A DNA stretch of 64,000 nt, taken from Thermoleophilia bacterium (GTDB lineage Bacteria; Actinomycetota; Thermoleophilia; RBG-16-64-13). The translations under genes were made by a program, and so were the position numbers. This document shows, one piece after another, positions 1 through 64,000 of this stretch (its first letter is position 1; every line of letters begins with the position of its first letter). Below the pieces are notes generated by a model. It worked only from the letters and a program-made list of their open reading frames with translations, ran no database searches and was not told where the DNA came from. The stretch is taken from NCBI GenBank assembly GCA_050943595.1, contig JBMNPM010000001.1, forward strand, positions 112,794 through 176,793, given 5' to 3'.

Positions 1-386
1 AGCGTATCGCTCGAGAGGCGGCAAAACAGAGCAGGCAGACGCGAATACCCTGGGTCGAGATTTTTGGGTCGCAGGTCGAGGCGATGACGCGTCTGGGAGG
101 GGAGATGGCGCACACAGTGGTCCTCGATCCAGAGGCGACGCAGACTCTATCCGATTTCCTGCAGGCGTCCGCCGGTGGTGAGGGTGGAGGCTCCGGTGGG
201 TGCTCGGCCGGATGTCGGCGGGTGACGCTTTGGGTTGGACCGGAAAGTGGCTGGAGCGTCGGTGAGCTGGACCGTCTTGTTGGTGCAGGGGCGCTGCCTG
301 CGAGGCTGGGGCGGGGCGTTCTGCGGACTGAGACGGCGGGCCCTGTGGCGCTGGCCATTGCGCGGTTGACCTTGAACGATTGGTAG
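1..386 (+). CDS. rsmE: 16S rRNA (uracil1498-N3)-methyltransferase RsmE, C-terminal part (5' end lies outside the window)
   Basis: Open frame from the window edge. 'RIAREAAKQSRQTRIPWV...LGRGVLRTETA' matches the RsmE C-terminal motifs. Confidence 0.7.
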   Translation, partial: RIAREAAKQSRQTRIPWVEIFGSQVEAMTRLGGEMAHTVVLDPEATQTLSDFLQASAGGEGGGSGGCSAGCRRVTLWVGPESGWSVGELDRLVGAGALPARLGRGVLRTETAGPVALAIARLTLNDW

Positions 387-399
387 TATAATCGTGTAG

Positions 400-741
400 A
401 TGGATGACTGTATTTTTTGTAGGATCGCACGTGGGGATGTACCCAGCGATATAGTCCTTGAAGATGACGCCTTCGTCGCTTTCCGGGACATCAATCCCAA
501 GGCCCCTCAACACGTACTGGTGATACCGAAGGAGCACATCGCGTCGCTCAACGACGTGGGCCGGTGGCAGGCGGGTGAGGGCCACCTCCTTCTCCAGTTC
601 ATCGCTCGAGTGGCGGCGGTACTCGCGATCGACAAGACGGGTTACCGGGTGTTGGTGAATGTGGGCTCCGACGGGGGTCAGGAGGTCGCCCATCTGCACT
701 TCCATATCCTGGGCGGACGAAAGTTGGGCGGCTTGGAATGA
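400..741 (+). CDS. HIT-family (histidine triad) nucleotide hydrolase
   Basis: 113 aa with an HxHxHxx motif 'HLHFHIL' and an N-terminal CIFC motif typical of HinT-like proteins. Confidence 0.85.
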   Translation: MDDCIFCRIARGDVPSDIVLEDDAFVAFRDINPKAPQHVLVIPKEHIASLNDVGRWQAGEGHLLLQFIARVAAVLAIDKTGYRVLVNVGSDGGQEVAHLHFHILGGRKLGGLE

Positions 742-894
742 GCATCGTTGGCATCCTGCAGGATGCGATGAAAGTGGCCCTCAGGGCGGGCGACAAGGAG
801 CGTGCCGGCGCCCTGCGCACCATAGAGGGTACTGAGGGGAGATCAAGGTGGACGGACGGCTGGCATCTCGCTTGGTCAAAGAAAGACCGTCCTT

Positions 895-1998
895 GTGAAG
901 CGGCCTGAGGGGGCTTCGATAGAGGTTGCGGATGGTCGCGAGGTGAGGGACGTGGGTGTGCCGGAAGTGAGCCGGCTGATCGACCTCGACAATCATGAAG
1001 CGGCCCTGCTGGTTGGAGCCAATGATACCCATCTGCGCACCCTGGAACAGCTGTTGGCGTGCGATATCTACCTGCGTGGTAATCAGCTGATGCTGGAAGG
1101 TCCCAGCGCAGAGGTGGAGCGAGGTCGCGCCCTCGTGGAAGAACTGCGCACTCTGTTGCGCTCGGGGGAAGGTTTGGATCGGTCGACTCTGGAGCTGGCG
1201 GCGTCACTTAGTACGGGGCGCAGGGGGTGGGGCGCGGAGCTGGAGGGCATCGTCTCTGACGTCATCCTTGAGCACAGGGGCAGGCGCATCCGGCCCAAGA
1301 CCGTCAATCAGAAGGCCTATGTCGATGCCATCCGCACCAACACCATCACATTCGGTATTGGGCCTGCCGGTACCGGCAAGACCTACCTGGCGATGGCCAT
1401 GGCGACATCGGCCCTCCTATCGGGCGAAGTGGCCCGCATCATCCTCACACGTCCGGCCGTGGAGGCCGGGGAGAAGCTCGGTTTTCTCCCCGGGGGCCTG
1501 ATGGAGAAGGTCGATCCATATTTGCGTCCTCTGTTCGATGCTCTGTACGACATGATGGACACGGATCGGCTGACTGAACATCTCCAGCGGGGCACCATCG
1601 AAGTGGCCCCCCTGGCTTATATGCGTGGTCGCACTTTGAATGATTCACTCATAATCCTGGATGAGGCGCAGAACACGAGCCCGGAGCAGATGAAGATGTT
1701 TCTTACCCGGCTGGGCTTTGGGGCTAAGATGATTGTGACCGGCGACATCACCCAAATCGATCTCCCCCGTGACCAACGGTCGGGGCTGGTGAACGTCCGT
1801 GAGGTGTTGGCCGGGGTGGCCGACATCTGTTTCATCAACTTCGACAGCCGTGATGTCGTCCGACACAAGCTGGTCCAGGATATCGTCTCCGCTTACAAGA
1901 AGTACGGTGAGCAGCACCGGCCGGCCCACAAGGGGATCCGTACGGCGGGCGAGAAGCATCACATGGACCGGGGTCGCGACTCCGGAGTCCGCTCCTAG
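895..1998 (+). CDS. phoH: PhoH-like ATPase
   Basis: Walker A 'GPAGTGKTYLAMA' and PhoH C-terminal region. Sits in the conserved phoH-HD-ybeY gene order. GTG start. Confidence 0.85.
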   Translation: MKRPEGASIEVADGREVRDVGVPEVSRLIDLDNHEAALLVGANDTHLRTLEQLLACDIYLRGNQLMLEGPSAEVERGRALVEELRTLLRSGEGLDRSTLELAASLSTGRRGWGAELEGIVSDVILEHRGRRIRPKTVNQKAYVDAIRTNTITFGIGPAGTGKTYLAMAMATSALLSGEVARIILTRPAVEAGEKLGFLPGGLMEKVDPYLRPLFDALYDMMDTDRLTEHLQRGTIEVAPLAYMRGRTLNDSLIILDEAQNTSPEQMKMFLTRLGFGAKMIVTGDITQIDLPRDQRSGLVNVREVLAGVADICFINFDSRDVVRHKLVQDIVSAYKKYGEQHRPAHKGIRTAGEKHHMDRGRDSGVRS

Positions 1999-2010
1999 CC
2001 AAAACTACAC

Positions 2011-4428
2011 ATGGATACGTTGCGTTCTTGGCTCGGGGAGAGGCTGACAGCCCATCGGGAGTGGATAGGTAAGCGTGATCCGGCCCGCTTCAGGCTCGTC
2101 ATGTTGTGCTGCCTCATCATCGGACTCGCCATAATCGTGTCGACTGCGTACCTGCCTGCCTTCGATGCGTTCTCTGTAGGGAAGCCTGCCCCACGTGCAA
2201 TCTCGGCTTCTCAAACCGTGACGGTTCTCGATAGTCCGGCCACTGATGCGCTGCGGGAGGACATGGCTGCGCTGGTCGAACCGGTCCGGGTCTCTGATCC
2301 CGCGGTCCTCAAGAGGGCCGACGCGGATTTGAAGGCCTTCTTTAGGACGGTCGACGATGAGAGGGCGGGATTGGCTACGTTGGACGGACGGGCTGGAACG
2401 GATGCAGCCGTGCAGGACGCTGTGGGTCGCCTGCGGATCGTGGCGCCGACGACGGCCTCCGATACCACACTGATCCTCCTGCTGCAGGCAGACACCTCCA
2501 CGTACGATCTAATTCTTACCCAGGCGGTGGGCACGCTGCAGACGGTGTTCACGAACCCGATCACTGACTCCACTCTCAAAGCTGCTCGGCAGAAGGTGCG
2601 TTCCATAACGGAGTCCCTCTCCGTTTCGGTTTCCAGCGCCGATGCGGTCTACGAGGTGACCGCCGGTTTCGTGCGCCCGAATCAGATTGTTGATGAACAC
2701 CAGACCATGACCCGGCGGCAGGCGGCCATGGACCACGTGGCACCGGTCACTATCACCGTGCTTGAGGACACCCAGGTGGTTCGCGAGGGTGAAGTGGTGA
2801 CTGAGCAGGACATGCTCATCCTGCGGGCGCTGCGAACAGACCAGACACGCTCTGGCTGGGATGTCTGGCTGGGAATACTGTTGCTTATCGCCCTTGCAGG
2901 GCTGGCTTTCTTCCGTCTCATCTATCGTTTCAATAGGGGTCAGGGGCTGGAGAACATCATGCTCCTCGCATTGGTGATCCTGCAACTCTTCTTCACCTTG
3001 GTGGCCCGTCTCTTGATCATCCAGCCTCTCTCCGCCTACCTCATCCCGGTGGCGGCTATCGGCATGATTGTCACTATCATTTTGAATGCCCGCACCGGTT
3101 TTCTAATGACGGCCATCATGTCGCTGAACGTGGGTATTTTGAGCGATCTGGATATGCGCTATTCCTTGGTGGCTATCATCGTCGGTATGTTTTCCGTCTA
3201 TCTGGTGTCCAAAGTGGTTCAGCGTGTAGCCATGCTGGGCGCGGCGGTAGCGGTCATGGTAATTGCGGCGTTCACGATCTTCTCCGTGGAACTCTTCCAA
3301 GGGACGGGGGTGGGCGATGCTCTGCGCCTGGCTCTCTGGGGGTTGGCGAACGGGCTTCTCTCCTGGGTGCTGACGGTGATCATACTGCTCATTTTAGATA
3401 CGGTATTTAACCTCAACACACCTTTGCGGCTGCTTGAGCTGGCCAACCCGGCTCACCCTCTCCTCAGGCGGCTTCTGCAGGTCGCACCCGGTACCTACAA
3501 TCACAGTGTGATGATGGGTAATCTGGCAGAAGCCGCTGCGGAAGCCATAGGTGCCAACCCGCTGCTGGCACGAGTGGGGGCCTACTACCACGATATCGGC
3601 AAGGTCATCCGTCCAGAATACTTCGTTGAGAACCAGATTTACGTGGACAATCCCCACGACCGATTGAGTCCCAACCTTTCCAAGCTGGCGATTGCTGCGC
3701 ACGTGAGGGATGGGGAGAACCTGGCCAAGCAGTACGGCCTACCCAGTCCCGTTCTGGAGATCATCCGCCAGCACCATGGAACCTCGGTCATCGCCTTCTT
3801 CTACCATAAGGCACGAAAGTCATCGAAGGTGCCTGTGGATGAAGAGAACTACCGATACGAAGAAGAGAAGCCTCGTTCAAAGGAGGCCGCCATAATCATG
3901 CTGGCCGACGGGACTGAGGCAGCTGTACGTGCGCTCTCCGACCCCACCCGCCGGAAGATCCAAGGGATGATCCAGGAGGTGTTCAAGCAGAAGATCGAGG
4001 ATGGGCAACTGGATGATTCCGATCTAACCTTGGCCGATCTGCGCAAGATTCGCGAGGCGTTCGACGTGAGTATGCGGGGGTTGGCCGGGCACCGGCTCCG
4101 CTATCCGGACAAAGACGAGGAGCAACGGGACCGGCCGGGCCGTCCACCTGGTGCCCCGTCTGTCGGACCTGCGGAGACGGACACCGGAATGAAAGCCCCC
4201 GGGGCCTCGAATCCACCGGCCTCCGGTCGCCGCGTTCCCCCGAGCGCAGCAGCGTTGAGAGCGCGGCGTTCGGCTGCCGAGCGGACCGAGCCATCGGAGA
4301 AGCCCGTGGTCAATCAGCCGCCGCCGGTGGTCTTGGAGTCCGCGCCCATTCGGGAGTTGAGTGACGATGAATCGTCGCCTGCGGCTGATGGTGCTGAGGG
4401 CCGGGACGACGGCCGTAACGGTTTATGA
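2011..4428 (+). CDS. 7TM-receptor HD-domain phosphohydrolase (YqfF/PgpH-like, cyclic-di-AMP-phosphodiesterase family) with a disordered Pro/Ala/Arg-rich C-terminal tail
   Basis: Multiple TM helices followed by an HD motif 'YHDIGK'. Located between phoH and ybeY. Confidence 0.8.
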   Translation: MDTLRSWLGERLTAHREWIGKRDPARFRLVMLCCLIIGLAIIVSTAYLPAFDAFSVGKPAPRAISASQTVTVLDSPATDALREDMAALVEPVRVSDPAVLKRADADLKAFFRTVDDERAGLATLDGRAGTDAAVQDAVGRLRIVAPTTASDTTLILLLQADTSTYDLILTQAVGTLQTVFTNPITDSTLKAARQKVRSITESLSVSVSSADAVYEVTAGFVRPNQIVDEHQTMTRRQAAMDHVAPVTITVLEDTQVVREGEVVTEQDMLILRALRTDQTRSGWDVWLGILLLIALAGLAFFRLIYRFNRGQGLENIMLLALVILQLFFTLVARLLIIQPLSAYLIPVAAIGMIVTIILNARTGFLMTAIMSLNVGILSDLDMRYSLVAIIVGMFSVYLVSKVVQRVAMLGAAVAVMVIAAFTIFSVELFQGTGVGDALRLALWGLANGLLSWVLTVIILLILDTVFNLNTPLRLLELANPAHPLLRRLLQVAPGTYNHSVMMGNLAEAAAEAIGANPLLARVGAYYHDIGKVIRPEYFVENQIYVDNPHDRLSPNLSKLAIAAHVRDGENLAKQYGLPSPVLEIIRQHHGTSVIAFFYHKARKSSKVPVDEENYRYEEEKPRSKEAAIIMLADGTEAAVRALSDPTRRKIQGMIQEVFKQKIEDGQLDDSDLTLADLRKIREAFDVSMRGLAGHRLRYPDKDEEQRDRPGRPPGAPSVGPAETDTGMKAPGASNPPASGRRVPPSAAALRARRSAAERTEPSEKPVVNQPPPVVLESAPIRELSDDESSPAADGAEGRDDGRNGL

Positions 4429-4958
4429 GTCTGCGCGTCGAAGTACTGGATGAGACGGGGAGCGATCTACCGGCGTCGGCCCTAGCGGCGCTGGTAGAGG
4501 CCGTCGTGACCGCCGAGCAGCGGGACGGAGTGGTCGGTGTGGTCCTGGTGGATGAGGCGGCCATGACCGGATTGAACGAGCGATATCGAGGTGGGTCGGG
4601 ATCCACCGATGTGCTCTCCTTTCTCGAGGAAGGAGAGGGAGACGATTGGCCGGATCCCGATCGGGCAGGAGACGGTGGCCGAGGTACCGAGGCCTGTCCT
4701 ACCTTGGGTGAGATTGTGGTGTGTCCCTCAGTCGTGGCAAAGTACGCCGGGGAGGAGGGGGTGCCGCTGTGCCGCCAGATGGGATGGACGGTCATCCACG
4801 GCATCCTGCATCTCCTCGGCTACGATCACGAGGTCGATCAGGGCCAGATGCGCGCACGCGAACAGGCGTTACTGATACGCTTTGCCGAGGAAGTGGCGAA
4901 GTTGGTCCCGGCTCATGGGCGTCGACCTCAGATCCGGAGGCCGTCGTATGGCATCTAG
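4425..4958 (+). CDS. ybeY: rRNA maturation endoribonuclease YbeY
   Basis: 'HGILHLLGYDHE' zinc-binding motif. 4-nt overlap with the upstream gene. Confidence 0.85.
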   Translation: MSLRVEVLDETGSDLPASALAALVEAVVTAEQRDGVVGVVLVDEAAMTGLNERYRGGSGSTDVLSFLEEGEGDDWPDPDRAGDGGRGTEACPTLGEIVVCPSVVAKYAGEEGVPLCRQMGWTVIHGILHLLGYDHEVDQGQMRAREQALLIRFAEEVAKLVPAHGRRPQIRRPSYGI

Positions 4959-4967
4959 ACTCGGCAT

Positions 4968-5453
4968 ATGAGCGATCTCACTTTCACCCGTCTAAGACAT
5001 CCGGATTACGATTTGCTGATGCGACTGGCCACCTACGATGAGGATGTTTTTGGCTCCGTTGGGTTGAGGGCCTGCGATTTGGCTGTGGTGGCTGAGGCGG
5101 GAGCGGTCTTCCTGGCCCACTTCGAGGGAGAGACGGTCGGTAGCTGCCAACTCCTCCGTGTCCTTGAGGAACCCTCGTTCGTGTATGTATTGGGATTCTA
5201 CATACGTCCGTCTTGGCAGGGGCGGGGGTTCGGACGGCGTCTTCTGCAGCAGATGATCGAGGAATGTCGTGGGCTTGGTGTTGATGGTATGGTGCTGACG
5301 GTCTCCCCGGATAATACCAGGGCTATCAATCTCTATAGGAGTGCCGGTTTCGTAGAGGAAGACTGCGTTCCCGATTTCTACGGAGCAGGCGAAGACCGTT
5401 TTATCCTGCGTTGGCGGTCCGGCGAGGTGGACTTGCCCTACCGTGTATCATAG
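4968..5453 (+). CDS. GNAT family N-acetyltransferase
   Basis: 'RPSWQGRGFGRRLL' acetyl-CoA-binding motif. Confidence 0.7.
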   Translation: MSDLTFTRLRHPDYDLLMRLATYDEDVFGSVGLRACDLAVVAEAGAVFLAHFEGETVGSCQLLRVLEEPSFVYVLGFYIRPSWQGRGFGRRLLQQMIEECRGLGVDGMVLTVSPDNTRAINLYRSAGFVEEDCVPDFYGAGEDRFILRWRSGEVDLPYRVS

Positions 5454-5480
5454 AAGCTCCAGCTGAGGAGACGAGGATTC

Positions 5481-6179
5481 GTGAGAATAGAGGAACTAGC
5501 TAAGACTATCGATAGCGCACTGCTCGATGTGACCGCCAGTACGAACACTGCCGTAGAAGGTCTCTGTCGCGACGCCATCTCATACCACTTCGCGTCGATC
5601 TGCGTCCTTCCCTACTGTGTTCCCGTAGCCCGTCAGTTGCTCCAAGGCTACGATGTCAAGGTGGGGACGGTGGTGTCTTATCCCTACGGGGCCGATTCAC
5701 AGAGAACCAAGATCGTCGGAGCCGAGCAGGCGGTCGCATTGGGGGCCGATGAGGTTGACGTCGTGCTCAACATCCCTGCCATGTTGTCTGGTGATTTCCG
5801 TTACGCGCGCGATGAGTTGCGCAGCGTGGTGCGCGCGGTGCGCATGACAAGCGTCAACACCGGCCGGGGGCTGGTGTTGGTGAAAGCCAACGTGGAGGCT
5901 TACTATCTCGATGAGAAGCTGAAGCGCCTGGTCTGCAAGATCGTTGAGGATTCGGGCGCCGACTTCATCAAGACCTCCACCGGTAAGGCTCCCGGGGGAG
6001 CCACCAGCAAGGATGTGGAGCTGTTCCGCGACCTTCTTCCCGAGAGTGTGGGAGTGGATGCTTCGGGAGGTATACGCACGGCGGAACATGCCGAGTTGAT
6101 GATCAATGCAGGCGCAGCCCGCATCGGTACGTCATACGCGGTGGATATCATCAAGGAGTTCTCTGCGGAGCGAGAGTAA
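5481..6179 (+). CDS. deoC: deoxyribose-phosphate aldolase
   Basis: 'FIKTSTGK' Schiff-base lysine motif and overall DeoC length. GTG start with a GAGGAG RBS. Confidence 0.8.
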   Translation: MRIEELAKTIDSALLDVTASTNTAVEGLCRDAISYHFASICVLPYCVPVARQLLQGYDVKVGTVVSYPYGADSQRTKIVGAEQAVALGADEVDVVLNIPAMLSGDFRYARDELRSVVRAVRMTSVNTGRGLVLVKANVEAYYLDEKLKRLVCKIVEDSGADFIKTSTGKAPGGATSKDVELFRDLLPESVGVDASGGIRTAEHAELMINAGAARIGTSYAVDIIKEFSAERE

Positions 6180-6221
6180 GTTACGACCAAGGGCCGGGGT
6201 ATGGCCCGAGGGAGGCTGTGT

Positions 6222-6938
6222 ATGGGCTCGCGCTTCTTTACGACCGAGGCTCTCGTCATCGGGTCGATGCGCTATCGTGAAGCCGACCGCATCGTCACGT
6301 TGTACACGAAGGACCGGGGCCGCGTCGGCGCCGTCGCCAAAGGCGTGCGGAGGACCAGGTCGAAGGTGGGGGGTCGTCTCGAGCCGTACAGCTTGGTCCA
6401 GGCCAGCCTACACTGCGGCCGCGGTCTTTACACCGTCTGCGGGGTGGAGACCCTGCGCACCTTTCAGGGAGTGCGCGACGAGCTGTTTCGCATGGAAGAA
6501 GGCGCCCGACTGTTGGGTGCGGTGCGTCATCTCTTCCCCGCTGAGGAGGGGAGCCCTCCGGCCTTCAATCTCCTTGTGCGCGGCGTCGCCCGGCTGGCCG
6601 AGGCTCACGATGCGGCCATGGCGGCCGCCGTCGTTCTGGCCGTCAGATTGAAGCTGTTGGTGCTGCTTGGATACGCTCCTGAGACGACGTGCTGTGCCGT
6701 TTGCGGGTCGGAGGAAGCCGCCCACGGTTTCTCTCCCCGTATGGGGGGAGTGGTGTGCGAGGTCTGCGCAGTGAGTGGCTCCCTGTCGTGCGTGCCTCTC
6801 AGCAGTGGAGTCTTGGCCACCTTACGCACTCTTATGGAAGGTCCACTGGGGCGGCTCCAGTATCTGGATCTTGATGACCGCGCCGCGGCGGAAGTGCAGC
6901 AGGTACTGACGCAGACCTTGGCCTACCACGGTCACTGA
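6222..6938 (+). CDS. recO: DNA repair protein RecO
   Basis: N-terminal OB fold 'TEALVIGSMRYREADRIVTL' and a C-terminal CxxC...CxxC zinc finger. The ATG at 6222 has a GGAGG RBS, so it is preferred over the 6201 start. Confidence 0.8.
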   Translation: MGSRFFTTEALVIGSMRYREADRIVTLYTKDRGRVGAVAKGVRRTRSKVGGRLEPYSLVQASLHCGRGLYTVCGVETLRTFQGVRDELFRMEEGARLLGAVRHLFPAEEGSPPAFNLLVRGVARLAEAHDAAMAAAVVLAVRLKLLVLLGYAPETTCCAVCGSEEAAHGFSPRMGGVVCEVCAVSGSLSCVPLSSGVLATLRTLMEGPLGRLQYLDLDDRAAAEVQQVLTQTLAYHGH

Positions 6939-7070
6939 GGTGAGGCCCATAGTGGGGCTCACCGGCTGCGAAATCACGACCCAGCTTCATCGTGGGCCGT
7001 CGGAGGCGACGAAGTCGGCCTTTGCGAAGGCGACAGCGGACCTCAGCGCGCGTCTGATTATGTACTTGCC

Positions 7071-8576
<1,506 letters not shown>

Positions 8577-8711
8577 CTAGCAAAGCGCAGACAGTTGTGT
8601 GGGGACCACCGGACGGAGGCGGCCCGGCGCGCCTCCGCTGCCGCTATAGTAATACGGCACCATACTACGCCATATGGATCGGATGGACGCCGTCACCTCC
8701 GGCCGGCTGGA

Positions 8712-9302
8712 CTAGGAGTCCGCAGCCGCCCGGCGTTTGCCGTCCGCCACCAGAGCGAACATGAACCCTCCCAGGTTGTCGACGGTGACCGTCTCAAAGA
8801 AGGGGCGGAAGATCTGAGCAGCTTGTGTGTTGCTCAACCGGAGATGGGGCGGAGGGCCATTCTGCCACGAGGCCGGTTCGGTCCGCCAGTCAATCATGAC
8901 CACTCGGCCGGGATCGCGTAGTGCCTTGAGCAGACGACTCATCCCCACGTCGCCCGCGGTCTCGTGCAGCGTGACTATGGAGTAGGCTGTGTCGATACTG
9001 TTTGCGGGTAGAGGCATATCGCGGATGTCGCCCTCGAGCAGGTGGACGTTGGCCGGTACGCCTCTCTGCCTGTAGGCGTCGTTCATTCGCGGGGACAACT
9101 CTAGGGCGTAGATGACGCCGGTTGTGTGTTTGGCGACCAGATCCGTGTAGAAGCCGGTACCGCTACCCAGGTCGGCCAAGTCCTCGGTGCCACGCAGGTC
9201 GAGCAGACGGAGAAGGTCCTCTTCGCTCACCTGGCTCTTGAGCCGAGCAGGATTGTTCAGGCGATGAGCGTTCTCGGGATCAAAGCGCCGGTGATCATCC
9301 AT
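8712..9302 (-). CDS. class I SAM-dependent methyltransferase
   Basis: 'DLGSGTGFYT' SAM motif. I chose the start at 9302 (ATG with an AGGAGG RBS 7 nt upstream). The ORF track extends to 9395. Confidence 0.65.
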   Translation of the reverse strand: MDDHRRFDPENAHRLNNPARLKSQVSEEDLLRLLDLRGTEDLADLGSGTGFYTDLVAKHTTGVIYALELSPRMNDAYRQRGVPANVHLLEGDIRDMPLPANSIDTAYSIVTLHETAGDVGMSRLLKALRDPGRVVMIDWRTEPASWQNGPPPHLRLSNTQAAQIFRPFFETVTVDNLGGFMFALVADGKRRAAADS

Positions 9303-9469
9303 GGAAAGGCCTCCTGACGGGCGGTACGCGTAGCGCATCACGTTGTCAATCATGACACATCTTTCCGCTCCATCTACTCCACCACCGGCGGCCAATGCTC
9401 TAAGGTCATCCCTATGGGCATCGTGGCCCTCTTCGCCATCGGCGCAGTGCTATACTCGTGCCGTCAAGA

Positions 9470-9570
9470 CACTTTGCTAGGGGAGCGTCGAGCTGAGAGT
9501 GTGGTTCCGGCCACAGACCCTACGAACCTGATCTGGGTAATGCCAGCGAAGGGAAGTAAACGGTTTGATC
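9470..9570 (+). ncRNA. TPP (THI-box) riboswitch
   Basis: 'GGGGAGCGUCGAGCUGAGA...ACCCUACGAACCUGAUCUGGGUAAUGCCAGCGAAGGGAAG' matches the THI-box consensus (CUGAGA and ACCUGAUCUGG-UAAUGCCAGCG-AGGGAA). It lies directly upstream of the thiamine operon. Confidence 0.85.
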
Positions 9571-9640
9571 GCGTGAGCGCCGAACTTCTCCGGTGTACCG
9601 CGACTGCTACGGCTGCTCCCCGGCCACGGGAGGCAGAGAA

Positions 9641-10279
9641 GTGCGTGCGGTGGTAGTTGCCGGATCCGATCTCAATGAGACCTTGGACACCTCATTGCTG
9701 GCGACGGCCGACGTCCTGGTCGCCGTCGACGGGGGAGCGGACGCTCTAGCCCGCGTAGGTGCACTGCCGGCTGTTCTCGTCGGCGATCTCGATTCCATCA
9801 CTCCGCACACCCGTGCGCATCTCGATACGCAGGGGGTGGAAGTGGTGCTCCTACCTGTTGCCAAAGATATCACCGATACCGAAGCCGCCCTTCGTCTGGT
9901 GGTGGAGCGAGGTGCCGACGACATCGTCGTTCTAGGCGCTCTGGGTGGGCCTCGTCTCGACCACCTGGTCGGCAATCTGCTGCTGCTCACCGCCAATTGG
10001 TTGGTCGGGTGCCGGGTTTGCCTGATCGACGAGCGGCACGAGGCCTTTCTGTGTGGAGGTGATGCCGTCTTGATGGGGGAGCGTGGTGACACGGTTTCCT
10101 TGATTCCGCTGACGTCTGAGGTGACCGGTGTATCTACTGAAGGGCTCTTGTATCCGCTGACGGGCGAGACGCTACGTTGGGCGGTCACGCGCTCCCTCAG
10201 CAACACCATGATTAGAGATGAGGCACGTGTGACCCACAGCGACGGTCAGTTACTCGTTATCCACTATCGAGGGAGATGA
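9641..10279 (+). CDS. thiamine pyrophosphokinase
   Basis: 'VLVGDLDS' and 'VVLGALGGPRLDH' TPK motifs. GTG at 9641 with a GGGAGG RBS. The 9593 start would overlap the riboswitch expression platform. Confidence 0.75.
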   Translation: MRAVVVAGSDLNETLDTSLLATADVLVAVDGGADALARVGALPAVLVGDLDSITPHTRAHLDTQGVEVVLLPVAKDITDTEAALRLVVERGADDIVVLGALGGPRLDHLVGNLLLLTANWLVGCRVCLIDERHEAFLCGGDAVLMGERGDTVSLIPLTSEVTGVSTEGLLYPLTGETLRWAVTRSLSNTMIRDEARVTHSDGQLLVIHYRGR

Positions 10280-10614
10280 TACTCATGGATGGCACATCAA
10301 CCACAAGAGAAGGCTACCAGAGCCCCGACATCGTTGGCTGCCAGTTCTCCATCTATCCCCTGCGACAGCCTGACTTGGATGGTTCTATCCGTGGGGCGAT
10401 CCAGGCTGCGGCAGATCAGGGGTGCCGCGTGCGGGTACAGAACCTGAGCACATTGCTCTCCGGAAGCGAAGATGAGGTACTCGCAGGGTTGCGCGCGGCC
10501 TTCCGTGCCGCGCAGGAGCGTGGCCCTATGGTTATGGTCGCCACCTTAGTGGCCGGCATGCCCACCGACGAACTGGTGGGTAAGATCCAGCAGGAGCTTG
10601 ACGCCGGCACGTGA
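10276..10614 (+). CDS. YkoF-like thiamine/HMP-binding protein (MTH1187/YkoF family)
   Basis: ~110 aa ACT-like protein between the TPK gene and an ABC transporter, under TPP riboswitch control. Confidence 0.5.
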   Translation: MILMDGTSTTREGYQSPDIVGCQFSIYPLRQPDLDGSIRGAIQAAADQGCRVRVQNLSTLLSGSEDEVLAGLRAAFRAAQERGPMVMVATLVAGMPTDELVGKIQQELDAGT

Positions 10615-11417
10615 GGACTGCCGCCAGGACATTGTGGCGCAGTGATGTCGTTCCGCCCCTGTCGCTCCTTGTCGCACTCGGTCTGGCCTGGTATTTCGTA
10701 GCCGAGTTCAGCGGCCTTGGATCGTTCGTTCTGCCCTCGCCGGTGGACGTTGCGCGGGCAGCCTGGGAGACTCGTGGTCTCCTCTTTGATGCGGTCGGCA
10801 CTACGGTGATGGCGACTGCGATAGGGTTGTTTATCGCTCTCGTGGCCGGGGTGGGGTTGGCGGCTCTGATTGATTTCTGGCCGTTGGCGCGCCGGGCCCT
10901 TTACCCACTCCTGGTGGTATCACAAACGTTGCAGATACTAGCGATCGCACCCATCCTGGTCATTTGGTTTGGGTTCGGAATGGTTCCGACCGTCTCTATC
11001 GTTGTGCTGTTCTGCTTCTTTCCGCTAACCATAAGCACTGCCGATGGCTTGGCGTCCTCAGATCCAGAATTGGTGGCCCTGCTCCGGGCCATGGGGGCTG
11101 GTAGGCGACAGATCTGGAGGATGGTGCGACTGCCGTCGGCTCTGCCGTCGTTCTTCACCGGGTTGCGCATGGCGGTCACATACAGTGTGGTGGCGGCGAC
11201 CGTTGGAGAGTGGGTGGGAGGCTCCCCGGGGCTGGGGCTGTATCTGCTCCGCTCCAAGAATTCGCTTGCGACGGACCAGGTGTTCGCGGCTATGTTCGTC
11301 ACGTCGTTGCTGAGCATATGCCTGTTTCTATTGGTTATGGGTATCGAGCGAATCGCGCTGCCCTGGTACTACTCCGCGCAGCGGCAGGAGCAGTGGGAAG
11401 GCCAGGGCATCTACTGA
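10611..11417 (+). CDS. ABC transporter permease (NitT/TauT/ThiX-type)
   Basis: 6 TM helices and a binding-protein-dependent transport signature. Coupled to the neighbouring genes. Confidence 0.8.
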   Translation: MRTAARTLWRSDVVPPLSLLVALGLAWYFVAEFSGLGSFVLPSPVDVARAAWETRGLLFDAVGTTVMATAIGLFIALVAGVGLAALIDFWPLARRALYPLLVVSQTLQILAIAPILVIWFGFGMVPTVSIVVLFCFFPLTISTADGLASSDPELVALLRAMGAGRRQIWRMVRLPSALPSFFTGLRMAVTYSVVAATVGEWVGGSPGLGLYLLRSKNSLATDQVFAAMFVTSLLSICLFLLVMGIERIALPWYYSAQRQEQWEGQGIY

Positions 11418-11433
11418 ATCATCAGAAGGAGAG

Positions 11434-12450
11434 TTGTATATGAAACGCGTGTCTCTTATCGTGTTGACGCTGCTGTTGGCGGTGTCGGTAGTCGCCTGTG
11501 GGGGCGACGCGTCGACAGAGTCAACGACCCCGAGATCAACGGCGTCGGGGTCGGTGCCGGTGACCCTCATGCTCGATTGGGTGCCGAACACCAATCACAC
11601 AGGTGTCTATGTCGCTCAGCAGAAGGGGTATTTCAAGGAGGCTGGGCTCAACGTCAAGATCGTTGAACCCGGTGAGGTCTACCCGGAGGGAGCGGTCGCC
11701 AGTGGTGCTGCCGATTTCGGCATCAGCTTCCAGGAGTCTGTCACCCTTGCTCGGGCTGAGGGTGCGCCCATTGTTTCTGTTGCCGCAGTACTTCAGCACA
11801 ATACGTCGGGCTTCGCTTCGCTCGCCGGTCTCGGCGTTGCCGGACCGGCGGATTTTGAAGGGTTGCATTATGGTGCCTGGGGATCGCCCTCTGAGATTCC
11901 CACCTTAAAAGCCCTCATGGAAGGTGTGGGTGCCGATTTCAACAGGCTGAAGATGGTGACCACCGGTTTTGCGGATGCGCTTGCGCTTTTATCTCAGAAA
12001 CAGGTGGATCTGGTGTGGATCTACTACGGTTGGCAGGGCATCCAGGCGAAGCAACAAGGTATCGACCTCGACATCGTCATGATGCAGGACTATCTGGATT
12101 CCGTCCCTGATTTCTACACGCCTGTGGTGATCGCCGGAGAGTCGACTATTGCTCAGAGACCCGACACGGTGAAAAGGCTCATCGGGGCGCTGTCCCGTGG
12201 GTATACGTTCGCGGCTCAGAATCCGGACGAAGCGGCGGATATCCTCATGGCGGCGGCGCCGGAGTTGGACAAGGAGTTGGTTAAAGAGAGCCAGAGGTGG
12301 ATCTCACCTTACTACATAGCCGAAGCGCCTCGCTGGGGGGAGCAGAAGGAGAGTGTCTGGCAGGGCTATTCCGACTGGCTGGCCAAGAACGGTGTTGTCG
12401 CCTCCTCAGACGATGTCAAGAAAGCATTCACGAACCAATTCTTGCCTTGA
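11434..12450 (+). CDS. ABC substrate-binding lipoprotein, NMT1/THI5 (ThiY-like) family
   Basis: Lipobox 'VVACGG' and NMT1-like SBP fold features. Sits in the thiamine operon. Confidence 0.75.
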   Translation: MYMKRVSLIVLTLLLAVSVVACGGDASTESTTPRSTASGSVPVTLMLDWVPNTNHTGVYVAQQKGYFKEAGLNVKIVEPGEVYPEGAVASGAADFGISFQESVTLARAEGAPIVSVAAVLQHNTSGFASLAGLGVAGPADFEGLHYGAWGSPSEIPTLKALMEGVGADFNRLKMVTTGFADALALLSQKQVDLVWIYYGWQGIQAKQQGIDLDIVMMQDYLDSVPDFYTPVVIAGESTIAQRPDTVKRLIGALSRGYTFAAQNPDEAADILMAAAPELDKELVKESQRWISPYYIAEAPRWGEQKESVWQGYSDWLAKNGVVASSDDVKKAFTNQFLP

Positions 12451-13208
12451 TACCGCGGATCGAACTACGACACGTGAGTAAGACGTTCGTGGGCGGCGGC
12501 CGCGTTGTTCCGGCACTGCGCGATGTCTCTTTCCAGGTGATGCCTGGGGAGTTCATCACCATCATAGGGGCCAGCGGCAGCGGCAAGAGCACGTTGTTCA
12601 ACCTCTGCGTGGGGCTGCTTGAGCCGGATGAAGGTGCGATCGTCATCGACGGTGTGGAGCCTGAGAAGCGTCTGGGCATGGTTGGCTACATGCCTCAACG
12701 CGACCTGCTGCTGCCTTGGCGAAGTGTCCTGGATAACGTACTCCTGCCGCGGGATGTCAGAGGCATTCCGCGGCAGGAGTCGCGGCACGAGGCGCTGGGG
12801 ATGTTGGAGTACTTTGGATTGAGTGGCTTTGAGCAGGACTATCCGTCCGCGCTGTCTGGGGGTATGCGCCAACGTGCCGCCCTACTGCGGACCTGGCTCA
12901 CAGATTGCGACACCTTGCTATTGGATGAACCATTCGGAGCGCTGGACGCTCTCACGCGTAAGGAGCTCCAGGATTGGCTGCTGCACGTGTGGGAAGAGTT
13001 CGGAAGAACGGTGATGTTTATTACCCATGATGTAGAGGAGGCCGTTTATCTTGCCGACCGAGTGATCGTTCTCAGCTCCCGTCCGGGTACGGTGCAGCGG
13101 GAACTGACCGTGGATCTACCCCGACCCCGCCGGCAGGGGATGGTTGCAGAGCCCGGCTTCGGTATCTACGTCCGGGATCTACTGCGGGATCTGGGCGTCG
13201 ATACGTGA
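12447..13208 (+). CDS. ABC transporter ATP-binding protein (ThiZ-like)
   Basis: Walker A 'GASGSGKST', signature 'LSGGMRQR', Walker B 'LLLDEPFGALD'. The start is likely a TTG at 12447 or a GTG at 12474. The ORF-track start at 12297 overlaps the SBP gene. Confidence 0.8.
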   Translation: MIPRIELRHVSKTFVGGGRVVPALRDVSFQVMPGEFITIIGASGSGKSTLFNLCVGLLEPDEGAIVIDGVEPEKRLGMVGYMPQRDLLLPWRSVLDNVLLPRDVRGIPRQESRHEALGMLEYFGLSGFEQDYPSALSGGMRQRAALLRTWLTDCDTLLLDEPFGALDALTRKELQDWLLHVWEEFGRTVMFITHDVEEAVYLADRVIVLSSRPGTVQRELTVDLPRPRRQGMVAEPGFGIYVRDLLRDLGVDT

Positions 13209-13236
13209 CGCCTGCGGCTTCGTTTTCACCGGCCTT

Positions 13237-14976
13237 CTAGCGGTAGAAACGGATCTCGGTCAACTCCACTCCCCAGCGGCCGTTGCTGAGTTCGGCCATC
13301 TGTGTCAACCAGATACGGCCTGACGTGATGCCTTCCCGTAGGGTGAGGATCTGCGAAGTGTGCCCCGCGAGCACGGCCAGGCGGGCCGAGGCGTCGGAGG
13401 AGACATCCTGCAGCAGTTCTCCCTTCCACCCCTCGACGGTAGATGTGATCTCAATGACGGTGGCCTTCTCTGCGAGCGTGAACCGAAGTCCTACGCCCGT
13501 CTTGTCTATGCTGCCGAAGGTGCTGGATCGATAGGGTTCGGTCGTCCAGCCGGTAGACTCATCACCGTCGGTGAGGCGTGCGATGAGCTCTGGATTCTCT
13601 TGCTCGTCCCCCTCCGGGTCGTAGTCCTCCATCTTGGTCACTTTGACGGGCTGAGGCTTTCTGGCCACGGTGAGGCGGAGGATGTCGTCGGCGCCCTCGC
13701 CGGCGGGCGGATCCTGCTCGAGTACCAGACCTGTCGGTTGGTCGAAGGAGGGGACCTGATAGGCCATCTCTACTTTCATGTCCTTCTGCTCAGCCAGCTT
13801 CTGCGCCTCGTCAAAGTGTAGGCCTACGACGTCGGGGGCCTTGTCGTCACCCAGAGCGAGTAGGAGTACCACGACGATGATGACAATGAGGAGTGCTGTG
13901 GCGCCCACCATGCGCCAGCGTTGTATGGTTCGCTTCTTGCGCGCTAGGGCACGTGCCTGCATGCGGCTGGGGGCGGATCTCGCGGCGCCGTCTGCCCGTC
14001 GGGCCACGGATGTGGGTGGGACGCCCGCCGGGATGCGGCGGAAGCGAGTCGCTTCTTCGCCGGTTCGCCTGTGTAGGCGGCGGTGCTCTCGGGCTTCAGG
14101 TACTCTTTGAAGTGTGTATAGGCCGAGGCCCACAAGGGCGCCGAGGAGTTCGTCCATGGAGGAGAATCTGTCTTCGGGACGTTTCTCCAGGCAGCGCATT
14201 ACCACTTTCTCCAGGCCGGGCGGCAGGTCGGTTCGGGTTTTCCGAGCTTCCGACAACGGCACGGGTGGCGTGCTCAGATGTTGTCGCGCGATTTCGGGCA
14301 TGCTGTTGCCATCGAACGGAGGATGGCCGACCAACATCTCATACATGACGATGCCAAGGGAGTAGATGTCGGAACGGGCATCGACCGGTTTGCTGCGCAC
14401 CTGCTCGGGCGACATATACCGCGCACTGCCTATGATCGATCCGGCCCGTGTTACCCGGGTCCAATCTGTCCCGGTAGCGATGCCGAAGTCGGTCACCTTC
14501 GCGTGGTTGTGTCTGTCGATGAGGATGTTCTGCGGCTTGACGTCGCGGTGGATGATGCCGGCGAGATGAGCCACTGCCAGTCCTTCGGCCGCCTGGCCGG
14601 CTATGTGCCCGGCCTCCGCCGCAGGCAGAGGGCCGTTGCGGGTCGATTCCTTTAAGGAGCGCCCCTCAACGTATTCGAACACCAGGTAGTCTTCCTTATC
14701 GGTTGAACCGCGATCGATGAGGGTGACCAGGTTGGGGTGGGATAGTTGTGCCAGGGCTCGACCTTCGCGGTCGAAGCGGGCCCTGGTCCGGGCGTCTTCG
14801 TTGAGGGGCGGCTCGAGCCACTTGACGGCCACGTTTCGTTCCAGACGAGTATCCCAAGCCTGATAGACGACGCACATGCCTCCTCGTCCCAAGATCCGGC
14901 CCAGTCGATACCGGTTTTTGAGGAGGGGAGTGTTCTTGTTCTGGTCATCTTGTTTCTGATCGCGAGTGTCTGCCAT
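13237..14976 (-). CDS. Ser/Thr protein kinase with TM helix, PASTA domain and C-terminal discoidin/galactose-binding-like domain
   Basis: Hanks kinase motifs 'HRDVKPQNIL', 'DFGIA' and 'GSARYMSPEQ'. A TM helix 'ALLIVIIVVVLLLAL', then a PASTA-like segment and a ~170-aa C-terminal domain. Confidence 0.85.
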   Translation of the reverse strand: MADTRDQKQDDQNKNTPLLKNRYRLGRILGRGGMCVVYQAWDTRLERNVAVKWLEPPLNEDARTRARFDREGRALAQLSHPNLVTLIDRGSTDKEDYLVFEYVEGRSLKESTRNGPLPAAEAGHIAGQAAEGLAVAHLAGIIHRDVKPQNILIDRHNHAKVTDFGIATGTDWTRVTRAGSIIGSARYMSPEQVRSKPVDARSDIYSLGIVMYEMLVGHPPFDGNSMPEIARQHLSTPPVPLSEARKTRTDLPPGLEKVVMRCLEKRPEDRFSSMDELLGALVGLGLYTLQRVPEAREHRRLHRRTGEEATRFRRIPAGVPPTSVARRADGAARSAPSRMQARALARKKRTIQRWRMVGATALLIVIIVVVLLLALGDDKAPDVVGLHFDEAQKLAEQKDMKVEMAYQVPSFDQPTGLVLEQDPPAGEGADDILRLTVARKPQPVKVTKMEDYDPEGDEQENPELIARLTDGDESTGWTTEPYRSSTFGSIDKTGVGLRFTLAEKATVIEITSTVEGWKGELLQDVSSDASARLAVLAGHTSQILTLREGITSGRIWLTQMAELSNGRWGVELTEIRFYR

Positions 14977-15065
14977 GGGCCTGCCTAATGGGTCCTGATG
15001 ACGCTTTGCTATGGGTCGACCAAATACTATGATAGTACGTGTAGACGGTTTGGAGGTGATGACTC

Positions 15066-15266
15066 GTGATCTACTACGTGATCCCGCGCGAACTGGCGGA
15101 TAAGTACTACGAAGAATTCAAGAAGCGCTTCGAGGGTGTCGAAGGCGTGGAAGTCATAATCGACCGTCGTGAGCATGACCGTCGCGGAAACTCTCAAGGC
15201 GGAGGGCAGCGTGTGCTGCGGGACCGCCGGCGTCGTCGGGCCTACGGCTCGTTCTTGGACGTGTAA
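15066..15266 (+). CDS. small Arg-rich hypothetical protein (66 aa), first gene of the AmmeMemoRadiSam operon
   Basis: GTG start with a GGAGG RBS 10 nt upstream. Its stop lies 6 nt before the PHP gene. Sequence is 'MIYYVIPRELADKYYEEFKKRFEG...RDRRRRRAYGSFLDV'. Confidence 0.5.
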   Translation: MIYYVIPRELADKYYEEFKKRFEGVEGVEVIIDRREHDRRGNSQGGGQRVLRDRRRRRAYGSFLDV

Positions 15267-15271
15267 GTACG

Positions 15272-15964
15272 GTGCCTGCCGGATTCAAGCTGGATCTCCA
15301 TAATCACACGAACTATTCGTCGGATGGTGTGTTGCCGCCGGCCGCTCTGTTGAATATGGCCAAGCAGCGTGGTCTCGATTGCCTGGCGATCACCGACCAT
15401 GATTCGGTTCGTGGCGCTCTGGAGGCAGCTTCACTGGCTTTGGCCGATCCGACTCTTCCTCGAGTCATTCCCGGCGTGGAATTGACCACTCGGGTGGGAG
15501 AGATCATCGGTCTCTACGTGAGTGAGGATATTCCCAAGCGGCTACCGCTCAACGAGGCCGTGACCCGTATCCGGGAACAGGGCGGACTCGTTTATCTTCC
15601 GCACCCGTTTGATTATCTGCGCCGTGGGACCATTTCCCCTCGTGAGCGTCTCCGGGCTGCACAGTGGGCCGACATCATAGAAGTCGTCAACGGACGCTCA
15701 CTGGGGCCGGGGCCGGCCAAGAAGGCGGCTGCGCTGGCGGAGAAGCTTGGTAAGCCGGCAGGCGCCGGGAGCGATGCCCACTGGCCGTCGGAAGTTGGCA
15801 CGGTATACGTCGTGACCGCGGCTCTACCGACGGTGGAGACGCTGGTCGACTTACTTGCAGCGGGGCATGTGCAGGGGGGTATGCGATCGCGGCAGTACGT
15901 GCTCAATTGGGGGTTGAAGAGCTTGGCGCCGGTCACGCGTTTGCGTAGCCGCCTACCCTCATGA
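15272..15964 (+). CDS. PHP-domain phosphoesterase
   Basis: 'LDLHNHTNYSSDG' and 'ITDHD' PHP metal-binding motifs. 4-nt overlap with the radical SAM gene. Confidence 0.75.
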   Translation: MPAGFKLDLHNHTNYSSDGVLPPAALLNMAKQRGLDCLAITDHDSVRGALEAASLALADPTLPRVIPGVELTTRVGEIIGLYVSEDIPKRLPLNEAVTRIREQGGLVYLPHPFDYLRRGTISPRERLRAAQWADIIEVVNGRSLGPGPAKKAAALAEKLGKPAGAGSDAHWPSEVGTVYVVTAALPTVETLVDLLAAGHVQGGMRSRQYVLNWGLKSLAPVTRLRSRLPS

Positions 15965-17043
15965 TCGTGACTGAACCCATGCAGGCCGCCCTGTGGGAGG
16001 AGTGGTGTTCCTCAGGAAAGATCCACTGTTTTCTCTGCGCTCATCATTGCCGTATCGGGCCGGGTGAGCGGGGTCTCTGTGGAGTACGCGAGAACCGTGA
16101 GGGTGCACTGTACACCCTGGTATATGGATGTCCCATATCGACGGCTGCTGATCCCATCGAGAAGAAGCCGTTGTTTCACTTTCTGCCCGGCACGTCCAGC
16201 TACTCCATTGCCACGGTGGGGTGTAACTTCAGGTGTTCGTTCTGCCAGAACGCCGATATCAGCCAGATGCCTCGCGGCGGCGGCCGGGTAGCGGGTGGGG
16301 TGATGCCGCCTGAGCAGGTGGTCTCCGCCGCCCGCAGGGCCGGTTGCCGGAGTATCTCCTTCACTTACACCGAGCCCACCATCTTCTACGAGTACGCTCG
16401 GGATTGCGCCCGCCTGGCCACTTCCCAGGGTCTCAAGAATATCTTAGTCACCAACGGCTACATGACAAGACAGATGCTGGCCGATCTGGACGGGGACCTA
16501 CACGCGGCCAACGTCGATCTCAAGTCGTTCTCCGACGAGTTCTATCGTACGATGACAGGCGCCCGTCTCCAGCCCGTTCTGGATTCGATCCGCCGTCTGC
16601 ACGAGATGGGTGTCTGGTTAGAAGTCACGACGCTGCTCATCCCCGGCTATAACGACAGCGCGGATGAGCTGCGCGCATTGGCTCGTTTCTTGGTGTCGGT
16701 GTCCCCCGACATCCCCTGGCACGTCTCGCGCTTTTCTCCCTGCTACCGATTATTGGACGTGCCGCCTACTTCTCGCTCCTCGCTTGAGGAGGCGTGGCGC
16801 ATCGGCCATGACATGGGTCTACACTATGTATACCTCGGGAACATCCCCGGCTCTGGCTTCGAATCCACCGTATGTCCGGGGTGTGGGGAGGTCGTTATCG
16901 AGCGCCGGGGTTTTGCCATACGGGCCGACAGGCTGAAAGATGGCACATGCCCTCATTGTAGACGGTGTATCGCCGGCATGTCGGATGGCGAAGTTCTGAT
17001 CGCCCGGTCGTCTCAAGGGAGGAAGAAGTATGACCCTACTTAG
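15961..17043 (+). CDS. AmmeMemoRadiSam system radical SAM enzyme
   Basis: 'CNFRCSFCQN' CxxxCxxC motif, an N-terminal Cys cluster 'CFLCAHHCRIG...GLCGVR', and 'DPIEKKPLFHF'. Confidence 0.85.
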   Translation: MIVTEPMQAALWEEWCSSGKIHCFLCAHHCRIGPGERGLCGVRENREGALYTLVYGCPISTAADPIEKKPLFHFLPGTSSYSIATVGCNFRCSFCQNADISQMPRGGGRVAGGVMPPEQVVSAARRAGCRSISFTYTEPTIFYEYARDCARLATSQGLKNILVTNGYMTRQMLADLDGDLHAANVDLKSFSDEFYRTMTGARLQPVLDSIRRLHEMGVWLEVTTLLIPGYNDSADELRALARFLVSVSPDIPWHVSRFSPCYRLLDVPPTSRSSLEEAWRIGHDMGLHYVYLGNIPGSGFESTVCPGCGEVVIERRGFAIRADRLKDGTCPHCRRCIAGMSDGEVLIARSSQGRKKYDPT

Positions 17044-17884
17044 TTGCTATATCACCCCGCACCCGCCCATCGTGGTCCCCGAAGTAGGGGGAGAAGAAGT
17101 GGCGCAGGTGAATGCCACCTATCAGGCTCTACGTACGCTGGGCCGCAGAGTGGCTCTGCTTGAACCGGACACCATCGTAGTGTTGTCTCCCCACAGCCCT
17201 ATGGCGCGCTTTGGGATGGGTGTGTCATTGGCCTCGTCCTTTCGAGGTTCGCTGGTTCACTTCCGGGCACCCCAGGTACGTCTTGAGGTGGCGGCCGACG
17301 TGCAGGTAGCCCGGGCCATCAACGACGATGCGGTCGCTCGCGGCATACCCATGGCTGTGACGGCATCGCCTGGGACCACTATGGATCTGGATCACGGAGC
17401 CATGGTCCCTCTCTATTTCTTGACCGCTGATTTGACGCGCCCGTACAAGCTGGTGTTGTTGTCCTTCTCGCATCTGAGCCTTGAGGAACACGTTCGCTTC
17501 GGCCGGATCATAGGACGGGTGTTGATGGCGAGTTCGGCCGGGATCGTGTATGTGGCAAGTGGCGATCTGAGTCATCGCCTCTGCCAGGGGGCTCCGGCCG
17601 GCTTCGATCCCCGGGGGGCGGATTTTGACCGGGCGGTGACCACTTTCTTTGCGGCGGGAGACTGGGAAGCGCTGCTGAGTATTGAACCGGGGACGGTGGA
17701 CGCGGCCGGAGAATGCGGTTACCGTTCATTGGCTGTGCTCTCCGGCATCATCGAGACGGTCACCGGCGCCGGTGACCGCACAGAGAACCATCTTCTCTCC
17801 TATGAAGGACCTTTTGGGGTGGGCTATTTGGTGGGGGAGATCAACATCATGAACGCAGATCCGCAAACGGAGAGTGTCCCATGA
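17030..17884 (+). CDS. LigB/Memo-superfamily protein (AmmeMemoRadiSam system protein B position; class III extradiol dioxygenase-like)
   Basis: 'ITPHPPIVVPE' and 'ASGDLSHRL' motifs. 14-nt overlap with the radical SAM gene and 4-nt overlap with the AMMECR1 gene. Confidence 0.65.
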   Translation: MTLLSCYITPHPPIVVPEVGGEEVAQVNATYQALRTLGRRVALLEPDTIVVLSPHSPMARFGMGVSLASSFRGSLVHFRAPQVRLEVAADVQVARAINDDAVARGIPMAVTASPGTTMDLDHGAMVPLYFLTADLTRPYKLVLLSFSHLSLEEHVRFGRIIGRVLMASSAGIVYVASGDLSHRLCQGAPAGFDPRGADFDRAVTTFFAAGDWEALLSIEPGTVDAAGECGYRSLAVLSGIIETVTGAGDRTENHLLSYEGPFGVGYLVGEINIMNADPQTESVP

Positions 17885-18417
17885 GTGGAAACGTAGAGCG
17901 CCCTGCCGACTCCGTGGTGTCCCTGGCACGGCGGGCCGTCGAAGCCTACGTACGGGATGGGGAGGTCGTCGAGCCGGCTGAGATCCCCGAGCTGGAACCG
18001 CGGCGGGCGGGGGTTTTTGTGTCGCTACATCTGAGGGACGGATCGTTGCGGGGCTGTATCGGCACCCTACAGGCTACCTGTGACACCATTGAGAAGGAGA
18101 TCGTGAGCAACGCCGTCAGCGCCGCGACTCGTGATCCACGTTTCATGCCCCTGTCCCCGGACGAACTCGAGGGGCTTGATGTATCGGTGGATGTGCTCGG
18201 ATCGTCCGAGGAGGTGTCTGGCGTCGAGGATCTTGATCCCAAAAAATACGGTCTGATCGTGCGCACGGAAGACGGCCGGCAGGCTCTGCTCCTGCCCGAT
18301 CTGGAGGGCGTGGATACGGCTGAGCAGCAGCTACGGTTCACCTGCCGCAAGGGTGGGATCAACCCGAAGCGCGATCGTTACCGGCTCTTTCGCTTTCAGG
18401 TGGATCGCTATCACTAA
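17881..18417 (+). CDS. AMMECR1-domain protein (AmmeMemoRadiSam system protein A)
   Basis: 'LRGCIGT' AMMECR1 signature, 178 aa. Confidence 0.8.
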   Translation: MSGNVERPADSVVSLARRAVEAYVRDGEVVEPAEIPELEPRRAGVFVSLHLRDGSLRGCIGTLQATCDTIEKEIVSNAVSAATRDPRFMPLSPDELEGLDVSVDVLGSSEEVSGVEDLDPKKYGLIVRTEDGRQALLLPDLEGVDTAEQQLRFTCRKGGINPKRDRYRLFRFQVDRYH

Positions 18418-18541
18418 ACTGGGGGGCTTCGTTTTTCGGCGACCTCCCAGCGTCCCTGAGCCCAAACCCGTCCTTTGCATGGGTTCGGTCCTAGGTTATG
18501 ATAATTTTACACATAGTGAGCATCAGTGATAGGGAGTATCC

Positions 18542-18958
18542 GTGTCGATTTATGCACCCGGGGCTGTAGTCTTGAGCTCCAAGTTTCGTAAGCCCAGGCT
18601 CTTCCGATTCTCGCTCACGCGTCATCTGGTCTGGCGCGCCCTACTGAAGATTTTATACCGCGCCACCCATATCAAACACGGTAACCTTTGGGAGTACAAA
18701 CTCGGTTACAGCGTGCGTGACGTGGTGGGCGACAAGAGCCGGGCTGTGAAGGACCAGATGGAAGTATTTGCCCAAGCTGTACAAAAAGCGGGATCCTATA
18801 AGGCCAAAGATGAGGCTACGCGTGCTTTCCGCGCCGTTATGGAGGCTCTGAACGATCGCGTACCTCCCGACGTACTTATAAAACTGAGTGAGTCGCTCCC
18901 CGTGCGCGAGGCCGCCCGTCTGCGCCGCGCCGCCACTCAGAAACTGAACAAGAGCTGA
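18542..18958 (+). CDS. hypothetical protein, possibly DUF2267-like
   Basis: GTG start with an AGGGAG RBS and an AT-rich -10 region upstream. A helical repeat 'AFRAVMEALNDRVPPDVLIKLSESLP' resembles DUF2267. Confidence 0.4.
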   Translation: MSIYAPGAVVLSSKFRKPRLFRFSLTRHLVWRALLKILYRATHIKHGNLWEYKLGYSVRDVVGDKSRAVKDQMEVFAQAVQKAGSYKAKDEATRAFRAVMEALNDRVPPDVLIKLSESLPVREAARLRRAATQKLNKS

Positions 18959-19040
18959 GAGGCTGCTGGGACGGACGCCCAAGTATTAGCCGATGTGTGA
19001 GAGTCGACGGGCCGGCGTGGACCTCGTTACGATGGTGCGT

Positions 19041-20489
19041 TCAGCCTTTCACTACTCCTAAGGGCCGTAGGCGGGCTACTCGAGGCGAGATGCCTGCACG
19101 GTGCATCACACCGACGACCTGCTCTACGTCCTTGTACGCCTCCGGCATCTCTTCGCCCAGCGTCTTGGGGCCCTGGGAGCGAACTACTATGCCTGCAGCC
19201 GACAATTCGCGGTCAATGGCTCTGCCACGGGCGCGTTTAAGGGCTTGGCTCCGGCTCATCACTCGTCCCGCACCGTGACATGTGGAGCCGAAGGTCTGTG
19301 TCATGGCCTCCGCAGTGCCCTTACACACGAAGGAGGCGGTGCCCATATCCCCTGGGATGAGGACCGGCTGGCCGACTTCTCGATAGTCGTCCGGCACGTC
19401 GGTGTGGCCCGGGGCAAAGGCTCGGGTAGCTCCTTTTCTGTGCACACAGGCTCTGATGGTTGTACCGTTCAGGTCATGGGTTTCGAGCTTAGCGATGTTG
19501 TGGGCTACGTCGTATACCAGCCGTAGACCCAACTCGCGGGGAGAGATGCGCAGGGCGTGAAGGATGGCTTTCTCCACCAGGTGCATGATTATCTGGCGGT
19601 TGGTCCAGGCATAGTTGGCCGCACAGGCCATCGCAGCCAGGTAGCGGCGGCCTTCCGGTGAGGCCACGGGGGCGCAAACCAATTGACGATCGGGAAGCTC
19701 GATCTTGTAGCGGCGGCTCGCCTCAGCCATGACCTTCAGGTAGTCCTCGCAGATCTGATACCCGAGACCTCGTGAGCCGCAGTGGATCATGATGGTCAAT
19801 TGCCCTTCGTGGAGGCCGTAGGCTGCGGCCGCCCGGCGGTCAAAGACGGTCTCGACCACCTGCAGTTCGAGGAAATGGTTGCCCGAACCCAAAGTGCCCA
19901 ACTGATCGGCCCCGCGTGTGTAGGCACGTTCGCTCACCATCGCCGGATCGGCTCCGGCCAGAGCGCCGTGGTCCTCGGTGTGCTCCAGGTCGGCTGCTGC
20001 ACCGTAACCCTGTTCCACCGCCCAGCCTGCACCTTGTATCAGCACTCGCTCCAGTTCGCTGCGGGCCAGGCGGGCGATCGCTCCCTTGGAGCCCACTCCC
20101 GAGGGCACGTCTCGGAACATCTGCTCAATCAGACGGGGCTCCTTTCCTGTGATGCTCTCGGTGGTGAGGTCGGTGGCCAAGAGCCGGCAGCCACAGTTGA
20201 TGTCGTAGCCGACTCCGCCGGGTGATATCACACCGTCATCCACGCTGAACGCCGCCACCCCCCCGATGGGGAAGCCGTAGCCGAAGTGGATGTCGGGCAT
20301 GGCCAGCGAGTAGCGGACGATCCCGGGTAGCTGGGCCACGTTGCTCACCTGGGTCAGGCTTGAGTCGTCCCGCAGCGCCTGCATGAGCTCGTCGTCGGCG
20401 TAGATACGCCCCGGCACGCGCATGACCTCCGTCGGAGGCAGTTCCCAGACTACTTCATCAATGCGCCGTGGTGCTCTCATCCCACTCAT
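19041..20489 (-). CDS. rtcB: RNA-splicing ligase RtcB
   Basis: 482 aa with the RtcB motifs 'HCGSRGLG' and 'HNIA', and catalytic His 'HGAGR'. Confidence 0.9.
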   Translation of the reverse strand: MSGMRAPRRIDEVVWELPPTEVMRVPGRIYADDELMQALRDDSSLTQVSNVAQLPGIVRYSLAMPDIHFGYGFPIGGVAAFSVDDGVISPGGVGYDINCGCRLLATDLTTESITGKEPRLIEQMFRDVPSGVGSKGAIARLARSELERVLIQGAGWAVEQGYGAAADLEHTEDHGALAGADPAMVSERAYTRGADQLGTLGSGNHFLELQVVETVFDRRAAAAYGLHEGQLTIMIHCGSRGLGYQICEDYLKVMAEASRRYKIELPDRQLVCAPVASPEGRRYLAAMACAANYAWTNRQIIMHLVEKAILHALRISPRELGLRLVYDVAHNIAKLETHDLNGTTIRACVHRKGATRAFAPGHTDVPDDYREVGQPVLIPGDMGTASFVCKGTAEAMTQTFGSTCHGAGRVMSRSQALKRARGRAIDRELSAAGIVVRSQGPKTLGEEMPEAYKDVEQVVGVMHRAGISPRVARLRPLGVVKG

Positions 20490-20524
20490 CTTCTACTCAT
20501 CTCCTACTTAGCTCATCGTCCACG

Positions 20525-20977
20525 TCACACGTCGAGTAGTACCGTCGCCACCCATCCCTGGTCCGGTGTATGGGCGGCCGTCAATTGGTGATAGGTGACC
20601 GCTTTGACCTCGGCAAACAAGGGGTGCCGTAGTGGATCGACGGTCTCTCCCCACAGATGGGCCTCGGCCAGGAGATGAGGAGTCTCGGCTCGTGGCGTCA
20701 TTGGGCCTGTCTGCACGTCGACGCGCGCACCGGCGGCGACGAAACCATCGACCTCGAACCGAAACAACGCTTCGGCCAGTAGGGCGCGCAACGTGGTCTC
20801 CACCGAGGGGCCGGTGACCTTCAAGACCAGTTCGTTATCGGGCTGAACGGTCTTTACATCAGTTATCTGCCGGTACAGGGCATAGAGGGCGTTCTCGAGA
20901 AGCTCGTTGACCACCCGGCCGTGGATCTCCAGAAAGAGATCGGCCGGGTGGTCGAGGTCGGTATAGGCGCAGCTCAT
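20525..20977 (-). CDS. archease (RtcB activator)
   Basis: 'YTDLDHPADLFLEIHG' matches the archease N-terminus. The start is probably the second Met. The ORF track begins at 21001. Confidence 0.7.
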   Translation of the reverse strand: MSCAYTDLDHPADLFLEIHGRVVNELLENALYALYRQITDVKTVQPDNELVLKVTGPSVETTLRALLAEALFRFEVDGFVAAGARVDVQTGPMTPRAETPHLLAEAHLWGETVDPLRHPLFAEVKAVTYHQLTAAHTPDQGWVATVLLDV

Positions 20978-21005
20978 GTCCCTGTCTATCCAGAGAAGCA
21001 TGTCT

Positions 21006-23522
21006 TCAGCTCTCCGCGTCCTCTGAGGCTGCTTCGGCCCGACCGGCTCCCTTCTTGGCTTTGGTCGCGCGGCGCTTCTTTGCGCTTTCCAAGACCTGCT
21101 CGAGCACAGTGCTCACGTGGTCCGTATATACGAACGTCAGTCCCGCCAGTAGGTCCTCTTCTCGTATGTCGGCCACATCGGCCTCGTTGCGGTCGGGGAG
21201 GAAGACCTTGGTGATCCCGGCGGCGCGGGCGGCCAGCACTTTCTCCTTGATGCCGCCTACGGGGAGCACCTGGCCGGTGAGGGTCACCTCGCCGGTCATG
21301 GCCACATCTGGGTCGACAGGACGTCCGGAGACCATGCTGGCTATGGCGACGGTCATGGCTACGCCTGCCGAAGGACCGTCTTTGGGCACTGCGCCCGCGG
21401 GGACGTGCACGTGGATGTCGTTTTTCTGGAAGAATTCATCGTCGCCCCCCAGGTCGTCCGACATGCTGCGTACCACGGTCAGGGCGGCCTGTGCCGACTC
21501 TTTCATCACATCGCCGAGTTGGCCGGTGAGGATCAGACGGCCGGTGCCCGGCATGGCCCGCGCTTCGATGAACAGTATGTCGCCTCCCGTGGGAGTCCAG
21601 GCCAGGCCCGTGGAGACGCCGGGATCGCGGGTGCGACGCTTGGTTTCACGGAAGACCTTCCTCTTACCCAGGAAATCCGGCACCTGCTCAGAGTCGACGG
21701 TCAGGTTATCTTTGGTCTCTTCGGCCACCATACGGGCGAACTTACGGGCGATGGTACCTATCTCGCGCTCTAGGCTGCGCACTCCGGCTTCGCGCGTATA
21801 ACTCTCGATGACCGCCTCTAGGGCCTCATCGGTGAACTCCAGTTGGCCCTCCTTCAGCCCGTTGCGGTCCAGCTGCCTGGGTACCAAGTATCGTTTGGCA
21901 ATGTGTAGCTTGTCTTTCTGCGTGTATCCGGCGATGGAGATGATCTCCATACGGTCACGCAGGGGGCCGGGGATGGTGTCGAGCATATTGGCGGTGCAGA
22001 TGAACATGACCCGGGAAAGATCAAAGGGCAGGTCGAGATAGTGATCGCGGAAGGTGTTGTGTTGCTCGGGGTCGAGCACTTCCAACATGGCACTGGAGGG
22101 ATCTCCCCGCCAGTCGGATCCCATCTTGTCGATCTCGTCGATCATAAAAACTGGATTGTTGCTGCCGGCATCACGAAGGGCCCGGATTATGGTGCCCGGC
22201 ATGGCGCCTACATACGTGCGCCTGTGTCCGCGGATCTCCGACTCGTCGCGTACGCCCCCCACGCTGATGCGGATAAACTTCCTCCCCATTGCTCTGGCGA
22301 TGCTCTTGCCGAGACTGGTTTTGCCCACCCCCGGGGGTCCCGCGAAGCAGAGGATCGGTCCCGATACCTCGCTTTTGAGTTTCTGCACGGCAAGGAACTC
22401 AAGGATGCGGTCCTTGACATCTTCGAGGTCGTAGTGGTCTTCGTCGAGAACGGTGCGGGCGTGCCCGATGTCGAGGTTATCCTCGGTGGTCACCGACCAG
22501 GGCAGTGAGAGTATCCAGTCCAGGTAGGTGCGGATGACCCCATACTCGGCTGCGGCCGGCGGCAGTTTCGAGAGCCGGTCCAGCTCGCGCCGAGCCTGCT
22601 TGTCGACTTCTTCAGGCAGCTGCGCCTCGTCCAGTCGGTCTCGTAGCTCATTGGTCTCAGCTTGGGTCTCGTCGGTCTCACCCAGCTCCTCCTGGATGGC
22701 CTTCAGCTGCTGGCGAAGGAAGTACTCGCGTTGGTTCTTGTCCATCTCCGACTGGACCTGGCTCTGGATCTTCGAGCCGAGTTCCAGGACCTCGAGTTCA
22801 CGGTTCATGAGGCCGGTGAGGCGGCGGAGGCGCTTGGAGACCTCCACCTCTTCCAACAATTCCTGCTTCTCCTCCGCCTTGAGACGCATGGTCGAGGCGA
22901 TGAAGTAGCCGAGTGCGGATGGGTCCTCGATGTTGGCCGCCGCCATCTCGAGCTCATCAGGGAGATTGGGCACCAACTGGATGATCTTGGTGTATACCGA
23001 TAGCAGGTTGCGTTGCAGGGCTTGGAGTTCCGGGCCTTCTTCCAGCACATCGGGTAGATCGGTGACCTTCGCCATCAAATAAGGCTCTTCAGCGATGAAC
23101 TCATCGATGGTGAAGCGACGTACACCTTGGGCGACGATGCGCAACGAGCCGTCCGGTGCCTTGAGCATCTTCTGGATGTTGGCCAGCACGCCTACGTGGT
23201 AGACGTCTCCGGGCATGGGGATCTCGATATCCGCCGATTTGGCCGCCACGAGGCCGACCTGTCTGTCGCCACGCAGTATGTCATCGATGAGGTGCACAGA
23301 TCGCGGCTGGGCTACAGCCAGGGGCAACAGGGTATCCGGGAAGATGACCGTGTCTTTGAGGGGCATTATGGGCAACCCCTGGGAGTGTAGCCGTTCGGTC
23401 GCGTCTGCGGGTTCCTGGGAGACGAGGATGAAGTCCTGATCGGCGGCGCCCGGGTCGTTTCTCTCCTCGCTTTCTGGGCTCATGAGGGCGCCGAAATCGA
23501 TTTCGTGAGCCGCCATAGTCAC
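21006..23522 (-). CDS. lon: ATP-dependent Lon protease
   Basis: LON N-domain, AAA+ 'GPPGVGKTS', and the proteolytic 'PKDGPSAG' Ser-Lys dyad. Confidence 0.92.
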   Translation of the reverse strand: MTMAAHEIDFGALMSPESEERNDPGAADQDFILVSQEPADATERLHSQGLPIMPLKDTVIFPDTLLPLAVAQPRSVHLIDDILRGDRQVGLVAAKSADIEIPMPGDVYHVGVLANIQKMLKAPDGSLRIVAQGVRRFTIDEFIAEEPYLMAKVTDLPDVLEEGPELQALQRNLLSVYTKIIQLVPNLPDELEMAAANIEDPSALGYFIASTMRLKAEEKQELLEEVEVSKRLRRLTGLMNRELEVLELGSKIQSQVQSEMDKNQREYFLRQQLKAIQEELGETDETQAETNELRDRLDEAQLPEEVDKQARRELDRLSKLPPAAAEYGVIRTYLDWILSLPWSVTTEDNLDIGHARTVLDEDHYDLEDVKDRILEFLAVQKLKSEVSGPILCFAGPPGVGKTSLGKSIARAMGRKFIRISVGGVRDESEIRGHRRTYVGAMPGTIIRALRDAGSNNPVFMIDEIDKMGSDWRGDPSSAMLEVLDPEQHNTFRDHYLDLPFDLSRVMFICTANMLDTIPGPLRDRMEIISIAGYTQKDKLHIAKRYLVPRQLDRNGLKEGQLEFTDEALEAVIESYTREAGVRSLEREIGTIARKFARMVAEETKDNLTVDSEQVPDFLGKRKVFRETKRRTRDPGVSTGLAWTPTGGDILFIEARAMPGTGRLILTGQLGDVMKESAQAALTVVRSMSDDLGGDDEFFQKNDIHVHVPAGAVPKDGPSAGVAMTVAIASMVSGRPVDPDVAMTGEVTLTGQVLPVGGIKEKVLAARAAGITKVFLPDRNEADVADIREEDLLAGLTFVYTDHVSTVLEQVLESAKKRRATKAKKGAGRAEAASEDAES

Positions 23523-24019
23523 TTGTCTCCTTTGTCGGCCGATTGTCCGGCTTCACCGGCGGACGGGCGTTCTTCGGTGGCATCTATGCTGATGCGCCTA
23601 CGGCCCGATCGCTGTTTGAGGGGCAGCAGGATCTCGAGGAAGCCGTTGGTGTAGTCGGCCGAAGCGTTGGCGGTGTCAACCTCGGGTGGCAGGGGTACCC
23701 GGCGCTCAAAACGCCCATAGCTGATCTCCATCTGCTGGTAGACGGCGTCCGGATGTTTACTATCCACCCGGTTGCCACCCACCCGTAGGACTCCATCGTC
23801 GACCTCTAGATCGATCGTAGCCGGGTCGATGCCGGCGAGTTCCAGCTTGATTACCAGGATGCGTTGGCGGCGGTCGAAGTACACATCGGCGTTGGGTCTG
23901 AGGTAGGTGCCGCCGTAGCGGCACGTCCGTTCGCCACGTAATAACTCGAGGAAGATCCTATCGACGTCGTTTTGCGCGCGCCGGAATCCGGGCGGATCAT
24001 CTTTATGTCTTGGTTCCAC
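23519..24019 (-). CDS. Hsp20/alpha-crystallin family small heat-shock protein
   Basis: ACD motifs 'FERRVPLP...GFLEILLPLK'. GTG start. 4-nt overlap with lon. Confidence 0.8.
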   Translation of the reverse strand: MEPRHKDDPPGFRRAQNDVDRIFLELLRGERTCRYGGTYLRPNADVYFDRRQRILVIKLELAGIDPATIDLEVDDGVLRVGGNRVDSKHPDAVYQQMEISYGRFERRVPLPPEVDTANASADYTNGFLEILLPLKQRSGRRRISIDATEERPSAGEAGQSADKGDK

Positions 24020-24068
24020 TATGACCTCGTGTGGGAGTGTTTACCATAGGGATCGGTTGCTCGATTAC

Positions 24069-24090
24069 CAGTACTGTTTAGTAGTACTGT
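24069..24090 (-). promoter_or_regulatory. candidate operator upstream of hsp20-lon: direct repeat CAGTACT-N7-CAGTACT (AGTACT is itself palindromic)
   Basis: Located ~50-70 nt upstream of the hsp20 GTG, just upstream of a TATGGT -10-like hexamer on the coding strand. Confidence 0.4.
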
Positions 24091-24225
24091 CTAGTGTAGT
24101 GTCCCATAGTCGCCCCGCCAAACCACCCGACCGGCCTGCCTGCCCTGACCGACCGGGTGCACGCACTTGCGCGTAATCCAGGCCGGTCCACGGTGGTTTC
24201 GTCCACGTTCCGGCGTTCGCGGGCA

Positions 24226-27108
24226 CTAACGCTGCAGCGCGTTCAAGGCCTCCAACACTGTGCCTAGTGCCTGCAGTTCGCGCGTGTGCTCAGCCGTGTC
24301 GCCACGTTCTTGGGCTGCTACAGCGGCTTGGTAGTGCCGGTTCGCCTGGGTGATCAATTCTGCGGCTTCGGAGGGTAGCGTAGTGGTCGGGCCCGTTGGG
24401 ATTGTAGTGCCGGTGGTGCCACCCGGCGTCTCCACATCCGATGGCGCGGTGGTCGCGGCTGAGCCGGCTCCGATGGATCCGCCGAAAATCTTGGCCAGCG
24501 CGTCCGTCAGGGTGGGCTCCATGACCACCTTGTCGCCGTAGCTCACGATCACTCGAGTCAACTCGGGGATGGGACTCTGCTTGGCTTGGAGGTACAGAGG
24601 TTCGAAGTACATCACTCCGTCCTCAAGGGGGACCACCAACAGATTGCCGCGTATCACCTCGCTCCCCGCCTGGTCCCATAAGGTGAGTTGCGAGGATATC
24701 ACAGGGTCGTTGGTGATGCGGGCCTCCACCTGTGCAGGGCCGAAGACCAGTTTGTCCTTGGGGAAGGTGACAAGGGCGAGCCTGCCGTAGTTGTCACCAT
24801 CCTGCCTGGCCACCAAGAGAGAGACGAGGTTCTTCTTTTTGAGAGGGGTGAAGGGCTGTAAGAGTGCGAATTCAGGATCCGTCTCTCCGGGAAGGGCCAG
24901 CACCTCGTAGTACGGCACCACCGGGATCTCCTTTTTTCCATAGATCTCCATCGGTATCGCCCAAACGTCCTCCTTGTTGTAGAAGATCTGTGGGTTCTCC
25001 ATATGGTAGATGGTCAGGACCTCAGCCTGGATCTTGTACATGTCTTCGGGATAGCGCATGTGTCGGCGTAGGTCGTCCGGCATCTGGTTGCCGGGGGTGA
25101 ACAGCCCGTCGTAGACGCCTCCCCATGCGGTGGCTATAGGGTCGTGGGCATCAACCTGGTAGAAGGTGATCTTTCCGTCGTACGCGTTGATGACCACCTT
25201 TATGGGGTTGCGCAGGTAGTTGATGCCGTCCTTGCGCGGCTGCGAGTAGGGGAAGTGGTCAGAGGTGGTATAGGCGTCCCACATCCACACCAGTGAACCG
25301 TCGTCCCGGATCACTAGGTAAGGGTCGGCGTCGTATCTGAGGAAGGGGGCGAGAGTGCGCACCCGCTCTTCGATGGTCCGGCGGTACATGATGCGCGAGT
25401 CACTCGTGAGCGAATTGGAGAAGAATAACTTGGCATCCGCGAAGCGAAATCCGAAGGCGATACGGCGGAGTCTGTTGCCGATGGAGATGCCGCCGTCACC
25501 TTGATAGGTGGTCGTCACGCTGGAGTCGCCGCGTGGGTAGTCGAACTCAGGGGTCGTGGTGTTCACCACGACGAACTCATTGCCCATCTCTCCGTAGTAG
25601 ATCTCGGGCCTGGTGATGCGTAGGTCGGTGCTGGAGCGCGGCGGTATGTCTTTTATGAAAAGCAGGGGTAGTCCGTCCGCGCCGGCCTCGTTGACCGGGC
25701 TGACTACAGCGCCGTAACCGTGCGTGTATGTGAGATGCAGGTTGACCCAGGTCTGCGACTGCTTCTGAAGCCGACTCTGGTCGAGTTCGCGCGCGCTCAC
25801 CAAAACCTCGCGATATTTACCGTCGATCGTGTAGCGATCGACGTCGACGTCCTTGAACGAGTAGTAGAGACGGATCTCCTGGATCTGCGCGTAGGTGGAC
25901 AGGGCGGGGCGCGGCTCCCAAAGGCGGATGTTGTCGACAGTAGCCGAGTTGTCCTGTATATCCGCTGCCGTTAGGTTGTCGGCGGCTTTTGAGGAGACGT
26001 CGGTCATGTTGTTTAGGCCGTAAGCCCACCGGGTGGCGGCGATGTTGTTGGATATGTAGGGGGCCTCCGCTGATATCTCATTGGGGGTTACTCGGTACTG
26101 CTGGATGATGGCCGGGTAGGCCTTACCCCCTATGGCCCAGGAAAGCACCATGATGAGGACGGCCAGGGCGGGTAGCCTCCAGCCGCGGTAGCGTATGTTG
26201 ACCATGAACATGACCGCTGCTACCAGCGATACGACGGCCAAGAAGTGCAGTACGGGTAGCCGGGCGTGCACGTCTGTGTAGCCGGCGCCGAATACGGTTG
26301 CGTTTTGGCTCAGGTTGATCGACCAGGCTTGGATCATGTAATCGCCGGCTTTAGCCAACATGGCGATGGCCAGGATGATGGAGAGGTGTGTTTTGACGTA
26401 GGGCGCGGGGCGGATCCGGCGTCTGACGTCCAAGACCATCGCTCGGTTGAACACATAGGCGAGGACTGTGGCTATGAAGGTGAACAGCATAGCTAGGCCC
26501 ACGAAGTTGACCAGCGTTTTCCACAACGGCAGGGTGAACACGAAGAATGAGGCGTCCTTACCGAAGATGGGATCGTTGTACCCGAACGCGCTACGGTTGA
26601 GGAACAGGAGCACCTGCTCCCAACGTGGGGCATAGAAGATGCCGACGACGGCGGCGGCGACGACAGAGGCGATGAGCATCAACCGCTCCGGCCAACGCCG
26701 GCGCGGCGCCGGATCGAATACCGCACTCTCCGGCGTCTCCCGCACTTGCCGCATCCTGGCCGAGATCCTGTGGGCTGCGTAGAGACTGCCGTAGAAGATG
26801 ACGAAGAAGATTGCCGCGAAAAAGAGGCCCACCAGGGTTTGGGCCCACACGGGAGTCCAGAAGACCGATGTATAGCCGACTTCGCGATACCAGAGGATCT
26901 CTGTCCACAGAAGGGACAAGAGCCCGCCTACTCCGAACACCAGCACGAGGATGATGGCGATGATGACGGCGCGGCGAAGTGGCCCCGGTCTCAGCTTCAA
27001 GATGCGACTGCGCTTGGTACCGCCGGTGCCGGGGTCCTCCGGCTGATCATGTGATTCTGTGCGGGGTGTGGACTCCGGCGGGGTGGCGGTGGATGAGGCG
27101 TCGGTCAC
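24226..27108 (-). CDS. UPF0182 family membrane protein
   Basis: 960 aa with an N-terminal polytopic region (about 7 TM helices) and a large soluble C-terminal domain, as in UPF0182. Confidence 0.7.
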   Translation of the reverse strand: MTDASSTATPPESTPRTESHDQPEDPGTGGTKRSRILKLRPGPLRRAVIIAIILVLVFGVGGLLSLLWTEILWYREVGYTSVFWTPVWAQTLVGLFFAAIFFVIFYGSLYAAHRISARMRQVRETPESAVFDPAPRRRWPERLMLIASVVAAAVVGIFYAPRWEQVLLFLNRSAFGYNDPIFGKDASFFVFTLPLWKTLVNFVGLAMLFTFIATVLAYVFNRAMVLDVRRRIRPAPYVKTHLSIILAIAMLAKAGDYMIQAWSINLSQNATVFGAGYTDVHARLPVLHFLAVVSLVAAVMFMVNIRYRGWRLPALAVLIMVLSWAIGGKAYPAIIQQYRVTPNEISAEAPYISNNIAATRWAYGLNNMTDVSSKAADNLTAADIQDNSATVDNIRLWEPRPALSTYAQIQEIRLYYSFKDVDVDRYTIDGKYREVLVSARELDQSRLQKQSQTWVNLHLTYTHGYGAVVSPVNEAGADGLPLLFIKDIPPRSSTDLRITRPEIYYGEMGNEFVVVNTTTPEFDYPRGDSSVTTTYQGDGGISIGNRLRRIAFGFRFADAKLFFSNSLTSDSRIMYRRTIEERVRTLAPFLRYDADPYLVIRDDGSLVWMWDAYTTSDHFPYSQPRKDGINYLRNPIKVVINAYDGKITFYQVDAHDPIATAWGGVYDGLFTPGNQMPDDLRRHMRYPEDMYKIQAEVLTIYHMENPQIFYNKEDVWAIPMEIYGKKEIPVVPYYEVLALPGETDPEFALLQPFTPLKKKNLVSLLVARQDGDNYGRLALVTFPKDKLVFGPAQVEARITNDPVISSQLTLWDQAGSEVIRGNLLVVPLEDGVMYFEPLYLQAKQSPIPELTRVIVSYGDKVVMEPTLTDALAKIFGGSIGAGSAATTAPSDVETPGGTTGTTIPTGPTTTLPSEAAELITQANRHYQAAVAAQERGDTAEHTRELQALGTVLEALNALQR

Positions 27109-27115
27109 GGCGCGT

Positions 27116-27772
27116 TCATAGTGAGGGGGAGAGGACTATAACGCTCCGTTCCTTAGGCAGTGTACCGTTGGTCACCTCGATAGTAGATGATGTCTTGCGC
27201 TCCACTCGTCCTTGGCCTGCCAGGAACGGGTCGACTCCGGCGATGGGAAAATCGATACGGTTGGTCTTGTAGTGCATGGGTACGACGATGCGGGGTTCAA
27301 GAGCCTTCACGACTTCGGTGGCCTCGTCGTGGTCGATGGTGAAGTGGCCTCCTACCGGTATGAGGAGGATGTCCACCCTGCCTAACTGCTCGACGATGTC
27401 TGGAGTGAGGAGATGACCGAGGTCGCCGAGATGGACGAGGCGGACGTCACCGTCGTCGAGGATGACTATGGTGTTGGAGCCTCGTTCGCTCCCATGACTC
27501 CCGTCGTGAAATACGTCGACGCCTTTAATGCGCAGATCACCGATGGTCTCTGTCTTGGGCTGCACGAGTACCAGCGGCTTCCCCGGTATGGCATCGATAC
27601 CGGCGTGGTCGGGGTGAGTGTGGCTGGCTATTGCCACATCGGCCGCATCGGTTATGGCTCCGTAGCGGACGGCGCCGTCGTAGCATCCTGGGACGTAGGG
27701 GTCGAGGATCACTCGCGTCCCGTCACGAGTCTCGACGAGGAAAGACGAGTGGCCGTAGTAGGTAAGTCTCAT
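27116..27772 (-). CDS. MBL-fold metallo-hydrolase
   Basis: 'HTHPDH' metal-binding motif. Confidence 0.75.
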   Translation of the reverse strand: MRLTYYGHSSFLVETRDGTRVILDPYVPGCYDGAVRYGAITDAADVAIASHTHPDHAGIDAIPGKPLVLVQPKTETIGDLRIKGVDVFHDGSHGSERGSNTIVILDDGDVRLVHLGDLGHLLTPDIVEQLGRVDILLIPVGGHFTIDHDEATEVVKALEPRIVVPMHYKTNRIDFPIAGVDPFLAGQGRVERKTSSTIEVTNGTLPKERSVIVLSPSL

Positions 27773-28084
27773 AATAATATCGCCTCCTCTGACTGTTTTC
27801 CCGTGCAGTGTGGGTTAGCCGATAGCCGTAAAAGGTAACAATAGCAAATAGGCGGTCTGGCCCTCTTCCAGAGGCAGTCATCGATCTGGGGCCGGTCCGG
27901 CAGAGAACGTGCGGTGTGCTAAAATACCCCATCAGGTATACTGTGGGAGGCGCCGAACCGGTCGCACAGTAACGATGGTATACGTTGTGGCAGTACGTAG
28001 TAGTTAGAATAAATAGTGAGGCACCACGATGACACGTTGGTGGCCGGGTCAGCCTATACAACAACCTATGCAAGGAGGACGATA

Positions 28085-28408
28085 ATGAGCGAGGCAGTGC
28101 AGGACTTAGATACCCAGGGGTTCGAACAGATCGTCTCCACATCCACTATTCCTGTGATTGCCGATTTTTGGGCACCCTGGTGCGGTCCCTGCCGCATGGT
28201 GGGCCCCGTGCTGGAGAAGTTGGCCGCCGACCATGCGGGCAAGGTCGCCGTCGTCAAGGTCAACGTGGACAATAATCAGGACTTGGCGGCGCGCTTCGGG
28301 ATCAGGAGTATCCCCACGGTCTTGATGTTTGAGGGCGGTGAGAAGAAAACCGAAGTGGTCGGTGCCCGGAACCAGAAGGATTACGAAGCCGCGTTCGGGT
28401 TGGCCTAG
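28085..28408 (+). CDS. trxA: thioredoxin
   Basis: 'WAPWCGPC' active site. AAGGAGG RBS 6 nt upstream of the ATG at 28085. Confidence 0.9.
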   Translation: MSEAVQDLDTQGFEQIVSTSTIPVIADFWAPWCGPCRMVGPVLEKLAADHAGKVAVVKVNVDNNQDLAARFGIRSIPTVLMFEGGEKKTEVVGARNQKDYEAAFGLA

Positions 28409-28650
28409 GAGGAGAAGGCTGCTGAAAAACGAAACCCCGGCCGCCGGAGCGCACTAAACAACACGATAGTACGTCATCGGTCGCGCGAATAGCGCTGCTA
28501 TTCGCGCTCCCTCTATCCTTCTCTCGCGCGTGCTGATTGCGCTCCTGCGGCGAAGTGTCATAGTTCAGCAGCCTTCTGGGCATCGTTGTGATTGATGTGT
28601 AGGTGTGGGGCGCGTGAGATAATTCTTCGGCAGCCTTGCAAAGGAGCAGA

Positions 28651-29487
28651 ATGCATCCGGAACTCTTTCACATCGGTGGCTTCACGATGAATTCGTTCGG
28701 GGTGATGCTGGCGTTGGCCTTCATCACCGCCGGCTTTGTGGCTCATTGGCAGTTCAAGAAGCGGGGCGTTAGACCCGATTTCATCTATGGGCTGCTGATT
28801 GCAGCCATCATCGGCGGTCTGCTGGGGGCCAAGATCCACTACCTAATCCTTCACCCTGCTGAGTGGCCGGGCAACCTGGTTAGCGGTGAGGGCCTTGTGT
28901 GGTTCGGCGGCCTGTTCGGTGCGATAGTCGCGGTGGTCATTGTCACACTGCTCTCCAAGCAACGATTGGCTGCGGTGATGGATTCAGGGGCCCCGGCCGT
29001 GGCCATCGGGTATGGAGTGGGGAGGATCGGCTGCTTCTTGAGGGGTTGTGATCACGGGGTACCCACTGATCTGCCCTGGGGGATGGTCTTCCATGAAGGG
29101 ATCCCGCCTACCACCGTGCCTGTACATCCCACCCAGTTGTATGAAACGGGTGCCTCCCTGGTCATCTTCGCTTTGCTCGTGTGGGTGGTGGGTCCTCGCT
29201 TCAGGCGGGAAGGGGGACTCATGTTCGCATACCTTGTCTTCGCCGGTGTGGAACGGTTCCTGGTTGAGTTCATCCGGACGAATACCCCGGTGGCCTTAGG
29301 GCTGACGCAGCAACAGTGGATTAGCGTAGCCCTCTTCGTCATAGGCATCGCCGGTATCTGGTGGTTCGAGACACATGGCCGCCTGCGCTCCACGGGGACG
29401 CAGGTCGTCGCTGCATCCGGCACGGGCTCAGGGGCCGGAGCGTCTGGATCGGCCGGGCCCGGCCGCACACAAAGGGCCGACAAATGA
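28651..29487 (+). CDS. lgt: prolipoprotein diacylglyceryl transferase
   Basis: Lgt signature 'GRIGCFLRGCDHG' and polytopic membrane profile. AAGGAG RBS. Confidence 0.85.
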   Translation: MHPELFHIGGFTMNSFGVMLALAFITAGFVAHWQFKKRGVRPDFIYGLLIAAIIGGLLGAKIHYLILHPAEWPGNLVSGEGLVWFGGLFGAIVAVVIVTLLSKQRLAAVMDSGAPAVAIGYGVGRIGCFLRGCDHGVPTDLPWGMVFHEGIPPTTVPVHPTQLYETGASLVIFALLVWVVGPRFRREGGLMFAYLVFAGVERFLVEFIRTNTPVALGLTQQQWISVALFVIGIAGIWWFETHGRLRSTGTQVVAASGTGSGAGASGSAGPGRTQRADK

Positions 29488-29641
29488 GGCTCCGGGTCTG
29501 ACGCCGTCCTTCTGGACGGCCTTGTGCACCGCTGAGCGTTTTCCATAATCTTTGACCGGCTGGGCTGTGATCTCCACGGTGGAACCTCTCTGCCCTGAGG
29601 TCTCGTCACACCTGCAACATGAGGTGGTAGGGGGTGGCGAA

Positions 29642-30784
29642 ATGCACGGCATCGTGAGGACGGCTCGGCCGTTCGGGGCGTGGCTGCCGGTGCTGCTTCT
29701 GGCAGCGATGATGGCTTTGGCCCTGGGTGTAGCGGGATGTGGAGATACAGAGGATGTGGAGTCGGCGACCATGACCACGTCCGCAGTGGGGGTCACCACC
29801 ACTGCCTACGGTAGGGCGGAGTCGGACATGTCCACGGCGAGTGCGTCGTCTCCTACAGCGGCCGCCGCCCCGGCGGACTCCGCGAAGAACGGTAGTGCAC
29901 GGGATGATGCTGCCTTAGCGGCCCTCACCACCTCGGCCGGGCAGAAAGTCATCAGTGACGCCCAGCTAGATATCGAGGTGGAGCCCGACAGATTCGAGGG
30001 GGTGTTCGGTCAAGCGCTGTCGCTCGCTGATCGGTACGGTGGCTACCTGGTGGGCTCCAGCTCCCAGGCCGCCGGTGACGAGGCCGCGATGAAGAGCGGC
30101 ACTATCTCCATCCGTGTCCCCGCCACCTCTTTCACTCGGGCGTTGGCGGACGCGGCTAAGCTGGGCAAGGTCAGGAGCCGCCAGGTCCAGACCCAAGATG
30201 TGACCGAAGAATATGTTGATTTGAAGGCGCGCATAGCCAACTCCAAGGCTCATGTCCAAGCTCTGTTAGACCTCCTCACTAAGGCAAAGACGGTGGATGA
30301 GATCCTGCAGGTGCAACAGGTGCTCACCGGAGCCCAGCAACAGCTGGAGGAGCTGGAGGGCAGAATGCGCTACCTCGATGAACATACCGGCTACTCCACC
30401 ATTACGCTCACCATATACGAGACGGGTGCGACAGTCATCGCACCTTCGAGCGGATGGGGATTTACCCAGGCGCTCAAGGATGCGCTGCACAATGTGGTCC
30501 GGGCTGTGAATGCCATCATGCGGGGCCTGGGCATACTGATCCCGGTACTGATCGTGCTCGCGATCATCGCCTACATCATCCACCGTATTTGGCGGTTCGC
30601 GGTTCGTAGAAGGCAGGAACATGAAACCCGCCGTCACCACCCGTATGTGGAGGGGGGACATCCGCCGGCCGGTCGGTCGGGGCCGACGGACCGGGCTGAG
30701 TCTGCGCCTCCAGTTGCCACGGCTGCTACGGAGGCTCCCACCGTAGATGATCCCTCACCGGATAAAACCGGAACCGGGACCTGA
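29642..30784 (+). CDS. DUF4349-domain protein (secreted/anchored, coiled-coil, C-terminal TM)
   Basis: N-terminal signal/lipobox 'ALGVAGCG', central coiled coil, C-terminal TM 'LGILIPVLIVLAIIAYII'. Confidence 0.6.
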   Translation: MHGIVRTARPFGAWLPVLLLAAMMALALGVAGCGDTEDVESATMTTSAVGVTTTAYGRAESDMSTASASSPTAAAAPADSAKNGSARDDAALAALTTSAGQKVISDAQLDIEVEPDRFEGVFGQALSLADRYGGYLVGSSSQAAGDEAAMKSGTISIRVPATSFTRALADAAKLGKVRSRQVQTQDVTEEYVDLKARIANSKAHVQALLDLLTKAKTVDEILQVQQVLTGAQQQLEELEGRMRYLDEHTGYSTITLTIYETGATVIAPSSGWGFTQALKDALHNVVRAVNAIMRGLGILIPVLIVLAIIAYIIHRIWRFAVRRRQEHETRRHHPYVEGGHPPAGRSGPTDRAESAPPVATAATEAPTVDDPSPDKTGTGT

Positions 30785-31017
30785 CATGCTGTAGCCGGAG
30801 TGTCAGAGCAACAACGTTGGTCAGTGGAAAGCATTGGGTGGCGCCGAACACTTCGCCGATGGTGCCGTCCCCAGACGCGGTGTATACTGCCTTCTTCGTA
30901 GCGTCGGCAGAAGGTCGGTGATGAGATACTTGTCTGACGTCACGATTAGAATTCCATATCACACCCCTGCTCCGGCAGTGAGGCCGGGGCCGCTCAGACC
31001 GTAGGAGGTGACCCAAA

Positions 31018-31428
31018 CTGAACAGCTATGAGCTGGTTCTCATCCTGCGCAACGACGTGGAGGATGAAGAACGAAACGCGGTGCTCGATCGCACCAAAGA
31101 GATCATCACGAGTGACGGCGGCGTCATCGTGAAGATCGACGAGTGGGGAAAGCGACGCCTGGCATATGAGATCAATGACTGTTTCGACGGCGTCTATTAC
31201 ATTCTCTATTTCGAGGCTGAAGCCAAGACGCTGAATGAAGTGACCCGAGTACTCGGCATCACCGACAGTGTACTGCGCTACATGCCGCTCAAGCACGAAA
31301 AGCCTTTCAACTTCCAGTCGGCTGCGGCTTCCGCGGAACCGGCGGATTCCGTAACTCCTGTGTCTGCCGTGGCATCTACGGCGTCCGCGGAGCCTGCAGA
31401 GTCTGCCCCCACATCCGAAGAAGCCTAG
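31018..31428 (+). CDS. rpsF: 30S ribosomal protein S6 (probable CTG start)
   Basis: 'NSYELVLILRND...' matches the S6 N-terminus. A strong RBS AGGAGGTG lies at 31003-31010. The only in-frame candidate at the right spacing is CTG 31018. A GTG at 31057 would truncate the conserved N-terminus. Confidence 0.75.
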   Translation: MNSYELVLILRNDVEDEERNAVLDRTKEIITSDGGVIVKIDEWGKRRLAYEINDCFDGVYYILYFEAEAKTLNEVTRVLGITDSVLRYMPLKHEKPFNFQSAAASAEPADSVTPVSAVASTASAEPAESAPTSEEA

Positions 31429-31443
31429 GCGAAGGAGCACATC

Positions 31444-31890
31444 ATGGCTCGTGGCATCGCTCGCGTGACCTTGGTGGGTAATCTTACCCGCGACCCTGAG
31501 CTTCGGCAGACACCGAACGGTACCTCGGTGTGCCAACTGGGCGTCGCCGTCAACTCCTCCTACAAGGATGCGTCGGGCCAGTGGGTAGAGAAACCCAATT
31601 TCTTCGACGTGGTCGTTTGGGCCGCTCAGGGCGAGAACTGCGCCCGTTATCTGAGCAAAGGACGCCAGGTAGCTGTGGACGGACGACTTGACTATCGGTC
31701 CTGGGAAGCTCAGGACGGAACTAGGCGCAGTAAGGTGGAGATCGTCGCCGACACAGTGATGTTCATCGGCGGGCAGGGTGGTGAAGCGCGTGAACCGGCC
31801 TTCCGGGGCGGCGCGCAGCCCGCGCCGGCTACGGCGGCGCAGGACGATTTTCGTGACATCGATTTCGGAGGCGACGATATTCCCTTCTAG
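31444..31890 (+). CDS. ssb: single-stranded DNA-binding protein
   Basis: OB fold 'TLVGNLTRDPELR' and the acidic C-terminal tail 'DDIPF'. Confidence 0.9.
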   Translation: MARGIARVTLVGNLTRDPELRQTPNGTSVCQLGVAVNSSYKDASGQWVEKPNFFDVVVWAAQGENCARYLSKGRQVAVDGRLDYRSWEAQDGTRRSKVEIVADTVMFIGGQGGEAREPAFRGGAQPAPATAAQDDFRDIDFGGDDIPF

Positions 31891-31915
31891 TCGTTCTCCA
31901 AGGAGGTAGAACAAC

Positions 31916-32173
31916 GTGGCAAATCCCAAGAAACAGCAGCGCCGAGCTCGGCCGGCGGTCGGCTCGCGGCGGCGTAAGTACTGTTTTTTCTGTAAAGAAG
32001 GCGTAGAGATGGTCGACTACAAGGACTTCACCACGCTGCGTAGGTTCATGTCTGAGCGTGGCAAGATCCGTTCTCGTCGTACCACGGGCGCATGCCGTCG
32101 GCATCAGCGTCAGGTTGCGCTGGCTATCAAGCGGGCTCGTGAGGTAGCGCTGCTTCCCTACAGCAGCCGCTGA
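31916..32173 (+). CDS. rpsR: 30S ribosomal protein S18
   Basis: 'CFFCKEG...DYKD...LRRF' S18 signature. Confidence 0.9.
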
Positions 32174-32187
32174 GAGCCGCCCCGCTG

Positions 32188-33168
32188 ATGCATCGACCTT
32201 CTCAGGTCGCGCTTATCCGGTTCGGTAGGGCGACGGCATCGATTGTCGTTTTGGGGCTGTGTATGTCGTTTTTGCCTCTAGGCCTGGTTGTACTCATGCC
32301 TTTCGTGGTCCTGTCGTGCGCGCACCTGGTCGTGCAGGGCGGGCTGGGTCGGGGCCTGGCGTCGGCCATCGTAGCCGGTGTGCTGATCGGGGTGGTGGCC
32401 GGTGTTGGCATGGCGGCGGCGGTTTTTCTGGTTGCGCTTGGAGTGGGGGGTGTCCTAGGAGAAGCCGTGCGCCGACAGTGGCCGTTCGGCAGGGCCCTGG
32501 CCGCAACGGCTTCCGCTGCGCTTGTGGCCCTCGTGCTTTGGGGGGTCACTCTGTGGCAGGTCTTGGGCCTTGATCCAACCGCTCTGCGGGAGGCCGCCTT
32601 CGATTCCATCGAACACGCCACGGAGCTGTACGTCCAAGCGGGTGTGTCCGCCGGTACCACAGAAACGGTATCCGGCCAGATGCAACAGTTGGTGGGTGTG
32701 CTTCCCTACGTGGCCCCAGGTCTGCTCGGTATGGGGGTGATACTTCTGGCTGCATGCTGTATCGGCCTGGCGTATTGGCTCTTTCCGCGCCTGCGTGACA
32801 CAGTAGAGGTGCGTATGGGACTCTCGCGGTTTCGGATGCATTGGTCCGTGGCATATCTATCTATCGCCGGACTCGCCTTGTTGCTTGTGTACGGGGGCGG
32901 TGGCGGGTGGCGTACCGCCATGCTTTATTCGGGGCTCAACCTGTTGTTGGTATCGCAGACGCTGTTCTTTCTGCAGGGGCTGGGTGTTGTGCATTGGTTT
33001 GTGAAGACACGGCAGGTGCGGCCGGGTGCCCGTGCGGCCTCGTATATCATCGCGCTGTTCGGCCAGGTCTTCCTGCAGTTGACCGGGTTGCTGGGACTGT
33101 TCGATACATGGTTGGATTGTCGCAAGAGATTCGCCCTTGAGGGCCCACGTTCGGGTTCTTTGAGGTGA
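32188..33168 (+). CDS. DUF2232 (YybS-like) membrane protein
   Basis: Polytopic membrane protein between rpsR and rplI, as in Firmicutes. Confidence 0.6.
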   Translation: MHRPSQVALIRFGRATASIVVLGLCMSFLPLGLVVLMPFVVLSCAHLVVQGGLGRGLASAIVAGVLIGVVAGVGMAAAVFLVALGVGGVLGEAVRRQWPFGRALAATASAALVALVLWGVTLWQVLGLDPTALREAAFDSIEHATELYVQAGVSAGTTETVSGQMQQLVGVLPYVAPGLLGMGVILLAACCIGLAYWLFPRLRDTVEVRMGLSRFRMHWSVAYLSIAGLALLLVYGGGGGWRTAMLYSGLNLLLVSQTLFFLQGLGVVHWFVKTRQVRPGARAASYIIALFGQVFLQLTGLLGLFDTWLDCRKRFALEGPRSGSLR

Positions 33169-33187
33169 TATCGCTAAGGAGTTAGAT

Positions 33188-33649
33188 ATGGATGTGATCC
33201 TGCTACAAGACGTGGACAAGTTGGGCAACAAGGGTGAAGTGGCAAGTGTGTCGGATGGGTACGCCCGTAACTTCCTGTTTCCCCGCAAACTGGCCGAGAA
33301 GGCTACCGCCGGCCGTATTGCCCAGGTGCGCAGGATGATGGAAGAGAAGGTCGCCCAGCAGCGGCGCCAGGCTGAGCAGGCCGACGAGATACGCGATCTC
33401 CTCTGCAAGACGGTGTTGACCATCACTGCTCCTGTGGGCTCGGCCGATCGTCTGTTTGGCTCCGTTACCAGCCAGGACATCTGCGATGCGATCTACGCGG
33501 CCCGTAAGATCCGCGTCGAGAAGCGCGACGTGGCTCTGGAAGAGCCCATCAAGACCGTGGGTAGTTTTATGGTGAAGATCGCAGTTCATCAGAGTGTGGA
33601 GCCGGCCGATGTCAAGGTCATGGTCGTCCCGGAGGAAGCCAAGGCTTAA
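33188..33649 (+). CDS. rplI: 50S ribosomal protein L9
   Basis: 'MDVILLQDVDKLGNKGEVASVSDGYARNFL' L9 N-domain. Confidence 0.9.
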   Translation: MDVILLQDVDKLGNKGEVASVSDGYARNFLFPRKLAEKATAGRIAQVRRMMEEKVAQQRRQAEQADEIRDLLCKTVLTITAPVGSADRLFGSVTSQDICDAIYAARKIRVEKRDVALEEPIKTVGSFMVKIAVHQSVEPADVKVMVVPEEAKA

Positions 33650-33711
33650 CAGGCTTTCAATGCGACTACTCGAAGGGGGCGCTCTGACGCGAGCGCGACG
33701 GATATGCTTGG

Positions 33712-35115
33712 GTGAAGGACGTTGACGGGGGTCTCGTGGAATTAGCGATGAGCAGGGGAGGACCGGCGATGGCGCCGGGTGAGGAGCAGGCTCCCCCCCA
33801 GAACATCGATGCTGAGATATCGGTGTTGGGTGCCAGCATGCTCACGCCCAATGTGATCCCTGGGGTGAGCGAGATCGTACGTCCGCAGCATTTCTATCGG
33901 CAGGCCCACCAACGCATCTTCGAAGTCATTGAGGACCTGTTCTCGCGGGGCGAACCGGTCGACCCCATCACGGTCAGCGAGGAGCTGGCCAATCGTGCCA
34001 GCCTCGATCTGGTCGGCGGCAGGGCGTTCATCCACAGCTTGGCGACGGCGGTTCCGGCGGCCACCAATGCGTGGCACTATGCGGAGATCGTCAAAGAGAA
34101 TTACTATCTACGCTCTCTCATACGGGTCGGGGGAGAGATCACCGAGATGGGGTACCGGCGCGAGCAGCCGCCCATGGAGCTCATCGATAGGGCTGAGCAG
34201 ATGGTGTTCGACATCTCTCAGGACCGGGTTACAGGTGAGTTCGAGCCCATCGGAGAGTTGATCAGTGAGAGCTTTGCTGAACTCGAGCAGGCCATAACCG
34301 AGGGGCATGAGACCGTGGGCTGTAAAACCGGCTTTCGCGATCTCGATGACATATTGAGCGGATTTCAACCGGCGAATCTGGTCATCTTGGCTGCACGACC
34401 ATCCATGGGCAAGACGGCCTTTGCACTCAACATCGCCCGCAACGTCGCCGTCGATCAGGGCAAGGGTGTGGCCGTCTTCAGCCTAGAGATGTCGAAGATG
34501 GAAGTAGTGCGTCGGATGATGTGCGCTGAAGCCCGGGTAGATAGTTGGCGGGTGCATCGCGGTCTCATGCAGCCACAGGAATGGAGTCGTCTGGTTGCGG
34601 CATGTACACCGCTGCATTCCGCACCCATCTTTGTTGACGATAGCGCTTCTCTGAGTCTCATGGAGATACGGGCTAAGGCCAGGCGGCTAAAAGCCAAAGA
34701 GAAGAACCTGGGTCTCATCGTGGTCGACTATCTCCAGCTCATGATGGGTGGTGATGTGGGTATCGAGAACCGGCAACAGGAGATCTCTCGTATCTCGCGA
34801 GGCCTGAAGATTCTGGCGCGGGAACTTGAAGTGCCGGTGATGGCCCTCTCTCAGCTATCCCGACAGGTTGAGCAAAGAGCTGGGAACCGGCCGGTGCTGT
34901 CCGATTTGAGGGAATCGGGCGCCATCGAACAGGACGCCGACCTAGTGATATTCATCTATCGCGATGAGGTTTACAATCGCGATAGCCCCGATAAGGGGAC
35001 TGCTGAGATCATCGTGGGAAAACAGAGGAATGGGCCTATCGGTGACTGTAAATTGGCCTTCATCCAAAGCTACACACGCTTCGCCGACCTGGCCGACAGG
35101 CGTGAGTCTCAGTAG
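33712..35115 (+). CDS. dnaB: replicative DNA helicase DnaB
   Basis: 'NIDAEISVLGA', Walker A 'ARPSMGKTAF', RecA-like fold. An alternative start at ATG 33768 has a better RBS. Confidence 0.9.
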   Translation: MKDVDGGLVELAMSRGGPAMAPGEEQAPPQNIDAEISVLGASMLTPNVIPGVSEIVRPQHFYRQAHQRIFEVIEDLFSRGEPVDPITVSEELANRASLDLVGGRAFIHSLATAVPAATNAWHYAEIVKENYYLRSLIRVGGEITEMGYRREQPPMELIDRAEQMVFDISQDRVTGEFEPIGELISESFAELEQAITEGHETVGCKTGFRDLDDILSGFQPANLVILAARPSMGKTAFALNIARNVAVDQGKGVAVFSLEMSKMEVVRRMMCAEARVDSWRVHRGLMQPQEWSRLVAACTPLHSAPIFVDDSASLSLMEIRAKARRLKAKEKNLGLIVVDYLQLMMGGDVGIENRQQEISRISRGLKILARELEVPVMALSQLSRQVEQRAGNRPVLSDLRESGAIEQDADLVIFIYRDEVYNRDSPDKGTAEIIVGKQRNGPIGDCKLAFIQSYTRFADLADRRESQ

Positions 35116-35143
35116 CGTCGTGTCCGCAGTTGAGGAGTAGAGT

Positions 35144-36604
35144 GTGCCGGCCGGCTCTCGGTACGATGCGATCATAGTTGGTGGTGGTCCCGCTGGTATC
35201 TTCGCCGCGCTGGAACTCTCACGACATCCGAATCTGCGGATACTCCTCCTCGAGCAGGGGGCCGATATCTCGGAACGCCACTGTCCGGCCCGCGTGGTTG
35301 GGATGTGTACTCACTGTGCCCGTTGCGATATAACCACCGGCTGGGGTGGAGCGGGGGTCTTCTCGGACGGTAAACTGACGCTGGGGTCGGACGTAGGCGG
35401 GTGGCTGGCAGAGTATTTGGACGACGATGCGTTGCGACTCCTCATCGCACGCGTGGACGGTATCTACCGTGACTTCGGAGCCCCCGGACGGCTCTATGGG
35501 GCCCGGTCGGATGCGCTTGAGCGCTGGGCCGGGCTGGCTTCGACCTACGGACTGCGCCTTGTTCACTCGCCGGTGAGGCACCTGGGCACCGAGAATGCCA
35601 CCGGTGTTTTGGCGGCCATGCGGACCCATCTCGAAGACAAGGTCGATATCCGCACCCACACCGAAGTGGTCGAGGTTCTGACCGAACCTGCACAAGGGGA
35701 AGGAGCGGAGGGTGGGCGGCCTCGCCGCCGGGTGGTGGGCGTGACGACGGCCGCTGGTGACGTTTATCGCAGTAGCGCAGTCATCCTGGCTCCGGGGCGG
35801 CGCGGCTCGGCCTGGCTCTCCGGGGAGGCCGAGCGGCTGGGTATCCCCCTGGTCAGCAACGCTGTGGATGTTGGTGTTCGTGTGGAGGTGCCGGCTGTGG
35901 TGACCGATCCGATCACTGCCGAACTCTACGAACCGAAGTTGTTGTATACGTCATTCCATTTCGAGGATCAGGTGCGAACGTTCTGCATGAATCCGGGTGG
36001 TGTCGTGTGCACGGAGAGCTGGGGAGATGCCGTGACCGTAAACGGACATAGCTATGGTGACGCCGCACGAAAGACCGCGAACACCAACTTTGCGCTCCTG
36101 GTCTCAACACACTTTACGGAACCCTTCAGGGAGCCTATCGCCTACGGCAAGTCTATTGCCCGCCTGGCTAATATGCTGGGAAAGGACGTCCTGGTGCAAC
36201 GACTCGGTGATTTACGCACTGGGCATCGCACCACTCCGGCGAGGCTGGCGCGCAGTACAGTGGAGCCGACGCTGCGTGCTGCCACTCCGGGCGATCTCAG
36301 TTTCGCTTTTCCCTACCGTCATCTGCGTAACCTGCTTGAGATGCTCGATGCCTTAGACGGCCTACTCCCGGGGGTGGGTGGACCGGACACTCTCCTCTAC
36401 GGCGCCGAGGTGAAGTTCTACTCCTCGCGCGTGGCGCTGGACGCACACCTCGAGACTCCCATCTTCGGTCTCTATGCTGCGGGTGACGGGGCGGGAGTGA
36501 CCCGTGGATTGGTGCAGGCCTCCGCCTCCGGACTGGTGGTCGGTGCGGCTGTGGCCGCCACGAAGGGAATGGGTGGAGATGAGGCCCGCGACCGTGCCTG
36601 GTAA
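35144..36604 (+). CDS. FAD-dependent oxidoreductase (COG2509-like NAD(FAD)-utilizing dehydrogenase)
   Basis: Rossmann motif 'DAIIVGGGPAGIFAA'. Confidence 0.6.
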   Translation: MPAGSRYDAIIVGGGPAGIFAALELSRHPNLRILLLEQGADISERHCPARVVGMCTHCARCDITTGWGGAGVFSDGKLTLGSDVGGWLAEYLDDDALRLLIARVDGIYRDFGAPGRLYGARSDALERWAGLASTYGLRLVHSPVRHLGTENATGVLAAMRTHLEDKVDIRTHTEVVEVLTEPAQGEGAEGGRPRRRVVGVTTAAGDVYRSSAVILAPGRRGSAWLSGEAERLGIPLVSNAVDVGVRVEVPAVVTDPITAELYEPKLLYTSFHFEDQVRTFCMNPGGVVCTESWGDAVTVNGHSYGDAARKTANTNFALLVSTHFTEPFREPIAYGKSIARLANMLGKDVLVQRLGDLRTGHRTTPARLARSTVEPTLRAATPGDLSFAFPYRHLRNLLEMLDALDGLLPGVGGPDTLLYGAEVKFYSSRVALDAHLETPIFGLYAAGDGAGVTRGLVQASASGLVVGAAVAATKGMGGDEARDRAW

Positions 36605-36661
36605 ACTGTCGGCAACGCGGGTCGTGTTGCTCGGTGTAGGGGCGCGTATGGCGGCCTGTAA

Positions 36662-38011
<1,350 letters not shown>

Positions 38012-38036
38012 CCGGTCGAGAACCTGGGAGGACGAA

Positions 38037-39356
38037 GTGGCGGCGAACCGCCGGTTCAGTGTAGTCGTAGTCGGTGGAGGTGCTCGGGAGCACGCGATCG
38101 TGCGGGCTCTGGCCAAGAGCCCGCGGGTGGGGAGGCTCCTCTGTGCGCCGGGGAATGCTGGGATCGCTGAGGAGGCAGAGGTGGTGGCTATCGAAGCCGA
38201 TGACCTCTCCGGCCTCGTCGGCCTAGTCGAGCGCGAAAAGATCGACCTCACGGTGGTCGGCCCCGAGGCTCCGCTTGTGGATGGGCTGGCCGACCGGTTG
38301 CGTGCACGGGGCTTTGCCGTATTCGGGCCCGGAGCCGCCGGAGCCCGGCTGGAGGGCTCCAAGGCCTTTGCTAAGCAGATCATGGAGGCGGCGGAGGTCC
38401 CCACCGGTCGCGCACAGGTGTTCACGGATCATCAGAGTGCCTTGGAGTTCCTCGGCACCACGAGGGTGCCCGTGGTTATCAAAGCCGATGGCCTGGCGGC
38501 CGGTAAGGGTGTCGTCGTAGCACAGACGCGCGAAGAGGCCGAGACTGCCTTGGCCGCCTGTTTCGTTGAGCGCCGTTTCGGGGAGGCGGCCGATACCGTG
38601 CTCGTGGAGGAGTTTCTCGAGGGAGAGGAAGTCTCCCTGCTGTCTTTCGTCAGTGGGGAGCGGATACTGCCTCTGGCTCCTGCCCAGGACTACAAGCGGG
38701 CTCTCGACGCTGATGCTGGTCCCAACACAGGCGGCATGGGGTCGTATTCTCCTGTGCCTGTGGTGGACGACGCGTCATACCAGGAGTTGGTGGAGGGCAT
38801 AATCCGTCCTACCGTAGCCGAACTCAAACGGCGGGGGATCGACTATCGTGGAGTGCTCTACGCGGGATTGATGCTCACCTCTGCAGGTCCCAAGGTGCTG
38901 GAGTTCAACTGCCGGTTCGGTGATCCCGAGACTCAGGCCCTCCTCTCTCGTCTCCGTTCCGATCTCTTTGAGTACCTTTGGGCGGTGGCACATGGTGACG
39001 CCTTGCCGGCGGCGGTCGAGTGGAGCGAGGGGCCGGCCGTTGGTGTGGTCATGGCTTCGCGCGGATATCCTGCCACGAGTTCGAAAGGCGACGTCATCAG
39101 TGGTCTGAGCGAGGTGCACGACCTCGAAGACGTGGAGGTTTACCACGCTGCGACCAAGAAGGTGGATGGTTCGCTGGTCACCAGCGGGGGTCGTGTGCTC
39201 ACCGTGACCGGACTAGGGGCGACCTTTGCCGAGGCTCGGGCCCGAGCCTACGCTGCGGTGGCGGCTATCGAGTTCGCCGGTGCCCAGTATCGGTCGGATA
39301 TCGCACTTCGAGCCGAGGAGTGGGAAGGCCGCGGCGCTGCTTCCAACCCACGTTGA
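38037..39356 (+). CDS. purD: phosphoribosylamine--glycine ligase
   Basis: '[12 protein letters not shown]' and an ATP-grasp domain. GTG start at 38037 with a GGGAGG RBS. The ORF-track start at 37953 overlaps purA. Confidence 0.88.
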
Positions 39357-39397
39357 CCCGTCCGGCCGACGAGCAGACGGGCAAGAAGGGAGACATA

Positions 39398-39861
39398 TGT
39401 CCGAGATGTCCACGCATCCCCTGGTAGGCATACTGATGGGGTCGCAGTCTGACGCGGAGGTGATGGACGCCGGCGCCGCGGAGCTCGAAGTGCGGGGTAT
39501 CGCGTACGAAGTAAACGTTCTGTCCGCTCACCGCGATCCTGAGGGGGTACGCGAATACTCTCTCAGCGCCGAGGCGCGGGGACTCAAGGTGATCATCGCC
39601 GGAGCCGGAAAGGCCGCGGCGCTGCCTGGTGTGGTGGCCTCAATGACAGATCTGCCTGTCATCGGTGTACCTATCCGCACCTCTGACTTGGGTGGTCTCG
39701 ACTCGTTACTGTCGATGGTACAGATGCCGGCCGGTGTGCCTGTGGCCACTGTGGCCATCAACGGCGCCCGCAATGCCGCCATCCTGGCTGCGCAAATCTT
39801 GCGGGTAGGTGGTCTGCTATCTGCATCCGACCCAGTCGCCGGCCAAGGCGGTTCACAGTGA
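39398..39861 (+). CDS. purE: N5-carboxyaminoimidazole ribonucleotide mutase
   Basis: '[10 protein letters not shown]' and '[13 protein letters not shown]' PurE motifs. Confidence 0.88.
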
Positions 39862-41159
39862 TCGCGCGGTACTCCACTCCGGAGATGGAGGCTATTTGGA
39901 CCGACCAGGCTCGTATGGCCGCCTGGCTCGAGGTGGAGCTGGCTGTCTGTGAGGCGTGGACGCGGCTGGGTCGCATCCCGGTCGAAGCCATGGCTGAGAT
40001 TAGGGGGCGGGCTGCTTTTGACGTGGACCGCGTGAACGAGATTGAGGAGGTCACGCACCACGACGTCATCGCTTTCGTCAGTTGCGTGGCGGAGAGCGTG
40101 GGTGATGCTTCCAAGTACATCCACTATGGTCTTACTTCGTCGGATGTCCTTGACACCGGTCTCGCCCTGCAGTTGCGGGCAGCCGGCGCGCTCCTCGAAG
40201 AGGAAATCAGTAGGTTGGGACGCATCTTACAGCGTCGCGCTCTGGAGCACCGCGACACGGTCATGATCGGGCGCACACATGGTGTACATGCGGAGCCCAT
40301 CACTTTTGGCATGGTTCTCGGTCTCTGGGCCTTCGAGGTAGAGCGGGGCCTACAGAGGCTGCAGCGGGCTGTCCGGCAGGTCGCGGTGGGGAAGATCTCG
40401 GGCGCGGTGGGCACCTATGCCAACGTCGATCCCGAGGTCGAACAGATTGCCATGTCTCTGCTCGACCTGGATAGTGCGCCTATCTCCACGCAGATAGTGC
40501 AGCGCGACCGACATGCCGAGTTCATGGCCTCATTGGCTCTATTGGCTGGTAGTCTTGAGAAGATAGCTCTGCAAATACGCCACTATCAGCGAACCGAGGT
40601 CTTGGAGGCTGAGGAGTACTTTGCTCCCGGCCAGAAGGGCTCATCGGCGATGCCTCACAAGCGTAACCCCATCATCTCTGAGAGGCTATGTGGTCAGGCA
40701 CGCATCATCCGAAGCAATATGTTGGCCGCCTTCGAGAACGTGGCTTTGTGGCATGAGCGCGACATAAGTCACTCCAGTGTAGAACGAATTATTCTGCCCG
40801 ACAGCACCATCCTTCTCCACTACATGCTCAAGAAGGCCTGCTGGCTCATCGATAGGCTGAACGTATATCCGCAGAACATGTCTGCGAACTTGGAGAAGAG
40901 TTTTGGTCTCGTGTATAGCCAGAAGGTGCTCCTGGCTTTGGTGGAGGCGGGTGTTCTCCGTGATGATGCCTACCAGATCGTCCAGCGGAGCGCCATGCGG
41001 GCTTGGGAGGAGAAGACCCCTTTCTTGGATGTGCTGAAGAGCGACTCGGAGGTCACCAGCCGCCTCTCTGCTACAGAGATCAAGGCTCTGTTCGCGCCTG
41101 ATGAGCAACTGCGTAACATGGGCGTGATCTTCGACCGCGTGGCGGCGTTGGAGTGGTGA
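39858..41159 (+). CDS. purB: adenylosuccinate lyase
   Basis: 'IARYSTPEM' N-terminus and fumarate-lyase signature '[11 protein letters not shown]'. Confidence 0.9.
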
Positions 41160-41331
41160 GAGACGGTCGGGGTATATGCCGAAGCTGATAGAATCGAAGC
41201 CCGCATCAACACTGAACGTGGGTGTGGGAGATGGTGAGTGGGACCGGCGTGCGGAGCGTCCGGCAAACGGTGACCGGCCATCCGCGGAAGGATGCAGCTG
41301 GTGTTGCAGACCACGCCGAGGAGGAGAGAGG

Positions 41332-41547
41332 ATGACACGCCAGACAGTGTGCCCGCGTTGCGGAGCACGCGACTCGTTCATGAAGGGATACCTGCCTGAT
41401 ACCTGCGTCTGTCGCGTCTGTCAGAGCCAGCTCGACTGGAGGGAGATTACGGGTTGTGGCCCGGACTGCAAGGGGCTTCCCGAAGACAAGCCGTCGACAG
41501 GGTTGGGTATACACGAGACGGCTGTGCCGCCGGCCACGGGGGAATGA
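41332..41547 (+). CDS. small 4-Cys zinc-ribbon protein (72 aa), translationally coupled to purF
   Basis: GAGGAGGAGAGAGG RBS before the ATG at 41332. Motifs 'CPRC...CRVC'. Its stop overlaps the purF start (ATGA). Confidence 0.5.
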   Translation: MTRQTVCPRCGARDSFMKGYLPDTCVCRVCQSQLDWREITGCGPDCKGLPEDKPSTGLGIHETAVPPATGE

Positions 41548-42998
41548 TGCTTGGTCCATGGCAGGACGACTGTCCCCACGATGAGTGTGGGGTATTTGGT
41601 ATTTATGCCCCCGAGATGGATGTAGCCCGGCTCACCTTCTACGCCCTCTTCGCATTACAACACCGCGGTCAGGAATCCGCCGGCATCGCGGTCACCGATG
41701 GATCCCGCCTCATCGTACACAAGGATATGGGGCTGGTATCGCAGGTCTTCGCCGAACATACCCTGCAGAGCCTCCCCGGCCGGCTGGCCATCGGCCACGT
41801 GCGCTACTCGACCACCGGTGCTAACGAAATACGGAACGCACAGCCTTTCGCGCGCACGCGTGACAGCTCCTTTATTGCCTTGGCCCACAACGGCAATCTG
41901 GTGAATACTGACGAACTACGCGCCGATCTCCTGCGCAGTGGCCACGTGTTTGCCGGCACCTCGGACACGGAGGTCATCGCAGCTCTGCTGGCTGAACATC
42001 CTTCCCGTGATGTGTGTGAGGCTCTTCGCGACATTGTGCCTCGTCTGCGGGGCGCTTTCAGTGCTGTGCTTCTCGCCAAGGACAGGGTTGTCGGATTTCG
42101 CGATCCCTACGGAATCCGGCCTCTGGTACTCGGAGAGATCGACGGATACTACTGTATGTCCAGCGAGTCATCGGGCTTGGATATCCTGGGCGCGAAGCTC
42201 ATACGCGATATCGAACCGGGTGAGATATGTGTCATTGACGCCGACGGCTATCACATCGAACAGGTTGTCAAGCGCGAGCGAGAGTCGTTGTGCGTCTTCG
42301 AGTTCATCTATTTCGCCCGCCCCGACTCGGTGATGAAGGGGCAGACGTTGTATGCTGCCCGCAGCCGCATGGGCGAGGAGTTGGCTAGAGAGTCGGGAGT
42401 GGATGCCGACCTGGTCATCCCCGTGCCCGACACCGGCAATTCGGCTGCCATAGGCTTCTCGGCGGCGAGTGGTATCAAGTACGGCGAGGCTCTCATCAAG
42501 AACAGGTACATCGGTCGCACATTCATCAACCCCGACGACCGTGTGCGGAAGCTTGGCGTCCGTCTGAAGTTCAATCCTCTGACGTCGGCCATCCGCGGCA
42601 AGCGTTTGGTGCTGGTGGATGATTCTATCGTCCGGGGCAATACTACTCGGGCTCTAGTACGCGTGCTGTTTGAAGCCGGAGCCCGCGAGATTCATCTGCG
42701 TGTCAGCTCACCTCCCATCGTCTTTCCCTGCTTCTACGGTATCGACATGGCCGACCAGGATGAGTTCATCGCCTTCGGCAAGAGCGTGGATGAGATCAGC
42801 CGGGAGCTGGGGGCCACCTCCGTGGCCTACCTCTCTTTGGAGGGGCTTCTCAAAGCGACGCGCGCCAATTCCGATCAAGGATGTTTCTGCACCGCCTGCT
42901 TTAGTGGCGACTATCCGTGTGAGGTGCCGGAGACCCTACGCCTGTCGAAGTTTCGCTACGAGCCTGCGGTGCACGACATTGAGATGAGCACCCGCTGA
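41544..42998 (+). CDS. purF: amidophosphoribosyltransferase (with short propeptide)
   Basis: Propeptide 'MMLGPWQDDCPHDE' before the catalytic 'CGVFGI'. Ntn-glutaminase plus PRTase 'VLVDDSIVRGNT'. C-terminal Cys cluster. Confidence 0.9.
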   Translation: MMLGPWQDDCPHDECGVFGIYAPEMDVARLTFYALFALQHRGQESAGIAVTDGSRLIVHKDMGLVSQVFAEHTLQSLPGRLAIGHVRYSTTGANEIRNAQPFARTRDSSFIALAHNGNLVNTDELRADLLRSGHVFAGTSDTEVIAALLAEHPSRDVCEALRDIVPRLRGAFSAVLLAKDRVVGFRDPYGIRPLVLGEIDGYYCMSSESSGLDILGAKLIRDIEPGEICVIDADGYHIEQVVKRERESLCVFEFIYFARPDSVMKGQTLYAARSRMGEELARESGVDADLVIPVPDTGNSAAIGFSAASGIKYGEALIKNRYIGRTFINPDDRVRKLGVRLKFNPLTSAIRGKRLVLVDDSIVRGNTTRALVRVLFEAGAREIHLRVSSPPIVFPCFYGIDMADQDEFIAFGKSVDEISRELGATSVAYLSLEGLLKATRANSDQGCFCTACFSGDYPCEVPETLRLSKFRYEPAVHDIEMSTR

Positions 42999-43046
42999 AT
43001 CGCAGTCTTAGGCCGGATCCATCTCACTTTCTGATACGCTGGGGCA

Positions 43047-43289
43047 ATGAAAAGCTCTATTAGTGTCCTTTTGTTCTTTTTGCTCAGCGGCTTTTTTCTG
43101 AGCGCCCTTCTGAGCGCCCTTGAGCGAAGTCGCAAGATGCTGGGCATCGCGGGTCTCTGTCTGGCGGCTGTGGTCTGTGTGGTGGTGTTTCTGACGCCGG
43201 TCAGTCTCCCGTCGTGGAACTTTGGTCGCGACTCGGATACTACTGAATCCACCCTCACAACGGAGGCTTCCCGTGTCCAACCTCGGTAA
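43047..43289 (+). CDS. possible small membrane protein (2 TM, 80 aa), doubtful
   Basis: ORF in the 270-bp purF-purM gap with two hydrophobic segments. It contains a 13-bp tandem duplication (LSALLSAL). Antisense ORFs also exist here. Confidence 0.25.
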   Translation: MKSSISVLLFFLLSGFFLSALLSALERSRKMLGIAGLCLAAVVCVVVFLTPVSLPSWNFGRDSDTTESTLTTEASRVQPR

Positions 43290-44328
43290 AGGCGGTGACC
43301 TGACCTATCGCTCGGCCGGGGTTGACATAGAGGCCGGTGATGAAGCGGTTAGGTTGATTGCAAGGGATGTTGAAAGTACCTACATCCCGGGCGTAGAGGG
43401 CTCGTTGGGTGGTTTTGCCGGTCTGTTCGCTCTACCCGCGGGCCTGGAGGAGCCCGTCTTGGTTACGGCTACCGACGGCGTGGGGACCAAGCTGCTCTTG
43501 GCTCAGGAGATGGGGCGGCTGGACACGGTAGGCATAGACCTGGTGGCCATGTCAGTGAATGACGTGCTCACTGTAGGTGCTCGTCCTATCCTGTTCCTCG
43601 ACTACGTGGCGGTGGGGCGGCTCACACCTGCTGAGATGGTGCAGATCGTCGGTGGGGTGGCCGAAGGGTGCCGCCGGGCCGGGTGTGCGTTGGTGGGTGG
43701 CGAGATGGCTGAGATGCCGGGCTTGTATGACCCGGGTGAGTTCGATCTGGCTGGGTTTTGCGTGGGCCTGGCGGAGCGGTGCAGGTTGGTCGATCCGGCT
43801 GGGATCAGTGAGGGTGATGTGGTTCTCGGCCTGGCTTCCAGCGGTTTTCATTCCAACGGTTACTCGTTGGTGCGCAAAGTGCTGGAGGTCGCAGGTTGTG
43901 ACCTGACCGGCACCTTTCCCTTCTCCGACCGAAGTGTTGCCGAGATCCTACTCGAACCTACCCGCATCTATGTGCGGAGTGTGCTGGCTCTGCTCGATGC
44001 AGGTGTGCCCGTCAGGGCTATGGCCCATATCACCGGCGGGGGGGTGGCCGGCAACCTGTCACGGGTCATTCCCGAGGGGCTCTCTGCGCGGTTGCACTTT
44101 GCCGAGTGGAGTGTTCCGCCTGCGTTCAAAACTCTTCAAGAGCTGGGCGGTATTGCCACCGGGGAGATGTTCCGCACTTTCAACATGGGGATCGGCTACG
44201 TGGTGGTGGTGCCGGAAACCGCAGCCGGGCAGGCCGCGGCGCAGTTGCGCCGCGCCGGCGAGGAGGTAGTTCGCTTGGGCGATATAGTGGCCGGGACTCC
44301 GAGAGTTACGCTGGACGGTTTGTCATGA
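43273..44328 (+). CDS. purM: phosphoribosylformylglycinamidine cyclo-ligase
   Basis: 'DLTYRSAGVDIEAGDEAV' PurM N-terminus. GTG start with a GGAGG RBS. Confidence 0.88.
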   Translation: MSNLGKGGDLTYRSAGVDIEAGDEAVRLIARDVESTYIPGVEGSLGGFAGLFALPAGLEEPVLVTATDGVGTKLLLAQEMGRLDTVGIDLVAMSVNDVLTVGARPILFLDYVAVGRLTPAEMVQIVGGVAEGCRRAGCALVGGEMAEMPGLYDPGEFDLAGFCVGLAERCRLVDPAGISEGDVVLGLASSGFHSNGYSLVRKVLEVAGCDLTGTFPFSDRSVAEILLEPTRIYVRSVLALLDAGVPVRAMAHITGGGVAGNLSRVIPEGLSARLHFAEWSVPPAFKTLQELGGIATGEMFRTFNMGIGYVVVVPETAAGQAAAQLRRAGEEVVRLGDIVAGTPRVTLDGLS

Positions 44329-45077
44329 GCTTCGCCGGTCGCGAGGAGTGGACGCCGGGAGACCCGTGCACGTTTTACAGGATCGTGGTGTTGGCCTCCG
44401 GTAACGGTTCCAACTTCCAGGCCATCGTCGATGCTCTACAGCATCGTGCACTCGCCGATATGGAGGGTGGGCTGCTCCTGGCACCGGTCACTGGTGCGGG
44501 GGAGAAAGCGGTGATGGGCCCTCTGGTCTTCGACGTGGTTTTGATGATCACCGATGTCCCTGGTGCGCCTGTGTTGCAGCGAGCCTGGTCGCGAGGTATT
44601 CCCACGGCCGTGCTGCCCTACGCGTCCTATGCCACGCTGGAGGAGCACGACACGCACTTGGCCGATGTTGTTCGCGAGAGCCGGGCCGATCTGATTGTCC
44701 TGGCCGGTTACATGCGCGTGCTGTCCGCAGCGTTCGTGCAGGAGTTCGCGGGCAGGATCATCAACCTCCACCCCGCTCTTCTACCTGCCTTCCCGGGGGT
44801 CAGGTCTATCGCCGATGCTCTCGCGTATGGGGTAAAGGTTACCGGGGTGACCGTCCACTATGTCGATGAAGGGGTGGATACGGGGCCGGTCATAGCTCAG
44901 GAGCCGGTGCGGGTGAACAATAGTGACACGGTAGAGTCGTTGGCTGAGAGGCTTCGCGCGGTTGAGCACAGGCTTCTCCCGGAGACCATAAGGATGATTG
45001 CCGCTGGTAGGGTGGTGGCTCCCGGGGCAGGTTCCCGGGTCGTGCGGATCGTGCAGCAGGGCGAGAAGAACGAATAA
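44325..45077 (+). CDS. purN: phosphoribosylglycinamide formyltransferase
   Basis: 'RIVVLASGNGSNFQAI' and 'NLHPALLPAFPG'. The ATG overlaps the purM stop (ATGA). Confidence 0.85.
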   Translation: MSFAGREEWTPGDPCTFYRIVVLASGNGSNFQAIVDALQHRALADMEGGLLLAPVTGAGEKAVMGPLVFDVVLMITDVPGAPVLQRAWSRGIPTAVLPYASYATLEEHDTHLADVVRESRADLIVLAGYMRVLSAAFVQEFAGRIINLHPALLPAFPGVRSIADALAYGVKVTGVTVHYVDEGVDTGPVIAQEPVRVNNSDTVESLAERLRAVEHRLLPETIRMIAAGRVVAPGAGSRVVRIVQQGEKNE

Positions 45078-45118
45078 GCGGGTCTAAGCGAAAATCGCCC
45101 GTCAATGAGGAGGCGAGA

Positions 45119-46660
45119 GTGAAGGTAGAGCGCGCGTTGGTCTCGGTGTCGGACAAGCGGGACCTGGAGCTGTTCGTCAGTGGCTTGGTGGAGTTGGGGA
45201 TCGAGGTCATCTCCACGGGTGGTACGGCCCGCGCTCTGCGCGACACCGGTCTGCCCATCACGAGTATCTCCGATGTCACGGGTTTCCCCGAGATCATGGA
45301 CGGACGGGTGAAGACCCTGCATCCGGCCATCCACGGCGGTATCCTGGCAGACCGTGGTCGCGCCACCCATATGAAGGCCATCGCCGACCTGGGCATTGAG
45401 CCCATCGATCTGGTTGTGGTCAACCTGTATCCCTTTGAAGAGGTGACTTCGCAGCGCGGTGTCAAGGAGTCTGAGGCGGTCGAGAATATCGATATCGGCG
45501 GCCCCTGTATGGTGCGCTCTGCGGCGAAGAATTTCGTGGGGGTTGGTATTGTCGTTGATCCTGATGACTACGAAGCCGTGTTGGCGGAACTTCGAGCTAA
45601 TCGGGGCGAACTTCTGCTCGAGACCCGACGCAGGTTGGCCGTCAAGGCTTTTCACCATACAGCTCACTACGATTCGGTTATCGCCAACTGGTTCAGCTCG
45701 CAGGAGAGTGACTTTCCCGATAATCTGGCGGTGAACCTCGTGAAACTCAAGGACCTGCGCTACGGGGAGAACCCGCATCAGCGCGCGGCTTGGTATGCGG
45801 AGAGCGACGCGTCCGGACAGGCCGAAGCGCTTCTAGAGCAACTACACGGTGGTGCGCTGTCCTTCAACAACCTACTGGATCTCGAAGCCGCCCGCCGTAC
45901 ACTCGATGAGTTCAGCTTGCCTGCTGCCGTCATTATCAAGCACAACAATCCCTGCGGTGTGGCTCTGGCTGAGACTGTGGCGGCTGCCTACGACAAGGCC
46001 TTCTCGTGTGATCCCGTGTCGGCCTACGGAAGCGTTATTGCGGTTAACCGAGTGGTTGATGAGGACATTGCCCGTCTACTCGCCAAGAATTTTGTGGAGG
46101 TGCTTTGGGCGCCCTCCTATACGAATGAGGCGTTCGAGATCCTTACAGTGAAGGAGAATATCCGCATCCTCACGGGCCAGCAGAGGCGGGAGGTCTGCGG
46201 TGGAAGTTTCGATATGAAGCGCATTCATCGCGGTATGTTGGTCCAGGATTGGGATTGTGAGGTCGATGAACGCGAGAACATGGAGGTCGTCAGCAGGCGC
46301 CATCCCACCGAGGCCGAATGGGGCGATCTCCTTTTTGCCTGGAGGGTGGCTAAACACACTAAGTCGAACGCCATCATTCTGGCCAAGGATCTCATGACCA
46401 TCGGCGTGGGGGCCGGCCAGATGAGCCGGGTCGACTCTTCCAATCTGGCGGTGACCAGGGCCCGTTTCCCGTTGACCGGTTGTGCGGTGGCTTCGGATGC
46501 CTTTTTCCCCTTCCCTGATGCGCTACAGGTGGCGGCCGACGCGGGTGCCACCAGCGTGATCCACCCTGGAGGTTCAAAGCGAGACAGCGAGTCGCTTGCC
46601 TTGGCCAACGAGCGAGACATGGCCATGGTGGTCACTGGGCGGAGGCACTTTAGGCACTAG
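45119..46660 (+). CDS. purH: bifunctional AICAR transformylase/IMP cyclohydrolase
   Basis: MGS-like N-terminus 'ALVSVSDKRDL' and AICARFT domain. 513 aa. Confidence 0.92.
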   Translation: MKVERALVSVSDKRDLELFVSGLVELGIEVISTGGTARALRDTGLPITSISDVTGFPEIMDGRVKTLHPAIHGGILADRGRATHMKAIADLGIEPIDLVVVNLYPFEEVTSQRGVKESEAVENIDIGGPCMVRSAAKNFVGVGIVVDPDDYEAVLAELRANRGELLLETRRRLAVKAFHHTAHYDSVIANWFSSQESDFPDNLAVNLVKLKDLRYGENPHQRAAWYAESDASGQAEALLEQLHGGALSFNNLLDLEAARRTLDEFSLPAAVIIKHNNPCGVALAETVAAAYDKAFSCDPVSAYGSVIAVNRVVDEDIARLLAKNFVEVLWAPSYTNEAFEILTVKENIRILTGQQRREVCGGSFDMKRIHRGMLVQDWDCEVDERENMEVVSRRHPTEAEWGDLLFAWRVAKHTKSNAIILAKDLMTIGVGAGQMSRVDSSNLAVTRARFPLTGCAVASDAFFPFPDALQVAADAGATSVIHPGGSKRDSESLALANERDMAMVVTGRRHFRH

Positions 46661-46812
46661 CAGGCTTCGTTTTTCAGCAGCCTCCTAAGAGCGGGCGCAG
46701 TCGCGGATCTGTAGTGGTGCCTCTGCAGGTGATGTGCACCGGCCGGCCGAACTGTATAGGTGACCGACCGTATGGTGGATGAGGTTTTAGATTTGATTCT
46801 TACCTGTATGAT

Positions 46813-49200
46813 GTGAGCGGATCTCAGCTCCTTTTCTATATTGGTATATCCGTCAGTGTCGTCATCTGCGGGGTTCTGGCGGCGATGGGATTTCGGCAAC
46901 GTAGGCGATTCGGCGGATTGCTCTTCGGTTTGTTGCTGAGTTGGGGGGGCGCTTGGTCCCTGCTCTCTGGACTCGAGATCGCCACCACCGATTTCGAAAT
47001 CAAAGTGATATTGGCCAAGTTGGAGTACTTTCCCATCACAACGTTGCCGGTGCTGTGGTTTCTGTTCGCCCTCAACTACAGCGGAGTCCGTTCGATGAAG
47101 CGGATCATCCTCGTCTTGCTCTCCCTACTCATCATCCCTTGTATCACTTTCTTCTTGGTGCTCACCAACGAATGGCACCACCTCATCTGGACCACGGTCT
47201 CCCTCATCGATATGAGTGGCTTCTCAGTACTCGATTGCTCATATGGGCGATGGTTCTGGGTCCATACCGTGTATTCGTACGCCTTGCTCATACTGGCTAC
47301 TGTGTACCTCTTGAGAGCTGCGTATGGGCTCCCGATGCTCTATAGACGGCAGGCTTCCCTCCTAGCACTAGCCGCCGTCATCCCGCTGATCGCCAGTTGG
47401 ATCACTGTGTACCTGGCGCAGCAGGGGGCAGTCTTGGATCTGACCCCCTTCGCTTTTGTGTTGACGGGGATCTTTCTCTGGCTGAGTACGAAGCGCTTTA
47501 AACTCCTCGCCGTCATGCCTACCCTGGTGCCACTTGCCCAAAGCGAAGTATTGGAGATTATGAACGACGGGGTGATCGTTTTGGACCAGGGGGCCAGGGT
47601 GCTGAGTGTCAACCCAGCGGCGGGCACTCTCCTGCAGAAGAAGTCGACAGAGATCGCCGGACAACACGTCGGGGAGCTCCTGGGGCCGGCGGCAGTTCAT
47701 CACTTGACGGGAGAGACGGTGAGCGGGCAGTTTCAGATAGAACTGGGAGACTCAGGCGCGAGGCGGACGTACGATGTGTTGGTCTCGCCGCTCGAATTGG
47801 GCTGGGGCCGGGGGCGAGGGAACGTATTGGTGTTGCGCGATATCACCGAGTATAAAAAATTCGAAGCACGACTGGAACACCAAGCCCTCCATGACTATCT
47901 TACAGGGTTGGCCAATCGCGACCTGTTGCTGGATCGCATCCAGCATGCGTTTTCCCGTCGGCGACATGCGCAGGGTACGTTCTACCTGCTCGCCTTCGAC
48001 ATCGACGACTTCAAAGACGTGAACAACACGCTTGGTCACGCGGAAGGCGATCGTCTCCTGCGCGAAACGGTGGCTCGTATCCAGCACTGCTGTCCGGCAG
48101 CAGCTACATTCGCCCGATTGGATGGCGATGAGTTCGCACTATTCCTTGAAGATATTCCCGATGACGAAACAGCGGATCAGGCGGTTGCACAACTGCTCAC
48201 CACGGTACAGGGTTCCGGTACCGGATCACGAGACGAGCTCCAGTTCACTGTAAGCGTTGGTGTGGCCAAGACCGAGGGACATATGGAGCCGGATGAGCTA
48301 TTGCGTCAAGCCGACGCGGCCATGCATGCTGCAAAAGAGGCCGGTAAGAACAGGGTCCGCCGTTTCGACTCTGATTTGGACGCGTTTTTGCGGAGGCGCG
48401 CACGCCTGGGAGTCGATCTCAAGCAGGCACTCGTTGATTCTGATCTGGTGGCGTACTACCAGCCCATTGTCTCCCTTGCTACGGCGGAGATCGTGGGCGG
48501 AGAGGCGCTGGTGCGCTGGCAGCATCCGGAACTGGGTCTGCTCATGCCCAACGACTTCCTCGATATCGCTGAGGAAGTCAATCTGATGACTTCCATCGAC
48601 CGTGCCGTCCTCTCGGCAGCGTGCCGTGACGCTGTGCAATGGCCATGCGCGGCGCTGGGGAAGCGCTTGTTCGTGAGCGTGAATCTATCCCGGGCTCAGC
48701 TGCTGAACCCTGAGTTGCCGCGTCATGTGGAAACGGCTCTGCGGGATTCCGGCTTCGATGCGCCTCAGCTGCTTCTGGAGGTGACCGAGAACACCCTCAT
48801 TGGCGACCACTCGATATTCATCCGTCGTTTGGCTGATCTACAGAAGCAGGGGGTGCGCATCGCCATCGATGATTTTGGCGTGCACTATGCTTCGCTTCGC
48901 TACCTCAGGAGTCTTCCTGCCCAGATCGTCAAGTTGGACCGGTCGTTCGTCACTGATCTCACGGTGGACGATTGCTCACGGCACGTGACACGCGTGATCA
49001 CCGAATTGGGGGTGGAACTGGGCCTCGAAATCATTGCGGAAGGCATCGAGACGGCAGAGCAATGGAGGCTGCTGCATGAGCTCGGTTGCCCCTTGGGCCA
49101 GGGATATCTGTTCGGGCGGCCACAGCCCCTTGCTGAGTTCATGGAGCTGCTTGCATCGTATTCCGGCGCGGACGGGCTGCGCATCCCGGGTAAGCCTTAG
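46813..49200 (+). CDS. signalling protein: N-terminal 7TM sensor (HisKA_7TM-like) - PAS - GGDEF (degenerate 'DGDEF') - EAL
   Basis: TM-rich N-terminal region, a PAS-like segment, 'RLDGDEF' in the cyclase domain, and EAL motifs 'LLLEVTEN' and 'DDFG'. Confidence 0.85.
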   Translation: MSGSQLLFYIGISVSVVICGVLAAMGFRQRRRFGGLLFGLLLSWGGAWSLLSGLEIATTDFEIKVILAKLEYFPITTLPVLWFLFALNYSGVRSMKRIILVLLSLLIIPCITFFLVLTNEWHHLIWTTVSLIDMSGFSVLDCSYGRWFWVHTVYSYALLILATVYLLRAAYGLPMLYRRQASLLALAAVIPLIASWITVYLAQQGAVLDLTPFAFVLTGIFLWLSTKRFKLLAVMPTLVPLAQSEVLEIMNDGVIVLDQGARVLSVNPAAGTLLQKKSTEIAGQHVGELLGPAAVHHLTGETVSGQFQIELGDSGARRTYDVLVSPLELGWGRGRGNVLVLRDITEYKKFEARLEHQALHDYLTGLANRDLLLDRIQHAFSRRRHAQGTFYLLAFDIDDFKDVNNTLGHAEGDRLLRETVARIQHCCPAAATFARLDGDEFALFLEDIPDDETADQAVAQLLTTVQGSGTGSRDELQFTVSVGVAKTEGHMEPDELLRQADAAMHAAKEAGKNRVRRFDSDLDAFLRRRARLGVDLKQALVDSDLVAYYQPIVSLATAEIVGGEALVRWQHPELGLLMPNDFLDIAEEVNLMTSIDRAVLSAACRDAVQWPCAALGKRLFVSVNLSRAQLLNPELPRHVETALRDSGFDAPQLLLEVTENTLIGDHSIFIRRLADLQKQGVRIAIDDFGVHYASLRYLRSLPAQIVKLDRSFVTDLTVDDCSRHVTRVITELGVELGLEIIAEGIETAEQWRLLHELGCPLGQGYLFGRPQPLAEFMELLASYSGADGLRIPGKP

Positions 49201-49345
49201 GAGGCGACGACTATATCTCTCCACCAAGGGATGATGCTCTCGCTCTGACAGTGTCCACTGATGACAGCAGGCAGTCACCGGTATCGTCGATCGCCGGTAC
49301 TATAATGCTAGGAGGCTGCCGGCTCACACGACGTACTCAAGCGGG

Positions 49346-51757
49346 GTGGAAGTGCTACCTCTTCTTATAGCGGGCATCGTGGTTTGCTTGGCCTTGGCGA
49401 TCGTGGGATATCACCAGCGCGACGAGCCCGGGGGGAAACTCTTCTGCGCCATGATGAGTTATATGGCCTTCTGGGCGGTGCTCCACACGCTGGAGATGGC
49501 ACCTTTCCCCCTGGATATCAAGCTCATGTTCGTGGAGCTTCAGTATTCACCGATCGTCACGTTGCCGGTGCTGTGGTTCCTGTTCGCGCTTATCTACACG
49601 GGCGCTCGGCCGGTCAGAATGGGGCCTATAGCTGCGCTGTTGGCGTTTCTTCCACTTGTCAGTTTTCTTCTTGTCATCACGAACGACTGGCACCATCTCG
49701 TTTGGTCGAACCCCAGACTGGTCACGGTGGCCGGCTTTGAGCTCATCCGCTATGACTTCGGATGGTGGTTCTGGCTGCAGAGCGGATACGGCACCATCTT
49801 GCTTGCAGCGGCGGCCGTTCTCTTCATGAGAGTTGCATACAGACTTGTATCTATGTATCGCAAAGAGGCCGTTCTACTGATGCTGGCAGCCGTGCTTCCG
49901 ATGGTGGTGAGGTTGGCGACCATCTTCCTTGCTGCAAAGGGAGGAGCTATGGTCGACGCTTTGTTGCTCGCGTACGTGCTCAGCGGGGCGTTGCTCTGGT
50001 TCGGCACTAAGGGTCTTGAGCTCCTCAAGGTTATGCCCATCCTGGTGCCGGTTGCCCAGGGTGTAGTACTCGAGACAATGAGGGACGGGGTGATCATTTT
50101 CGATGATAACGCTCATGTGCTGATTCTTAATCCCGCGGTGGAAGCGATTCTTGGTAGGGATGCCGAGGGGCTCATTGGTAGTCACGTGGATGAGTTTTTA
50201 GGCCCTGCTGTGCTGCATCGCTTGGCCGGCTCAGATATCAGTTCGCACTTTGAGATCGAATTGGGGGGGGAAGGTGATGGGCGTGTGTACGAAGTCTCCA
50301 CTTCCTCCCTAGACTTAGGCTGGGGGCTTGGATTAGCTAATATCTTGGTGCTACGGGATATCACCGACCGCAAGCACTTCGAGACGCAACTCGAGCATCA
50401 GGCCCTCCATGATCCCCTCACGGGCCTGGCAAACCGCGCGCTTCTCATGAATCGGATTGAGCAGGTCTTGGCCGAACGCAAGCATAGGCTTGGGGCTGTG
50501 TATCTCCTCTACTTCGACATCGACGACTTTAAACACGTGAACAACACGGTGGGTTACGTAGAAGGCGATCGGCTGCTGCGTGAGCTCGTGGGGCGGATGG
50601 AGAACTGCTGCCCTTCCGCTGATACAATCGCCCGCTTGGGGGGCGACGAGTTTGCAGTGCTTCTCCAGGGCGTGGCCGACGATGAGGCTGCGGAGCAATC
50701 CGTTAAGCGCATCCTCGATTGTATTCGTGAGTCTGGCGAGGATACGCTCGGTCACTTTCACGTGACGGCCAGTGCGGGAGTGGCCAGAGCGGTGGATGTG
50801 GTCAAGCCATCGGAGTTGCTTCGCCAGGCGGATGTGGCTATGTATGCGGCAAAGGCTGCCGGTAAGAACCGATTCCGTAGGTTCACGCCCGATATGGATC
50901 GCCACCTGCTCCGGCGCGTACGTCTTGAGGCCGACCTGAAGCAGATGCTCTGGGATACAGACTTGGTGGTGTACTACCAGCCGATAGTGTCACTGGAGAC
51001 CGCGAGGGTCATAGGAGCGGAGGCGCTGGTGCGTTGGCAGCACCCGCAATTGGGGATTCTCATGCCCCGGGACTTCATGGGCATCGCCGAAGAGATCGGC
51101 CTTGTGACCGCCATCGACCGCGCGGTCCTTCGTACGGCGTGTCGCGACGCCGTCCAGTGGCAGCCGTATGCAGACTCTGCAGAGGGGCTGGTTGTAAGCT
51201 TAAATTTTTCTCGCGCTCAGATTCTTAGTGATGATCTGTTCGATGATGTACAGAAATCTCTGAAAGATGTTGGTCTGGAGGAGCGGCATCTGCTCATTGA
51301 GGTTGCTGAGAGCGCTTTTATCGGAGATCAGGTGTTGTTCTCAGAGCGTCTGACCGAGATCCGTCAAAAGGGCATTCGTATAGCCATCGATGATTTCGGG
51401 GTGCACTACTCCTCTCTCAGATACCTCCGCAGTCTGCCTGCACAGGTCATCAAGCTCGACCGCTCCTTTATAGCCGACATCGTCGTAGATGAACGGTCTC
51501 GCAGCATCGTGCATGCGGTCACCAAACTGGGTACTGCACTTGACCTGGACGTGATCGCGGAAGGCATCGAGACGGTAGAGCAATGGAGGCTGCTGTATGA
51601 GCTCGGTTGTCCCTTGGGCCAGGGGTTCTGCGTTGGTCGATCGTTGCCGGCGCAGGATCTGATCGAATATCTTCGGGGCCGGGCGGGACGTGCCGGTGCG
51701 CTGATGTTGGAAAAAATCGGCTCTGTGACCACTGTCAATGCGGGCAGGGGCAGATAG
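49346..51757 (+). CDS. paralogous 7TM-PAS-GGDEF-EAL signalling protein (intact GGDEF)
   Basis: Same architecture as the upstream gene. 'RLGGDEF' is intact. EAL motifs 'LLIEVAES' and 'DDFG'. Confidence 0.85.
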   Translation: MEVLPLLIAGIVVCLALAIVGYHQRDEPGGKLFCAMMSYMAFWAVLHTLEMAPFPLDIKLMFVELQYSPIVTLPVLWFLFALIYTGARPVRMGPIAALLAFLPLVSFLLVITNDWHHLVWSNPRLVTVAGFELIRYDFGWWFWLQSGYGTILLAAAAVLFMRVAYRLVSMYRKEAVLLMLAAVLPMVVRLATIFLAAKGGAMVDALLLAYVLSGALLWFGTKGLELLKVMPILVPVAQGVVLETMRDGVIIFDDNAHVLILNPAVEAILGRDAEGLIGSHVDEFLGPAVLHRLAGSDISSHFEIELGGEGDGRVYEVSTSSLDLGWGLGLANILVLRDITDRKHFETQLEHQALHDPLTGLANRALLMNRIEQVLAERKHRLGAVYLLYFDIDDFKHVNNTVGYVEGDRLLRELVGRMENCCPSADTIARLGGDEFAVLLQGVADDEAAEQSVKRILDCIRESGEDTLGHFHVTASAGVARAVDVVKPSELLRQADVAMYAAKAAGKNRFRRFTPDMDRHLLRRVRLEADLKQMLWDTDLVVYYQPIVSLETARVIGAEALVRWQHPQLGILMPRDFMGIAEEIGLVTAIDRAVLRTACRDAVQWQPYADSAEGLVVSLNFSRAQILSDDLFDDVQKSLKDVGLEERHLLIEVAESAFIGDQVLFSERLTEIRQKGIRIAIDDFGVHYSSLRYLRSLPAQVIKLDRSFIADIVVDERSRSIVHAVTKLGTALDLDVIAEGIETVEQWRLLYELGCPLGQGFCVGRSLPAQDLIEYLRGRAGRAGALMLEKIGSVTTVNAGRGR

Positions 51758-51886
51758 TTCATGCAGCTCCTGAGTAAGAGCATAGGGCAGCGCTACCGGC
51801 CACCGGTTGCCGGCCACCGGTGGGATTGAGCCCGTATGTCACGTTGACACCCGCTAATGCGAGGGCTAAAATCGGACCTCCCACGT

Positions 51887-51959
51887 GGGCCGTTAGCTCA
51901 GTTGGTAGAGCACCGGACTTTTAATCCGTTGGTCGCTGGTTCGAATCCAGCACGGCTCA
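51887..51959 (+). tRNA. tRNA-Lys (anticodon TTT)
   Basis: Cloverleaf with acceptor GGGCCGT/ACGGCTC, D-arm GCTC/GAGC, anticodon loop CTTTTAA, and T-arm GCTGG-TTCGAAT-CCAGC. Very similar to E. coli tRNA-Lys. CCA is not encoded. Confidence 0.9.
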
Positions 51960-51965
51960 TTAGAA

Positions 51966-51995
51966 AAAAGCCCCGCAGAAGCGGGGCTTTTTTCT
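51966..51995 (+). terminator. rho-independent terminator after tRNA-Lys
   Basis: 'AAAAAAGCCCCGCagaaGCGGGGCTTTTTT' hairpin followed by a T-tract. Confidence 0.85.
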
Positions 51996-52069
51996 ATCAG
52001 GGCGCTTTTTGGTCAAATCGATGTCCGGGCTGTGTGCCGGAGCGGCGCCGGATGTCTGCGGGCGGAACC

Positions 52070-52504
52070 TCAGGCTTTGACCGCCTCATATGCCTTGGCG
52101 AGCGCTGCGCTGATTGCGTCGGGCGTGGCGTCGGCGTAAGCGATGTGGTAGAAGCTAAACGCGGGGAACTTCTTCTCCAGTTCTCTTCCAAGAGCCCCCA
52201 GCCTTTCGGTCTGCTCCTGTCTTTCGGCGTCGCGATTGATGGTTATGCTCACCATAGCCAACTTCTTGCCGCTCTTGAGGTAGTCGGTATGATTTAGCAG
52301 CCACCAGTACTTCTGGATGCACTGAGACGGAAAGTCGCGCTCATACTCGATCGCCACGATGCCTCCGGGAAACTCGAAGGTCTCATCCGGCTTTGGCGAG
52401 CAGGACAGCTGGGTGCTGATCAGATCCTGCTCAAGGGCGTGTGACGATGGGTTATGCGGCATCAGTGACGAACGAACGATGTTTTCGGCTTCTTTCAGTT
52501 CCAC
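52070..52504 (-). CDS. hypothetical protein (144 aa)
   Basis: GTG start with a GGAGG RBS 6 nt upstream. The upstream promoter has a TATACT -10 and a 2x12-bp direct repeat. No recognisable domain, though 'GIVAIEYERD' is faintly PD-(D/E)xK-like. Confidence 0.45.
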   Translation of the reverse strand: MELKEAENIVRSSLMPHNPSSHALEQDLISTQLSCSPKPDETFEFPGGIVAIEYERDFPSQCIQKYWWLLNHTDYLKSGKKLAMVSITINRDAERQEQTERLGALGRELEKKFPAFSFYHIAYADATPDAISAALAKAYEAVKA

Positions 52505-52557
52505 CTACGACCTCCAAGGGGCTGACAAGGGTACACGCTCACAACGATATGTCAGAG

Positions 52558-52587
52558 AGTATAGTAAAGACAAATGTAAAGACAAAT
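52558..52587 (-). promoter_or_regulatory. promoter of the 52070-52504 gene: TATACT -10 preceded by 2x12-bp direct repeat ATTTGTCTTTAC
   Basis: The minus strand reads ATTTGTCTTTAC ATTTGTCTTTAC TATACT, ~55 nt upstream of the GTG start. Confidence 0.45.
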
Positions 52588-53026
52588 ACCTTCGGCTATT
52601 CTCGACCGAGTATTCACGGCGATCTGCGGTTTAGATTTGGGCTTTTGCCGGTCTTTTTCGACGGACTGAAGCAGCGAATTCCAGGCCGGGGCTCGTTTGG
52701 CCGCCGGTGCTGAGCCCATCAGGTCCGGCCTGCTGGGCTCCGGACTATCCGTTCCTCAAGCACGGCTCGGCCATTCTCATACTCCAGTCCGGCTTTCCGG
52801 GGCCCATAGTCACCCAGAGAAAACCCGGCGGATCGGGGAACGGTCGAGTTTCTCATCGAAGCGGGGCACTATTCCTGCTTCTAAGTAATAAATAAGCAGT
52901 CTAATTATACGGTATTACCAACGGACCGACAACCGTTCAGGGTCATTGTTGGAAGAAAAGGGTCTTCACGTTTTGGAGGATAATCGTCAGGTTGATCCTT
53001 GCGACGTGGATGGATGGTCGAATTTG

Positions 53027-53296
53027 ATGCACACCGTGGCTTATATACTCTACGCGGCACTGCTGATTTATAGTTGGTTGATCATCGCCCGCGCCGTGCT
53101 CTCGTGGTTCCGGGCGCCGTATGGCGGTCCCGTTTATCAGATACAGAGAGCGCTTTATGCGTTGACAGAGCCCTATCTGCGCCTCTTCCGTCGTATTATC
53201 CCCACGGCTCGTCTTGGTTCCGTGGGGCTCGACCTGAGTTCGCTGGTGGGACTGTTTGTTCTCTACGTTGTCATCCGGCTGCTGACCAGGATTTGA
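53027..53296 (+). CDS. yggT: YggT-family membrane protein
   Basis: 'AYILYAALLIYSWLIIARAVLSWF...PYL' matches the YggT repeat. The start is uncertain (ATG 53027, GTG 53007, or ATG 52946). Confidence 0.65.
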   Translation: MHTVAYILYAALLIYSWLIIARAVLSWFRAPYGGPVYQIQRALYALTEPYLRLFRRIIPTARLGSVGLDLSSLVGLFVLYVVIRLLTRI

Positions 53297-53487
53297 GGGG
53301 CGGTTGGGACATGTCAAGCACGCAGAGTGTCGTGCGCAGCTGTGGTTGGTGCTATGGCAGTGCGGATGGGGGCATCTCTACTTTGCGAAGGCCAAGCGAA
53401 GCTGGGGCGGTAGGATGTAAGGTGAGGTTGCGTATGCCGGCCACAGCCCCTCAGGCTGTGGCCGGCACGCCGCACCAAGGTCGGACT

Positions 53488-54684
53488 CTAGTGCCGGCCG
53501 AGTTCCACCAGGCGCCGAGCAAGAAGCAGCGCATCCACCGGCCAGAGAGACGTGGGCCGGGGGCGGTGTACTCCGGGTCGCCCTGGTTCCGGGCGGCAGG
53601 AGAGGATGGTTTCGCGCCAGCGGGTTGGTATGGCATCGATCCCGTGGACGGCCCCCAAGAGCGCACCGGCGATGGCCGCGTTGGTGTCGGTGTCACCGCC
53701 GCGCATGACGGTGTCCGACACACCCTCCTCTAGGCTGGGGGCATGCAGCAGCTGCCAGAAGGCGTTGCACAAGGCGATGAGCACCCAACCCTGCTGATTC
53801 TCGAAGTCCTCTGGAGGCTCGGTGGCGGCCAGTTCGAGGCAGTCGCGTATTGCGCTGTGCACGGAGGTCGTACTGTCGGGCTGAGTGTGATCCTCTTCGG
53901 TGGCCCAGTTCATCACGAACCGGTAGACCTCCTCCGCCTGCGCACCGGTGGCTACGGCATGGGCTATGGCTACGACGAAGGTTGCACTGGCGTCCCGGCA
54001 GACTCGGTTGGGATGAGTGATGGCTGCATCCTGTCTCGCCAGGTCGGCAGCTGCAGCCGGGGACAGGGTATGGGCGTAGATGCCCAGGGGGCTCACGCGC
54101 ATGAGGGCGCCGTTGGCCTGGCTCTCCCGCGCTGCTGTCGACCTGGCTGTCGCTGCTACGGAGGCCGGGTCTTCTCCACGCTTGAGGGCAGCTACAGCCG
54201 GCATTAGAGCCTGAGTTGTGGCGGCTCCATAGTCGAAGGGGGGTGACGCGTACCAGTGAGCGTAGGCGACCGCCGCCTCGCTCGGATCAAATCGGCCGGC
54301 CCGTATGATGGAGCGCGCCAACATGAGTGCCATCTCTGAGTCGTCGGTCGGCTGTCCAGCGATGAGACGGTGAAGGCCGCCATCGGCCAGGTCACGGATG
54401 CCGTTGGGGTAATGCGTGCGGATGGACGATGTGCTCTGGAGCTCGACGAGGCTTCCGAGAGAATCGCCTGCCAGTTGTCCCAGCATACAGCCTTGAGCGC
54501 GTCCGATGACATCATGTGCCGCCTCCGGTTCGCTCTCGTAGTCTTCCAGCAGCGGGTATAACGTCTCTATATCTGTCTCGATATCGTTTGGGTTGCTCAC
54601 CACGGCGACTCCTTTGTGTTCGATCGGGCCCAGCGGGGAGGCCTGCGCGGCGCTGGCGTGCCGCGCAGGCCTCAATCTTCTCAC
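53488..54684 (-). CDS. ADP-ribosylglycohydrolase-family protein with ~60-aa N-terminal extension
   Basis: 'GQLAGDSLGSLVE', 'ADGGLHRL...TDDSEMAL' and 'GGDTDTNAAIAGALLGAVHG' ARH motifs. Its ATG overlaps the stop of the Fe-S subunit gene (ATGA). Confidence 0.75.
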   Translation of the reverse strand: MRRLRPARHASAAQASPLGPIEHKGVAVVSNPNDIETDIETLYPLLEDYESEPEAAHDVIGRAQGCMLGQLAGDSLGSLVELQSTSSIRTHYPNGIRDLADGGLHRLIAGQPTDDSEMALMLARSIIRAGRFDPSEAAVAYAHWYASPPFDYGAATTQALMPAVAALKRGEDPASVAATARSTAARESQANGALMRVSPLGIYAHTLSPAAAADLARQDAAITHPNRVCRDASATFVVAIAHAVATGAQAEEVYRFVMNWATEEDHTQPDSTTSVHSAIRDCLELAATEPPEDFENQQGWVLIALCNAFWQLLHAPSLEEGVSDTVMRGGDTDTNAAIAGALLGAVHGIDAIPTRWRETILSCRPEPGRPGVHRPRPTSLWPVDALLLARRLVELGRH

Positions 54685-55499
54685 TCAGCCAGGGGGATAT
54701 CGCCCAGATTCACGTCTTTTTCGGTGGTGAGACCCGAGAAGGTCTTGGTAGCGTAGCCGTCGGCAGCGATGGTCAACTCGTAGGCCTCTTCGGCCAGTCC
54801 GTGGAACCAGAAATCGCCGAAGTCGTCGGTGACGGCGGTCTGGGGTGCGGACCCGTCCGGTCCGTGCAGGGTGCAGACGGCTCCGATCACCACCTCTTCT
54901 TCCACCGGATCGTAGACCGTGCCGGCGATGAACTTTTTAGGCATGTTGAGGTAGTAGACCAGGGGCTCAGTGTCGCACTCGGGCTTTAGGGTCTCAGCCT
55001 CGGCGATTTCAGCGGCGAAGTCCTCCGCTTCCCCGAACTGTATGGCCTCGGTGGGGCAGGCATCGACGCACCGCGGCACCTTCCACTCGCCGCTATCAAG
55101 GAGATGGGCGCAGCCGGTGCACTTCTGGGCCAGGTTGAGGTTCTCGTTGAAGAATATGGCGTCGTGAGGGCAGGCGTCCACACAGGCCTTACAGCCGGTG
55201 CACTTCTGCGGGTCGATGATTACCAGTCCATCGTCCCGCCGGTAGATAGCCCCCTCAATGGGGCAGATGGGCATGCAGGGGGCCAGGTGGCAGTGCATGC
55301 AGGGCTGGGGTACGTAGTGCATCTGTACTTTGGGTACCGTGCCTCGTATGTGCTCGGTCAGCCGCATCCAGAACTGTCCCGTGTCGGGCTGGGGCTTGGC
55401 GATCGGTGACCAGTCGTTAGCGACGTGTTCGTCTTTGCATACGATCTGACAGTTGTAGCAACCGTTGCAGAGCCCTATGTCGATCACAAACGCTTTCAT
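54681..55499 (-). CDS. 4Fe-4S cluster beta subunit of a molybdopterin oxidoreductase, with C-terminal carboxypeptidase-regulatory-like (Ig-fold) domain; pyrogallol hydroxytransferase small-subunit-like
   Basis: Multiple CxxCxxCxxxCP ferredoxin motifs. A C-terminal ~80-aa beta-sandwich segment 'GTVYDPVEEEVVIGAVCTLHGPDG...ELTIAADGY'. 272 aa. Confidence 0.75.
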   Translation of the reverse strand: MKAFVIDIGLCNGCYNCQIVCKDEHVANDWSPIAKPQPDTGQFWMRLTEHIRGTVPKVQMHYVPQPCMHCHLAPCMPICPIEGAIYRRDDGLVIIDPQKCTGCKACVDACPHDAIFFNENLNLAQKCTGCAHLLDSGEWKVPRCVDACPTEAIQFGEAEDFAAEIAEAETLKPECDTEPLVYYLNMPKKFIAGTVYDPVEEEVVIGAVCTLHGPDGSAPQTAVTDDFGDFWFHGLAEEAYELTIAADGYATKTFSGLTTEKDVNLGDIPLAE

Positions 55500-58121
55500 C
55501 TAAGCCTTCTCTCCTTCGATCCAGGCGTCGAAACGCAGCCCGGCGGCGTGATCGTATTCTCGGGCGAAGGCTTCCGGGTGGTCTCGGCGCCACTCGTCCC
55601 ACTCCTCCCCCCTGACTTTCTGCACATCCACCAGGTAGCCACTAGTGGCTTGGCCTACCGCGTTCCGGGAGGTCAGCCCGTTGGGAGCGATAGCGTTGAT
55701 GGCGCCGCCACGATCCACACGCTCGCTGATGGGATCGTGGCGCGCCCCGTGGTCGATGTAGACAACTCTGGGCATTATTCTCTCCCAGACACGGGCCCCG
55801 GCAAGGACGATGCCTCGCTCGTTGAAGACCTTGACGACGTCACCATCCTTGATGCCTCGTTCGGCGGCGTCGCGGGGGTTGATCCACAGGGGCTCATACT
55901 TGTAGCCATCGAAGCCCAGCACCTTACACGTGGGTATCTCGCGGGTCCAGGTTATGTCGTCACACTGGGAGTGTGTGCGCCACCGGCCGTGGTTGGACAT
56001 GAGGAGCAGCGGGAACATGTCCGCCCGCTCACTGGAGATGCGCTCGTCGTGGGTCTCGGTTCGTTCGATCCACTTGGGATACGGTGGTCTCTCAGCATCG
56101 TAGGGGAAATGCTGGGCCAGGGCTTCGGAATAGAACTCAAGCTTGCCCGTAGGCGTGGGAAGCGGATGGGCCACCGGGTCGTCGTGGAAGTCTCGCAGAC
56201 CCGGTGTGTCGTCCTCCCAATCATGGGCGGTGGGGAAGACGAAGTACTTCTTGTCCTCAAACTCGTCCCAGGTTATGAAGTCGGTGACTTCCATATCCTG
56301 GAACACCTGCATCTGCAGGTCGCGGGTGGTCATGCCTTCCGTGAATTGCTCCCCTAGACCCAACTTCTTGGCTACTTCGAGGACCACCTCGTAATCGCTC
56401 TTGGACTCGCCGATGGGAGCGATGGCCTGCTCCTGGATCATAATGCTCTGGAAGTGCGGACCTTGTCTGGTGTTGGTGACGATGTCCTCGACCTCTAAGG
56501 TGGTGTTTACCGGTAGGATGAGATCGGCATAGAGACAGTCGTTCTCCAACCAGGGGTGCTGGGCTACGATGCACTCGATCTTGGGGCTGCGGTAGGCCTC
56601 GATAGTCCAGTTGCCGTGGTTCCAGCAGGTGATGCGGCAGGGAGTGTCGGTCCATATCATGTGGATCTCAGTGCCGCCGTCTTCCTTCGGGATGGGGTAG
56701 GTGTATTTGATGAACTGGTCATCGGTGTCTGATTCCTGCCCGCCGCTGCCCATGAAGGTGAGGGGCGGACGGAGAATGGCCTCCTGGATGAGGGTCTTGG
56801 GGATGAGTTGTTTGCCCCAGGCGTCGGAGCTGGTCCGTACTGGGGTCCGTATGCGTTCGCTCAGCGCCGGGTTGAAAAAACGTGCGCTCTTGATGCCCTC
56901 GGCCCGAGGCATGCCGAAGTAGGTTATCTGGCATTGGTGTACGCCCGGGGCGCCCAGCCCCTGCATGCCTAACAGTATGCATTCCAGACGCCCAGGTTCA
57001 TGTGAGAAGGGGCCCCTTATCATGGAGCCGCCGAAGTAGTGCACGATGGACGTGACCTGCTTGGCAAACTTGCGGGCCAGAGCTTTGATGGTCCACGGGG
57101 GTACGCCGCATTTTTTCGTGGCCCAAGATGGTGTCTTGGCGACGCCGTCCTCCTTGCCGAGGACGTAATCCGCCACCTTGTCCATGCCCACGGCATGAGT
57201 GGCCACATACTCCTTGTCCCACGTCCCCTCCGTCAGCCACACGTGGATGATGGCGAGCTGCAGGGCTGCGTCGGTGTTGGGCAAGATGGGGATCCACTTG
57301 CCTGCGTGGATGGCGGCCCCGTAGTTGAGGTCCGGGCAGATATAGACCTGTTCGATCCCGGCTCGGGTCCAGAACTGACAGATACGGGTGGCGTACTGCC
57401 CCGTGAATCCCCACGGTGTCGTCTCCGGGTCACCGCCCCAAAAGAGCAGTAGTTCGCTGTGCTCAGTGATGTCTTTGATGAGATTGTTGGCGGGTGACAT
57501 CATGCCTTGGAACCCCTGGCCCCACACGTGCTTGGCACCCCAGTACCAACCCTCCCAGCTGTCCGGATTCCTCACCTGCTGTGTGAATCCGCCCATCAGG
57601 TCGAGGAGGTGTGCGGAATGACCGTGGGGGGTGTGGATGGTCAGACACTCCCCGTGACCGTCTCCCTGCACTAGGACTCCCAGTGGACCGTATTGCTCGT
57701 GGACCCTGCGAATCTCGGCTGCGATGATGTCGGTGGCTTCGTCCCACGAGATGCGTTGGTACGTGCTCTTCCCGCGATTCTGTGGGTTTCGTTCTCCCTG
57801 TGGGTTCCAGTCCACCCGTTTGAGGGGGTACTTGATGCGATTGGGGGAGAAGGTTCTCTTCTTGTAGGCGAGTGAGAAGGGTGAGGGGAGGGATTTCATC
57901 AATGGCTGCAGCGTTTCGCCGTTGCGCCGCATGGTCCAAGAATTTAAGTGTTCGCGGTCATACTTCCAGTCGTAGTGGAAGGGCCTGATCCGGACGGCCT
58001 TGCCGTCCTTCACGTCCACGGCGCACTCGCCGCCGCCGCCCAGCATGCCGCCGAGGGCTAGAGACCTGAAGACGGTCTTATCCGGCCTGACGTCGGGTAG
58101 TTTCTGCTCTTGGTCGCTCAT
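55500..58121 (-). CDS. molybdopterin-dependent oxidoreductase catalytic subunit, pyrogallol-phloroglucinol transhydroxylase large-subunit-like (no Tat signal, no N-terminal Fe-S motif)
   Basis: 873 aa. 'RISWDEATDIIAAEI' and 'NPDSWEGWYWG' are motifs of the DMSO-reductase-family transhydroxylase branch. Its stop TAG directly abuts the beta-subunit ATG. Confidence 0.7.
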   Translation of the reverse strand: MSDQEQKLPDVRPDKTVFRSLALGGMLGGGGECAVDVKDGKAVRIRPFHYDWKYDREHLNSWTMRRNGETLQPLMKSLPSPFSLAYKKRTFSPNRIKYPLKRVDWNPQGERNPQNRGKSTYQRISWDEATDIIAAEIRRVHEQYGPLGVLVQGDGHGECLTIHTPHGHSAHLLDLMGGFTQQVRNPDSWEGWYWGAKHVWGQGFQGMMSPANNLIKDITEHSELLLFWGGDPETTPWGFTGQYATRICQFWTRAGIEQVYICPDLNYGAAIHAGKWIPILPNTDAALQLAIIHVWLTEGTWDKEYVATHAVGMDKVADYVLGKEDGVAKTPSWATKKCGVPPWTIKALARKFAKQVTSIVHYFGGSMIRGPFSHEPGRLECILLGMQGLGAPGVHQCQITYFGMPRAEGIKSARFFNPALSERIRTPVRTSSDAWGKQLIPKTLIQEAILRPPLTFMGSGGQESDTDDQFIKYTYPIPKEDGGTEIHMIWTDTPCRITCWNHGNWTIEAYRSPKIECIVAQHPWLENDCLYADLILPVNTTLEVEDIVTNTRQGPHFQSIMIQEQAIAPIGESKSDYEVVLEVAKKLGLGEQFTEGMTTRDLQMQVFQDMEVTDFITWDEFEDKKYFVFPTAHDWEDDTPGLRDFHDDPVAHPLPTPTGKLEFYSEALAQHFPYDAERPPYPKWIERTETHDERISSERADMFPLLLMSNHGRWRTHSQCDDITWTREIPTCKVLGFDGYKYEPLWINPRDAAERGIKDGDVVKVFNERGIVLAGARVWERIMPRVVYIDHGARHDPISERVDRGGAINAIAPNGLTSRNAVGQATSGYLVDVQKVRGEEWDEWRRDHPEAFAREYDHAAGLRFDAWIEGEKA

Positions 58122-58289
58122 GTAACTCGCCTTCCTTCAAGTCGGCGGCCTGTCGCGGAGGCCGTGTATGAGAGAGTCCGGGCGCCCTCACAGGTGGGGA
58201 GCCAACGCAACGTGCACACGAGAATATGTGTCGGCCCCATCGTACAAGAATAGTCTCTCAAGGGTGAAATCTGGGTCTGTGAGTATAGT

Positions 58290-58319
58290 GACCATTCGTT
58301 CGGCGACCATTCGTTCGGC
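58290..58319. repeat. 2x15-bp perfect tandem repeat GACCATTCGTTCGGC in divergent intergenic region between Mo-enzyme operon and SDR gene
   Basis: Read directly from the sequence. Preceded by a TATAGT-like hexamer. Confidence 0.6.
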
Positions 58320-58432
58320 TTCGATCCCCGAGGTGCCGTGTGTCCGGTTCGGGTACAGTGTGAGCAGCGGCTGAGCCGCCCTCTGGCGGGTGTTGCCGGT
58401 CGACCAACAGTGCGTGCGGTGGGAGGATCGAT

Positions 58433-59179
58433 ATGGATCTGGGATTCGAGGGCAAAGTGGCACTCGTTACCGGAGCAGCAAGCCAAATAGGATACGGGAA
58501 AGAGATTGCCCTATTGTTGGCTCGTGAAGGCTGCCGGGTCGTAGTTGCCGATATCGACCCAAAGGGCAGTGCGCAGACGGTGGAGCAAATCGAATCCATG
58601 GGCCGGGAGGCCATCGCCGTTGAGACCGACGTTACCGACCCGACAGCGGTGGACGCCTTGGTTGCTGCGGCGCTGGAGAGGTTTGGTTGCATCGACATCT
58701 TGATTAACAATGCCGGTGGCGTTGTCGGCGGGAAGCCCTTCTTGGAGATGACCAAGGACGAGTGCGCGTTTAACATGGAGGTCAACCTCTACGGGCAGAT
58801 GAATGTCTGCAGAGCGGTCATCCCGGGCATGGTTGCGCGTCGATACGGGCGGGTGGTCAGCATATCGGGGGGGCAGGGCCTTATGTATCTGTCGGCCTAC
58901 GGGGCCTCAAAGGCGGCTATCGAGGCCTTTACGCACTCGCTGGCCGGGGAGGTGGCACAGTTCGGTGTCATTGTGAACGGAGTGCATCCGGGGCTGTCCG
59001 AGACCAAGCTTACCCTCACAACCCCTCGGGAGGTCCTCGAAATGAATGCACAGATGTCTGCACTCAAGAGACTATGCACGGCACAGGATGTGGCTCCACT
59101 GGTGGCCTTCCTGGCCTCGGATCTCTGTAGCTATATGGTGGGACAGTTCGTACATATGGACACCTTTGTCGGTGTGTGA
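58433..59179 (+). CDS. SDR-family oxidoreductase
   Basis: 'TGAASQIGYG' cofactor motif and catalytic 'YGASKAA'. Confidence 0.8.
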   Translation: MDLGFEGKVALVTGAASQIGYGKEIALLLAREGCRVVVADIDPKGSAQTVEQIESMGREAIAVETDVTDPTAVDALVAAALERFGCIDILINNAGGVVGGKPFLEMTKDECAFNMEVNLYGQMNVCRAVIPGMVARRYGRVVSISGGQGLMYLSAYGASKAAIEAFTHSLAGEVAQFGVIVNGVHPGLSETKLTLTTPREVLEMNAQMSALKRLCTAQDVAPLVAFLASDLCSYMVGQFVHMDTFVGV

Positions 59180-59418
59180 TCGATCCCGTTGGTGATTATG
59201 CCGGCGGCCGTGGGCCGTAAAGATCGTGGGTTTGGACTACCAAAAGAGTACTCCCATGTGCTTGAGGAGCGAAAGCAGGTAAACTTTGCCGTCGTCGCGC
59301 CAAGACGCAGGAAATGGTGTGCGCAGGATAATGGTGCGACGAGCGTGTTCGGGTAGATAGACGAGGCCGGAGTCCTCGTAGTGTCCTTGAGCAGGGCTGG
59401 CGACTGGAGGGATGTGTC

Positions 59419-60090
59419 ATGGAGCCAGGGCTTCCACCATACTTCACGAATATGGACCCGCGACCCGGGCGGAAGGGTCCTCGGGAGAAGAAGCTCCTGC
59501 GCTTGGCTCTGGCTACCGCTCTGGGCGTGGTGGTCGTAGTCATGGTGGTCCTGACGGTCGTCGTGTTCGCGGGCGATGATACGACCGCTTCGACATCTAC
59601 CACCGTAGGACAGACCTCATCTTCTTCAACCGCGACCAGCATCGCGTCTACGACCACTACTGCGCGCGCTACGACTACCACTTTGGCAGGCGTCGCAACC
59701 TACACCGCTTCATTGACCGGTGAGAACCTGGTTCCTCCTCGGAGGTCTACAGCCAAGGGTACTCTTACTGTGACTGTAGCTGCGGACGGCTCATCGGCTT
59801 CTTACGCATTGAACGTCAGCAATCTCGATAGTTTGACTAAAGCTCGCCTTCACGAAGGTACGCCCGGTGCAGATGGGGGCACGATCCTCACGATATATGA
59901 TGGTCCTACGCGCAAAGACGTCTTTACGGGCACGGCGGCTGAGGGGGCCATCAGGGAAGTAAACTTTGAGGGACCTCTCAAGGGTAAGAAGATCGCCGAT
60001 TTGGAGACACTCATCAAAGGCGGCTCGGTGTGGCTGAATGTGGGGACGGTCGACCACCGCGCCGGGGAGATCTGTGGGCAGCTGGAGTAG
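59419..60090 (+). CDS. CHRD-domain protein with N-terminal TM anchor and Ser/Thr-rich linker
   Basis: TM 'LALATALGVVVVVMVVLTVVVF', S/T-rich stretch, then a CHRD-like 'ARLHEGTPGADGGTIL...GSVWLNVGTVDHRAGEICGQL'. Confidence 0.6.
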   Translation: MEPGLPPYFTNMDPRPGRKGPREKKLLRLALATALGVVVVVMVVLTVVVFAGDDTTASTSTTVGQTSSSSTATSIASTTTTARATTTTLAGVATYTASLTGENLVPPRRSTAKGTLTVTVAADGSSASYALNVSNLDSLTKARLHEGTPGADGGTILTIYDGPTRKDVFTGTAAEGAIREVNFEGPLKGKKIADLETLIKGGSVWLNVGTVDHRAGEICGQLE

Positions 60091-60273
60091 TGTGGATAGC
60101 TGGAGTAGTCCGTGCTGCGGGTGTGTTTGGATCTTTTCTCTCTGCCGAGGGCGGGGTCTCTCGAGTTCTTTCAGCTGGAATTTGAGAGTGGGTCGGCACT
60201 TCGACTTCGCGGCGCCATCCTGCTGAGGTGATCAACTCCTACTTGTCACCAACCGGTCAGTTCTCGGTCATTA

Positions 60274-60305
60274 TTGACAATAGCAGGTATAGTACTTACT
60301 ATACC
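60274..60305 (+). promoter_or_regulatory. sigma70-like promoter (TTGACA 60274-60279; TACTAT 60297-60302) overlapped by 20-bp perfect palindrome GGTATAGTACTTACTATACC (60286-60305)
   Basis: Read directly from the sequence. Spacer is 17 nt. The palindrome covers the -10 element. Confidence 0.55.
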
Positions 60306-60344
60306 TGTCTTTATCAAACAAGTGACTTTGAGGAGTGTCTACCC

Positions 60345-60617
60345 ATGGCCGATGAGATATTCAGCTTTGAACCAGCAGTTGTTCCGAAGGCCCAGCGCGG
60401 TTTCAGGAGAAGTAAGTACCTGGCTACCGTCGAGGCAATCGACCAGTTCTTGAAGGAAAATCCAAACGAAAACGCAGTTAAGATCGAATTAGGTGATGTG
60501 AGCAGCAAATCTGCCTACGCCAGCTTTCGTACAGTGATAGCGAGGGAATATCCTGACAGCATCCGTTTGACTCAGCGGGGTGGAGATCTATACATTGAGA
60601 GGCGTAGAGACGAATAA
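60345..60617 (+). CDS. small hypothetical protein (90 aa) in low-GC self-contained cassette
   Basis: ATG 60345 with a GAGGAG RBS. Own promoter TTGACA-17-TACTAT with a palindromic operator. Followed by a 20-bp-stem hairpin. Confidence 0.55.
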   Translation: MADEIFSFEPAVVPKAQRGFRRSKYLATVEAIDQFLKENPNENAVKIELGDVSSKSAYASFRTVIAREYPDSIRLTQRGGDLYIERRRDE

Positions 60618-60674
60618 AGAGGCGACCCGGCCAGCAGAATTTAGAGACGGCGTGTAGTGTGGCTCCTCTAAGAA

Positions 60675-60718
60675 AGCCGTCGCACCTGCACTGCTTCTGC
60701 AGTGCAGGTGCGACGGCT
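60675..60718. terminator. 20-bp perfect-stem hairpin between convergent genes (bidirectional terminator candidate)
   Basis: AGCCGTCGCACCTGCACTGC-ttct-GCAGTGCAGGTGCGACGGCT. No U-tract. Confidence 0.5.
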
Positions 60719-60734
60719 GAACGCCATTTGTGGA

Positions 60735-62201
60735 CTAGAAGCAGAGCTTTCCAGGATTCATGACGTTGTTTGGATCGAAGATACTCTTAACCTTGCGAAG
60801 CGCAATGGTGGTGGCGGCATCCCTTCTATAGGCTGTGTCCGCCCAGGGGCCGTATGGACGGGAGAAGAAGGCCCCTCGAGCCGATAGCGTGTGGACCGCC
60901 GCTTCCGACAGGGCTGCAACTTGTGCTGTTTCCTTGGCATCTGTCTTGTCAAAGAAAATATTGAATTCGCAATGGTAGTTGACGCCCTGCACAAGTGGTT
61001 GCAGGTAGATACCGATGTCGGAGACCTTTTGGTCATGCTTGACGGCAGTCTCTTCCATCACGCAGATGAGTTCGTTGAGTTTCTCGTATATGGTGATGAA
61101 GAAGATGTCGGTGCTGGAGCTGCCGCCCTTGCTTTTCCAGTATGAATCGGTGGAGGGTTCGTGTAGGGTCTTCATCAACTCGAAGGCGGAAACGGTTCCC
61201 ACCGATCGAAGGGGGTTTACTCTGATGGACTGCGCGACGGTGGCGATGTCCTTCTGTAGGTAGGCGATCTTCTCTTCGGGGAAGTAGTTGGTCCCCGAGA
61301 TGGTGTAGAAAAGGATCCAGCGTGGTAGTTCCGACTTGAGTCGTTCGTAGTCGGCAGGCCAATCTCGTGCCATGATGCGGGCCAAATTGGTATCGTTCAG
61401 CAGCAGGCAGTCATCGGCCCAGCGATTCCTGATGAGCCAGTGGGTGAACTCAAGCAGATTGTGGAGCTTGTCTGAGCCGACGAGATAGGGCTCCTCAATG
61501 GTGGGCAGATGTTCGCACCTGACTGTCGCCCAGGTTACGATACCCATGGTTCCCTGGGAACCTTGGATGAGCCTGAGGAAGTCGGCCTGGATGGGGCCGG
61601 CCGCTTCGTTTTGAGCCGCGCCGATGGCCCACTGCTCATCGAGAGTGCCGGGGCCGGCGGCTGAGCCCGTCTTGAAGGTGTCACCGGTGCCGTAGACCAC
61701 CTGGGTGCAGGCCAACGGGTCGGAGATGTCCCAGTGGTACTTGGGCATGATCACCGGCTCTCTCTCCAGTGTGCTGCCTACCACCGACTTGGTCGGGCGT
61801 GGGAGAAGGGGTAGGTTCAATCGCAGTCCGGCATCCCGCGCAGCAGGTATCAACTCCCCAAAGGTGACGCCGGGTTCGACCATGACTATACGGTGCTCGA
61901 GGTCGAGCCGGACGATCTTGTTCAATCTGCGCATGTCGACGATGACAGCGCCGCCGACACTGGGGACCGTGTCACCCCTATAGTGAGGGGGGCCGGAGCT
62001 GACGGGGATGAGGGGGGTGGCCGAGGTATTGGCCCAATTGATTATCTGTTGGACCTCCTCCGTATCCTTGGGTCGCACAACGCACCGGGGCGTAATGGGA
62101 TGGACGAAACTCTCATCGGCCGCGTATCCACTCAGGATATCGGGGTCGTCGGATACATTCTCTGCACCAACAATGTCGGCCAACGCTTGCTTTTCTAACA
62201 T
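60735..62201 (-). CDS. FAD-linked oxidase (GlcD/D-lactate dehydrogenase-like, FAD_binding_4 plus C-terminal domain)
   Basis: 488 aa with FAD-binding PCMH-type domain motifs and a C-terminal 'DPNNVMNPGKL'. Confidence 0.75.
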   Translation of the reverse strand: MLEKQALADIVGAENVSDDPDILSGYAADESFVHPITPRCVVRPKDTEEVQQIINWANTSATPLIPVSSGPPHYRGDTVPSVGGAVIVDMRRLNKIVRLDLEHRIVMVEPGVTFGELIPAARDAGLRLNLPLLPRPTKSVVGSTLEREPVIMPKYHWDISDPLACTQVVYGTGDTFKTGSAAGPGTLDEQWAIGAAQNEAAGPIQADFLRLIQGSQGTMGIVTWATVRCEHLPTIEEPYLVGSDKLHNLLEFTHWLIRNRWADDCLLLNDTNLARIMARDWPADYERLKSELPRWILFYTISGTNYFPEEKIAYLQKDIATVAQSIRVNPLRSVGTVSAFELMKTLHEPSTDSYWKSKGGSSSTDIFFITIYEKLNELICVMEETAVKHDQKVSDIGIYLQPLVQGVNYHCEFNIFFDKTDAKETAQVAALSEAAVHTLSARGAFFSRPYGPWADTAYRRDAATTIALRKVKSIFDPNNVMNPGKLCF

Positions 62202-62246
62202 GTGGCACCTCCCTGGTGACCAACGGTACGGAAATAAGGAAACACC

Positions 62247-63812
62247 CTATTCCTTGGCCGAAATGTACATTGCAGGTTCTGAAACACCCTGGGGGTCGAA
62301 GGTCTTCTTAATCTTGCGTAGCCATAGGTGGTAATTGTCCAAATGCGGACCCCATTTGTCATGCAGTCTGTCTCCCCAGACTGTGACCGGCGCCGTGTAA
62401 CACTTCTCGATGGCGAGGTCTTCGCACTTGTCGGAGAACTCCATCATGTCCTTCCAGCCTGCCCCGTTCGGGTGGGTCATGACCAGCTGTTCGGCGTGTC
62501 CGGTGTGGGCGTTCTCATAGACCATAGCCAAGATACAATCCGGGCCTTCATCGGCGCGGACATTGCCTCTGGCCTGGCATTCCTTCTTCAATTCTGAGGT
62601 GGCAAGCATGAACCTGGTGGATGTCTGGAACATGGCGGAATCACCGATGGAGCCGAGAAAACGCCCTGCGGCCCGGAACGACTCTCTGATGGCAGTGCAG
62701 TTGCGGGTCAGGATCCACAGATACTCGCGCTTCATGTCTTCACGTTCCATCTCACTCCAGAGCACACCGCCCGTCTCGGCGAGGATCTGATCGAACACCT
62801 TCTTGCGATAGGTGAACTCTGGGATGGTAGCTCCTGCGATGACCACCAGGAAACCGGGCCGGCCCGCGCATTCCGCACGCATGCGCTCGAGCAGGTCGAC
62901 CGCCTTGGTGCCGGTGCCGGTCATGGACTCGGCCAGCATAGGAGGAGGCAGCCTGAATATCAGAGTTGCTATCTCGCTCTCACCCATCTTGACGCCGGCC
63001 TCAATCAGCTTGTCCCAGTCTGGGAAGATGGGGTGGTGGACCTCGAAATTCGGCGGCATCTCCTTGAGGCGATAGTCGGGACATATGCCCTCCAGCTCCG
63101 GCTCCGGCGGGCCGAAGTACGGATACAGCTTCACCCCAGCCTTCGTATAGATGCCTAGTCCGCCCATGACGCCCTGCGGACCGTGGATCAGCCCTCGCAG
63201 GGATGGGCCCGGACCGTCGCCACAGAACCATCCGACGCCTGAGCCGAGCGAGCCGAACCTGATGAGTTCACCGTCCGGCGCTACCCATTCGACGGCCAGC
63301 GTGTTGCGGTCTCCACAGCTCGTGCTGACGCCGCCGGGACCGGTACCCTGATGTGCGGTGATGGGCATGGCGCTGGTGTTAGATCCGGCACCAACGCTGT
63401 GGACCGTGAAGCCTTTCTTCATGGCTTCGGACTGCAGCATAGCGCAGGTTACATAGGGCTCTACCACCGCATACATGCTCTTCTCGTTGAGCTCGATGAT
63501 GCGGTTGAAACGGCGCATGTCGACGTGAACGGCATTGTCGTCGAGACCCAATGCGCTGTAGAACCCCCAGCCGTTGCTGATGGCTTTATATCTGACGTTG
63601 TACTTGTTGCATGCTTTGACGATTGCCTGTACTTCCTCCGTCTTGCCCGGCATGAGGATGGCACCGGAGCGGGGGAGGAAGGGGGTGTTGGTGAACAACT
63701 CGGCGCCCCACTGAAAGGCGTAAGAGTCTAATACCGCCGGTTCTTCCGAGATGTATTCCGGTCCGACGATCTCCTCCAGAGCCTTGAATGCGTCTCTGTT
63801 ACTTAGAGCCAT
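62247..63812 (-). CDS. FAD-linked oxidase paralog (VAO/PCMH-type flavoprotein)
   Basis: 521 aa. A FAD_binding_4-like N-terminal half. GGAGGGG RBS upstream. Confidence 0.7.
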   Translation of the reverse strand: MALSNRDAFKALEEIVGPEYISEEPAVLDSYAFQWGAELFTNTPFLPRSGAILMPGKTEEVQAIVKACNKYNVRYKAISNGWGFYSALGLDDNAVHVDMRRFNRIIELNEKSMYAVVEPYVTCAMLQSEAMKKGFTVHSVGAGSNTSAMPITAHQGTGPGGVSTSCGDRNTLAVEWVAPDGELIRFGSLGSGVGWFCGDGPGPSLRGLIHGPQGVMGGLGIYTKAGVKLYPYFGPPEPELEGICPDYRLKEMPPNFEVHHPIFPDWDKLIEAGVKMGESEIATLIFRLPPPMLAESMTGTGTKAVDLLERMRAECAGRPGFLVVIAGATIPEFTYRKKVFDQILAETGGVLWSEMEREDMKREYLWILTRNCTAIRESFRAAGRFLGSIGDSAMFQTSTRFMLATSELKKECQARGNVRADEGPDCILAMVYENAHTGHAEQLVMTHPNGAGWKDMMEFSDKCEDLAIEKCYTAPVTVWGDRLHDKWGPHLDNYHLWLRKIKKTFDPQGVSEPAMYISAKE

Positions 63813-63827
63813 CTCTGCTTACCCCTC

Positions 63828-64000
63828 CTAGTCCTCTATGGACTGCTGAAACAACTCGACGACATCGTAGACTTTGAGGTCGGCTCCGGTGGCTTCAACG
63901 GAATCCCGGAAGTTCCTGATGCACCAGGGGCAGGTGGTGACCAGTGCCTCTGCTCCGGTGTCGAGGGCCTCCTGGATCCTCTCTGCGGCCGTCCATTCAC
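63828..64000 (-). CDS. (Fe-S)-binding CCG-domain protein, C-terminal fragment (GlcF/HdrD-like); N-terminus outside window
   Basis: The minus-strand translation ends '...EALVTTCPWCIRNFRDSVEATGADLKVYDVVELFQQSIED*', with the CCG-domain motif 'CPWC'. Confidence 0.55.
   Translation of the reverse strand, partial: EWTAAERIQEALDTGAEALVTTCPWCIRNFRDSVEATGADLKVYDVVELFQQSIED

Follow-up and report, generated by a model that had tools for sequence, protein, structure and literature searches.

The motif of about 23 nt that recurs behind the stop codons of unrelated genes in the 64 000-nt stretch of DNA analysed here (the window) is most probably the terminal inverted repeat at the right end of a non-autonomous MITE of about 162 nt, specific to uncultured Actinomycetota of the Thermoleophilia/Gaiellales type. 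This family of hairpin-forming MITEs of about 162 bp is undescribed. It belongs with the ordinary selfish repeats of the ERIC, Correia and RUP kind and is not a new terminator signal.

The word GGYTTCGTTTT occurs exactly four times in the window, each time at one of the four motif sites, against 0.05 occurrences expected from shuffled sequences; the 23-mer consensus, with up to three mismatches, has three matches against none expected. The recurrence beyond chance described in the first-pass annotation is thus borne out, and its coordinates for all four copies proved correct when the window was re-checked, as did their placement behind the stop codons of the ABC-ATPase (TGA, 13206–13208), AMMECR1 (TAA, 18415–18417), trxA (TAG, 28406–28408) and purH (TAG, 46658–46660) genes. 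A chance match or the relic of a coding sequence is next to impossible. The same 21-mer can encode the ABC-ATPase motif GFVFQQP, and 16 pattern matches in unrelated phyla are indeed intragenic, several of them coding for GFVFQQP; however, all four window copies are intergenic, the Actinomycetota matches have at least 45 nt of further upstream sequence in common, and this shared sequence, the profile matches and the shuffle counts together refute such an origin. Readings made by eye, of the motif as a sigma-54 or sigma-70 promoter and of its reverse complement (GGAGG...) as a small ORF with SD, were dropped once the motif was recognized as the end of a longer repeat.

The window contains one full copy of this repeat and three internally deleted minis of about 26 nt (c1–c3), in which both termini are kept:

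13209–13240, plus strand: mini c1, the most decayed copy, GCGGCT joined to TCGTTTT-CACCGGCCTTC (exact 11-mer; nhmmer E=0.26)
18419–18450, plus strand: mini c2, a decayed 25-nt element, GGGGCT joined to TCGTTTTTCGGCGACCTCC (nhmmer E=0.023; exact 11-mer)
28414–28575, minus strand: full-length element of 162 nt, the sole complete copy in the window (nhmmer E=5.8e-37; covariance model R1, 149.8 bits)
28434–28450, minus strand: local terminator-like stem within the full element (right arm), with the motif TTCGTTTTTC behind it as T-tail (promoter/terminator scan)
46660–46685, plus strand: mini c3, internally deleted, 26 nt, G-CAGGCT joined to TCGTTTTTCAGCAGCCTC-C (nhmmer E=9e-7; empty site in L153)

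The consensus of the element reads YTAR, then S-AGGCTGCTGArAAAyGACGC...core...GGyTTCGTTTTTCAGCAGCCT-S, then YTAR, and the whole unit folds as one rod-like hairpin. In the terminal inverted repeats AGGCTGCTGArAAAyGA pairs with TCGTTTTTCAGCAGCCT; helix 1 comprises 39 pairs, with 96% of the cells paired. The termini of the 162-nt unit are inverted, and YTAR is present on both flanks in 42 full copies. The full window copy takes up most of the trxA–lgt spacer and forms a single long hairpin (−99.7 kcal/mol, against −78.8 kcal/mol for the complement); the covariance model favours the minus strand over the plus strand, with 149.8 against 48.9 bits. Its flanks are degenerate forms of YTAR, with CCAG on the left (28576–28579, minus-strand reading) and CTAG on the right, the latter containing the trxA stop; five extra nucleotides (28409–28413) separate this stop from the element. 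The inverted copy noted earlier behind trxA is therefore correctly positioned, but it does not stand alone, being the terminal 23 nt of a complete element. No Rfam family was found over the element, either at the gathering threshold in the window or at E<=1 in four loci, and a covariance-model search for further diverged copies in the window returned generic short hairpins only.

The minis would be derivatives produced by internal deletion, the first 6 nt or so of the left end (SAGGCT) having been fused, across a GGCT microhomology, with the final 19 nt or so of the right end. The deletion junction is the same in all three; alternatively, the 26-nt form could itself be mobile. Mini c3 is flanked by duplicated TA (46658–46659 and 46686–46687), the purH stop TAG consisting of the target TA and the first base of the element, and its terminal 8-bp stem folds. 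Mini c2 begins 2 nt past the AMMECR1 stop and has the degenerate flanks CTGG and CCAG; its ends pair (−17.8 kcal/mol as RNA). Mini c1 sits between the convergent ABC-ATPase and PASTA Ser/Thr kinase genes, and its right flank, CTAG, contains the kinase stop (13237–13239, minus strand). It is degenerate, with a 1-nt deletion and a poor profile match, and is accepted as a copy because it carries the exact 11-mer and because a segment of about 26 nt is missing at the orthologous site in the related genome L077.

The motif forms the 3' end of the longer repeat in 56 of 72 genome matches, and all 56 are in Actinomycetota MAGs (25 in FR_37, 14 in bin.430 and 7 in a Gaiellales MAG). With the profile, 105 non-overlapping matches were found in the loci examined, 45 of them in 192 kb of FR_37, where the copies are dispersed across a 4.6-Mb contig. 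Some Thermoleophilia/Gaiellales-type MAGs carry roughly hundreds of copies, and related genomes range from none to hundreds. Other phyla, plasmids, phages and Rfam lack the element. Internally deleted derivatives are also present among the family copies, and one subfamily-2 element is nested within the CTAG of a family-1 copy. Many MAG contigs from short-read assemblies end inside the element. The earlier proposal of a small dispersed, REP-like repeat is in essence correct, except that the unit is a MITE-like palindrome of about 162 nt and the motif only its terminal inverted repeat.

The relative L153, in which purH is 86% identical, has an empty purH site, CACTAAGAGCGGG, i.e. CAC-TA-AGAGCGG; the window has CACTA[26 nt]TAAGAGCGGG, i.e. 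CAC-TA-[26 nt]-TA-AGAGCGG. This comparison indicates insertion into the TA of the stop codon, with duplication of the TA and regeneration of the stop. The c3 insertion, which is identical in a second sample (L156), provides the single exact empty site found, and a duplication of TA fits it without any mutation. Several other empty sites are approximate. In L077 and L073 the orthologous spacer lacks mini c2; in L077 the ABC-ATPase and kinase genes overlap at their stop codons, the missing segment of about 26 nt falling exactly at the c1 position; and a full copy that sits on a stop codon in L026 has no counterpart in the orthologous spacer of L037. The homology between L071 and L006 ends exactly at the junction of CTAG and the element. 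There are no clean empty sites in the pairs L061/L066, L071/L006 and L007/L021, where either synteny is lost at the junction or the element occupies both sites, and no simple empty site for the full window copy in L077, which has a different insert (an FmdB-type Zn-ribbon ORF). Insertion would take place at TA within a YTAR context and duplicate at least the TA. The R of YTAR matches between the flanks in 23 of 42 copies against 16.6 expected (p=0.03), a weakly informative excess that hints at a longer duplication including R.

In the definition of bacterial MITEs by Delihas 2008 (PMC2229807), these are short (<200 bp), transposase-free, multicopy dispersed units with terminal inverted repeats, terminal 5'-TA-3' and a target-site duplication; they are A+T-rich, and the same or a related genome carries an autonomous IS whose TIRs match theirs. 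The element described here is such a dispersed unit, of 162 nt, with terminal inverted repeats, and the filled and empty c3 sites and the YTAR flanks give it the terminal TA and the duplication. It departs from the definition in composition, the window copy having 58% G+C and the consensus being G+C-rich; exceptions to A+T-richness (YPAL/RU-2) are named in the same review. Elements of the Tc1/mariner/IS630 group insert only at TA, with duplication of the TA (PMC2170065). The match of the observed features with the published definitions of bacterial MITEs and of these TA-duplicating elements supports the MITE reading (PMC2229807; PMC3184786; PMC2170065).

Among at least 80 copies, about 36 element ends have a gene stop within 20 nt and about 6 are near a start, an approximately sixfold excess at 3' ends. 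The orientation of the element relative to the adjacent genes is unbiased (19 co-directional, 17 anti-directional). A flanking TAA or TAG closes an ORF of at least 100 codons at 28 of 115 ends, compared with a background of 13.8% (p=0.002). The enrichment after stops anticipated in the first-pass annotation therefore exists, though on both sides and in both orientations, which argues for target choice and purifying selection and not for a 3'-end signal. In genomes of 60–70% G+C, the tolerated TA sites would mostly be the TAA and TAG stop codons at gene ends. With a purine beside the duplicated TA on either strand, the stop codon would be regenerated and the insertion would be nearly neutral. 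TA targeting and stop regeneration would explain why genes with no relation to each other have element ends 0–8 nt from their stops, irrespective of side and orientation.

A role in RNA was weighed against this explanation. In the full element a long G+C-rich hairpin stands between an A-tract and a U-tract (UUCGUUUUUC), the scan calls a terminator-like site in the window full copy on its own strand, copies lie at gene 3' ends and between convergent genes, and the structure is under selection; there are also published precedents, since Correia, ERIC and bcr1 RNAs affect mRNA fate (PMC2229807, PMC3184786). It is nevertheless very improbable that the repeat is primarily an RNA element selected by the host, be it a (bidirectional) terminator, a 3'-UTR stabilizer or a processing hairpin, with a post-stop position that reflects this function. 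The orientation to the upstream gene is random, and stop-abutting genes read more often into the weaker-pairing strand (20 against 8). The window full copy, with its terminator-like stem, is antisense to both flanking genes, trxA and lgt. Relatives lack the element at the same junctions, the copy number differs between related genomes to the extent given above, and the organism has ordinary terminators. As the first-pass annotation had stated, the short copies show no canonical hairpin followed by a U-tract (z-scores of −1.8 to +1.5 for the fold, none flagged by the terminator scan), and structure prediction with 40 nt of context, proposed there as a check, gave no significant fold for any of them. 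An intrinsic (Rho-independent) terminator was rejected on this ground, and also because the full copy is flagged solely on its own, antisense strand and the orientation is random. None of the short copies is a terminator. The lineage-specific terminator or 3'-processing signal considered at first, and likewise an RNA-binding-protein site, lose their support: the short copies have no stable structure, the orientation is random across about 80 copies, the same gene junctions in related genomes have no copies, and TA insertion at TAA/TAG explains the post-stop position. Judging from its layout, the full element, as distinct from the minis, could on transcription also serve as a terminator or RNA hairpin.

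The hairpin shows features that are not expected of a plain MITE. Canonical pairing is 96.5% on the motif strand and 84.2% on the complement; recurrent G.U is seen at 22 pairs and A.C at 4 (p=5e-4), and 28 of 52 pairs have compensatory changes, values reached by none of 500 shuffles. The motif strand is the more stable in all 38 copies with RNA parameters and in 36 of 38 with DNA parameters. Between the subfamilies, which have a conserved core in common, the terminal 20 nt or so are replaced yet still complementary. The internal loops, too, are conserved; they are non-palindromic and contain RGGACGC direct repeats. A model of dsDNA cut-and-paste predicts neither strand-specific pairing, nor swapped complementary termini, nor conserved non-palindromic loops, and these features therefore count against it. 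Conceivably the rod hairpin is itself the functional unit, spreading via or acting as a strand-specific single strand, with ends set by pairing only and the RGGACGC core as a protein-recognition module; we regard this as unlikely. Quite unlikely, too, is a mobile element other than a classical dsDNA cut-and-paste MITE, with a strand-specific ssDNA or RNA intermediate and an enzyme that would recognize the rod hairpin rather than the terminal sequence, by analogy with REPINs and RAYT, the ends of IS200/IS605 and integron attC sites. In that case the TA on the flanks would reflect the target together with mimicry by the ends, with no true duplication. For HUH enzymes (REP/REPIN with RAYT), a single-strand structure specific to one strand is expected. 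The covariation, the greater stability and covariance score of the motif strand and the swapped but complementary termini all favour such an intermediate, as do the decayed end-only remnants, which resemble REP singlets, and the failure to find a DDE transposase in the approximately 1.3 Mb of sequence searched. Against it, the sole exact empty site is most simply a TA duplication, and the inverted repeats extend to the extreme ends, as in DDE elements. Unlike in IS200/IS605, orientations are mixed within single 8-kb loci and are unrelated to GC skew or replichore; there is no RAYT/Y1 gene between or beside copies; and the attC core sites RYYYAAC/GTTRRRY are missing, the copies being dispersed and not arrayed.

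A MITE of the preferred kind would be mobilized in trans, by cut-and-paste, through a DDE transposase that targets TA, either one of the IS630/Tc1-mariner type or, should the duplication comprise all of YTAR, an IS5-like one. The cognate DDE/D enzyme of an IS630/Tc1/mariner-mobilized element would have HTH domains and bind the double-stranded IRs. The link to IS630/mariner consists solely of the TA duplication and of the end, TA followed by R-CAGG, which shows a mere resemblance to the Himar1 ITR ACAGGTTGGCTGA. Multi-copy ORF clustering, stray TIR pairs and genes bracketed by inverted copies revealed no transposase with matching ends in the same 1.3 Mb or so; the bracketed genes (thiolase, PIN, HTH, nucleotidyltransferase, cytochromes) include no RAYT. 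No autonomous parent was found in the window, in viral contigs (scan) or in plasmids or phages (BLAST), and there was no orientation bias with replichore, the assignment of which was rough, or with GC skew, of the sort expected for HUH/ssDNA elements. The rejected candidates are an IS200/IS605-type ssDNA element (mixed orientations within 8-kb loci, no GC-skew link), a REP/REPIN–RAYT system (no RAYT near copies, TA duplication present) and an integron attC site (ends CAGGCTG and CAGCCTG with YTAR flanks, copies dispersed over the FR_37 contig); attC, hammerhead and retron readings were all rejected on missing core motifs and the dispersed multi-copy distribution. An IS200/IS605-type element would be oriented with replication and would insert 3' of a fixed target without duplicating it, a REP/REPIN–RAYT system would have a RAYT (Y1 HUH transposase) gene between the repeats and likewise no target duplication, and attC sites would come in cassette arrays with intI nearby.

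Several known repeats are comparable. ERIC is an imperfect palindrome of about 127 bp with TIRs, a target duplication and 5'-TA-3' at both termini, located between or 3' of genes in either orientation, co-transcribed and forming an RNA hairpin (PMC3184786). The present element resembles it in being an imperfect palindrome (of about 162 bp), in its TIRs and TA termini and in its position and orientation. There is, however, no sequence similarity, the phylum is another one, and ERIC is A+T-rich; strand-specific covariation and swapped-terminus subfamilies were shown for the present element and not found documented for ERIC in the texts consulted. The Correia/NEMIS elements of Neisseria are MITEs of about 100–155 bp with long TIRs, TA duplication, hundreds of copies and shorter internally deleted forms, in which the paired 5' and 3' ends form an RNA stem-loop processed by RNase III (PMC2229807). 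Size, TIRs, duplication, copy number and internal deletion are all similar here, but the element has no evident IHF site or promoter motifs, its lineage and sequence differ, and its mini form, at 26 nt, is very much shorter. RUP of Streptococcus pneumoniae is likewise a TA-inserting MITE, the transposase of which was inferred from TIR similarity to an IS630-family element, IS630-Spn1 (PMC2229807); for the element described here no parent IS was identified. The bcr1 repeat of the Bacillus cereus group is non-autonomous, about 155 bp long, flanked by direct repeats and transcribed, with compensatory changes that maintain the RNA structure (PMC3184786). It shares similar length, flanking direct repeats and compensatory changes with our element, but has 5-bp direct repeats and a two-stem-loop cruciform instead of a single rod hairpin with TA/YTAR flanks. 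REP/REPIN sequences are also extragenic, often between convergent genes, hairpin-forming and hundreds in number, with decayed singlets as remnants; the present element differs in its TA duplication, in having no RAYT near its copies, in not consisting of two short REP palindromes and in having no conserved GTAG/CTAC.

In these little-studied, uncultured Actinomycetota, annotating a conserved-looking motif behind stop codons as a terminator or regulatory site should therefore be avoided. The presence or absence of the element marks lineages, and the family breaks short-read assemblies; given complete genomes, the profile and covariance model built here would permit a genome-wide census. The family illustrates clearly how an element that targets TA ends up, in a G+C-rich genome, on stop codons, which it regenerates. 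Strand-specific covariation and swappable termini are the only features that could yield something mechanistically new. If the rod hairpin is indeed the functional unit, it would represent a new class of hairpin-recognized mobile elements in Actinomycetota, with an enzyme as yet unknown, or, alternatively, a mobile cassette that delivers a structured RNA or terminator to gene ends.

The window is bacterial DNA of 60% G+C that includes genes for Lgt and a PASTA kinase. It lies in none of the fetched genomes; its purH has an identical counterpart in a JGI metagenome protein and is 80–86% identical to purH of other uncultured Actinomycetota. The first-pass annotation had reported four copies of a motif of about 23 nt placed just 3′ of stop codons; all four are present at the coordinates it gave, beside the ABC ATPase, AMMECR1, PurH and thioredoxin genes that it named. 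The 11-nt core of the motif, GGYTTCGTTTT, occurs four times in the 64 kb, always at a copy site (dinucleotide shuffles expect 0.05), and the 23-nt consensus with up to three mismatches matches three copies (none expected). Copy 1 has a 1-nt deletion. Taken with about 40 nt of context, none of the copies is more stably folded than shuffled sequence, and all four lie outside any Rfam family. A profile of the longer repeat described below finds one complete copy in the window, on the minus strand, and three matches restricted to the final 30 or so profile positions, here called minis. The supposed inverted copy is thus merely the end of the complete copy and not a stand-alone motif. The covariance model of the repeat scores the full copy at 149.8 bits and detects no further full copy in the window.

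Copies of the element and other features of the window
9469–9571, plus strand: TPP riboswitch (Rfam RF00059, 70.8 bits), ahead of a gene that begins at 9593
13209–13240: mini c1 (profile E=0.26)
18419–18450: mini c2 (profile E=0.02)
28413–28579, minus strand: complete copy c4 (profile E=6e-37)
46660–46685: mini c3 (profile E=9e-7)
46813–49200 and 49346–51757, plus strand: two tandem paralogous 7TM-PAS-GGDEF-EAL genes, directly downstream of purH and c3
51886–51997: tRNA-Lys(UUU), then a textbook bidirectional intrinsic terminator, of the canonical hairpin-plus-T form (AAAAAAGCCCCGCAGAAGCGGGGCTTTTTT)

Searched for exact occurrences of GGYTTCGTTTTTCRGCRRCCT, 185,579 species-representative genomes yield 72 loci, 56 of them from uncultured Actinomycetota: 25 in FR_37 (a 4.6-Mb Thermoleophilia MAG), 14 in 'Actinomycetes bin.430', seven in a Gaiellales MAG and the remainder in related MAGs. 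The other 16 are single matches within genes of unrelated phyla, several encoding the ABC-ATPase motif GFVFQQP. In every actinomycetotal match a longer conserved block ends, on its 3′ side, with the motif. Alignment gives a unit of about 162 nt, YTAR|S-AGGCTGCTGArAAAyGACGC...GGyTTCGTTTTTCAGCAGCCT-S|YTAR, whose left and right ends are mutual inverted repeats. With the profile of this unit, 105 copies or fragments that do not overlap are detected across the fetched loci; many of the 8-kb loci have two to four, and the 45 matches within 192 kb of FR_37 imply copies on the order of hundreds per genome. MAG contigs L008, L032, L040, L047, L067, L068 and L069 start or stop inside the element, which indicates that the repeat breaks short-read assemblies of the carrier lineages. 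In FR_37, a relative of the 7TM-PAS-GGDEF-EAL genes (L030:5330–7135) has a partial element fragment on either side (5186–5240 and 7719–7772). A mini-form sequence, CAGGCTTCGTTTTTCAGCAGCCTGCTAG, in a low-complexity intergenic stretch of the Acidobacteria MAG 13_1_40CM_65_14 (L031:1350–1379) may have arisen by chance, belong to a mis-binned contig or reflect horizontal spread. No account of repeats of this sort from Thermoleophilia, Gaiellales or Solirubrobacterales was found in the searchable literature.

The clearest evidence of mobility comes from the end of purH. In the comparator locus L153, whose purH is 86% identical, this end reads ...CGCCAC TAA GAGCGGGG. The window has ...AGGCAC TA[G CAGGCTTCGTTTTTCAGCAGCCTCC] TAA GAGCGGGC at this place, as does a second sample (L156) without any difference. 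Relative to L153, 26 nt have been inserted within the TA of the stop codon and the TA has been duplicated; the first inserted base restores the stop as TAG. A 20.7-kb metagenome contig (L077), collinear with window 9471–29381 at about 72% identity, carries no element copy anywhere. At its c1 site the two convergent genes have overlapping stop codons, and the contig lacks about 26 nt exactly at the position of the mini; at the c2 site the copy is absent from both L077 and L073. At the c4 site (window 28409–28635), L077 read in reverse complement has, in the spacer that separates its trxA and lgt orthologues, not the element but an ORF of 75 aa for an FmdB-type zinc-ribbon protein (MATYDLRCRSCGRDFEVFV...CPDCGS), a gene absent from the window.

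Elsewhere, a full copy in L026 lies right on the stop codon of a thiolase gene (AGC-TA-A|element|C-TA-G), and the orthologous spacer of L037 is without a copy; homology between L071 and L006 stops exactly at CTAG|element; a second subfamily is nested in CTAG inside family-1 copies; and several copies in the MAG loci have internal deletions. In 42 full copies YTAR is found on both flanks. The R position agrees between left and right in 23 (16.6 expected, p=0.03), and agreement at the Y position is not above chance. This indicates a duplication of at least TA, possibly longer.

One orthologous intergenic site is occupied in two genomes (L007:2733–2904 and L021:1507–1667). The flanking genes are only about 70% identical, the right halves of the copies about 93%, and the L021 copy is 5′-truncated by an upstream ORF; conservation, gene conversion and re-insertion fit this shared occupancy alike. 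Three nesting levels of mobile elements are found in L016 (1–1394), where a group II intron (RT/maturase ORFs 2–370 and 537–1250; Rfam RF00029 domain V/VI at 1199–1268) adjoins with its 3′ end a subfamily-2 half (1269–1328), in turn nested in a family-1 half (1325–1394). This intron may target the element hairpin.

Each mini consists of SRGGCT fused to TCGTTTT(T)C...CCTyC: about 6 nt that open the left end and about 19 nt that close the right end meet at GGCT, a string found in both arms of the full element. The extreme ends of c3 and c2 still pair. Since both termini are retained in this end-joined layout, we read the minis as internal-deletion derivatives. They may have arisen by recurrent microhomology or hairpin slippage, or by transposition of the 26-nt form itself. 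No mini is present among the 25 seed matches of FR_37.

The association with stop codons extends beyond the window. Gene calls from a crude GC3-based method place about 36 element ends no more than 20 nt from a gene stop and about six equally close to a start; in about 22 cases the YTAR flank contains the stop codon. Independently of gene calls, at 28 of 115 ends a TAA or TAG in the flank terminates an ORF of 100 codons or more (24% against a background of 13.8%, p=0.002). Both ends and both orientations are concerned: 19 elements are co-directional with genes and 17 anti-directional, 15 lie between convergent genes and six between divergent ones. In the window, the stops of purH (c3), trxA (c4) and the PASTA kinase gene (c1) are within the flanks. 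Target choice would be the simplest reading. For an element targeting TA or YTAR in a genome of 60–70% G+C, the tolerated targets would mostly be the stop codons TAA and TAG, and, with a purine next to the duplicated TA whichever strand is read, the stop codon would survive insertion. CTAG is rare in the window (51 occurrences), which fits a scarcity of YTAR targets outside stop codons. The word GATC is strongly overrepresented there (385 occurrences, roughly 230 being expected by our own estimate from base composition alone).

The complete unit folds as a single rod-like hairpin (consensus energy −118.8 kcal/mol). RNAalifold, run on an alignment of 38 diverse copies (those of four sub-lineages together with the window copy and subfamily 2), predicts 52 pairs, of which 28 show compensatory changes. 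Paired cells amount to 96.5%, against 88.1 ± 0.4% in shuffles (none of 500 as high) and 34–44% with slid partners. The terminal 20 nt or so differ wholly between subfamilies with complementarity kept (GAGCTCGTTTCGCAATGA with TCGTTGTGAAACGAGCTC, or CTGTTGA with TCAACAG), and a core of about 125 nt is conserved across them, including unpaired purine-rich loops with direct RGGACGC repeats. Pairing is also strand-specific. Canonical pairing falls from 96.5% on the motif-bearing strand to 84.2% on its complement, G.U recurs in 22 pairs and A.C in four (p=5e-4), the motif strand is the more stable in all 38 copies with RNA parameters and in 36 with DNA parameters, and the covariance model scores it 100 bits above the complement for the window copy. 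Short G+C-rich hairpins at 60673–60720, 53433–53469 and 54637–54674 of the window are generic stems to this model (E 0.01–0.2); that at 60673–60720, between convergent genes, may be a terminator.

The first-pass annotation had proposed a terminator, a 3′-processing signal, an RNA-binding-protein site or a small dispersed repeat, and only the last of these stands. The organism uses canonical terminators, as the one after tRNA-Lys indicates. A scan with the terminator consensus flags no mini; it flags the full copy on its own strand (local stem 28450–28434, then TTCGTTTTTC). Within a complete element the motif supplies the U-rich 3′ half of a layout of A-tract, hairpin and U-tract. A terminator or RNA-hairpin side effect of full copies is therefore plausible, and the effects reported for Correia, ERIC and bcr1 are consistent with it (PMC2229807, PMC3184786). 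We reject terminator function as the cause of the recurrence in the window because the full copy is antisense to both neighbours and three of the four copies are without a hairpin.

The element matches bacterial MITEs, as defined in PMC2229807 and PMC3184786, in size and in having TIRs, a TA at the termini with duplication of the target, dispersed copies, sites that are filled in one genome and empty in another, and an RNA stem-loop formed by pairing of the ends; unlike them it is not A+T-rich, and no parent IS was found for it. Insertion at TA only, with TA duplication, is defining for Tc1/mariner/IS630 (PMC2170065), and the ends TA|R-CAGG resemble the Himar1 ITR ACAGGTTGGCTGA, a likeness that may serve as a lead and not as a test. 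No transposase with matching ends was found in the fetched loci, the window, viral contigs, plasmids or phages. REPIN/RAYT, IS200/IS605, attC and intrinsic-terminator membership were each rejected on at least one tested defining feature.

The element is thus a new family of a well-known kind. Any TIR element should show co-varying inverted ends; recognition of the double strand does not predict the G.U bias or a conserved core that is asymmetric. These features are the basis of a less likely reading, in which the element would spread through a strand-specific single-stranded intermediate (ssDNA or RNA) recognized as a hairpin. Element orientation shows no replichore or GC-skew bias, and abutting genes read into the weaker strand more often (20 against eight), which leaves both a lagging-strand ssDNA mechanism and a role in host mRNA unsupported. 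Strand-specific pairing is the unexplained residue of the MITE account, and these strand-specific, structure-defined ends around a conserved core are the feature that merits specialist attention.

Follow-up and report, generated by a model that had tools for sequence, protein, structure and literature searches.

The closest described system is AmmeMemoRadiSam, whose members are recognised by the curated models TIGR04335 (protein A, AMMECR1), TIGR04336 (protein B, Memo) and TIGR04337 (radical SAM enzyme). The neighbourhood joining AMMECR1, ring-opening-dioxygenase and radical SAM genes was described by Balaji & Aravind 2007, and a role in RNA base modification was predicted there for AMMECR1 with the radical SAM enzyme (PMC2034487). 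The name “Memo-Ammecr1 systems” comes from Burroughs et al. 2019, as cited in PMC7159879. The AMMECR1 domain PF01871 is present in 3.4% of aerobes versus 50.7% of anaerobes (PMC13386939). No experimental function for any AmmeMemoRadiSam component was found in the literature searched.

The operon analysed here is chromosomal and lies in a housekeeping context, within a window of 64,000 nucleotides (the whole stretch of DNA studied). Its gene order, radical SAM-B-A, is that of the rSAM-Memo-AMMECR1 triple fusions found in other phyla (L105, L107), which imply a physical complex. Unlike the B protein of AmmeMemoRadiSam, its counterpart here does not reach the TIGR04336 cutoff and is a paralogue with the LigB fold. 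To this core are added a PHP phosphoesterase, a small basic protein and a DUF2267 protein, none of which was found at 157 loci sampled outside the clade described below, except for two weak and divergent PHP genes.

A compact operon with radical SAM and AMMECR1 genes

Five open reading frames were read from the sequence between positions 15066 and 18417 (Table 1). The sequence-only reading had described a tightly coupled five-gene cluster, and the cluster is indeed compact and apparently translationally coupled. The PHP stop overlaps the radical SAM start as ATGA (15961-15964), the LigB-like ATG at 17030 lies 14 nt inside the radical SAM gene (TAG stop at 17041-17043) with GGGAGGA upstream at 17017-17023, and the LigB-like and AMMECR1 genes again overlap as ATGA (17881-17884), with GGAGAG ahead of the overlap. 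The junction between the small ORF (TAA stop at 15264-15266) and the PHP GTG at 15272 is tight as well, with a gap of 5 nt in place of the 6 nt first given. The candidate promoter lies within an 89-nt divergent intergenic region common to the small ORF and a PknB-like kinase gene.

Table 1. Genes and putative expression signals of the operon and its downstream neighbour (positions in the window).
Feature	Position	Strand	Evidence
Sigma-70-like promoter candidate, TTGCTA-16 nt-TATGAT	15006..15033	+	Consensus scan, 9/12 matches
Shine-Dalgarno GGAGG	15052..15056	+	9 nt upstream of the small ORF GTG (15066); read from sequence
Small basic protein, 66 aa	15066..15266	+	Homologues, codon-position differences, AF2 model, motif counts
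PHP-family metal-dependent phosphoesterase (PHP + PHP_C), 230 aa	15272..15964	+	PF02811, PF13263, motif positions
AmmeMemoRadiSam radical SAM enzyme, 360 aa	15961..17043	+	TIGR04337, PF04055, invariant Cys columns
LigB-fold (class III extradiol dioxygenase-like) protein, 284 aa, B (Memo) slot	17030..17884	+	PF02900, AF2 model, Foldseek
AMMECR1 protein (AmmeMemoRadiSam system protein A), 178 aa	17881..18417	+	TIGR04335, PF01871, motif positions
DUF2267 protein, possible sixth gene	18542..18958	+	PF10025 31.6 bits (cutoff 29.8), residues 76-131 only

The radical SAM and AMMECR1 proteins, assigned to AmmeMemoRadiSam from their motifs, both pass the curated cutoffs. The radical SAM enzyme scores 345.2 bits on TIGR04337 (cutoff 220) and 92.7 bits on PF04055, and its CNFRCSFCQN stretch provides the CX3CX2C cluster motif (C88/C92/C95). 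Its closest characterised and solved relative is the PFL-activating enzyme (TIGR02493; 3c8f, E 1.5e-9), with which it shares a CX3CX2C motif close to the N-terminal end of the barrel. It reaches only 60 bits against the 232-bit cutoff of that family, however, and it has two further motifs, one of four Cys at the N-terminus (C23/C26/C30/C40) and a Zn-ribbon-like CxxC...CxxC at the C-terminus (C305/C308/C330/C333). No glycyl-radical enzyme gene was found near the cluster. The AMMECR1 protein scores 129.3 bits on TIGR04335 (cutoff 99) and 153.8 bits on PF01871, carries LRGCIG at residues 56-61 (with C59) and DPRF at 85-88, and matches the solved structures of MM0484 and PH0010.

Genes accompanying the core in one clade

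In the window, the block small ORF-PHP-radical SAM-LigB-AMMECR1-DUF2267 lies on one strand. Seven more full-length loci (L001, L002, L010, L011, L012, L013 and L083) have this gene order, and the block stays intact at radical SAM identities down to 64%; in an eighth locus, L095, it is present from the radical SAM gene on. The repetition of the gene order in seven further loci shows that the arrangement is not due to chance. These loci form one clade of uncultured, probably anaerobic Actinomycetota, with public labels that include “Actinobacteria bacterium RBG_16_64_13” and “Thermoleophilia bacterium”. The loci sampled outside the clade comprised 77 radical SAM-centred genome loci and 80 AMMECR1-centred metagenome loci. 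No LigB-type protein, small protein or DUF2267 was found in the former, where PHP genes were limited to two Deltaproteobacteria MAGs (L073 and L076), both weak and directly but divergently adjoining the radical SAM gene. None of the four was found in the latter, which include 23 complete Memo-type triads. In the loci sampled, this clade is thus the only one in which PHP, the small protein and DUF2267 occur together with the core, and the AMMECR1-centred loci and their triads speak against PHP being a usual, already annotated part of the system.

The PHP protein passes PF02811 (39.3 bits, cutoff 26.4) and PF13263 (46 bits, cutoff 21.3). Like TM0559 (2anu), the Cv1693 pAp phosphatase (2yb1), RNase AM/YciV (7ug9) and CehA/McbA, it combines PHP and PHP_C domains and has the complete set of metal-binding His/Asp/Glu motifs: HNH (10-12), TDHD (41-44), GVELT (68-72), LPHPF (109-113) and GSDAH (166-170). 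It differs from them in that similarity is confined to the N-terminal ~70 residues, where the PDB matches to 2yb1 and 7ug9 also lie, and it is shorter than YciV-type enzymes (~290 aa). It falls below all NCBIfam cutoffs, the best match being CehA/McbA (77.1 bits, cutoff 80), and far below those of characterised nucleotide/RNA phosphoesterases.

Synteny in the clade extends beyond the cluster to ~25 kb of flanking housekeeping genes. Besides the cluster, the syntenic region holds genes for thiamine kinase, a transporter, a PknB-like kinase, Lon, HSP20 and UPF0182. Conserved adjacency alone is therefore a weak argument for a functional role of PHP and the small protein in the system, and for these two and DUF2267 it may stem from common descent and not from function. 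In keeping with the link to anaerobes, PFOR genes adjoin the loci of relatives. The flanks themselves vary, the transporter being of ABC or ECF type. The convergent rtcB-archease pair pointed out in the sequence-only reading does lie downstream of the cluster in the window (RtcB 586 bits, archease 100 bits); it is not a constant feature, being absent in L001 and L010. DUF2267 is preceded by a promoter-like site (18474-18502, consensus scan). This conserved downstream neighbour may thus form a separate transcription unit, and its true start may lie downstream of 18542.

It is possible, although somewhat doubtful, that the functional unit consists of the radical SAM, LigB-like and AMMECR1 proteins only, PHP, the small protein and DUF2267 being unrelated housekeeping neighbours co-transcribed for economy. 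The syntenic region from thiamine kinase to UPF0182, the Memo-type triads and other AMMECR1 loci that lack all three genes, the different context of the small-protein family elsewhere and the promoter-like site ahead of DUF2267 favour this reading. So does the PHP-radical SAM spacing in relatives, which reaches 114 nt (L010) and 67 nt (L011), so that coupling at this junction is not universal. On the other hand, the six-gene block remains intact while RtcB/archease and the transporter type change around it, the PHP stop overlaps the radical SAM start in the window, at most 20 nt separate the small ORF from PHP in every locus with called genes, and the two Deltaproteobacteria MAGs also carry PHP, in divergent orientation, beside the radical SAM gene.

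The small basic protein

Syntenic relatives have kept the small ORF, which is present in all seven full-length clade loci. Among seven orthologues, differences at the codon positions amounted to 280/105/790, and 627 synonymous versus 279 non-synonymous codon changes were counted, a pattern that marks the ORF as a genuine gene on which purifying selection acts. Its product is the most conserved of the cluster (72-82% identity versus 46-72% for the enzymes). The AF2 model predicts a beta-alpha-beta N-terminal module (residues 2-32) followed by an unstructured Arg-rich tail. The C-terminus, RDRRRRRAYGSFLDV, ends in the conserved linear motif RDRRRxR-h-x-G-[TS]-F-P-[DE], in which G is kept in 281/293 and F in 257/293 family members. 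The protein had no match in Pfam, NCBIfam or PADLOC, and Foldseek against solved structures returned nothing better than E = 2. We found 535 homologues; the 120 listed have identities of 79-98%, and almost all of them are 66 aa long. A family profile search matched at least 7997 proteins. The family is thus large and unannotated, and its named members belong to Gaiellaceae and Solirubrobacteraceae, all Thermoleophilia.

At all eight loci retrieved from outside the clade (L005-L009 and L092-L094), the small-protein gene follows genes for an EF-G-like protein and an unknown Zn-ribbon-like protein and precedes an RNase H-like gene, with an aldehyde dehydrogenase intervening in some of them. No PHP, radical SAM, LigB or AMMECR1 gene was found there within at most 7 kb on each side. 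Because the family lives elsewhere in a different conserved neighbourhood, the 66-aa protein is unlikely to be a dedicated substrate of the system, and the initial proposal of a substrate or dedicated partner is not upheld. It is correspondingly improbable that the radical SAM enzyme modifies the near-invariant Gly of R-h-x-G-[TS]-F, or that the protein is an Arg-rich adaptor delivering RNA. The first place of the small ORF in the operon, its strong RBS, its high conservation, its linear tail motif and the kinship of the radical SAM enzyme with glycyl-radical activases would fit such roles. Against them stand its absence from all 77 non-clade radical SAM loci and all 80 AMMECR1 loci, the difference between G-[TS]-F and the glycyl-radical RVxG[FY], and the empty structure search.

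A LigB-fold protein in the Memo slot and a proposed mechanism

The middle gene had been read as LigB/extradiol-like and not as a canonical Memo, and the searches agree. Its product scores 133 bits on PF02900 and 13.9 bits on TIGR04336, under the 26-bit cutoff, whereas the Memo neighbours of homologous radical SAM enzymes reach 202-245 bits; Pfam Memo (PF01875) was not matched at E <= 0.01, and the HAGY motif is absent. Its AF2 model (pLDDT 89) was ranked by Foldseek closest to TK2203 (5hee, E 6e-19), with aminophenol dioxygenases, HpaD and LigB (1bou, E 3e-12) all above the Memo structures, which rank 33rd or lower (3bcz, E 2e-9, at rank 33). TM scores are 0.76-0.82 to TK2203 versus 0.52-0.59 to Memo, and 0.70-0.82 over the class III extradiol dioxygenases compared, which also included 2-aminophenol 1,6-dioxygenase, HpaD (8iq8) and DesB. 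With these enzymes the protein has His11, His55 and Glu228 in common, together with His182. Unlike them, it resembles Memo in its S.DLSH and CG motifs and in a VGY motif at the C-terminus, over which hhalign aligned it to the Memo neighbours with 75% probability. With the Memo / MEMO1 family (PF01875, TIGR04336, PRK00782) it thus has the Asp-x-x-His (SGDLSH) and Cys-Gly motifs in common, as well as the superfamily and the operon slot. The motifs PHPP (10-13) and SGDLSH (177-182) contain several of the invariant residues H11, H55, D121, H154, D179, H182, E228, C229, Y258, E259 and Y266. Instead of Memo, the B slot thus holds a LigB-fold paralogue, which retains extradiol-type His/His/Glu plus Memo-type Asp/His/Cys positions. 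Sister genomes, including L011, have LigB and AMMECR1 fused into proteins of 447-458 aa, a parallel to the Memo-AMMECR1 fusions known from other phyla.

That the gene encodes an ordinary catabolic ring-cleavage dioxygenase, lying by chance between the radical SAM and AMMECR1 genes, is very improbable: the PF02900 match, the ranking of solved structures and the kept His/His/Glu positions would suit it, but the protein falls far below every characterised dioxygenase equivalog cutoff (HpaD, 56 bits versus 316), no further catabolic genes lie nearby, the gene is translationally coupled at both ends, fused to AMMECR1 in sister genomes and placed where Memo stands in the triple fusions, and both the host lineage and AMMECR1 are anaerobe-associated.

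We therefore prefer, at a probability of about 50%, to read the operon as a lineage-specific AmmeMemoRadiSam variant with a LigB-type B slot and a proposed PHP-assisted mechanism, whose steps we infer as follows. A single mRNA, predicted to start near 15040, would yield matched amounts of PHP, radical SAM enzyme, B and A through translational coupling. The PFL-activase-like radical SAM enzyme would split SAM, and the resulting 5'-deoxyadenosyl radical would take hydrogen from a substrate bound to a putative B-A complex, in which the AMMECR1 cleft cysteine C59 may act as a covalent or radical relay and the metal centre of B may bind a ring or diol moiety. Because AMMECR1 occurs mainly in anaerobes, the chemistry is probably oxygen-independent, although an enzyme that uses oxygen would also be compatible with the complete His/His/Glu set of extradiol type. 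PHP would most likely strip phosphate from the substrate or product, and the small protein would most likely be co-transcribed without being the substrate. Such a phosphate removal would favour a phosphorylated, nucleotide- or RNA-type substrate, to which we lean tentatively, over an isoprenoid, which seems unlikely, or a protein, which seems more unlikely still. This leaning rests on the pAp phosphatase and RNase AM as the nearest characterised relatives of PHP, plus the prediction made for AMMECR1 with radical SAM enzymes. On the preferred reading, the operon represents a lineage-specific variant of an already known three-enzyme system, in which a relative resembling dioxygenases takes the place of the Memo subunit.

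Organization of the cluster and identity of its enzymes

Reading of the sequence recovered all five ORFs proposed in the sequence-only reading, at the positions claimed. The PHP phosphoesterase and radical SAM genes overlap as ATGA, as do the LigB-like and AMMECR1 genes, and the radical SAM and LigB-like genes overlap by 14 nt, with a GGGAGGA Shine-Dalgarno sequence inside the 3' end of the former. These junctions are as first described; the gap between the small ORF and the PHP gene had to be corrected from 6 to 5 nt (TAA, 5 nt, GTG). A GGAGG sequence lies 9 nt upstream of the small ORF start. The overlapping genes in the order radical SAM-B-A, where A is the AMMECR1 protein and B the Memo position, show the co-location expected of an AmmeMemoRadiSam system.

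Features of the cluster and of its immediate surroundings in the window
Feature	Position	Strand	Details
PknB-like PASTA Ser/Thr kinase	13237-14976	-	divergent from small ORF
Sigma-70-like TTGCTA-N16-TATGAT	15006-15033	+	within the 89-nt gap between kinase and small ORF
Small ORF	15066-15266	+	66 aa, start GTG
PHP	15272-15964	+	230 aa, start GTG
Radical SAM	15961-17043	+	360 aa, start ATG
LigB-like	17030-17884	+	284 aa, start ATG
AMMECR1	17881-18417	+	178 aa, start ATG
DUF2267 gene	18542-18958	+	31.6 bits (cutoff 29.8); same strand, downstream of AMMECR1

The DUF2267 match covers only residues 76-131 of a 138-aa ORF, and a promoter-like TTTGCA-17-TATGAT lies ahead of this gene at 18474-18502. 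Past it are convergent genes for RtcB (586 bits), archease (100 bits) and Lon. The rest of the window is unremarkable chromosomal DNA, carrying genes for PhoH, a 7TM-HD protein, DeoC, RecO, IMPDH, thiamine pyrophosphokinase, an NMT1/ABC transporter, UPF0182 and Lgt. About 150 nt are shared by the ORF of the NMT1/THI5-like binding protein (11434-12450) and the ABC ATPase ORF as listed (12297-13208); since the Pfam match of the ATPase starts only at residue 74, its translation probably begins further downstream. An Rfam scan of 13000-21500 returned no RNA family at E <= 1, which rules out a known riboswitch or sRNA as the identity of the small ORF or leader, and a repeat scan of 14700-19200 returned short chance matches only. 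An anti-phage defense system was also rejected, since PADLOC gave no defense-system match and only a weak generic match of the radical SAM protein to pVip (32 bits).

The family assignments made from the sequence were upheld by profile searches. The radical SAM protein scored 345.2 bits on TIGR04337 (cutoff 220) and carries the CX3CX2C motif as CNFRCSFC, with C88, C92 and C95 invariant. It also has a C-terminal CxxC...CxxC ribbon and, at the N-terminus, the invariant motif C23/C26/C30/C40. Its closest characterized and solved relative is pyruvate formate-lyase activase, but it falls below the cutoffs for glycyl-radical activases (60.5 bits on TIGR02493, cutoff 231.75; 46.7 bits on TIGR02494, cutoff 174.35), and no glycyl-radical enzyme gene was found in its neighborhood in the window. 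The AMMECR1 protein scored 129.3 bits on TIGR04335 (cutoff 99), with LRGCIG at residues 56-61 and DPRF at 85-88. These correspond to the RGChG and DxRa motifs that Balaji & Aravind defined and proposed as the AMMECR1 active site (PMC2034487). The PHP protein matched PF02811 (39.3 bits, cutoff 26.4) and PF13263 (46 bits, cutoff 21.3) and keeps all metal-ligand motifs (HNH, TDHD, E70, H111 and DAH). It lies under every NCBIfam cutoff, including those of CehA/McbA (NF038032, 77.1 bits against 80), RNase AM (NF047791, 57.3 against 375) and 3',5'-bisphosphate nucleotidase/pAp phosphatase (NF041577, 66 against 400), the last two matches being restricted to the N-terminal ~70 residues.

The LigB-like protein in the Memo position

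The protein encoded in the Memo position scored 133.1 bits on the Pfam LigB model PF02900 (gathering score 26.3) and 13.9 bits (E 0.024) on the Memo model TIGR04336, below its cutoff of 26, while Memo-type neighbors of homologous radical SAM proteins scored 202-245 bits on the latter. It had no match to PF01875 (Memo) at E <= 0.01, and none to PRK00782 was reported at E <= 10. Where Memo/MEMO1 has PHAGY, its N-terminal motif is ITPHPP. We then compared its AlphaFold model (pLDDT 89, pTM 0.90) with solved structures by Foldseek. TK2203 (5hee) matched with E 6e-19 and TM 0.76-0.82, HpaD (8iq8) with E 5.5e-15 and LigB (1bou_B) with E 2.8e-12; 2-aminophenol dioxygenases, HpaD, DesB and DOPA dioxygenases had E-values between those of TK2203 and LigB. 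The Memo structures 3bcz, 7kq8 and 7l5c ranked 33-37 (E ~2e-9, TM 0.52-0.59), below 32 LigB-type chains. In sequence-model scores and predicted fold the protein resembles class III extradiol dioxygenases more closely than Memo, and the profile scores and Foldseek ranking bear out the initial observation that B is here LigB-like rather than a canonical Memo.

The protein scored below the cutoffs of all dioxygenase equivalogs (56.4 bits against 316 for HpaD_Fe). Profile-profile comparison with Memo neighbors aligned S.DLSH, CG and a C-terminal VGY (75% probability, E 2.6e-5). Across 26 family members H11, H55, E228 and H182 do not vary; their equivalence to the Fe(II) ligands and catalytic His of LigB is inferred from motif position. 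Judged in the same way, the invariant H11, H55, D179, H182, E228 and C229 would span both the extradiol His/His/Glu and the Memo Asp/His/Cys positions.

The LigB-like protein occupies the B position in the system, because its gene overlaps those of radical SAM and AMMECR1, because sister genomes encode it as a fusion with AMMECR1, and because triple fusions have the same order. In one relative's locus (L011), a 447-aa LigB-AMMECR1 fusion bears the NCBI name "AmmeMemoRadiSam system protein A", and several such fusions of 447-458 aa occur in sister genomes. Two metagenomic loci (L105:2916-5486 and L107:4030-6534) carry single ORFs of 857 and 835 aa in the order radical SAM-Memo-AMMECR1, scoring 392-410 bits on TIGR04337, 241-245 on TIGR04336 and 190-191 on TIGR04335. 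These single ORFs imply that the three components act as one complex, and the B-A and radical SAM-B-A fusions together argue for a physical one. Among the best 120 of at least 8000 candidate LigB-like homologs, each with at least 56% identity, some close ones are already labeled "MEMO1 family protein" or "AmmeMemoRadiSam system protein B" by JGI, and NCBI names for unfused homologs are extradiol-dioxygenase-like or hypothetical.

In the figures given by a 2026 study, PF01871 (AMMECR1) is present in 3.4% of aerobes versus 50.7% of anaerobes, with an importance value above that of every other indicator Pfam shown (PMC13386939). Pyruvate:ferredoxin oxidoreductase genes lie near the relatives' loci. 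Both points make an O2-dependent dioxygenase role for the LigB-like B protein unlikely.

Conservation of the block and the small-protein family

To the clade of the window belong seven Actinomycetota loci (L001, L002 from Actinobacteria bacterium RBG_16_64_13, L010, L011 from a Thermoleophilia bacterium, L012, L013 and L083) that keep the order small ORF-PHP-radical SAM-LigB-AMMECR1-DUF2267 with a divergent kinase upstream. The block is kept down to 64% radical SAM identity. An eighth locus, L095, truncated on the 5' side, has radical SAM-LigB-AMMECR1 followed by a 166-aa ORF without Pfam match, RtcB, archease and Lon. RtcB and archease are found in some clade loci and absent from L001 and L010, which excludes them as part of the unit, and the type of upstream transporter differs between loci; the flanks thus vary more than the block does. 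The clade genomes nevertheless have about 25 kb of syntenic housekeeping genes in common, so adjacency of the cluster genes proves less than it otherwise might.

In L002, no genes are on record between radical SAM and DUF2267 (L002:9969-11353, GCA_001768675.1). There, tblastn revealed intact coding regions for a LigB-like protein (59% identity) and for AMMECR1 (65%), and the public gene calls of this assembly appear to miss these two genes. The divergent PknB-like PASTA kinase beside the small ORF was identified by Pfam in L001, L010 and L011 and by clustering of radical SAM-neighboring ORFs in L012, L013 and L083; in L002 it is split into two gene calls, with a Pfam match in the PASTA part only.

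To assess the distribution outside the clade, one genome per GTDB species was scanned with a radical SAM alignment, and the best 80 loci (41-70% identity), drawn from many phyla of bacteria and archaea, were scanned over 8-kb flanks by HMM and tblastn. A LigB-type B, PHP, the small protein and DUF2267 were found at only three of them, all in Actinomycetota (L012, L013 and L083). A Memo-type B adjoins radical SAM at five of the 80, and most have neither A nor B nearby. In a second sample of 80 metagenome loci centered on AMMECR1, Memo was present at 49, mostly fused to AMMECR1 and in 23 cases together with radical SAM, and none of the 80 had PHP, a LigB-type B, the small protein or DUF2267. Association with PHP is uncommon and, in the samples taken, confined to one clade. 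No annotation seen counts PHP within the system, in agreement with its first description as an extra member.

Two deltaproteobacterial MAGs have a distant PHP-domain ORF, divergent and directly beside radical SAM (L073:6933-7823(-) and L076:3384-4274(-), 44 bits on the clade PHP HMM). Either chance or a second, independent association with PHP could account for this; as the loci seem to be related, they were counted as one event. At 16 of the 80 genome loci, mostly in Desulfobacterota-type MAGs (L014, L016, L018, L022-L024, L026, L029, L032, L033, L039, L040, L047, L051, L057 and L080), a class-I SAM methyltransferase gene (Methyltransf_11/25) lies immediately upstream of radical SAM on the same strand, often overlapping it, with truA just downstream in 9/16 and rplM-rpsI in 8/16. 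A candidate in the window at 8712-9395(-) was rejected as its ortholog, the similarity being generic (27 bits).

The small ORF, whose conservation in syntenic relatives had been proposed as a check, encodes a protein better conserved (72-82% identity) than any of the enzymes of the cluster (46-72%), and this operon context was restricted to clade loci. A search yielded 535 homologs, the best 120 of them 79-98% identical and nearly all 66 aa long. Among the seven clade orthologs, differences by codon position were 280/105/790, with 627 synonymous and 279 non-synonymous codon changes. Because homologs are conserved and differences fall mainly at third codon positions, the small ORF is a real gene. 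Its start codon is GTG in the window and in L001, L002, L010, L011, L012 and L083, and ATG in L013.

AlphaFold predicted a strand (residues 2-6), a helix (8-21), a second strand (28-32) and then an unstructured tail. Foldseek of this model gave no match to solved structures better than E = 2, and we assigned no fold, the beta-alpha-beta module being too small to classify. Besides being basic, the tail ends in a conserved linear R-D-R-R-R-x-R-[IVAM]-[PST]-G-[TS]-F-P-[DE] motif, in which G is found in 281, F in 257 and P in 252 of 293 family members. A search of cluster representatives returned 66 clusters at E <= 1e-3. Among the matches listed, entries are nameless or "hypothetical protein", apart from a few from JGI mislabeled "ribosomal protein L34". 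Named members come from Gaiellaceae, Solirubrobacteraceae and unclassified Actinomycetota, and the family is so far named only in Thermoleophilia. In one family member, a 115-aa JGI metagenome protein (P0307), the stretch from "DPNVTVI(I/V)DRR" through the RDRRR...GEF motif is present twice in one ORF, which looks like an internal duplication.

Outside the clade, at eight loci of the family (L005-L009 and L092-L094), the conserved gene order is an EF-G-like GTPase, an unannotated protein, the small protein (at 7001-7234 in L005-L009 and L092), sometimes an aldehyde dehydrogenase, and an RNase H-like protein. The unannotated neighbor has 204-247 aa, an N-terminal CxxC...CxxC and no Pfam match. 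PHP, radical SAM, LigB and AMMECR1 were not found up to 7 kb on each side, as judged by scanning in L005-L009 and from Pfam-annotated gene lists in L092-L094. This neighborhood may be the primary functional context of the family. Conversely, the small protein is missing at 157 loci with radical SAM or AMMECR1. It had been suggested as a substrate or partner of the radical SAM/LigB pair, which its wider distribution does not support: it heads this operon in the clade of the window only, which argues against a dedicated substrate, and may have been recruited into the system in this lineage.

A glycyl-radical role for the small protein was retained only as a rival of low probability, since its motif is G-[TS]-F and not G-[YF], the clade version has no Cys, and the family occurs without radical SAM nearby. 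A RiPP-like precursor with its maturase does not fit, as the small-protein family lacks radical SAM at the eight non-clade loci and the small protein is missing at the 157 loci with radical SAM or AMMECR1. The tail holds a near-invariant Ser/Thr (G-[TS]-F-P-[DE]) and the gene lies beside that of the divergent PASTA kinase; that the small protein is a kinase substrate would be pure speculation.

Possible function and significance

The neighborhood of AMMECR1, radical SAM and ring-opening dioxygenase genes, and their fusions, were noted by Balaji & Aravind, who proposed RNA base modification with the radical relayed via a conserved cysteine (PMC2034487). The literature searched gave no reaction or experimental function for AmmeMemoRadiSam components and no experimental function for TK2203. 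Memo contexts were reportedly linked by Burroughs et al. in 2019 to nucleotide-base and isoprenoid modification.

In the mechanism that we propose, a polycistronic mRNA would be made from a single leader-proximal promoter and translational coupling would set the product stoichiometry. The activase-like radical SAM enzyme would make a 5'-deoxyadenosyl radical and act on a substrate held by the B-A complex, AMMECR1 Cys59 and the metal site of B would take part in the chemistry, and the PHP enzyme would take a phosphate off the substrate or product. A nucleotide or RNA substrate can be put forward only tentatively. The nearest characterized relatives of PHP, the Arg-rich co-transcribed protein, the frequent RtcB/archease neighbors, and the Desulfobacterota-type radical SAM beside truA-rplM-rpsI and a coupled methyltransferase each lean slightly in its direction. 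An isoprenoid substrate is doubtful, and a protein substrate more improbable still.

The locus represents a known system in a lineage-specific variant and is not categorically new. The substitution of LigB for Memo is real, and PHP and the small protein are conserved only within one clade. A broader reading is that the system was rebuilt in this lineage, with a true extradiol-type metal enzyme in the Memo slot, a dedicated PHP enzyme, and the Thermoleophilia-named small protein (beta-alpha-beta plus an RDRRRxRhxG[TS]FP tail) recruited as a nucleic-acid-binding adaptor or protein substrate; we give it a probability of about 0.12. Two clues would bear on function. A closer relative of ring-cleaving metal enzymes in the Memo slot implies that the B subunit would be a catalytic metal site for a ring-like moiety, and a phosphoesterase translationally coupled upstream points to possible phosphorylation of the substrate or product. 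Since these clues are circumstantial and the organisms uncultured, the locus is a lead and not a discovery.

Its value lies in the biochemical hypotheses that it suggests. A large family, for which Pfam and NCBIfam have no model, is defined by the 66-aa protein; the family profile finds at least 7997 sequences. Both AMMECR1 and MEMO1 are linked to human disease, and their conservation reaches from archaea to humans. If the system was indeed rebuilt in this lineage, it would act on a phosphorylated, ring-containing (nucleotide or RNA) substrate, and the locus would open a tractable way to learn what human AMMECR1 and MEMO1 do biochemically.

What the first reader, a model, noticed from the sequence alone, without database searches (positions are those of the whole stretch)
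53488..58121. Pyrogallol-phloroglucinol-transhydroxylase-like Mo enzyme (873-aa alpha, 272-aa beta with Ig-like C-domain) translationally coupled to an ADP-ribosylglycohydrolase gene
The alpha subunit lacks a Tat signal and an N-terminal Fe-S motif. It has transhydroxylase-branch motifs (RISWDEATD, NPDSWEGW). The beta subunit has three ferredoxin-type clusters plus a C-terminal beta-sandwich domain. Both lengths almost exactly match the Pelobacter transhydroxylase subunits, as far as I recall. The alpha stop TAG abuts the beta ATG. The beta stop overlaps the ATG of an ARH-family (DraG-like) protein with a ~60-aa N-terminal extension. An ARH co-translated with a cytoplasmic Mo hydroxytransferase is not a standard arrangement. 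It could mean regulation of the enzyme by reversible ADP-ribosylation, as in DraG with nitrogenase, or a non-canonical hydrolase role for the ARH fold in polyphenol metabolism. A divergently transcribed SDR (58433-59179) could be a phloroglucinol-reductase-type partner.
Basis: partly seen in the sequence, partly recalled or inferred. Interest (0 to 1): 0.65.

Follow-up and report, generated by a model that had tools for sequence, protein, structure and literature searches.

The report
Transhydroxylase-like molybdenum enzyme beside unrelated ARH
The two-subunit molybdenum enzyme is real and belongs to a widespread, uncharacterised sister clade of the Pelobacter pyrogallol transhydroxylase. The ADP-ribosylglycohydrolase gene behind it is not translationally coupled to it and is almost never its neighbour in other genomes, so the proposed regulatory pairing is not supported.

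Summary
The alpha gene (55500-58121, minus strand, 873 aa) and beta gene (54681-55499, minus strand, 272 aa) are confirmed. Their best solved-structure matches are the Pelobacter transhydroxylase subunits (E 2e-124 and 8e-53). Alpha is only 36-37% identical to that enzyme. It belongs to a separate clade (60-84% identity within the clade) found in Dehalococcoidia, Thermoleophilia, Desulfobacterota and other groups. This clade keeps the Ser/Asp/His molybdenum site. It lacks Tyr404 and the Tyr560 insertion, both invariant in the true transhydroxylase clade. Its beta subunit has four complete Fe-S cysteine motifs, not three.

The ARH coupling fails. The overlapping start codon is GTG, not ATG, and no homologue has anything matching the 27-28 residues it would add. 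The supported start is GTG 54603 or 54600, behind an AAGGAG site, 77-80 nt after the beta stop. A perfect 14-bp GC hairpin fills that gap at the position where orthologous operons carry terminators. None of 80 alpha-centred loci has an ARH. Only 1 of 84 ARH-centred loci has a transhydroxylase-family enzyme. The ARH's recurrent partners are ARPP-1, a metallophosphatase and an XRE regulator. That single second adjacency, in another Thermoleophilia MAG, remains unexplained. Verdict: an ordinary new member of a known family, of low interest.

The parts
55500..58121 (-). Mo-bisPGD catalytic subunit (alpha, 873 aa) of the RhL/PgtL (transhydroxylase) family, window clade. It is predicted cytoplasmic, with no Tat signal and no N-terminal Fe-S domain.
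   Evidence: ORF. Pfam domains AhtL-like_1st, Molybdopterin and Molydop_binding. Best PDB match 4v4c_A, E 2e-124. It keeps His156 and Asp187-Ser188-Trp189, has Arg406 in place of Tyr404, and lacks the Tyr560 insertion. NCBI accession MGI5939247.1.
54681..55499 (-). Fe-S subunit (beta, 272 aa) with four complete Cys motifs and a C-terminal CarboxypepD_reg beta-sandwich domain. Its ATG directly abuts the alpha TAG.
   Evidence: Best PDB match 4v4c_B, E 8e-53. 16 Cys against 12 in the transhydroxylase beta.
54638..54673 (-). Perfect 14-bp GC stem with an 8-nt loop, starting 8 nt after the beta stop. It is the probable terminator or attenuator of the alpha-beta operon and has no U-tract.
   Evidence: Sequence. 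Fold of the 111-nt stretch gives -50.3 kcal/mol, z = -3.0. It is one of only 9 perfect hairpins with stems of at least 10 bp in the 64 kb. Orthologous loci carry hairpin terminators at the same position in 5 of 5 cases.
54609..54614 (-). AAGGAG ribosome-binding site for the ARH gene, 5 nt upstream of GTG 54603.
   Evidence: Sequence read directly.
53488..54603 (-). ADP-ribosylglycohydrolase (ARH/ARG family, 370-371 aa), a separate gene whose metal-binding motifs are intact.
   Evidence: Pfam PF03747, E 1e-65. Start supported by 19 homologues and by the NCBI and IMG gene models. The GDSLG..E, TDD and GGDTDT motifs align to DraG and TTHA ARH.
53435..53467 (-). Perfect 14-bp GC hairpin starting 21 nt after the ARH stop, lying between the convergent ARH and YGGT genes. 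Probable terminator.
58433..59179 (+). Divergently transcribed classical SDR (248 aa). It is a neighbour and is not shown to be a functional partner.
   Evidence: Pfam adh_short hits. The best PDB hits are FabG-type enzymes. A close homologue lies near alpha only in L063.

Best explanation
The alpha and beta genes form a self-contained two-gene operon. It encodes a cytoplasmic heterodimeric Mo-bisPGD enzyme of the RhL/PgtL (resorcinol hydroxylase / pyrogallol transhydroxylase) family.

Shown: the enzyme belongs to a large clade distinct from the bona fide transhydroxylase. The clade keeps the Ser Mo ligand and the neighbouring Asp, His and Trp. It replaces the Tyr404 region with an invariant Arg, lacks the loop carrying Tyr560, and pairs with a beta subunit that has four complete [4Fe-4S] motifs.

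Inferred: it acts on a phenolic substrate other than pyrogallol, possibly a carboxylated one. It carries out a net redox hydroxylation or dehydroxylation, passing electrons through the four-cluster beta subunit, rather than a redox-neutral hydroxyl transfer.

The downstream ARH is a separate gene with its own ribosome-binding site and start codon. It is probably catalytically active. It belongs to an ARH clade whose usual partners are ARPP-1, a metallophosphatase and an XRE regulator. Its position behind beta in this genome is most likely a juxtaposition without functional meaning. Some read-through transcription across the hairpin cannot be excluded.
For: Family assignment.

Clade separation and residues: the window clade is 60-84% identical within itself and 34-38% identical to the transhydroxylase. 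His144, Asp174, Ser175 and Trp176 are kept. Tyr404 and Tyr560 are absent in 21 of 21 window-clade sequences and present in all 19 transhydroxylase-side sequences (TH itself, 14 AthL-clade proteins and 4 alpha2 paralogues). Arg406 is invariant in the window clade.

Beta subunit: window-clade beta subunits have 16-19 Cys in their first 170 residues (16 in the window's, forming four motifs) and transhydroxylase-side ones 12-13.

Operon limits: only alpha and beta are conserved across 80 loci. A hairpin terminator follows beta in 5 of 5 orthologous loci and lies at the same place in the window.

ARH start.

No synteny: 0 of 80 alpha-centred loci, 1 of 84 ARH-centred loci, and none.

ARH partners: ARPP-1, Metallophos and HTH genes recur. 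Pfam itself defines PF20208 as an ARG-associated domain.

Substrate hints: TRAP transporters lie next to alpha in 13 of 80 loci. IclR regulators and SDR, BKACE and 3-hydroxyacyl-CoA-dehydrogenase genes, which resemble the phloroglucinol pathway, lie near relatives (pathway from PMC10470551).
Against: No member of the window clade has been characterised, as far as I could establish, so the chemistry is inferred. I could not obtain the RhL or DbhL sequences, so I cannot say whether either falls in this clade.

The catalytic roles of Tyr404 and Tyr560 rest on my recollection of Messerschmidt et al. 2004, which I could not re-read here. Only their conservation pattern is a tool result.

The hairpin lacks a U-tract. 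Only 35 nt separate it from the ARH start, which leaves little room for an independent promoter, so the ARH may depend on read-through from alpha-beta.

A second Thermoleophilia MAG (L085) also has an orthologous ARH (60% identity) directly beside a transhydroxylase-family operon.
Confidence: 0.75

Rival explanations
1. One reading: the ARH is a functional partner of the Mo enzyme. It would either reverse a regulatory ADP-ribosylation of the enzyme, as DraG does for nitrogenase, or use the ARH fold for a hydrolytic step in polyphenol metabolism.
For: The ARH is on the same strand, 77-80 nt downstream of beta, with little room for its own promoter. Its metal-binding motifs are intact. A second, independent adjacency exists in L085, where an orthologous ARH (60% identity) lies divergently 132 nt from an AthL-clade alpha-beta operon. 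With roughly 6-10 family operons per genome, I estimate a chance of only about 2-6% of seeing one such case among the ~11 other close ARH loci. This is my own rough estimate, not a tool result.
Against: There is no translational coupling. A hairpin sits at the position of the operon terminator. 0 of 80 alpha-centred loci and 1 of 84 ARH-centred loci show the pairing. The closest alpha orthologues (83-84% identity) and the closest ARH homologues (75-77%) are never paired. The two known adjacencies differ in orientation and in alpha clade and share no other genes. No gene next to the operon (YGGT, orf144, SDR, CHRD-domain protein, orf129, two FAD-binding oxidoreductases) is an ADP-ribosyltransferase by Pfam. 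The ARH clade has its own conserved partners (ARPP-1, Metallophos, XRE HTH).
Confidence: 0.08
2. The alpha-beta enzyme is a true pyrogallol-phloroglucinol transhydroxylase, orthologous in function to Pelobacter AthLS. Homologues in Chloroflexi genomes have been annotated this way since 2013.
For: The best solved-structure hits for both subunits are the transhydroxylase, with the same lengths and domain order. The Ser/Asp/His Mo site is kept. Published genome papers give homologues this annotation (PMC3971608, PMC4959651). Genes resembling the phloroglucinol pathway lie near some relatives.
Against: Alpha is 36-37% identical to the transhydroxylase, while a populous genuine clade is 61-96% identical and includes a Thermoleophilia member at 76%. 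Tyr404 and the Tyr560 loop are missing in every clade member. Beta has four Fe-S cluster motifs instead of three. In several Actinomycetota, the window-clade operon sits beside a second alpha2-beta2 pair that keeps the transhydroxylase residues, which suggests two different activities. The 64-kb window has no homologues of the BKACE, 3-hydroxyacyl-CoA dehydrogenase, thiolase or IclR genes seen near relatives.
Confidence: 0.12
3. The ARH is co-transcribed with alpha-beta by read-through of a weak terminator that lacks a U-tract. It is an operon passenger without a mechanistic link to the enzyme.
For: The hairpin lacks a T-run, and only 35 nt separate it from the ARH start. No promoter-like site was found in the gap.
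Against: The promoter scan covers only sigma-70 consensus sites. The hairpin after the ARH itself also lacks a T-run, so hairpins of this kind probably do terminate transcription in this genome. A promoter inside the 3' end of beta is not excluded.
Confidence: 0.3

Closest known systems
Pyrogallol-phloroglucinol transhydroxylase AthL/AthB (PgtL) of Pelobacter acidigallici, PDB 4v4c
   Same: Both are cytoplasmic alpha-beta Mo-bisPGD enzymes. Alpha is about 875 aa, has an AhtL-like first domain and no Fe-S cluster. The Ser ligand in NPDSWEGW and the neighbouring His and Asp are shared. Beta is a polyferredoxin with a C-terminal Ig-like domain, and the subunit lengths are almost identical.
   Different: Alpha is only 36-37% identical. 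Tyr404 is replaced by an invariant Arg, the Tyr560 loop is absent, His145 is Gly, Arg153 is Pro and Trp354 is Gly. Beta has four Cys motifs instead of three. No phloroglucinol-pathway genes lie in the window.
Resorcinol hydroxylase RhLS (Azoarcus/Aromatoleum anaerobium) and 3,5-dihydroxybenzoate hydroxylase DbhLS (Thauera aromatica AR-1)
   Same: They belong to the same RhL/PgtL family of the MopB superfamily (PMC10100899). They are net-redox, water-dependent hydroxylases of phenols, which fits a four-cluster beta subunit. From my own knowledge, the DbhLS cluster includes a TRAP transporter, and TRAP transporters adjoin 13 of the 80 loci here.
   Different: Those enzymes come from nitrate-reducing Betaproteobacteria and are reported to be membrane-associated (my own knowledge).
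DraG/DraT reversible ADP-ribosylation of nitrogenase reductase
   Same: The ARH has the DraG fold and the conserved metal-binding TDD and GGDxDT motifs. DraG is its best solved-structure match, E 8.5e-24.
   Different: It scores 120 bits against a cutoff of 337 for the DraG equivalog model. No DraT-like transferase lies nearby, there is no conserved linkage to the proposed target, and there is no coupling.
ARG-ARPP-1 gene neighbourhoods (Pfam PF20208, 'ARG and Rhodanese-Phosphatase-superfamily-associated Protein')
   Same: The window's ARH belongs to the ARH clade whose close members sit beside or within a few kb of ARPP-1, a metallophosphatase and an XRE HTH gene.
   Different: The 64-kb window has no ARPP-1 homologue. 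Here the ARH is a solo copy.

Membership tests
Pyrogallol-phloroglucinol transhydroxylase (AthL/AthB, sensu stricto) | Alpha-beta architecture: an alpha of about 875 aa without Tat signal or Fe-S domain and with an AhtL-like first domain, and a beta polyferredoxin with a C-terminal Ig-like domain | tested here: met
Pyrogallol-phloroglucinol transhydroxylase (AthL/AthB, sensu stricto) | Ser175 Mo ligand with Asp174 and His144 | tested here: met
   His156, Asp187 and Ser188 align to them.
Pyrogallol-phloroglucinol transhydroxylase (AthL/AthB, sensu stricto) | Tyr404 and Tyr560. Both are invariant in all 19 transhydroxylase-side sequences (TH, 14 AthL-clade proteins, 4 alpha2 paralogues). Their catalytic and co-substrate roles are from my memory of Messerschmidt et al. 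2004. | tested here: not met
   Arg406 takes the place of Tyr404, and the 9-residue loop carrying Tyr560 is absent. The same holds in 21 of 21 window-clade sequences.
Pyrogallol-phloroglucinol transhydroxylase (AthL/AthB, sensu stricto) | Beta subunit with three [4Fe-4S] clusters (12 Cys) | tested here: not met
   The window beta has 16 Cys in four complete motifs, and all the other window-clade beta subunits aligned have 16-19 Cys in their first 170 residues.
Pyrogallol-phloroglucinol transhydroxylase (AthL/AthB, sensu stricto) | Orthologue-level similarity to the Pelobacter enzyme (the genuine clade is 61-96% identical) | tested here: not met
   36-37% identity.
Pyrogallol-phloroglucinol transhydroxylase (AthL/AthB, sensu stricto) | Catalysis of pyrogallol-to-phloroglucinol conversion with a tetrahydroxybenzene co-substrate | not testable with these tools
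   Needs an enzyme assay.
RhL/PgtL family of the MopB (DMSO reductase) superfamily | Ser-coordinating catalytic subunit that is closest to PgtL and clearly separated from TorA/DorA, DmsA, EbdA and NarG | tested here: met
   Bit scores: 420 for AthL, about 230-240 for TorA/DorA, 73 for EbdA and 45 for NarG. It is below every NCBIfam cutoff for the other families.
DraG-type regulatory ARH acting on the adjacent enzyme | Active ARH fold with conserved metal-binding residues | tested here: met
   The GDSLG..E, TDD and GGDTDT motifs are conserved.
DraG-type regulatory ARH acting on the adjacent enzyme | Conserved genomic linkage between the ARH and its target enzyme | tested here: not met
   0 of 80 alpha-centred loci and 1 of 84 ARH-centred loci.
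DraG-type regulatory ARH acting on the adjacent enzyme | Partner ADP-ribosyltransferase (DraT-like) | tested here: inconclusive
   None among the Pfam-scanned neighbours between 52 and 64 kb. The rest of the genome was not searched.
DraG-type regulatory ARH acting on the adjacent enzyme | Translational coupling (stop/start overlap) with beta | tested here: not met
   The supported start is 77-80 nt downstream.
ARG-ARPP-1 module | ARH encoded beside an ARPP-1 (PF20208) gene | tested here: not met
   No ARPP-1 homologue in the window by tblastn. It is present in 6 of the 84 ARH-centred loci by tblastn (L081, L082, L085, L086, L087, L099) and, by Pfam, also in L169 and L170.

The most novel reading that the evidence does not exclude
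In Thermoleophilia, an ARH of the ARPP-1-associated clade has been recruited twice, independently, next to transhydroxylase-family Mo enzymes. In the window it lies in tandem behind a window-clade operon. In L085 it lies divergently from an AthL-clade operon. The ARH would then act on these enzymes or their pathway, for example by removing a regulatory ADP-ribose from the Mo enzyme.
Probability: 0.07. Interest if true: 0.6.

Novelty: new member of a known kind. Interest (0 to 1): 0.2.

Why it matters
As found, it matters little. Transhydroxylase-like alpha-beta genes have been noted in Chloroflexi and related MAGs since 2013, and the ARH pairing that made the finding stand out does not hold.

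There is one useful by-product. The clade is very widespread in Dehalococcoidia, Thermoleophilia and Desulfobacterota, and it is routinely annotated as pyrogallol hydroxytransferase or TMAO reductase. Yet it lacks the two tyrosines conserved in the real transhydroxylase clade and carries a four-cluster electron-transfer subunit. Metabolic reconstructions that read these genes as 'pyrogallol fermentation' may therefore be wrong. The clade is a reasonable target for biochemical characterisation in anaerobic polyphenol and lignin-monomer turnover.

Tried and rejected
- An exact look-up of alpha in the contig index found nothing. The source was identified through the homology search instead.
- I tried to re-read the transhydroxylase structure paper, the Hille review and the resorcinol hydroxylase paper (PMC511022, PMC4080432, PMC1913315). 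None is held.
- Residue-name literature searches gave nothing useful.
- I looked for a Moco riboswitch or any other Rfam element upstream of alpha. There is none.
- PADLOC gave no defence-system match for the ARH, ARPP-1, orf144 or orf129.
- GC and GC3 composition does not single out the ARH as foreign.
- The beta-ARH hairpin arm is not a repeated element in the window.
- The repeat finder missed the short-loop hairpins, so I scanned for them with a script.
- I tried to place RhL by inspecting the proteobacterial loci. ORF calling in that high-GC DNA was too noisy to be informative.
- Test of the phloroglucinol-reductase idea for the SDR: only generic FabG-like matches came up.
- Shared synteny between the window and L085: nothing beyond alpha, beta and ARH.

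Full report
**Observation**

The three ORFs exist as described.
- Alpha: 55500-58121, minus strand, 873 aa, ATG start behind a GGAAGG ribosome-binding site.
- Beta: 54681-55499, 272 aa. Its ATG directly follows the alpha TAG.
- A third ORF whose longest reading runs 53488-54684.

Pfam finds AhtL-like_1st, Molybdopterin and Molydop_binding domains in alpha. In beta it finds the Fer4 families plus a C-terminal CarboxypepD_reg domain. In the third ORF it finds ADP_ribosyl_GH (E 1e-65). The divergent gene at 58433-59179 is a classical SDR. Alpha has no twin-arginine motif and no N-terminal Cys cluster. The window comes from a 248-kb contig of a Thermoleophilia MAG, with NCBI proteins MGI5939247.1 (alpha) and MGI5939245.1 (ARH).

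**What the Mo enzyme is**

Among solved structures, both subunits match the Pelobacter acidigallici pyrogallol hydroxytransferase best. Alpha matches chain A with E 2e-124 (420 bits) and beta matches chain B with E 8e-53. The next matches for alpha are TorA/DorA at about 230-240 bits, EbdA at 73 and NarG at 45. No NCBIfam equivalog cutoff is reached. The enzyme therefore sits on the RhL/PgtL branch of the MopB superfamily (family named in PMC10100899).

It is not an orthologue of the transhydroxylase, though. Identity to the transhydroxylase is 36-37%. A search with the transhydroxylase sequence itself finds a large genuine clade at 61-96% identity, which includes a Thermoleophilia protein at 76%. 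The window protein belongs to a different, equally large clade. Its members are 56-84% identical to it and occur in Dehalococcoidia, Thermoleophilia and other Actinomycetota, Desulfobacterota, Korobacteraceae, Firmicutes and some Proteobacteria, often in several copies per genome.

I aligned 21 window-clade sequences with 19 transhydroxylase-side sequences (TH itself, 14 AthL-clade proteins and 4 'alpha2' paralogues).
- Both groups keep His144, Asp174, Ser175 (the Mo ligand), Trp176 and Glu177.
- Every window-clade sequence lacks Tyr404. It reads GMPR-AEG, with an invariant Arg406, where the other group reads FPGYAEG.
- Every window-clade sequence also lacks the 9-residue SEFANCSGY loop that carries Tyr560.
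- His145 is Gly, Arg153 is Pro and Trp354 is Gly.
- In all, 35 positions discriminate the two groups.

That Tyr404 and Tyr560 are catalytic or co-substrate residues is my recollection of Messerschmidt et al. 2004, which I could not re-read. The conservation pattern itself is a computed result.

**The beta subunit**

The window beta has 16 Cys in four complete motifs: CNGCYNCQIVC, CMHCHLAPCMPICP, CTGCKACVDACP and CTGCAHLL...RCVDACP. All the other window-clade beta subunits I aligned also have 16-19 Cys in their first 170 residues. The transhydroxylase beta, an AthL-clade beta and the alpha2-associated betas have lost the fourth Cys of motif II and the first three of motif III, leaving 12-13 Cys, which corresponds to three clusters. 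A full four-cluster wire is what electron-transferring relatives such as PsrB, NrfC and DmsB carry. Together with the altered active site, this suggests net redox chemistry (hydroxylation or dehydroxylation) rather than redox-neutral hydroxyl transfer. That step is an inference.

**Genomic context of the clade**

Across 80 species-representative loci with 10-kb flanks, only alpha and beta are consistently conserved together. Recurrent but not universal neighbours are:
- TRAP transporter genes (DctM in 13 loci) and IclR regulators (11 loci);
- in several Actinomycetota, a divergently transcribed second alpha2-beta2 pair that keeps the transhydroxylase residues, plus LarA-like, B3_4 and thiolase genes;
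- in L008 and L014, an SDR-BKACE-3-hydroxyacyl-CoA dehydrogenase set. This resembles three of the four phloroglucinol-pathway enzymes described in PMC10470551.

The window contains none of these companions in its 64 kb. It does share a pair of FAD_binding_4 oxidoreductases (60735-63812) with L077, at 76-78% identity, where they also lie near a window-clade paralogue. The invariant Arg and the TRAP association make a carboxylated phenol a reasonable guess for the substrate. This is speculation.

**The ARH coupling**

Four independent lines of evidence argue against it.

1. The start codon. The codon overlapping the beta TGA is GTG (GAGTGA), not ATG. The 27-28 residues it would add (VRRLRPARHASAAQASPLGPIEHKGVAV) have no counterpart in any of the 19 homologues aligned. 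All of them begin within a few residues of window GTG 54603/54600, just ahead of the conserved DIETLYPLLE motif. Homologues cover only about 90% of the 398-aa ORF. NCBI and IMG call proteins of 370 and 371 aa. An AAGGAG site lies 5 nt upstream of GTG 54603. The beta-ARH gap is therefore 77-80 nt.

2. The hairpin. Those 'extra codons' encode a perfect 14-bp GC hairpin (54638-54673) that starts 8 nt after the beta stop. The 111-nt stretch around it folds at -50.3 kcal/mol with z = -3.0. Only nine perfect hairpins with stems of at least 10 bp occur in the 64 kb. Four of them sit immediately after the last gene of a transcription unit: beta, the ARH, tRNA-Lys and the FAD oxidoreductase pair. In 5 of 5 orthologous loci examined, beta is likewise followed by a strong hairpin, there with a T-run. 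The alpha-beta pair is thus a self-contained operon throughout the family.

3. No ARH near alpha. tblastn with the ARH finds it in 0 of 80 alpha-centred loci. The closest alpha orthologues (83-84% identity; L001, L083) have a convergent Mo-oxidoreductase gene downstream of beta instead.

4. No alpha near the ARH. In 84 ARH-centred loci (631 kb in total, 38 of them at least 6 kb long), only one has a transhydroxylase-family gene. Six further look-ups found none. The closest ARH homologues (75-77% identity) lie among AbiE, TelA, HicAB and ParE genes. The recurrent partners of this ARH clade are ARPP-1, a metallophosphatase and an XRE-type HTH regulator. Pfam defines ARPP-1 (PF20208) as an 'ARG and Rhodanese-Phosphatase-superfamily-associated' domain. 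No ARPP-1 homologue is in the window. Many more distant relatives of the ARH are fused to an inositol-monophosphatase domain.

The ARH itself looks catalytically competent. Its GDSLG..E, TDD and GGDTDT motifs align with DraG and other solved ARHs. It scores far below the DraG equivalog cutoff, however (120 against 337 bits).

**What remains unexplained**

In L085, a different Thermoleophilia MAG (JAOAGT010000006.1), an ARH 60% identical to the window's lies 132 nt from, and divergent to, an alpha-beta operon. That alpha is of the true AthL clade, 76% identical to the transhydroxylase. The two adjacencies differ in orientation and in alpha clade, and they share no other genes, so they are independent events. 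These genomes carry perhaps 6-10 such operons; one MAG contributes at least six copies in L047, L053 and L077. On that basis I estimate a 2-6% chance of seeing one such case among about 11 other close ARH loci. That is suggestive but weak, and it was computed after the fact.

In addition, only 35 nt separate the hairpin from the ARH start. No promoter-like site was found there, although the scan covers only sigma-70 consensus sites. Read-through transcription is therefore possible.

I put the probability of a real functional link at about 0.07.

**The SDR**

It is a generic FabG-like SDR. No phloroglucinol reductase appears among its 60 best solved-structure matches. Only one of the 80 loci (L063) has a close homologue (42% identity) next to alpha. 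Nothing supports a specific phloroglucinol-reductase role.

**Comparison with what is known, and verdict**

Transhydroxylase-like alpha-beta genes in Chloroflexi and Dehalococcoidia have been reported and interpreted as pyrogallol hydroxytransferases since 2013 (PMC3971608, PMC4959651). The window gene pair is a new member of that known, uncharacterised clade.

The one point worth carrying forward is that this clade differs from the true transhydroxylase at conserved active-site positions and in Fe-S content, so its routine annotation is probably wrong. Interest is low (0.2).

Noticed in passing
L085:6357-11110 (JAOAGT010000006.1, Thermoleophilia MAG): A second adjacency of an ARH and a transhydroxylase-family enzyme. 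An ARH 60% identical to the window's (MCX8033429.1) is divergent to, and 132 nt from, an AthL-clade alpha (MCX8033428.1, 76% identical to the Pelobacter enzyme) plus its beta. An ARPP-1 gene lies 9 kb away.
   Followed up: partly
L081, L082, L086, L169, L170, L175 (ARH loci): The ARH clade recurs in a module of metallophosphatase, ARPP-1 (PF20208), XRE-type HTH and ARH genes, often among toxin-antitoxin genes (AbiE, HicAB, ParE, HigB). None of these proteins matches PADLOC. Many more distant ARH relatives are fused to an inositol-monophosphatase domain (PF00459).
   Followed up: partly
L008, L009, L013, L014, L039, L083: In Actinomycetota, the window-clade alpha-beta operon is paired divergently, across an IclR gene, with a second alpha2-beta2 pair of about 840 aa. 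That pair is 49-50% identical to the transhydroxylase, keeps Tyr404 and Tyr560, and has a three-cluster beta. LarA-like, B3_4 and thiolase genes lie alongside. L008 and L014 also carry an SDR-BKACE-3-hydroxyacyl-CoA-dehydrogenase set that resembles the phloroglucinol pathway.
   Followed up: partly
window:60735-63812 (-): Two tandem FAD_binding_4 (VAO/GlcD-type) oxidoreductases of 488 and 521 aa. L077 has a pair 76-78% identical to them, also near a window-clade alpha paralogue. They may belong to the same phenolic-compound metabolism.
   Followed up: partly
window:60675-60718: A perfect 20-bp hairpin with a 4-nt loop, the longest in the window. It lies between the convergent ends of the FAD oxidoreductase operon and orf129. 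Probable bidirectional terminator.
   Followed up: no
window:60228-60617 (+): orf129 has an unusually low GC content (0.47, against 0.60 for the window) and no Pfam or PADLOC match. It may be foreign DNA or may not be a real gene.
   Followed up: partly
window:58290-58318: A tandem direct repeat, CCGAACGAATGGTC twice with a period of 15 nt, in the intergenic region between the divergent SDR and alpha genes. It could be a regulator binding site.
   Followed up: no
window:51886-51996: tRNA-Lys(UUU) followed immediately by a 16-bp-stem hairpin flanked by A6 and T6 runs (a bidirectional terminator). The unannotated orf144 (52070-52504, minus strand) next to it has no family match.
   Followed up: partly
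window:9469-9571 (+): TPP riboswitch (Rfam RF00059, 70.8 bits).
   Followed up: no
window:46813-51757 (+): Two tandem paralogous membrane proteins of 795 and 803 aa. Each has a multi-pass N-terminal region followed by GGDEF-like and EAL-like sequence, judged by eye from the translations. No domain search was run.
   Followed up: no
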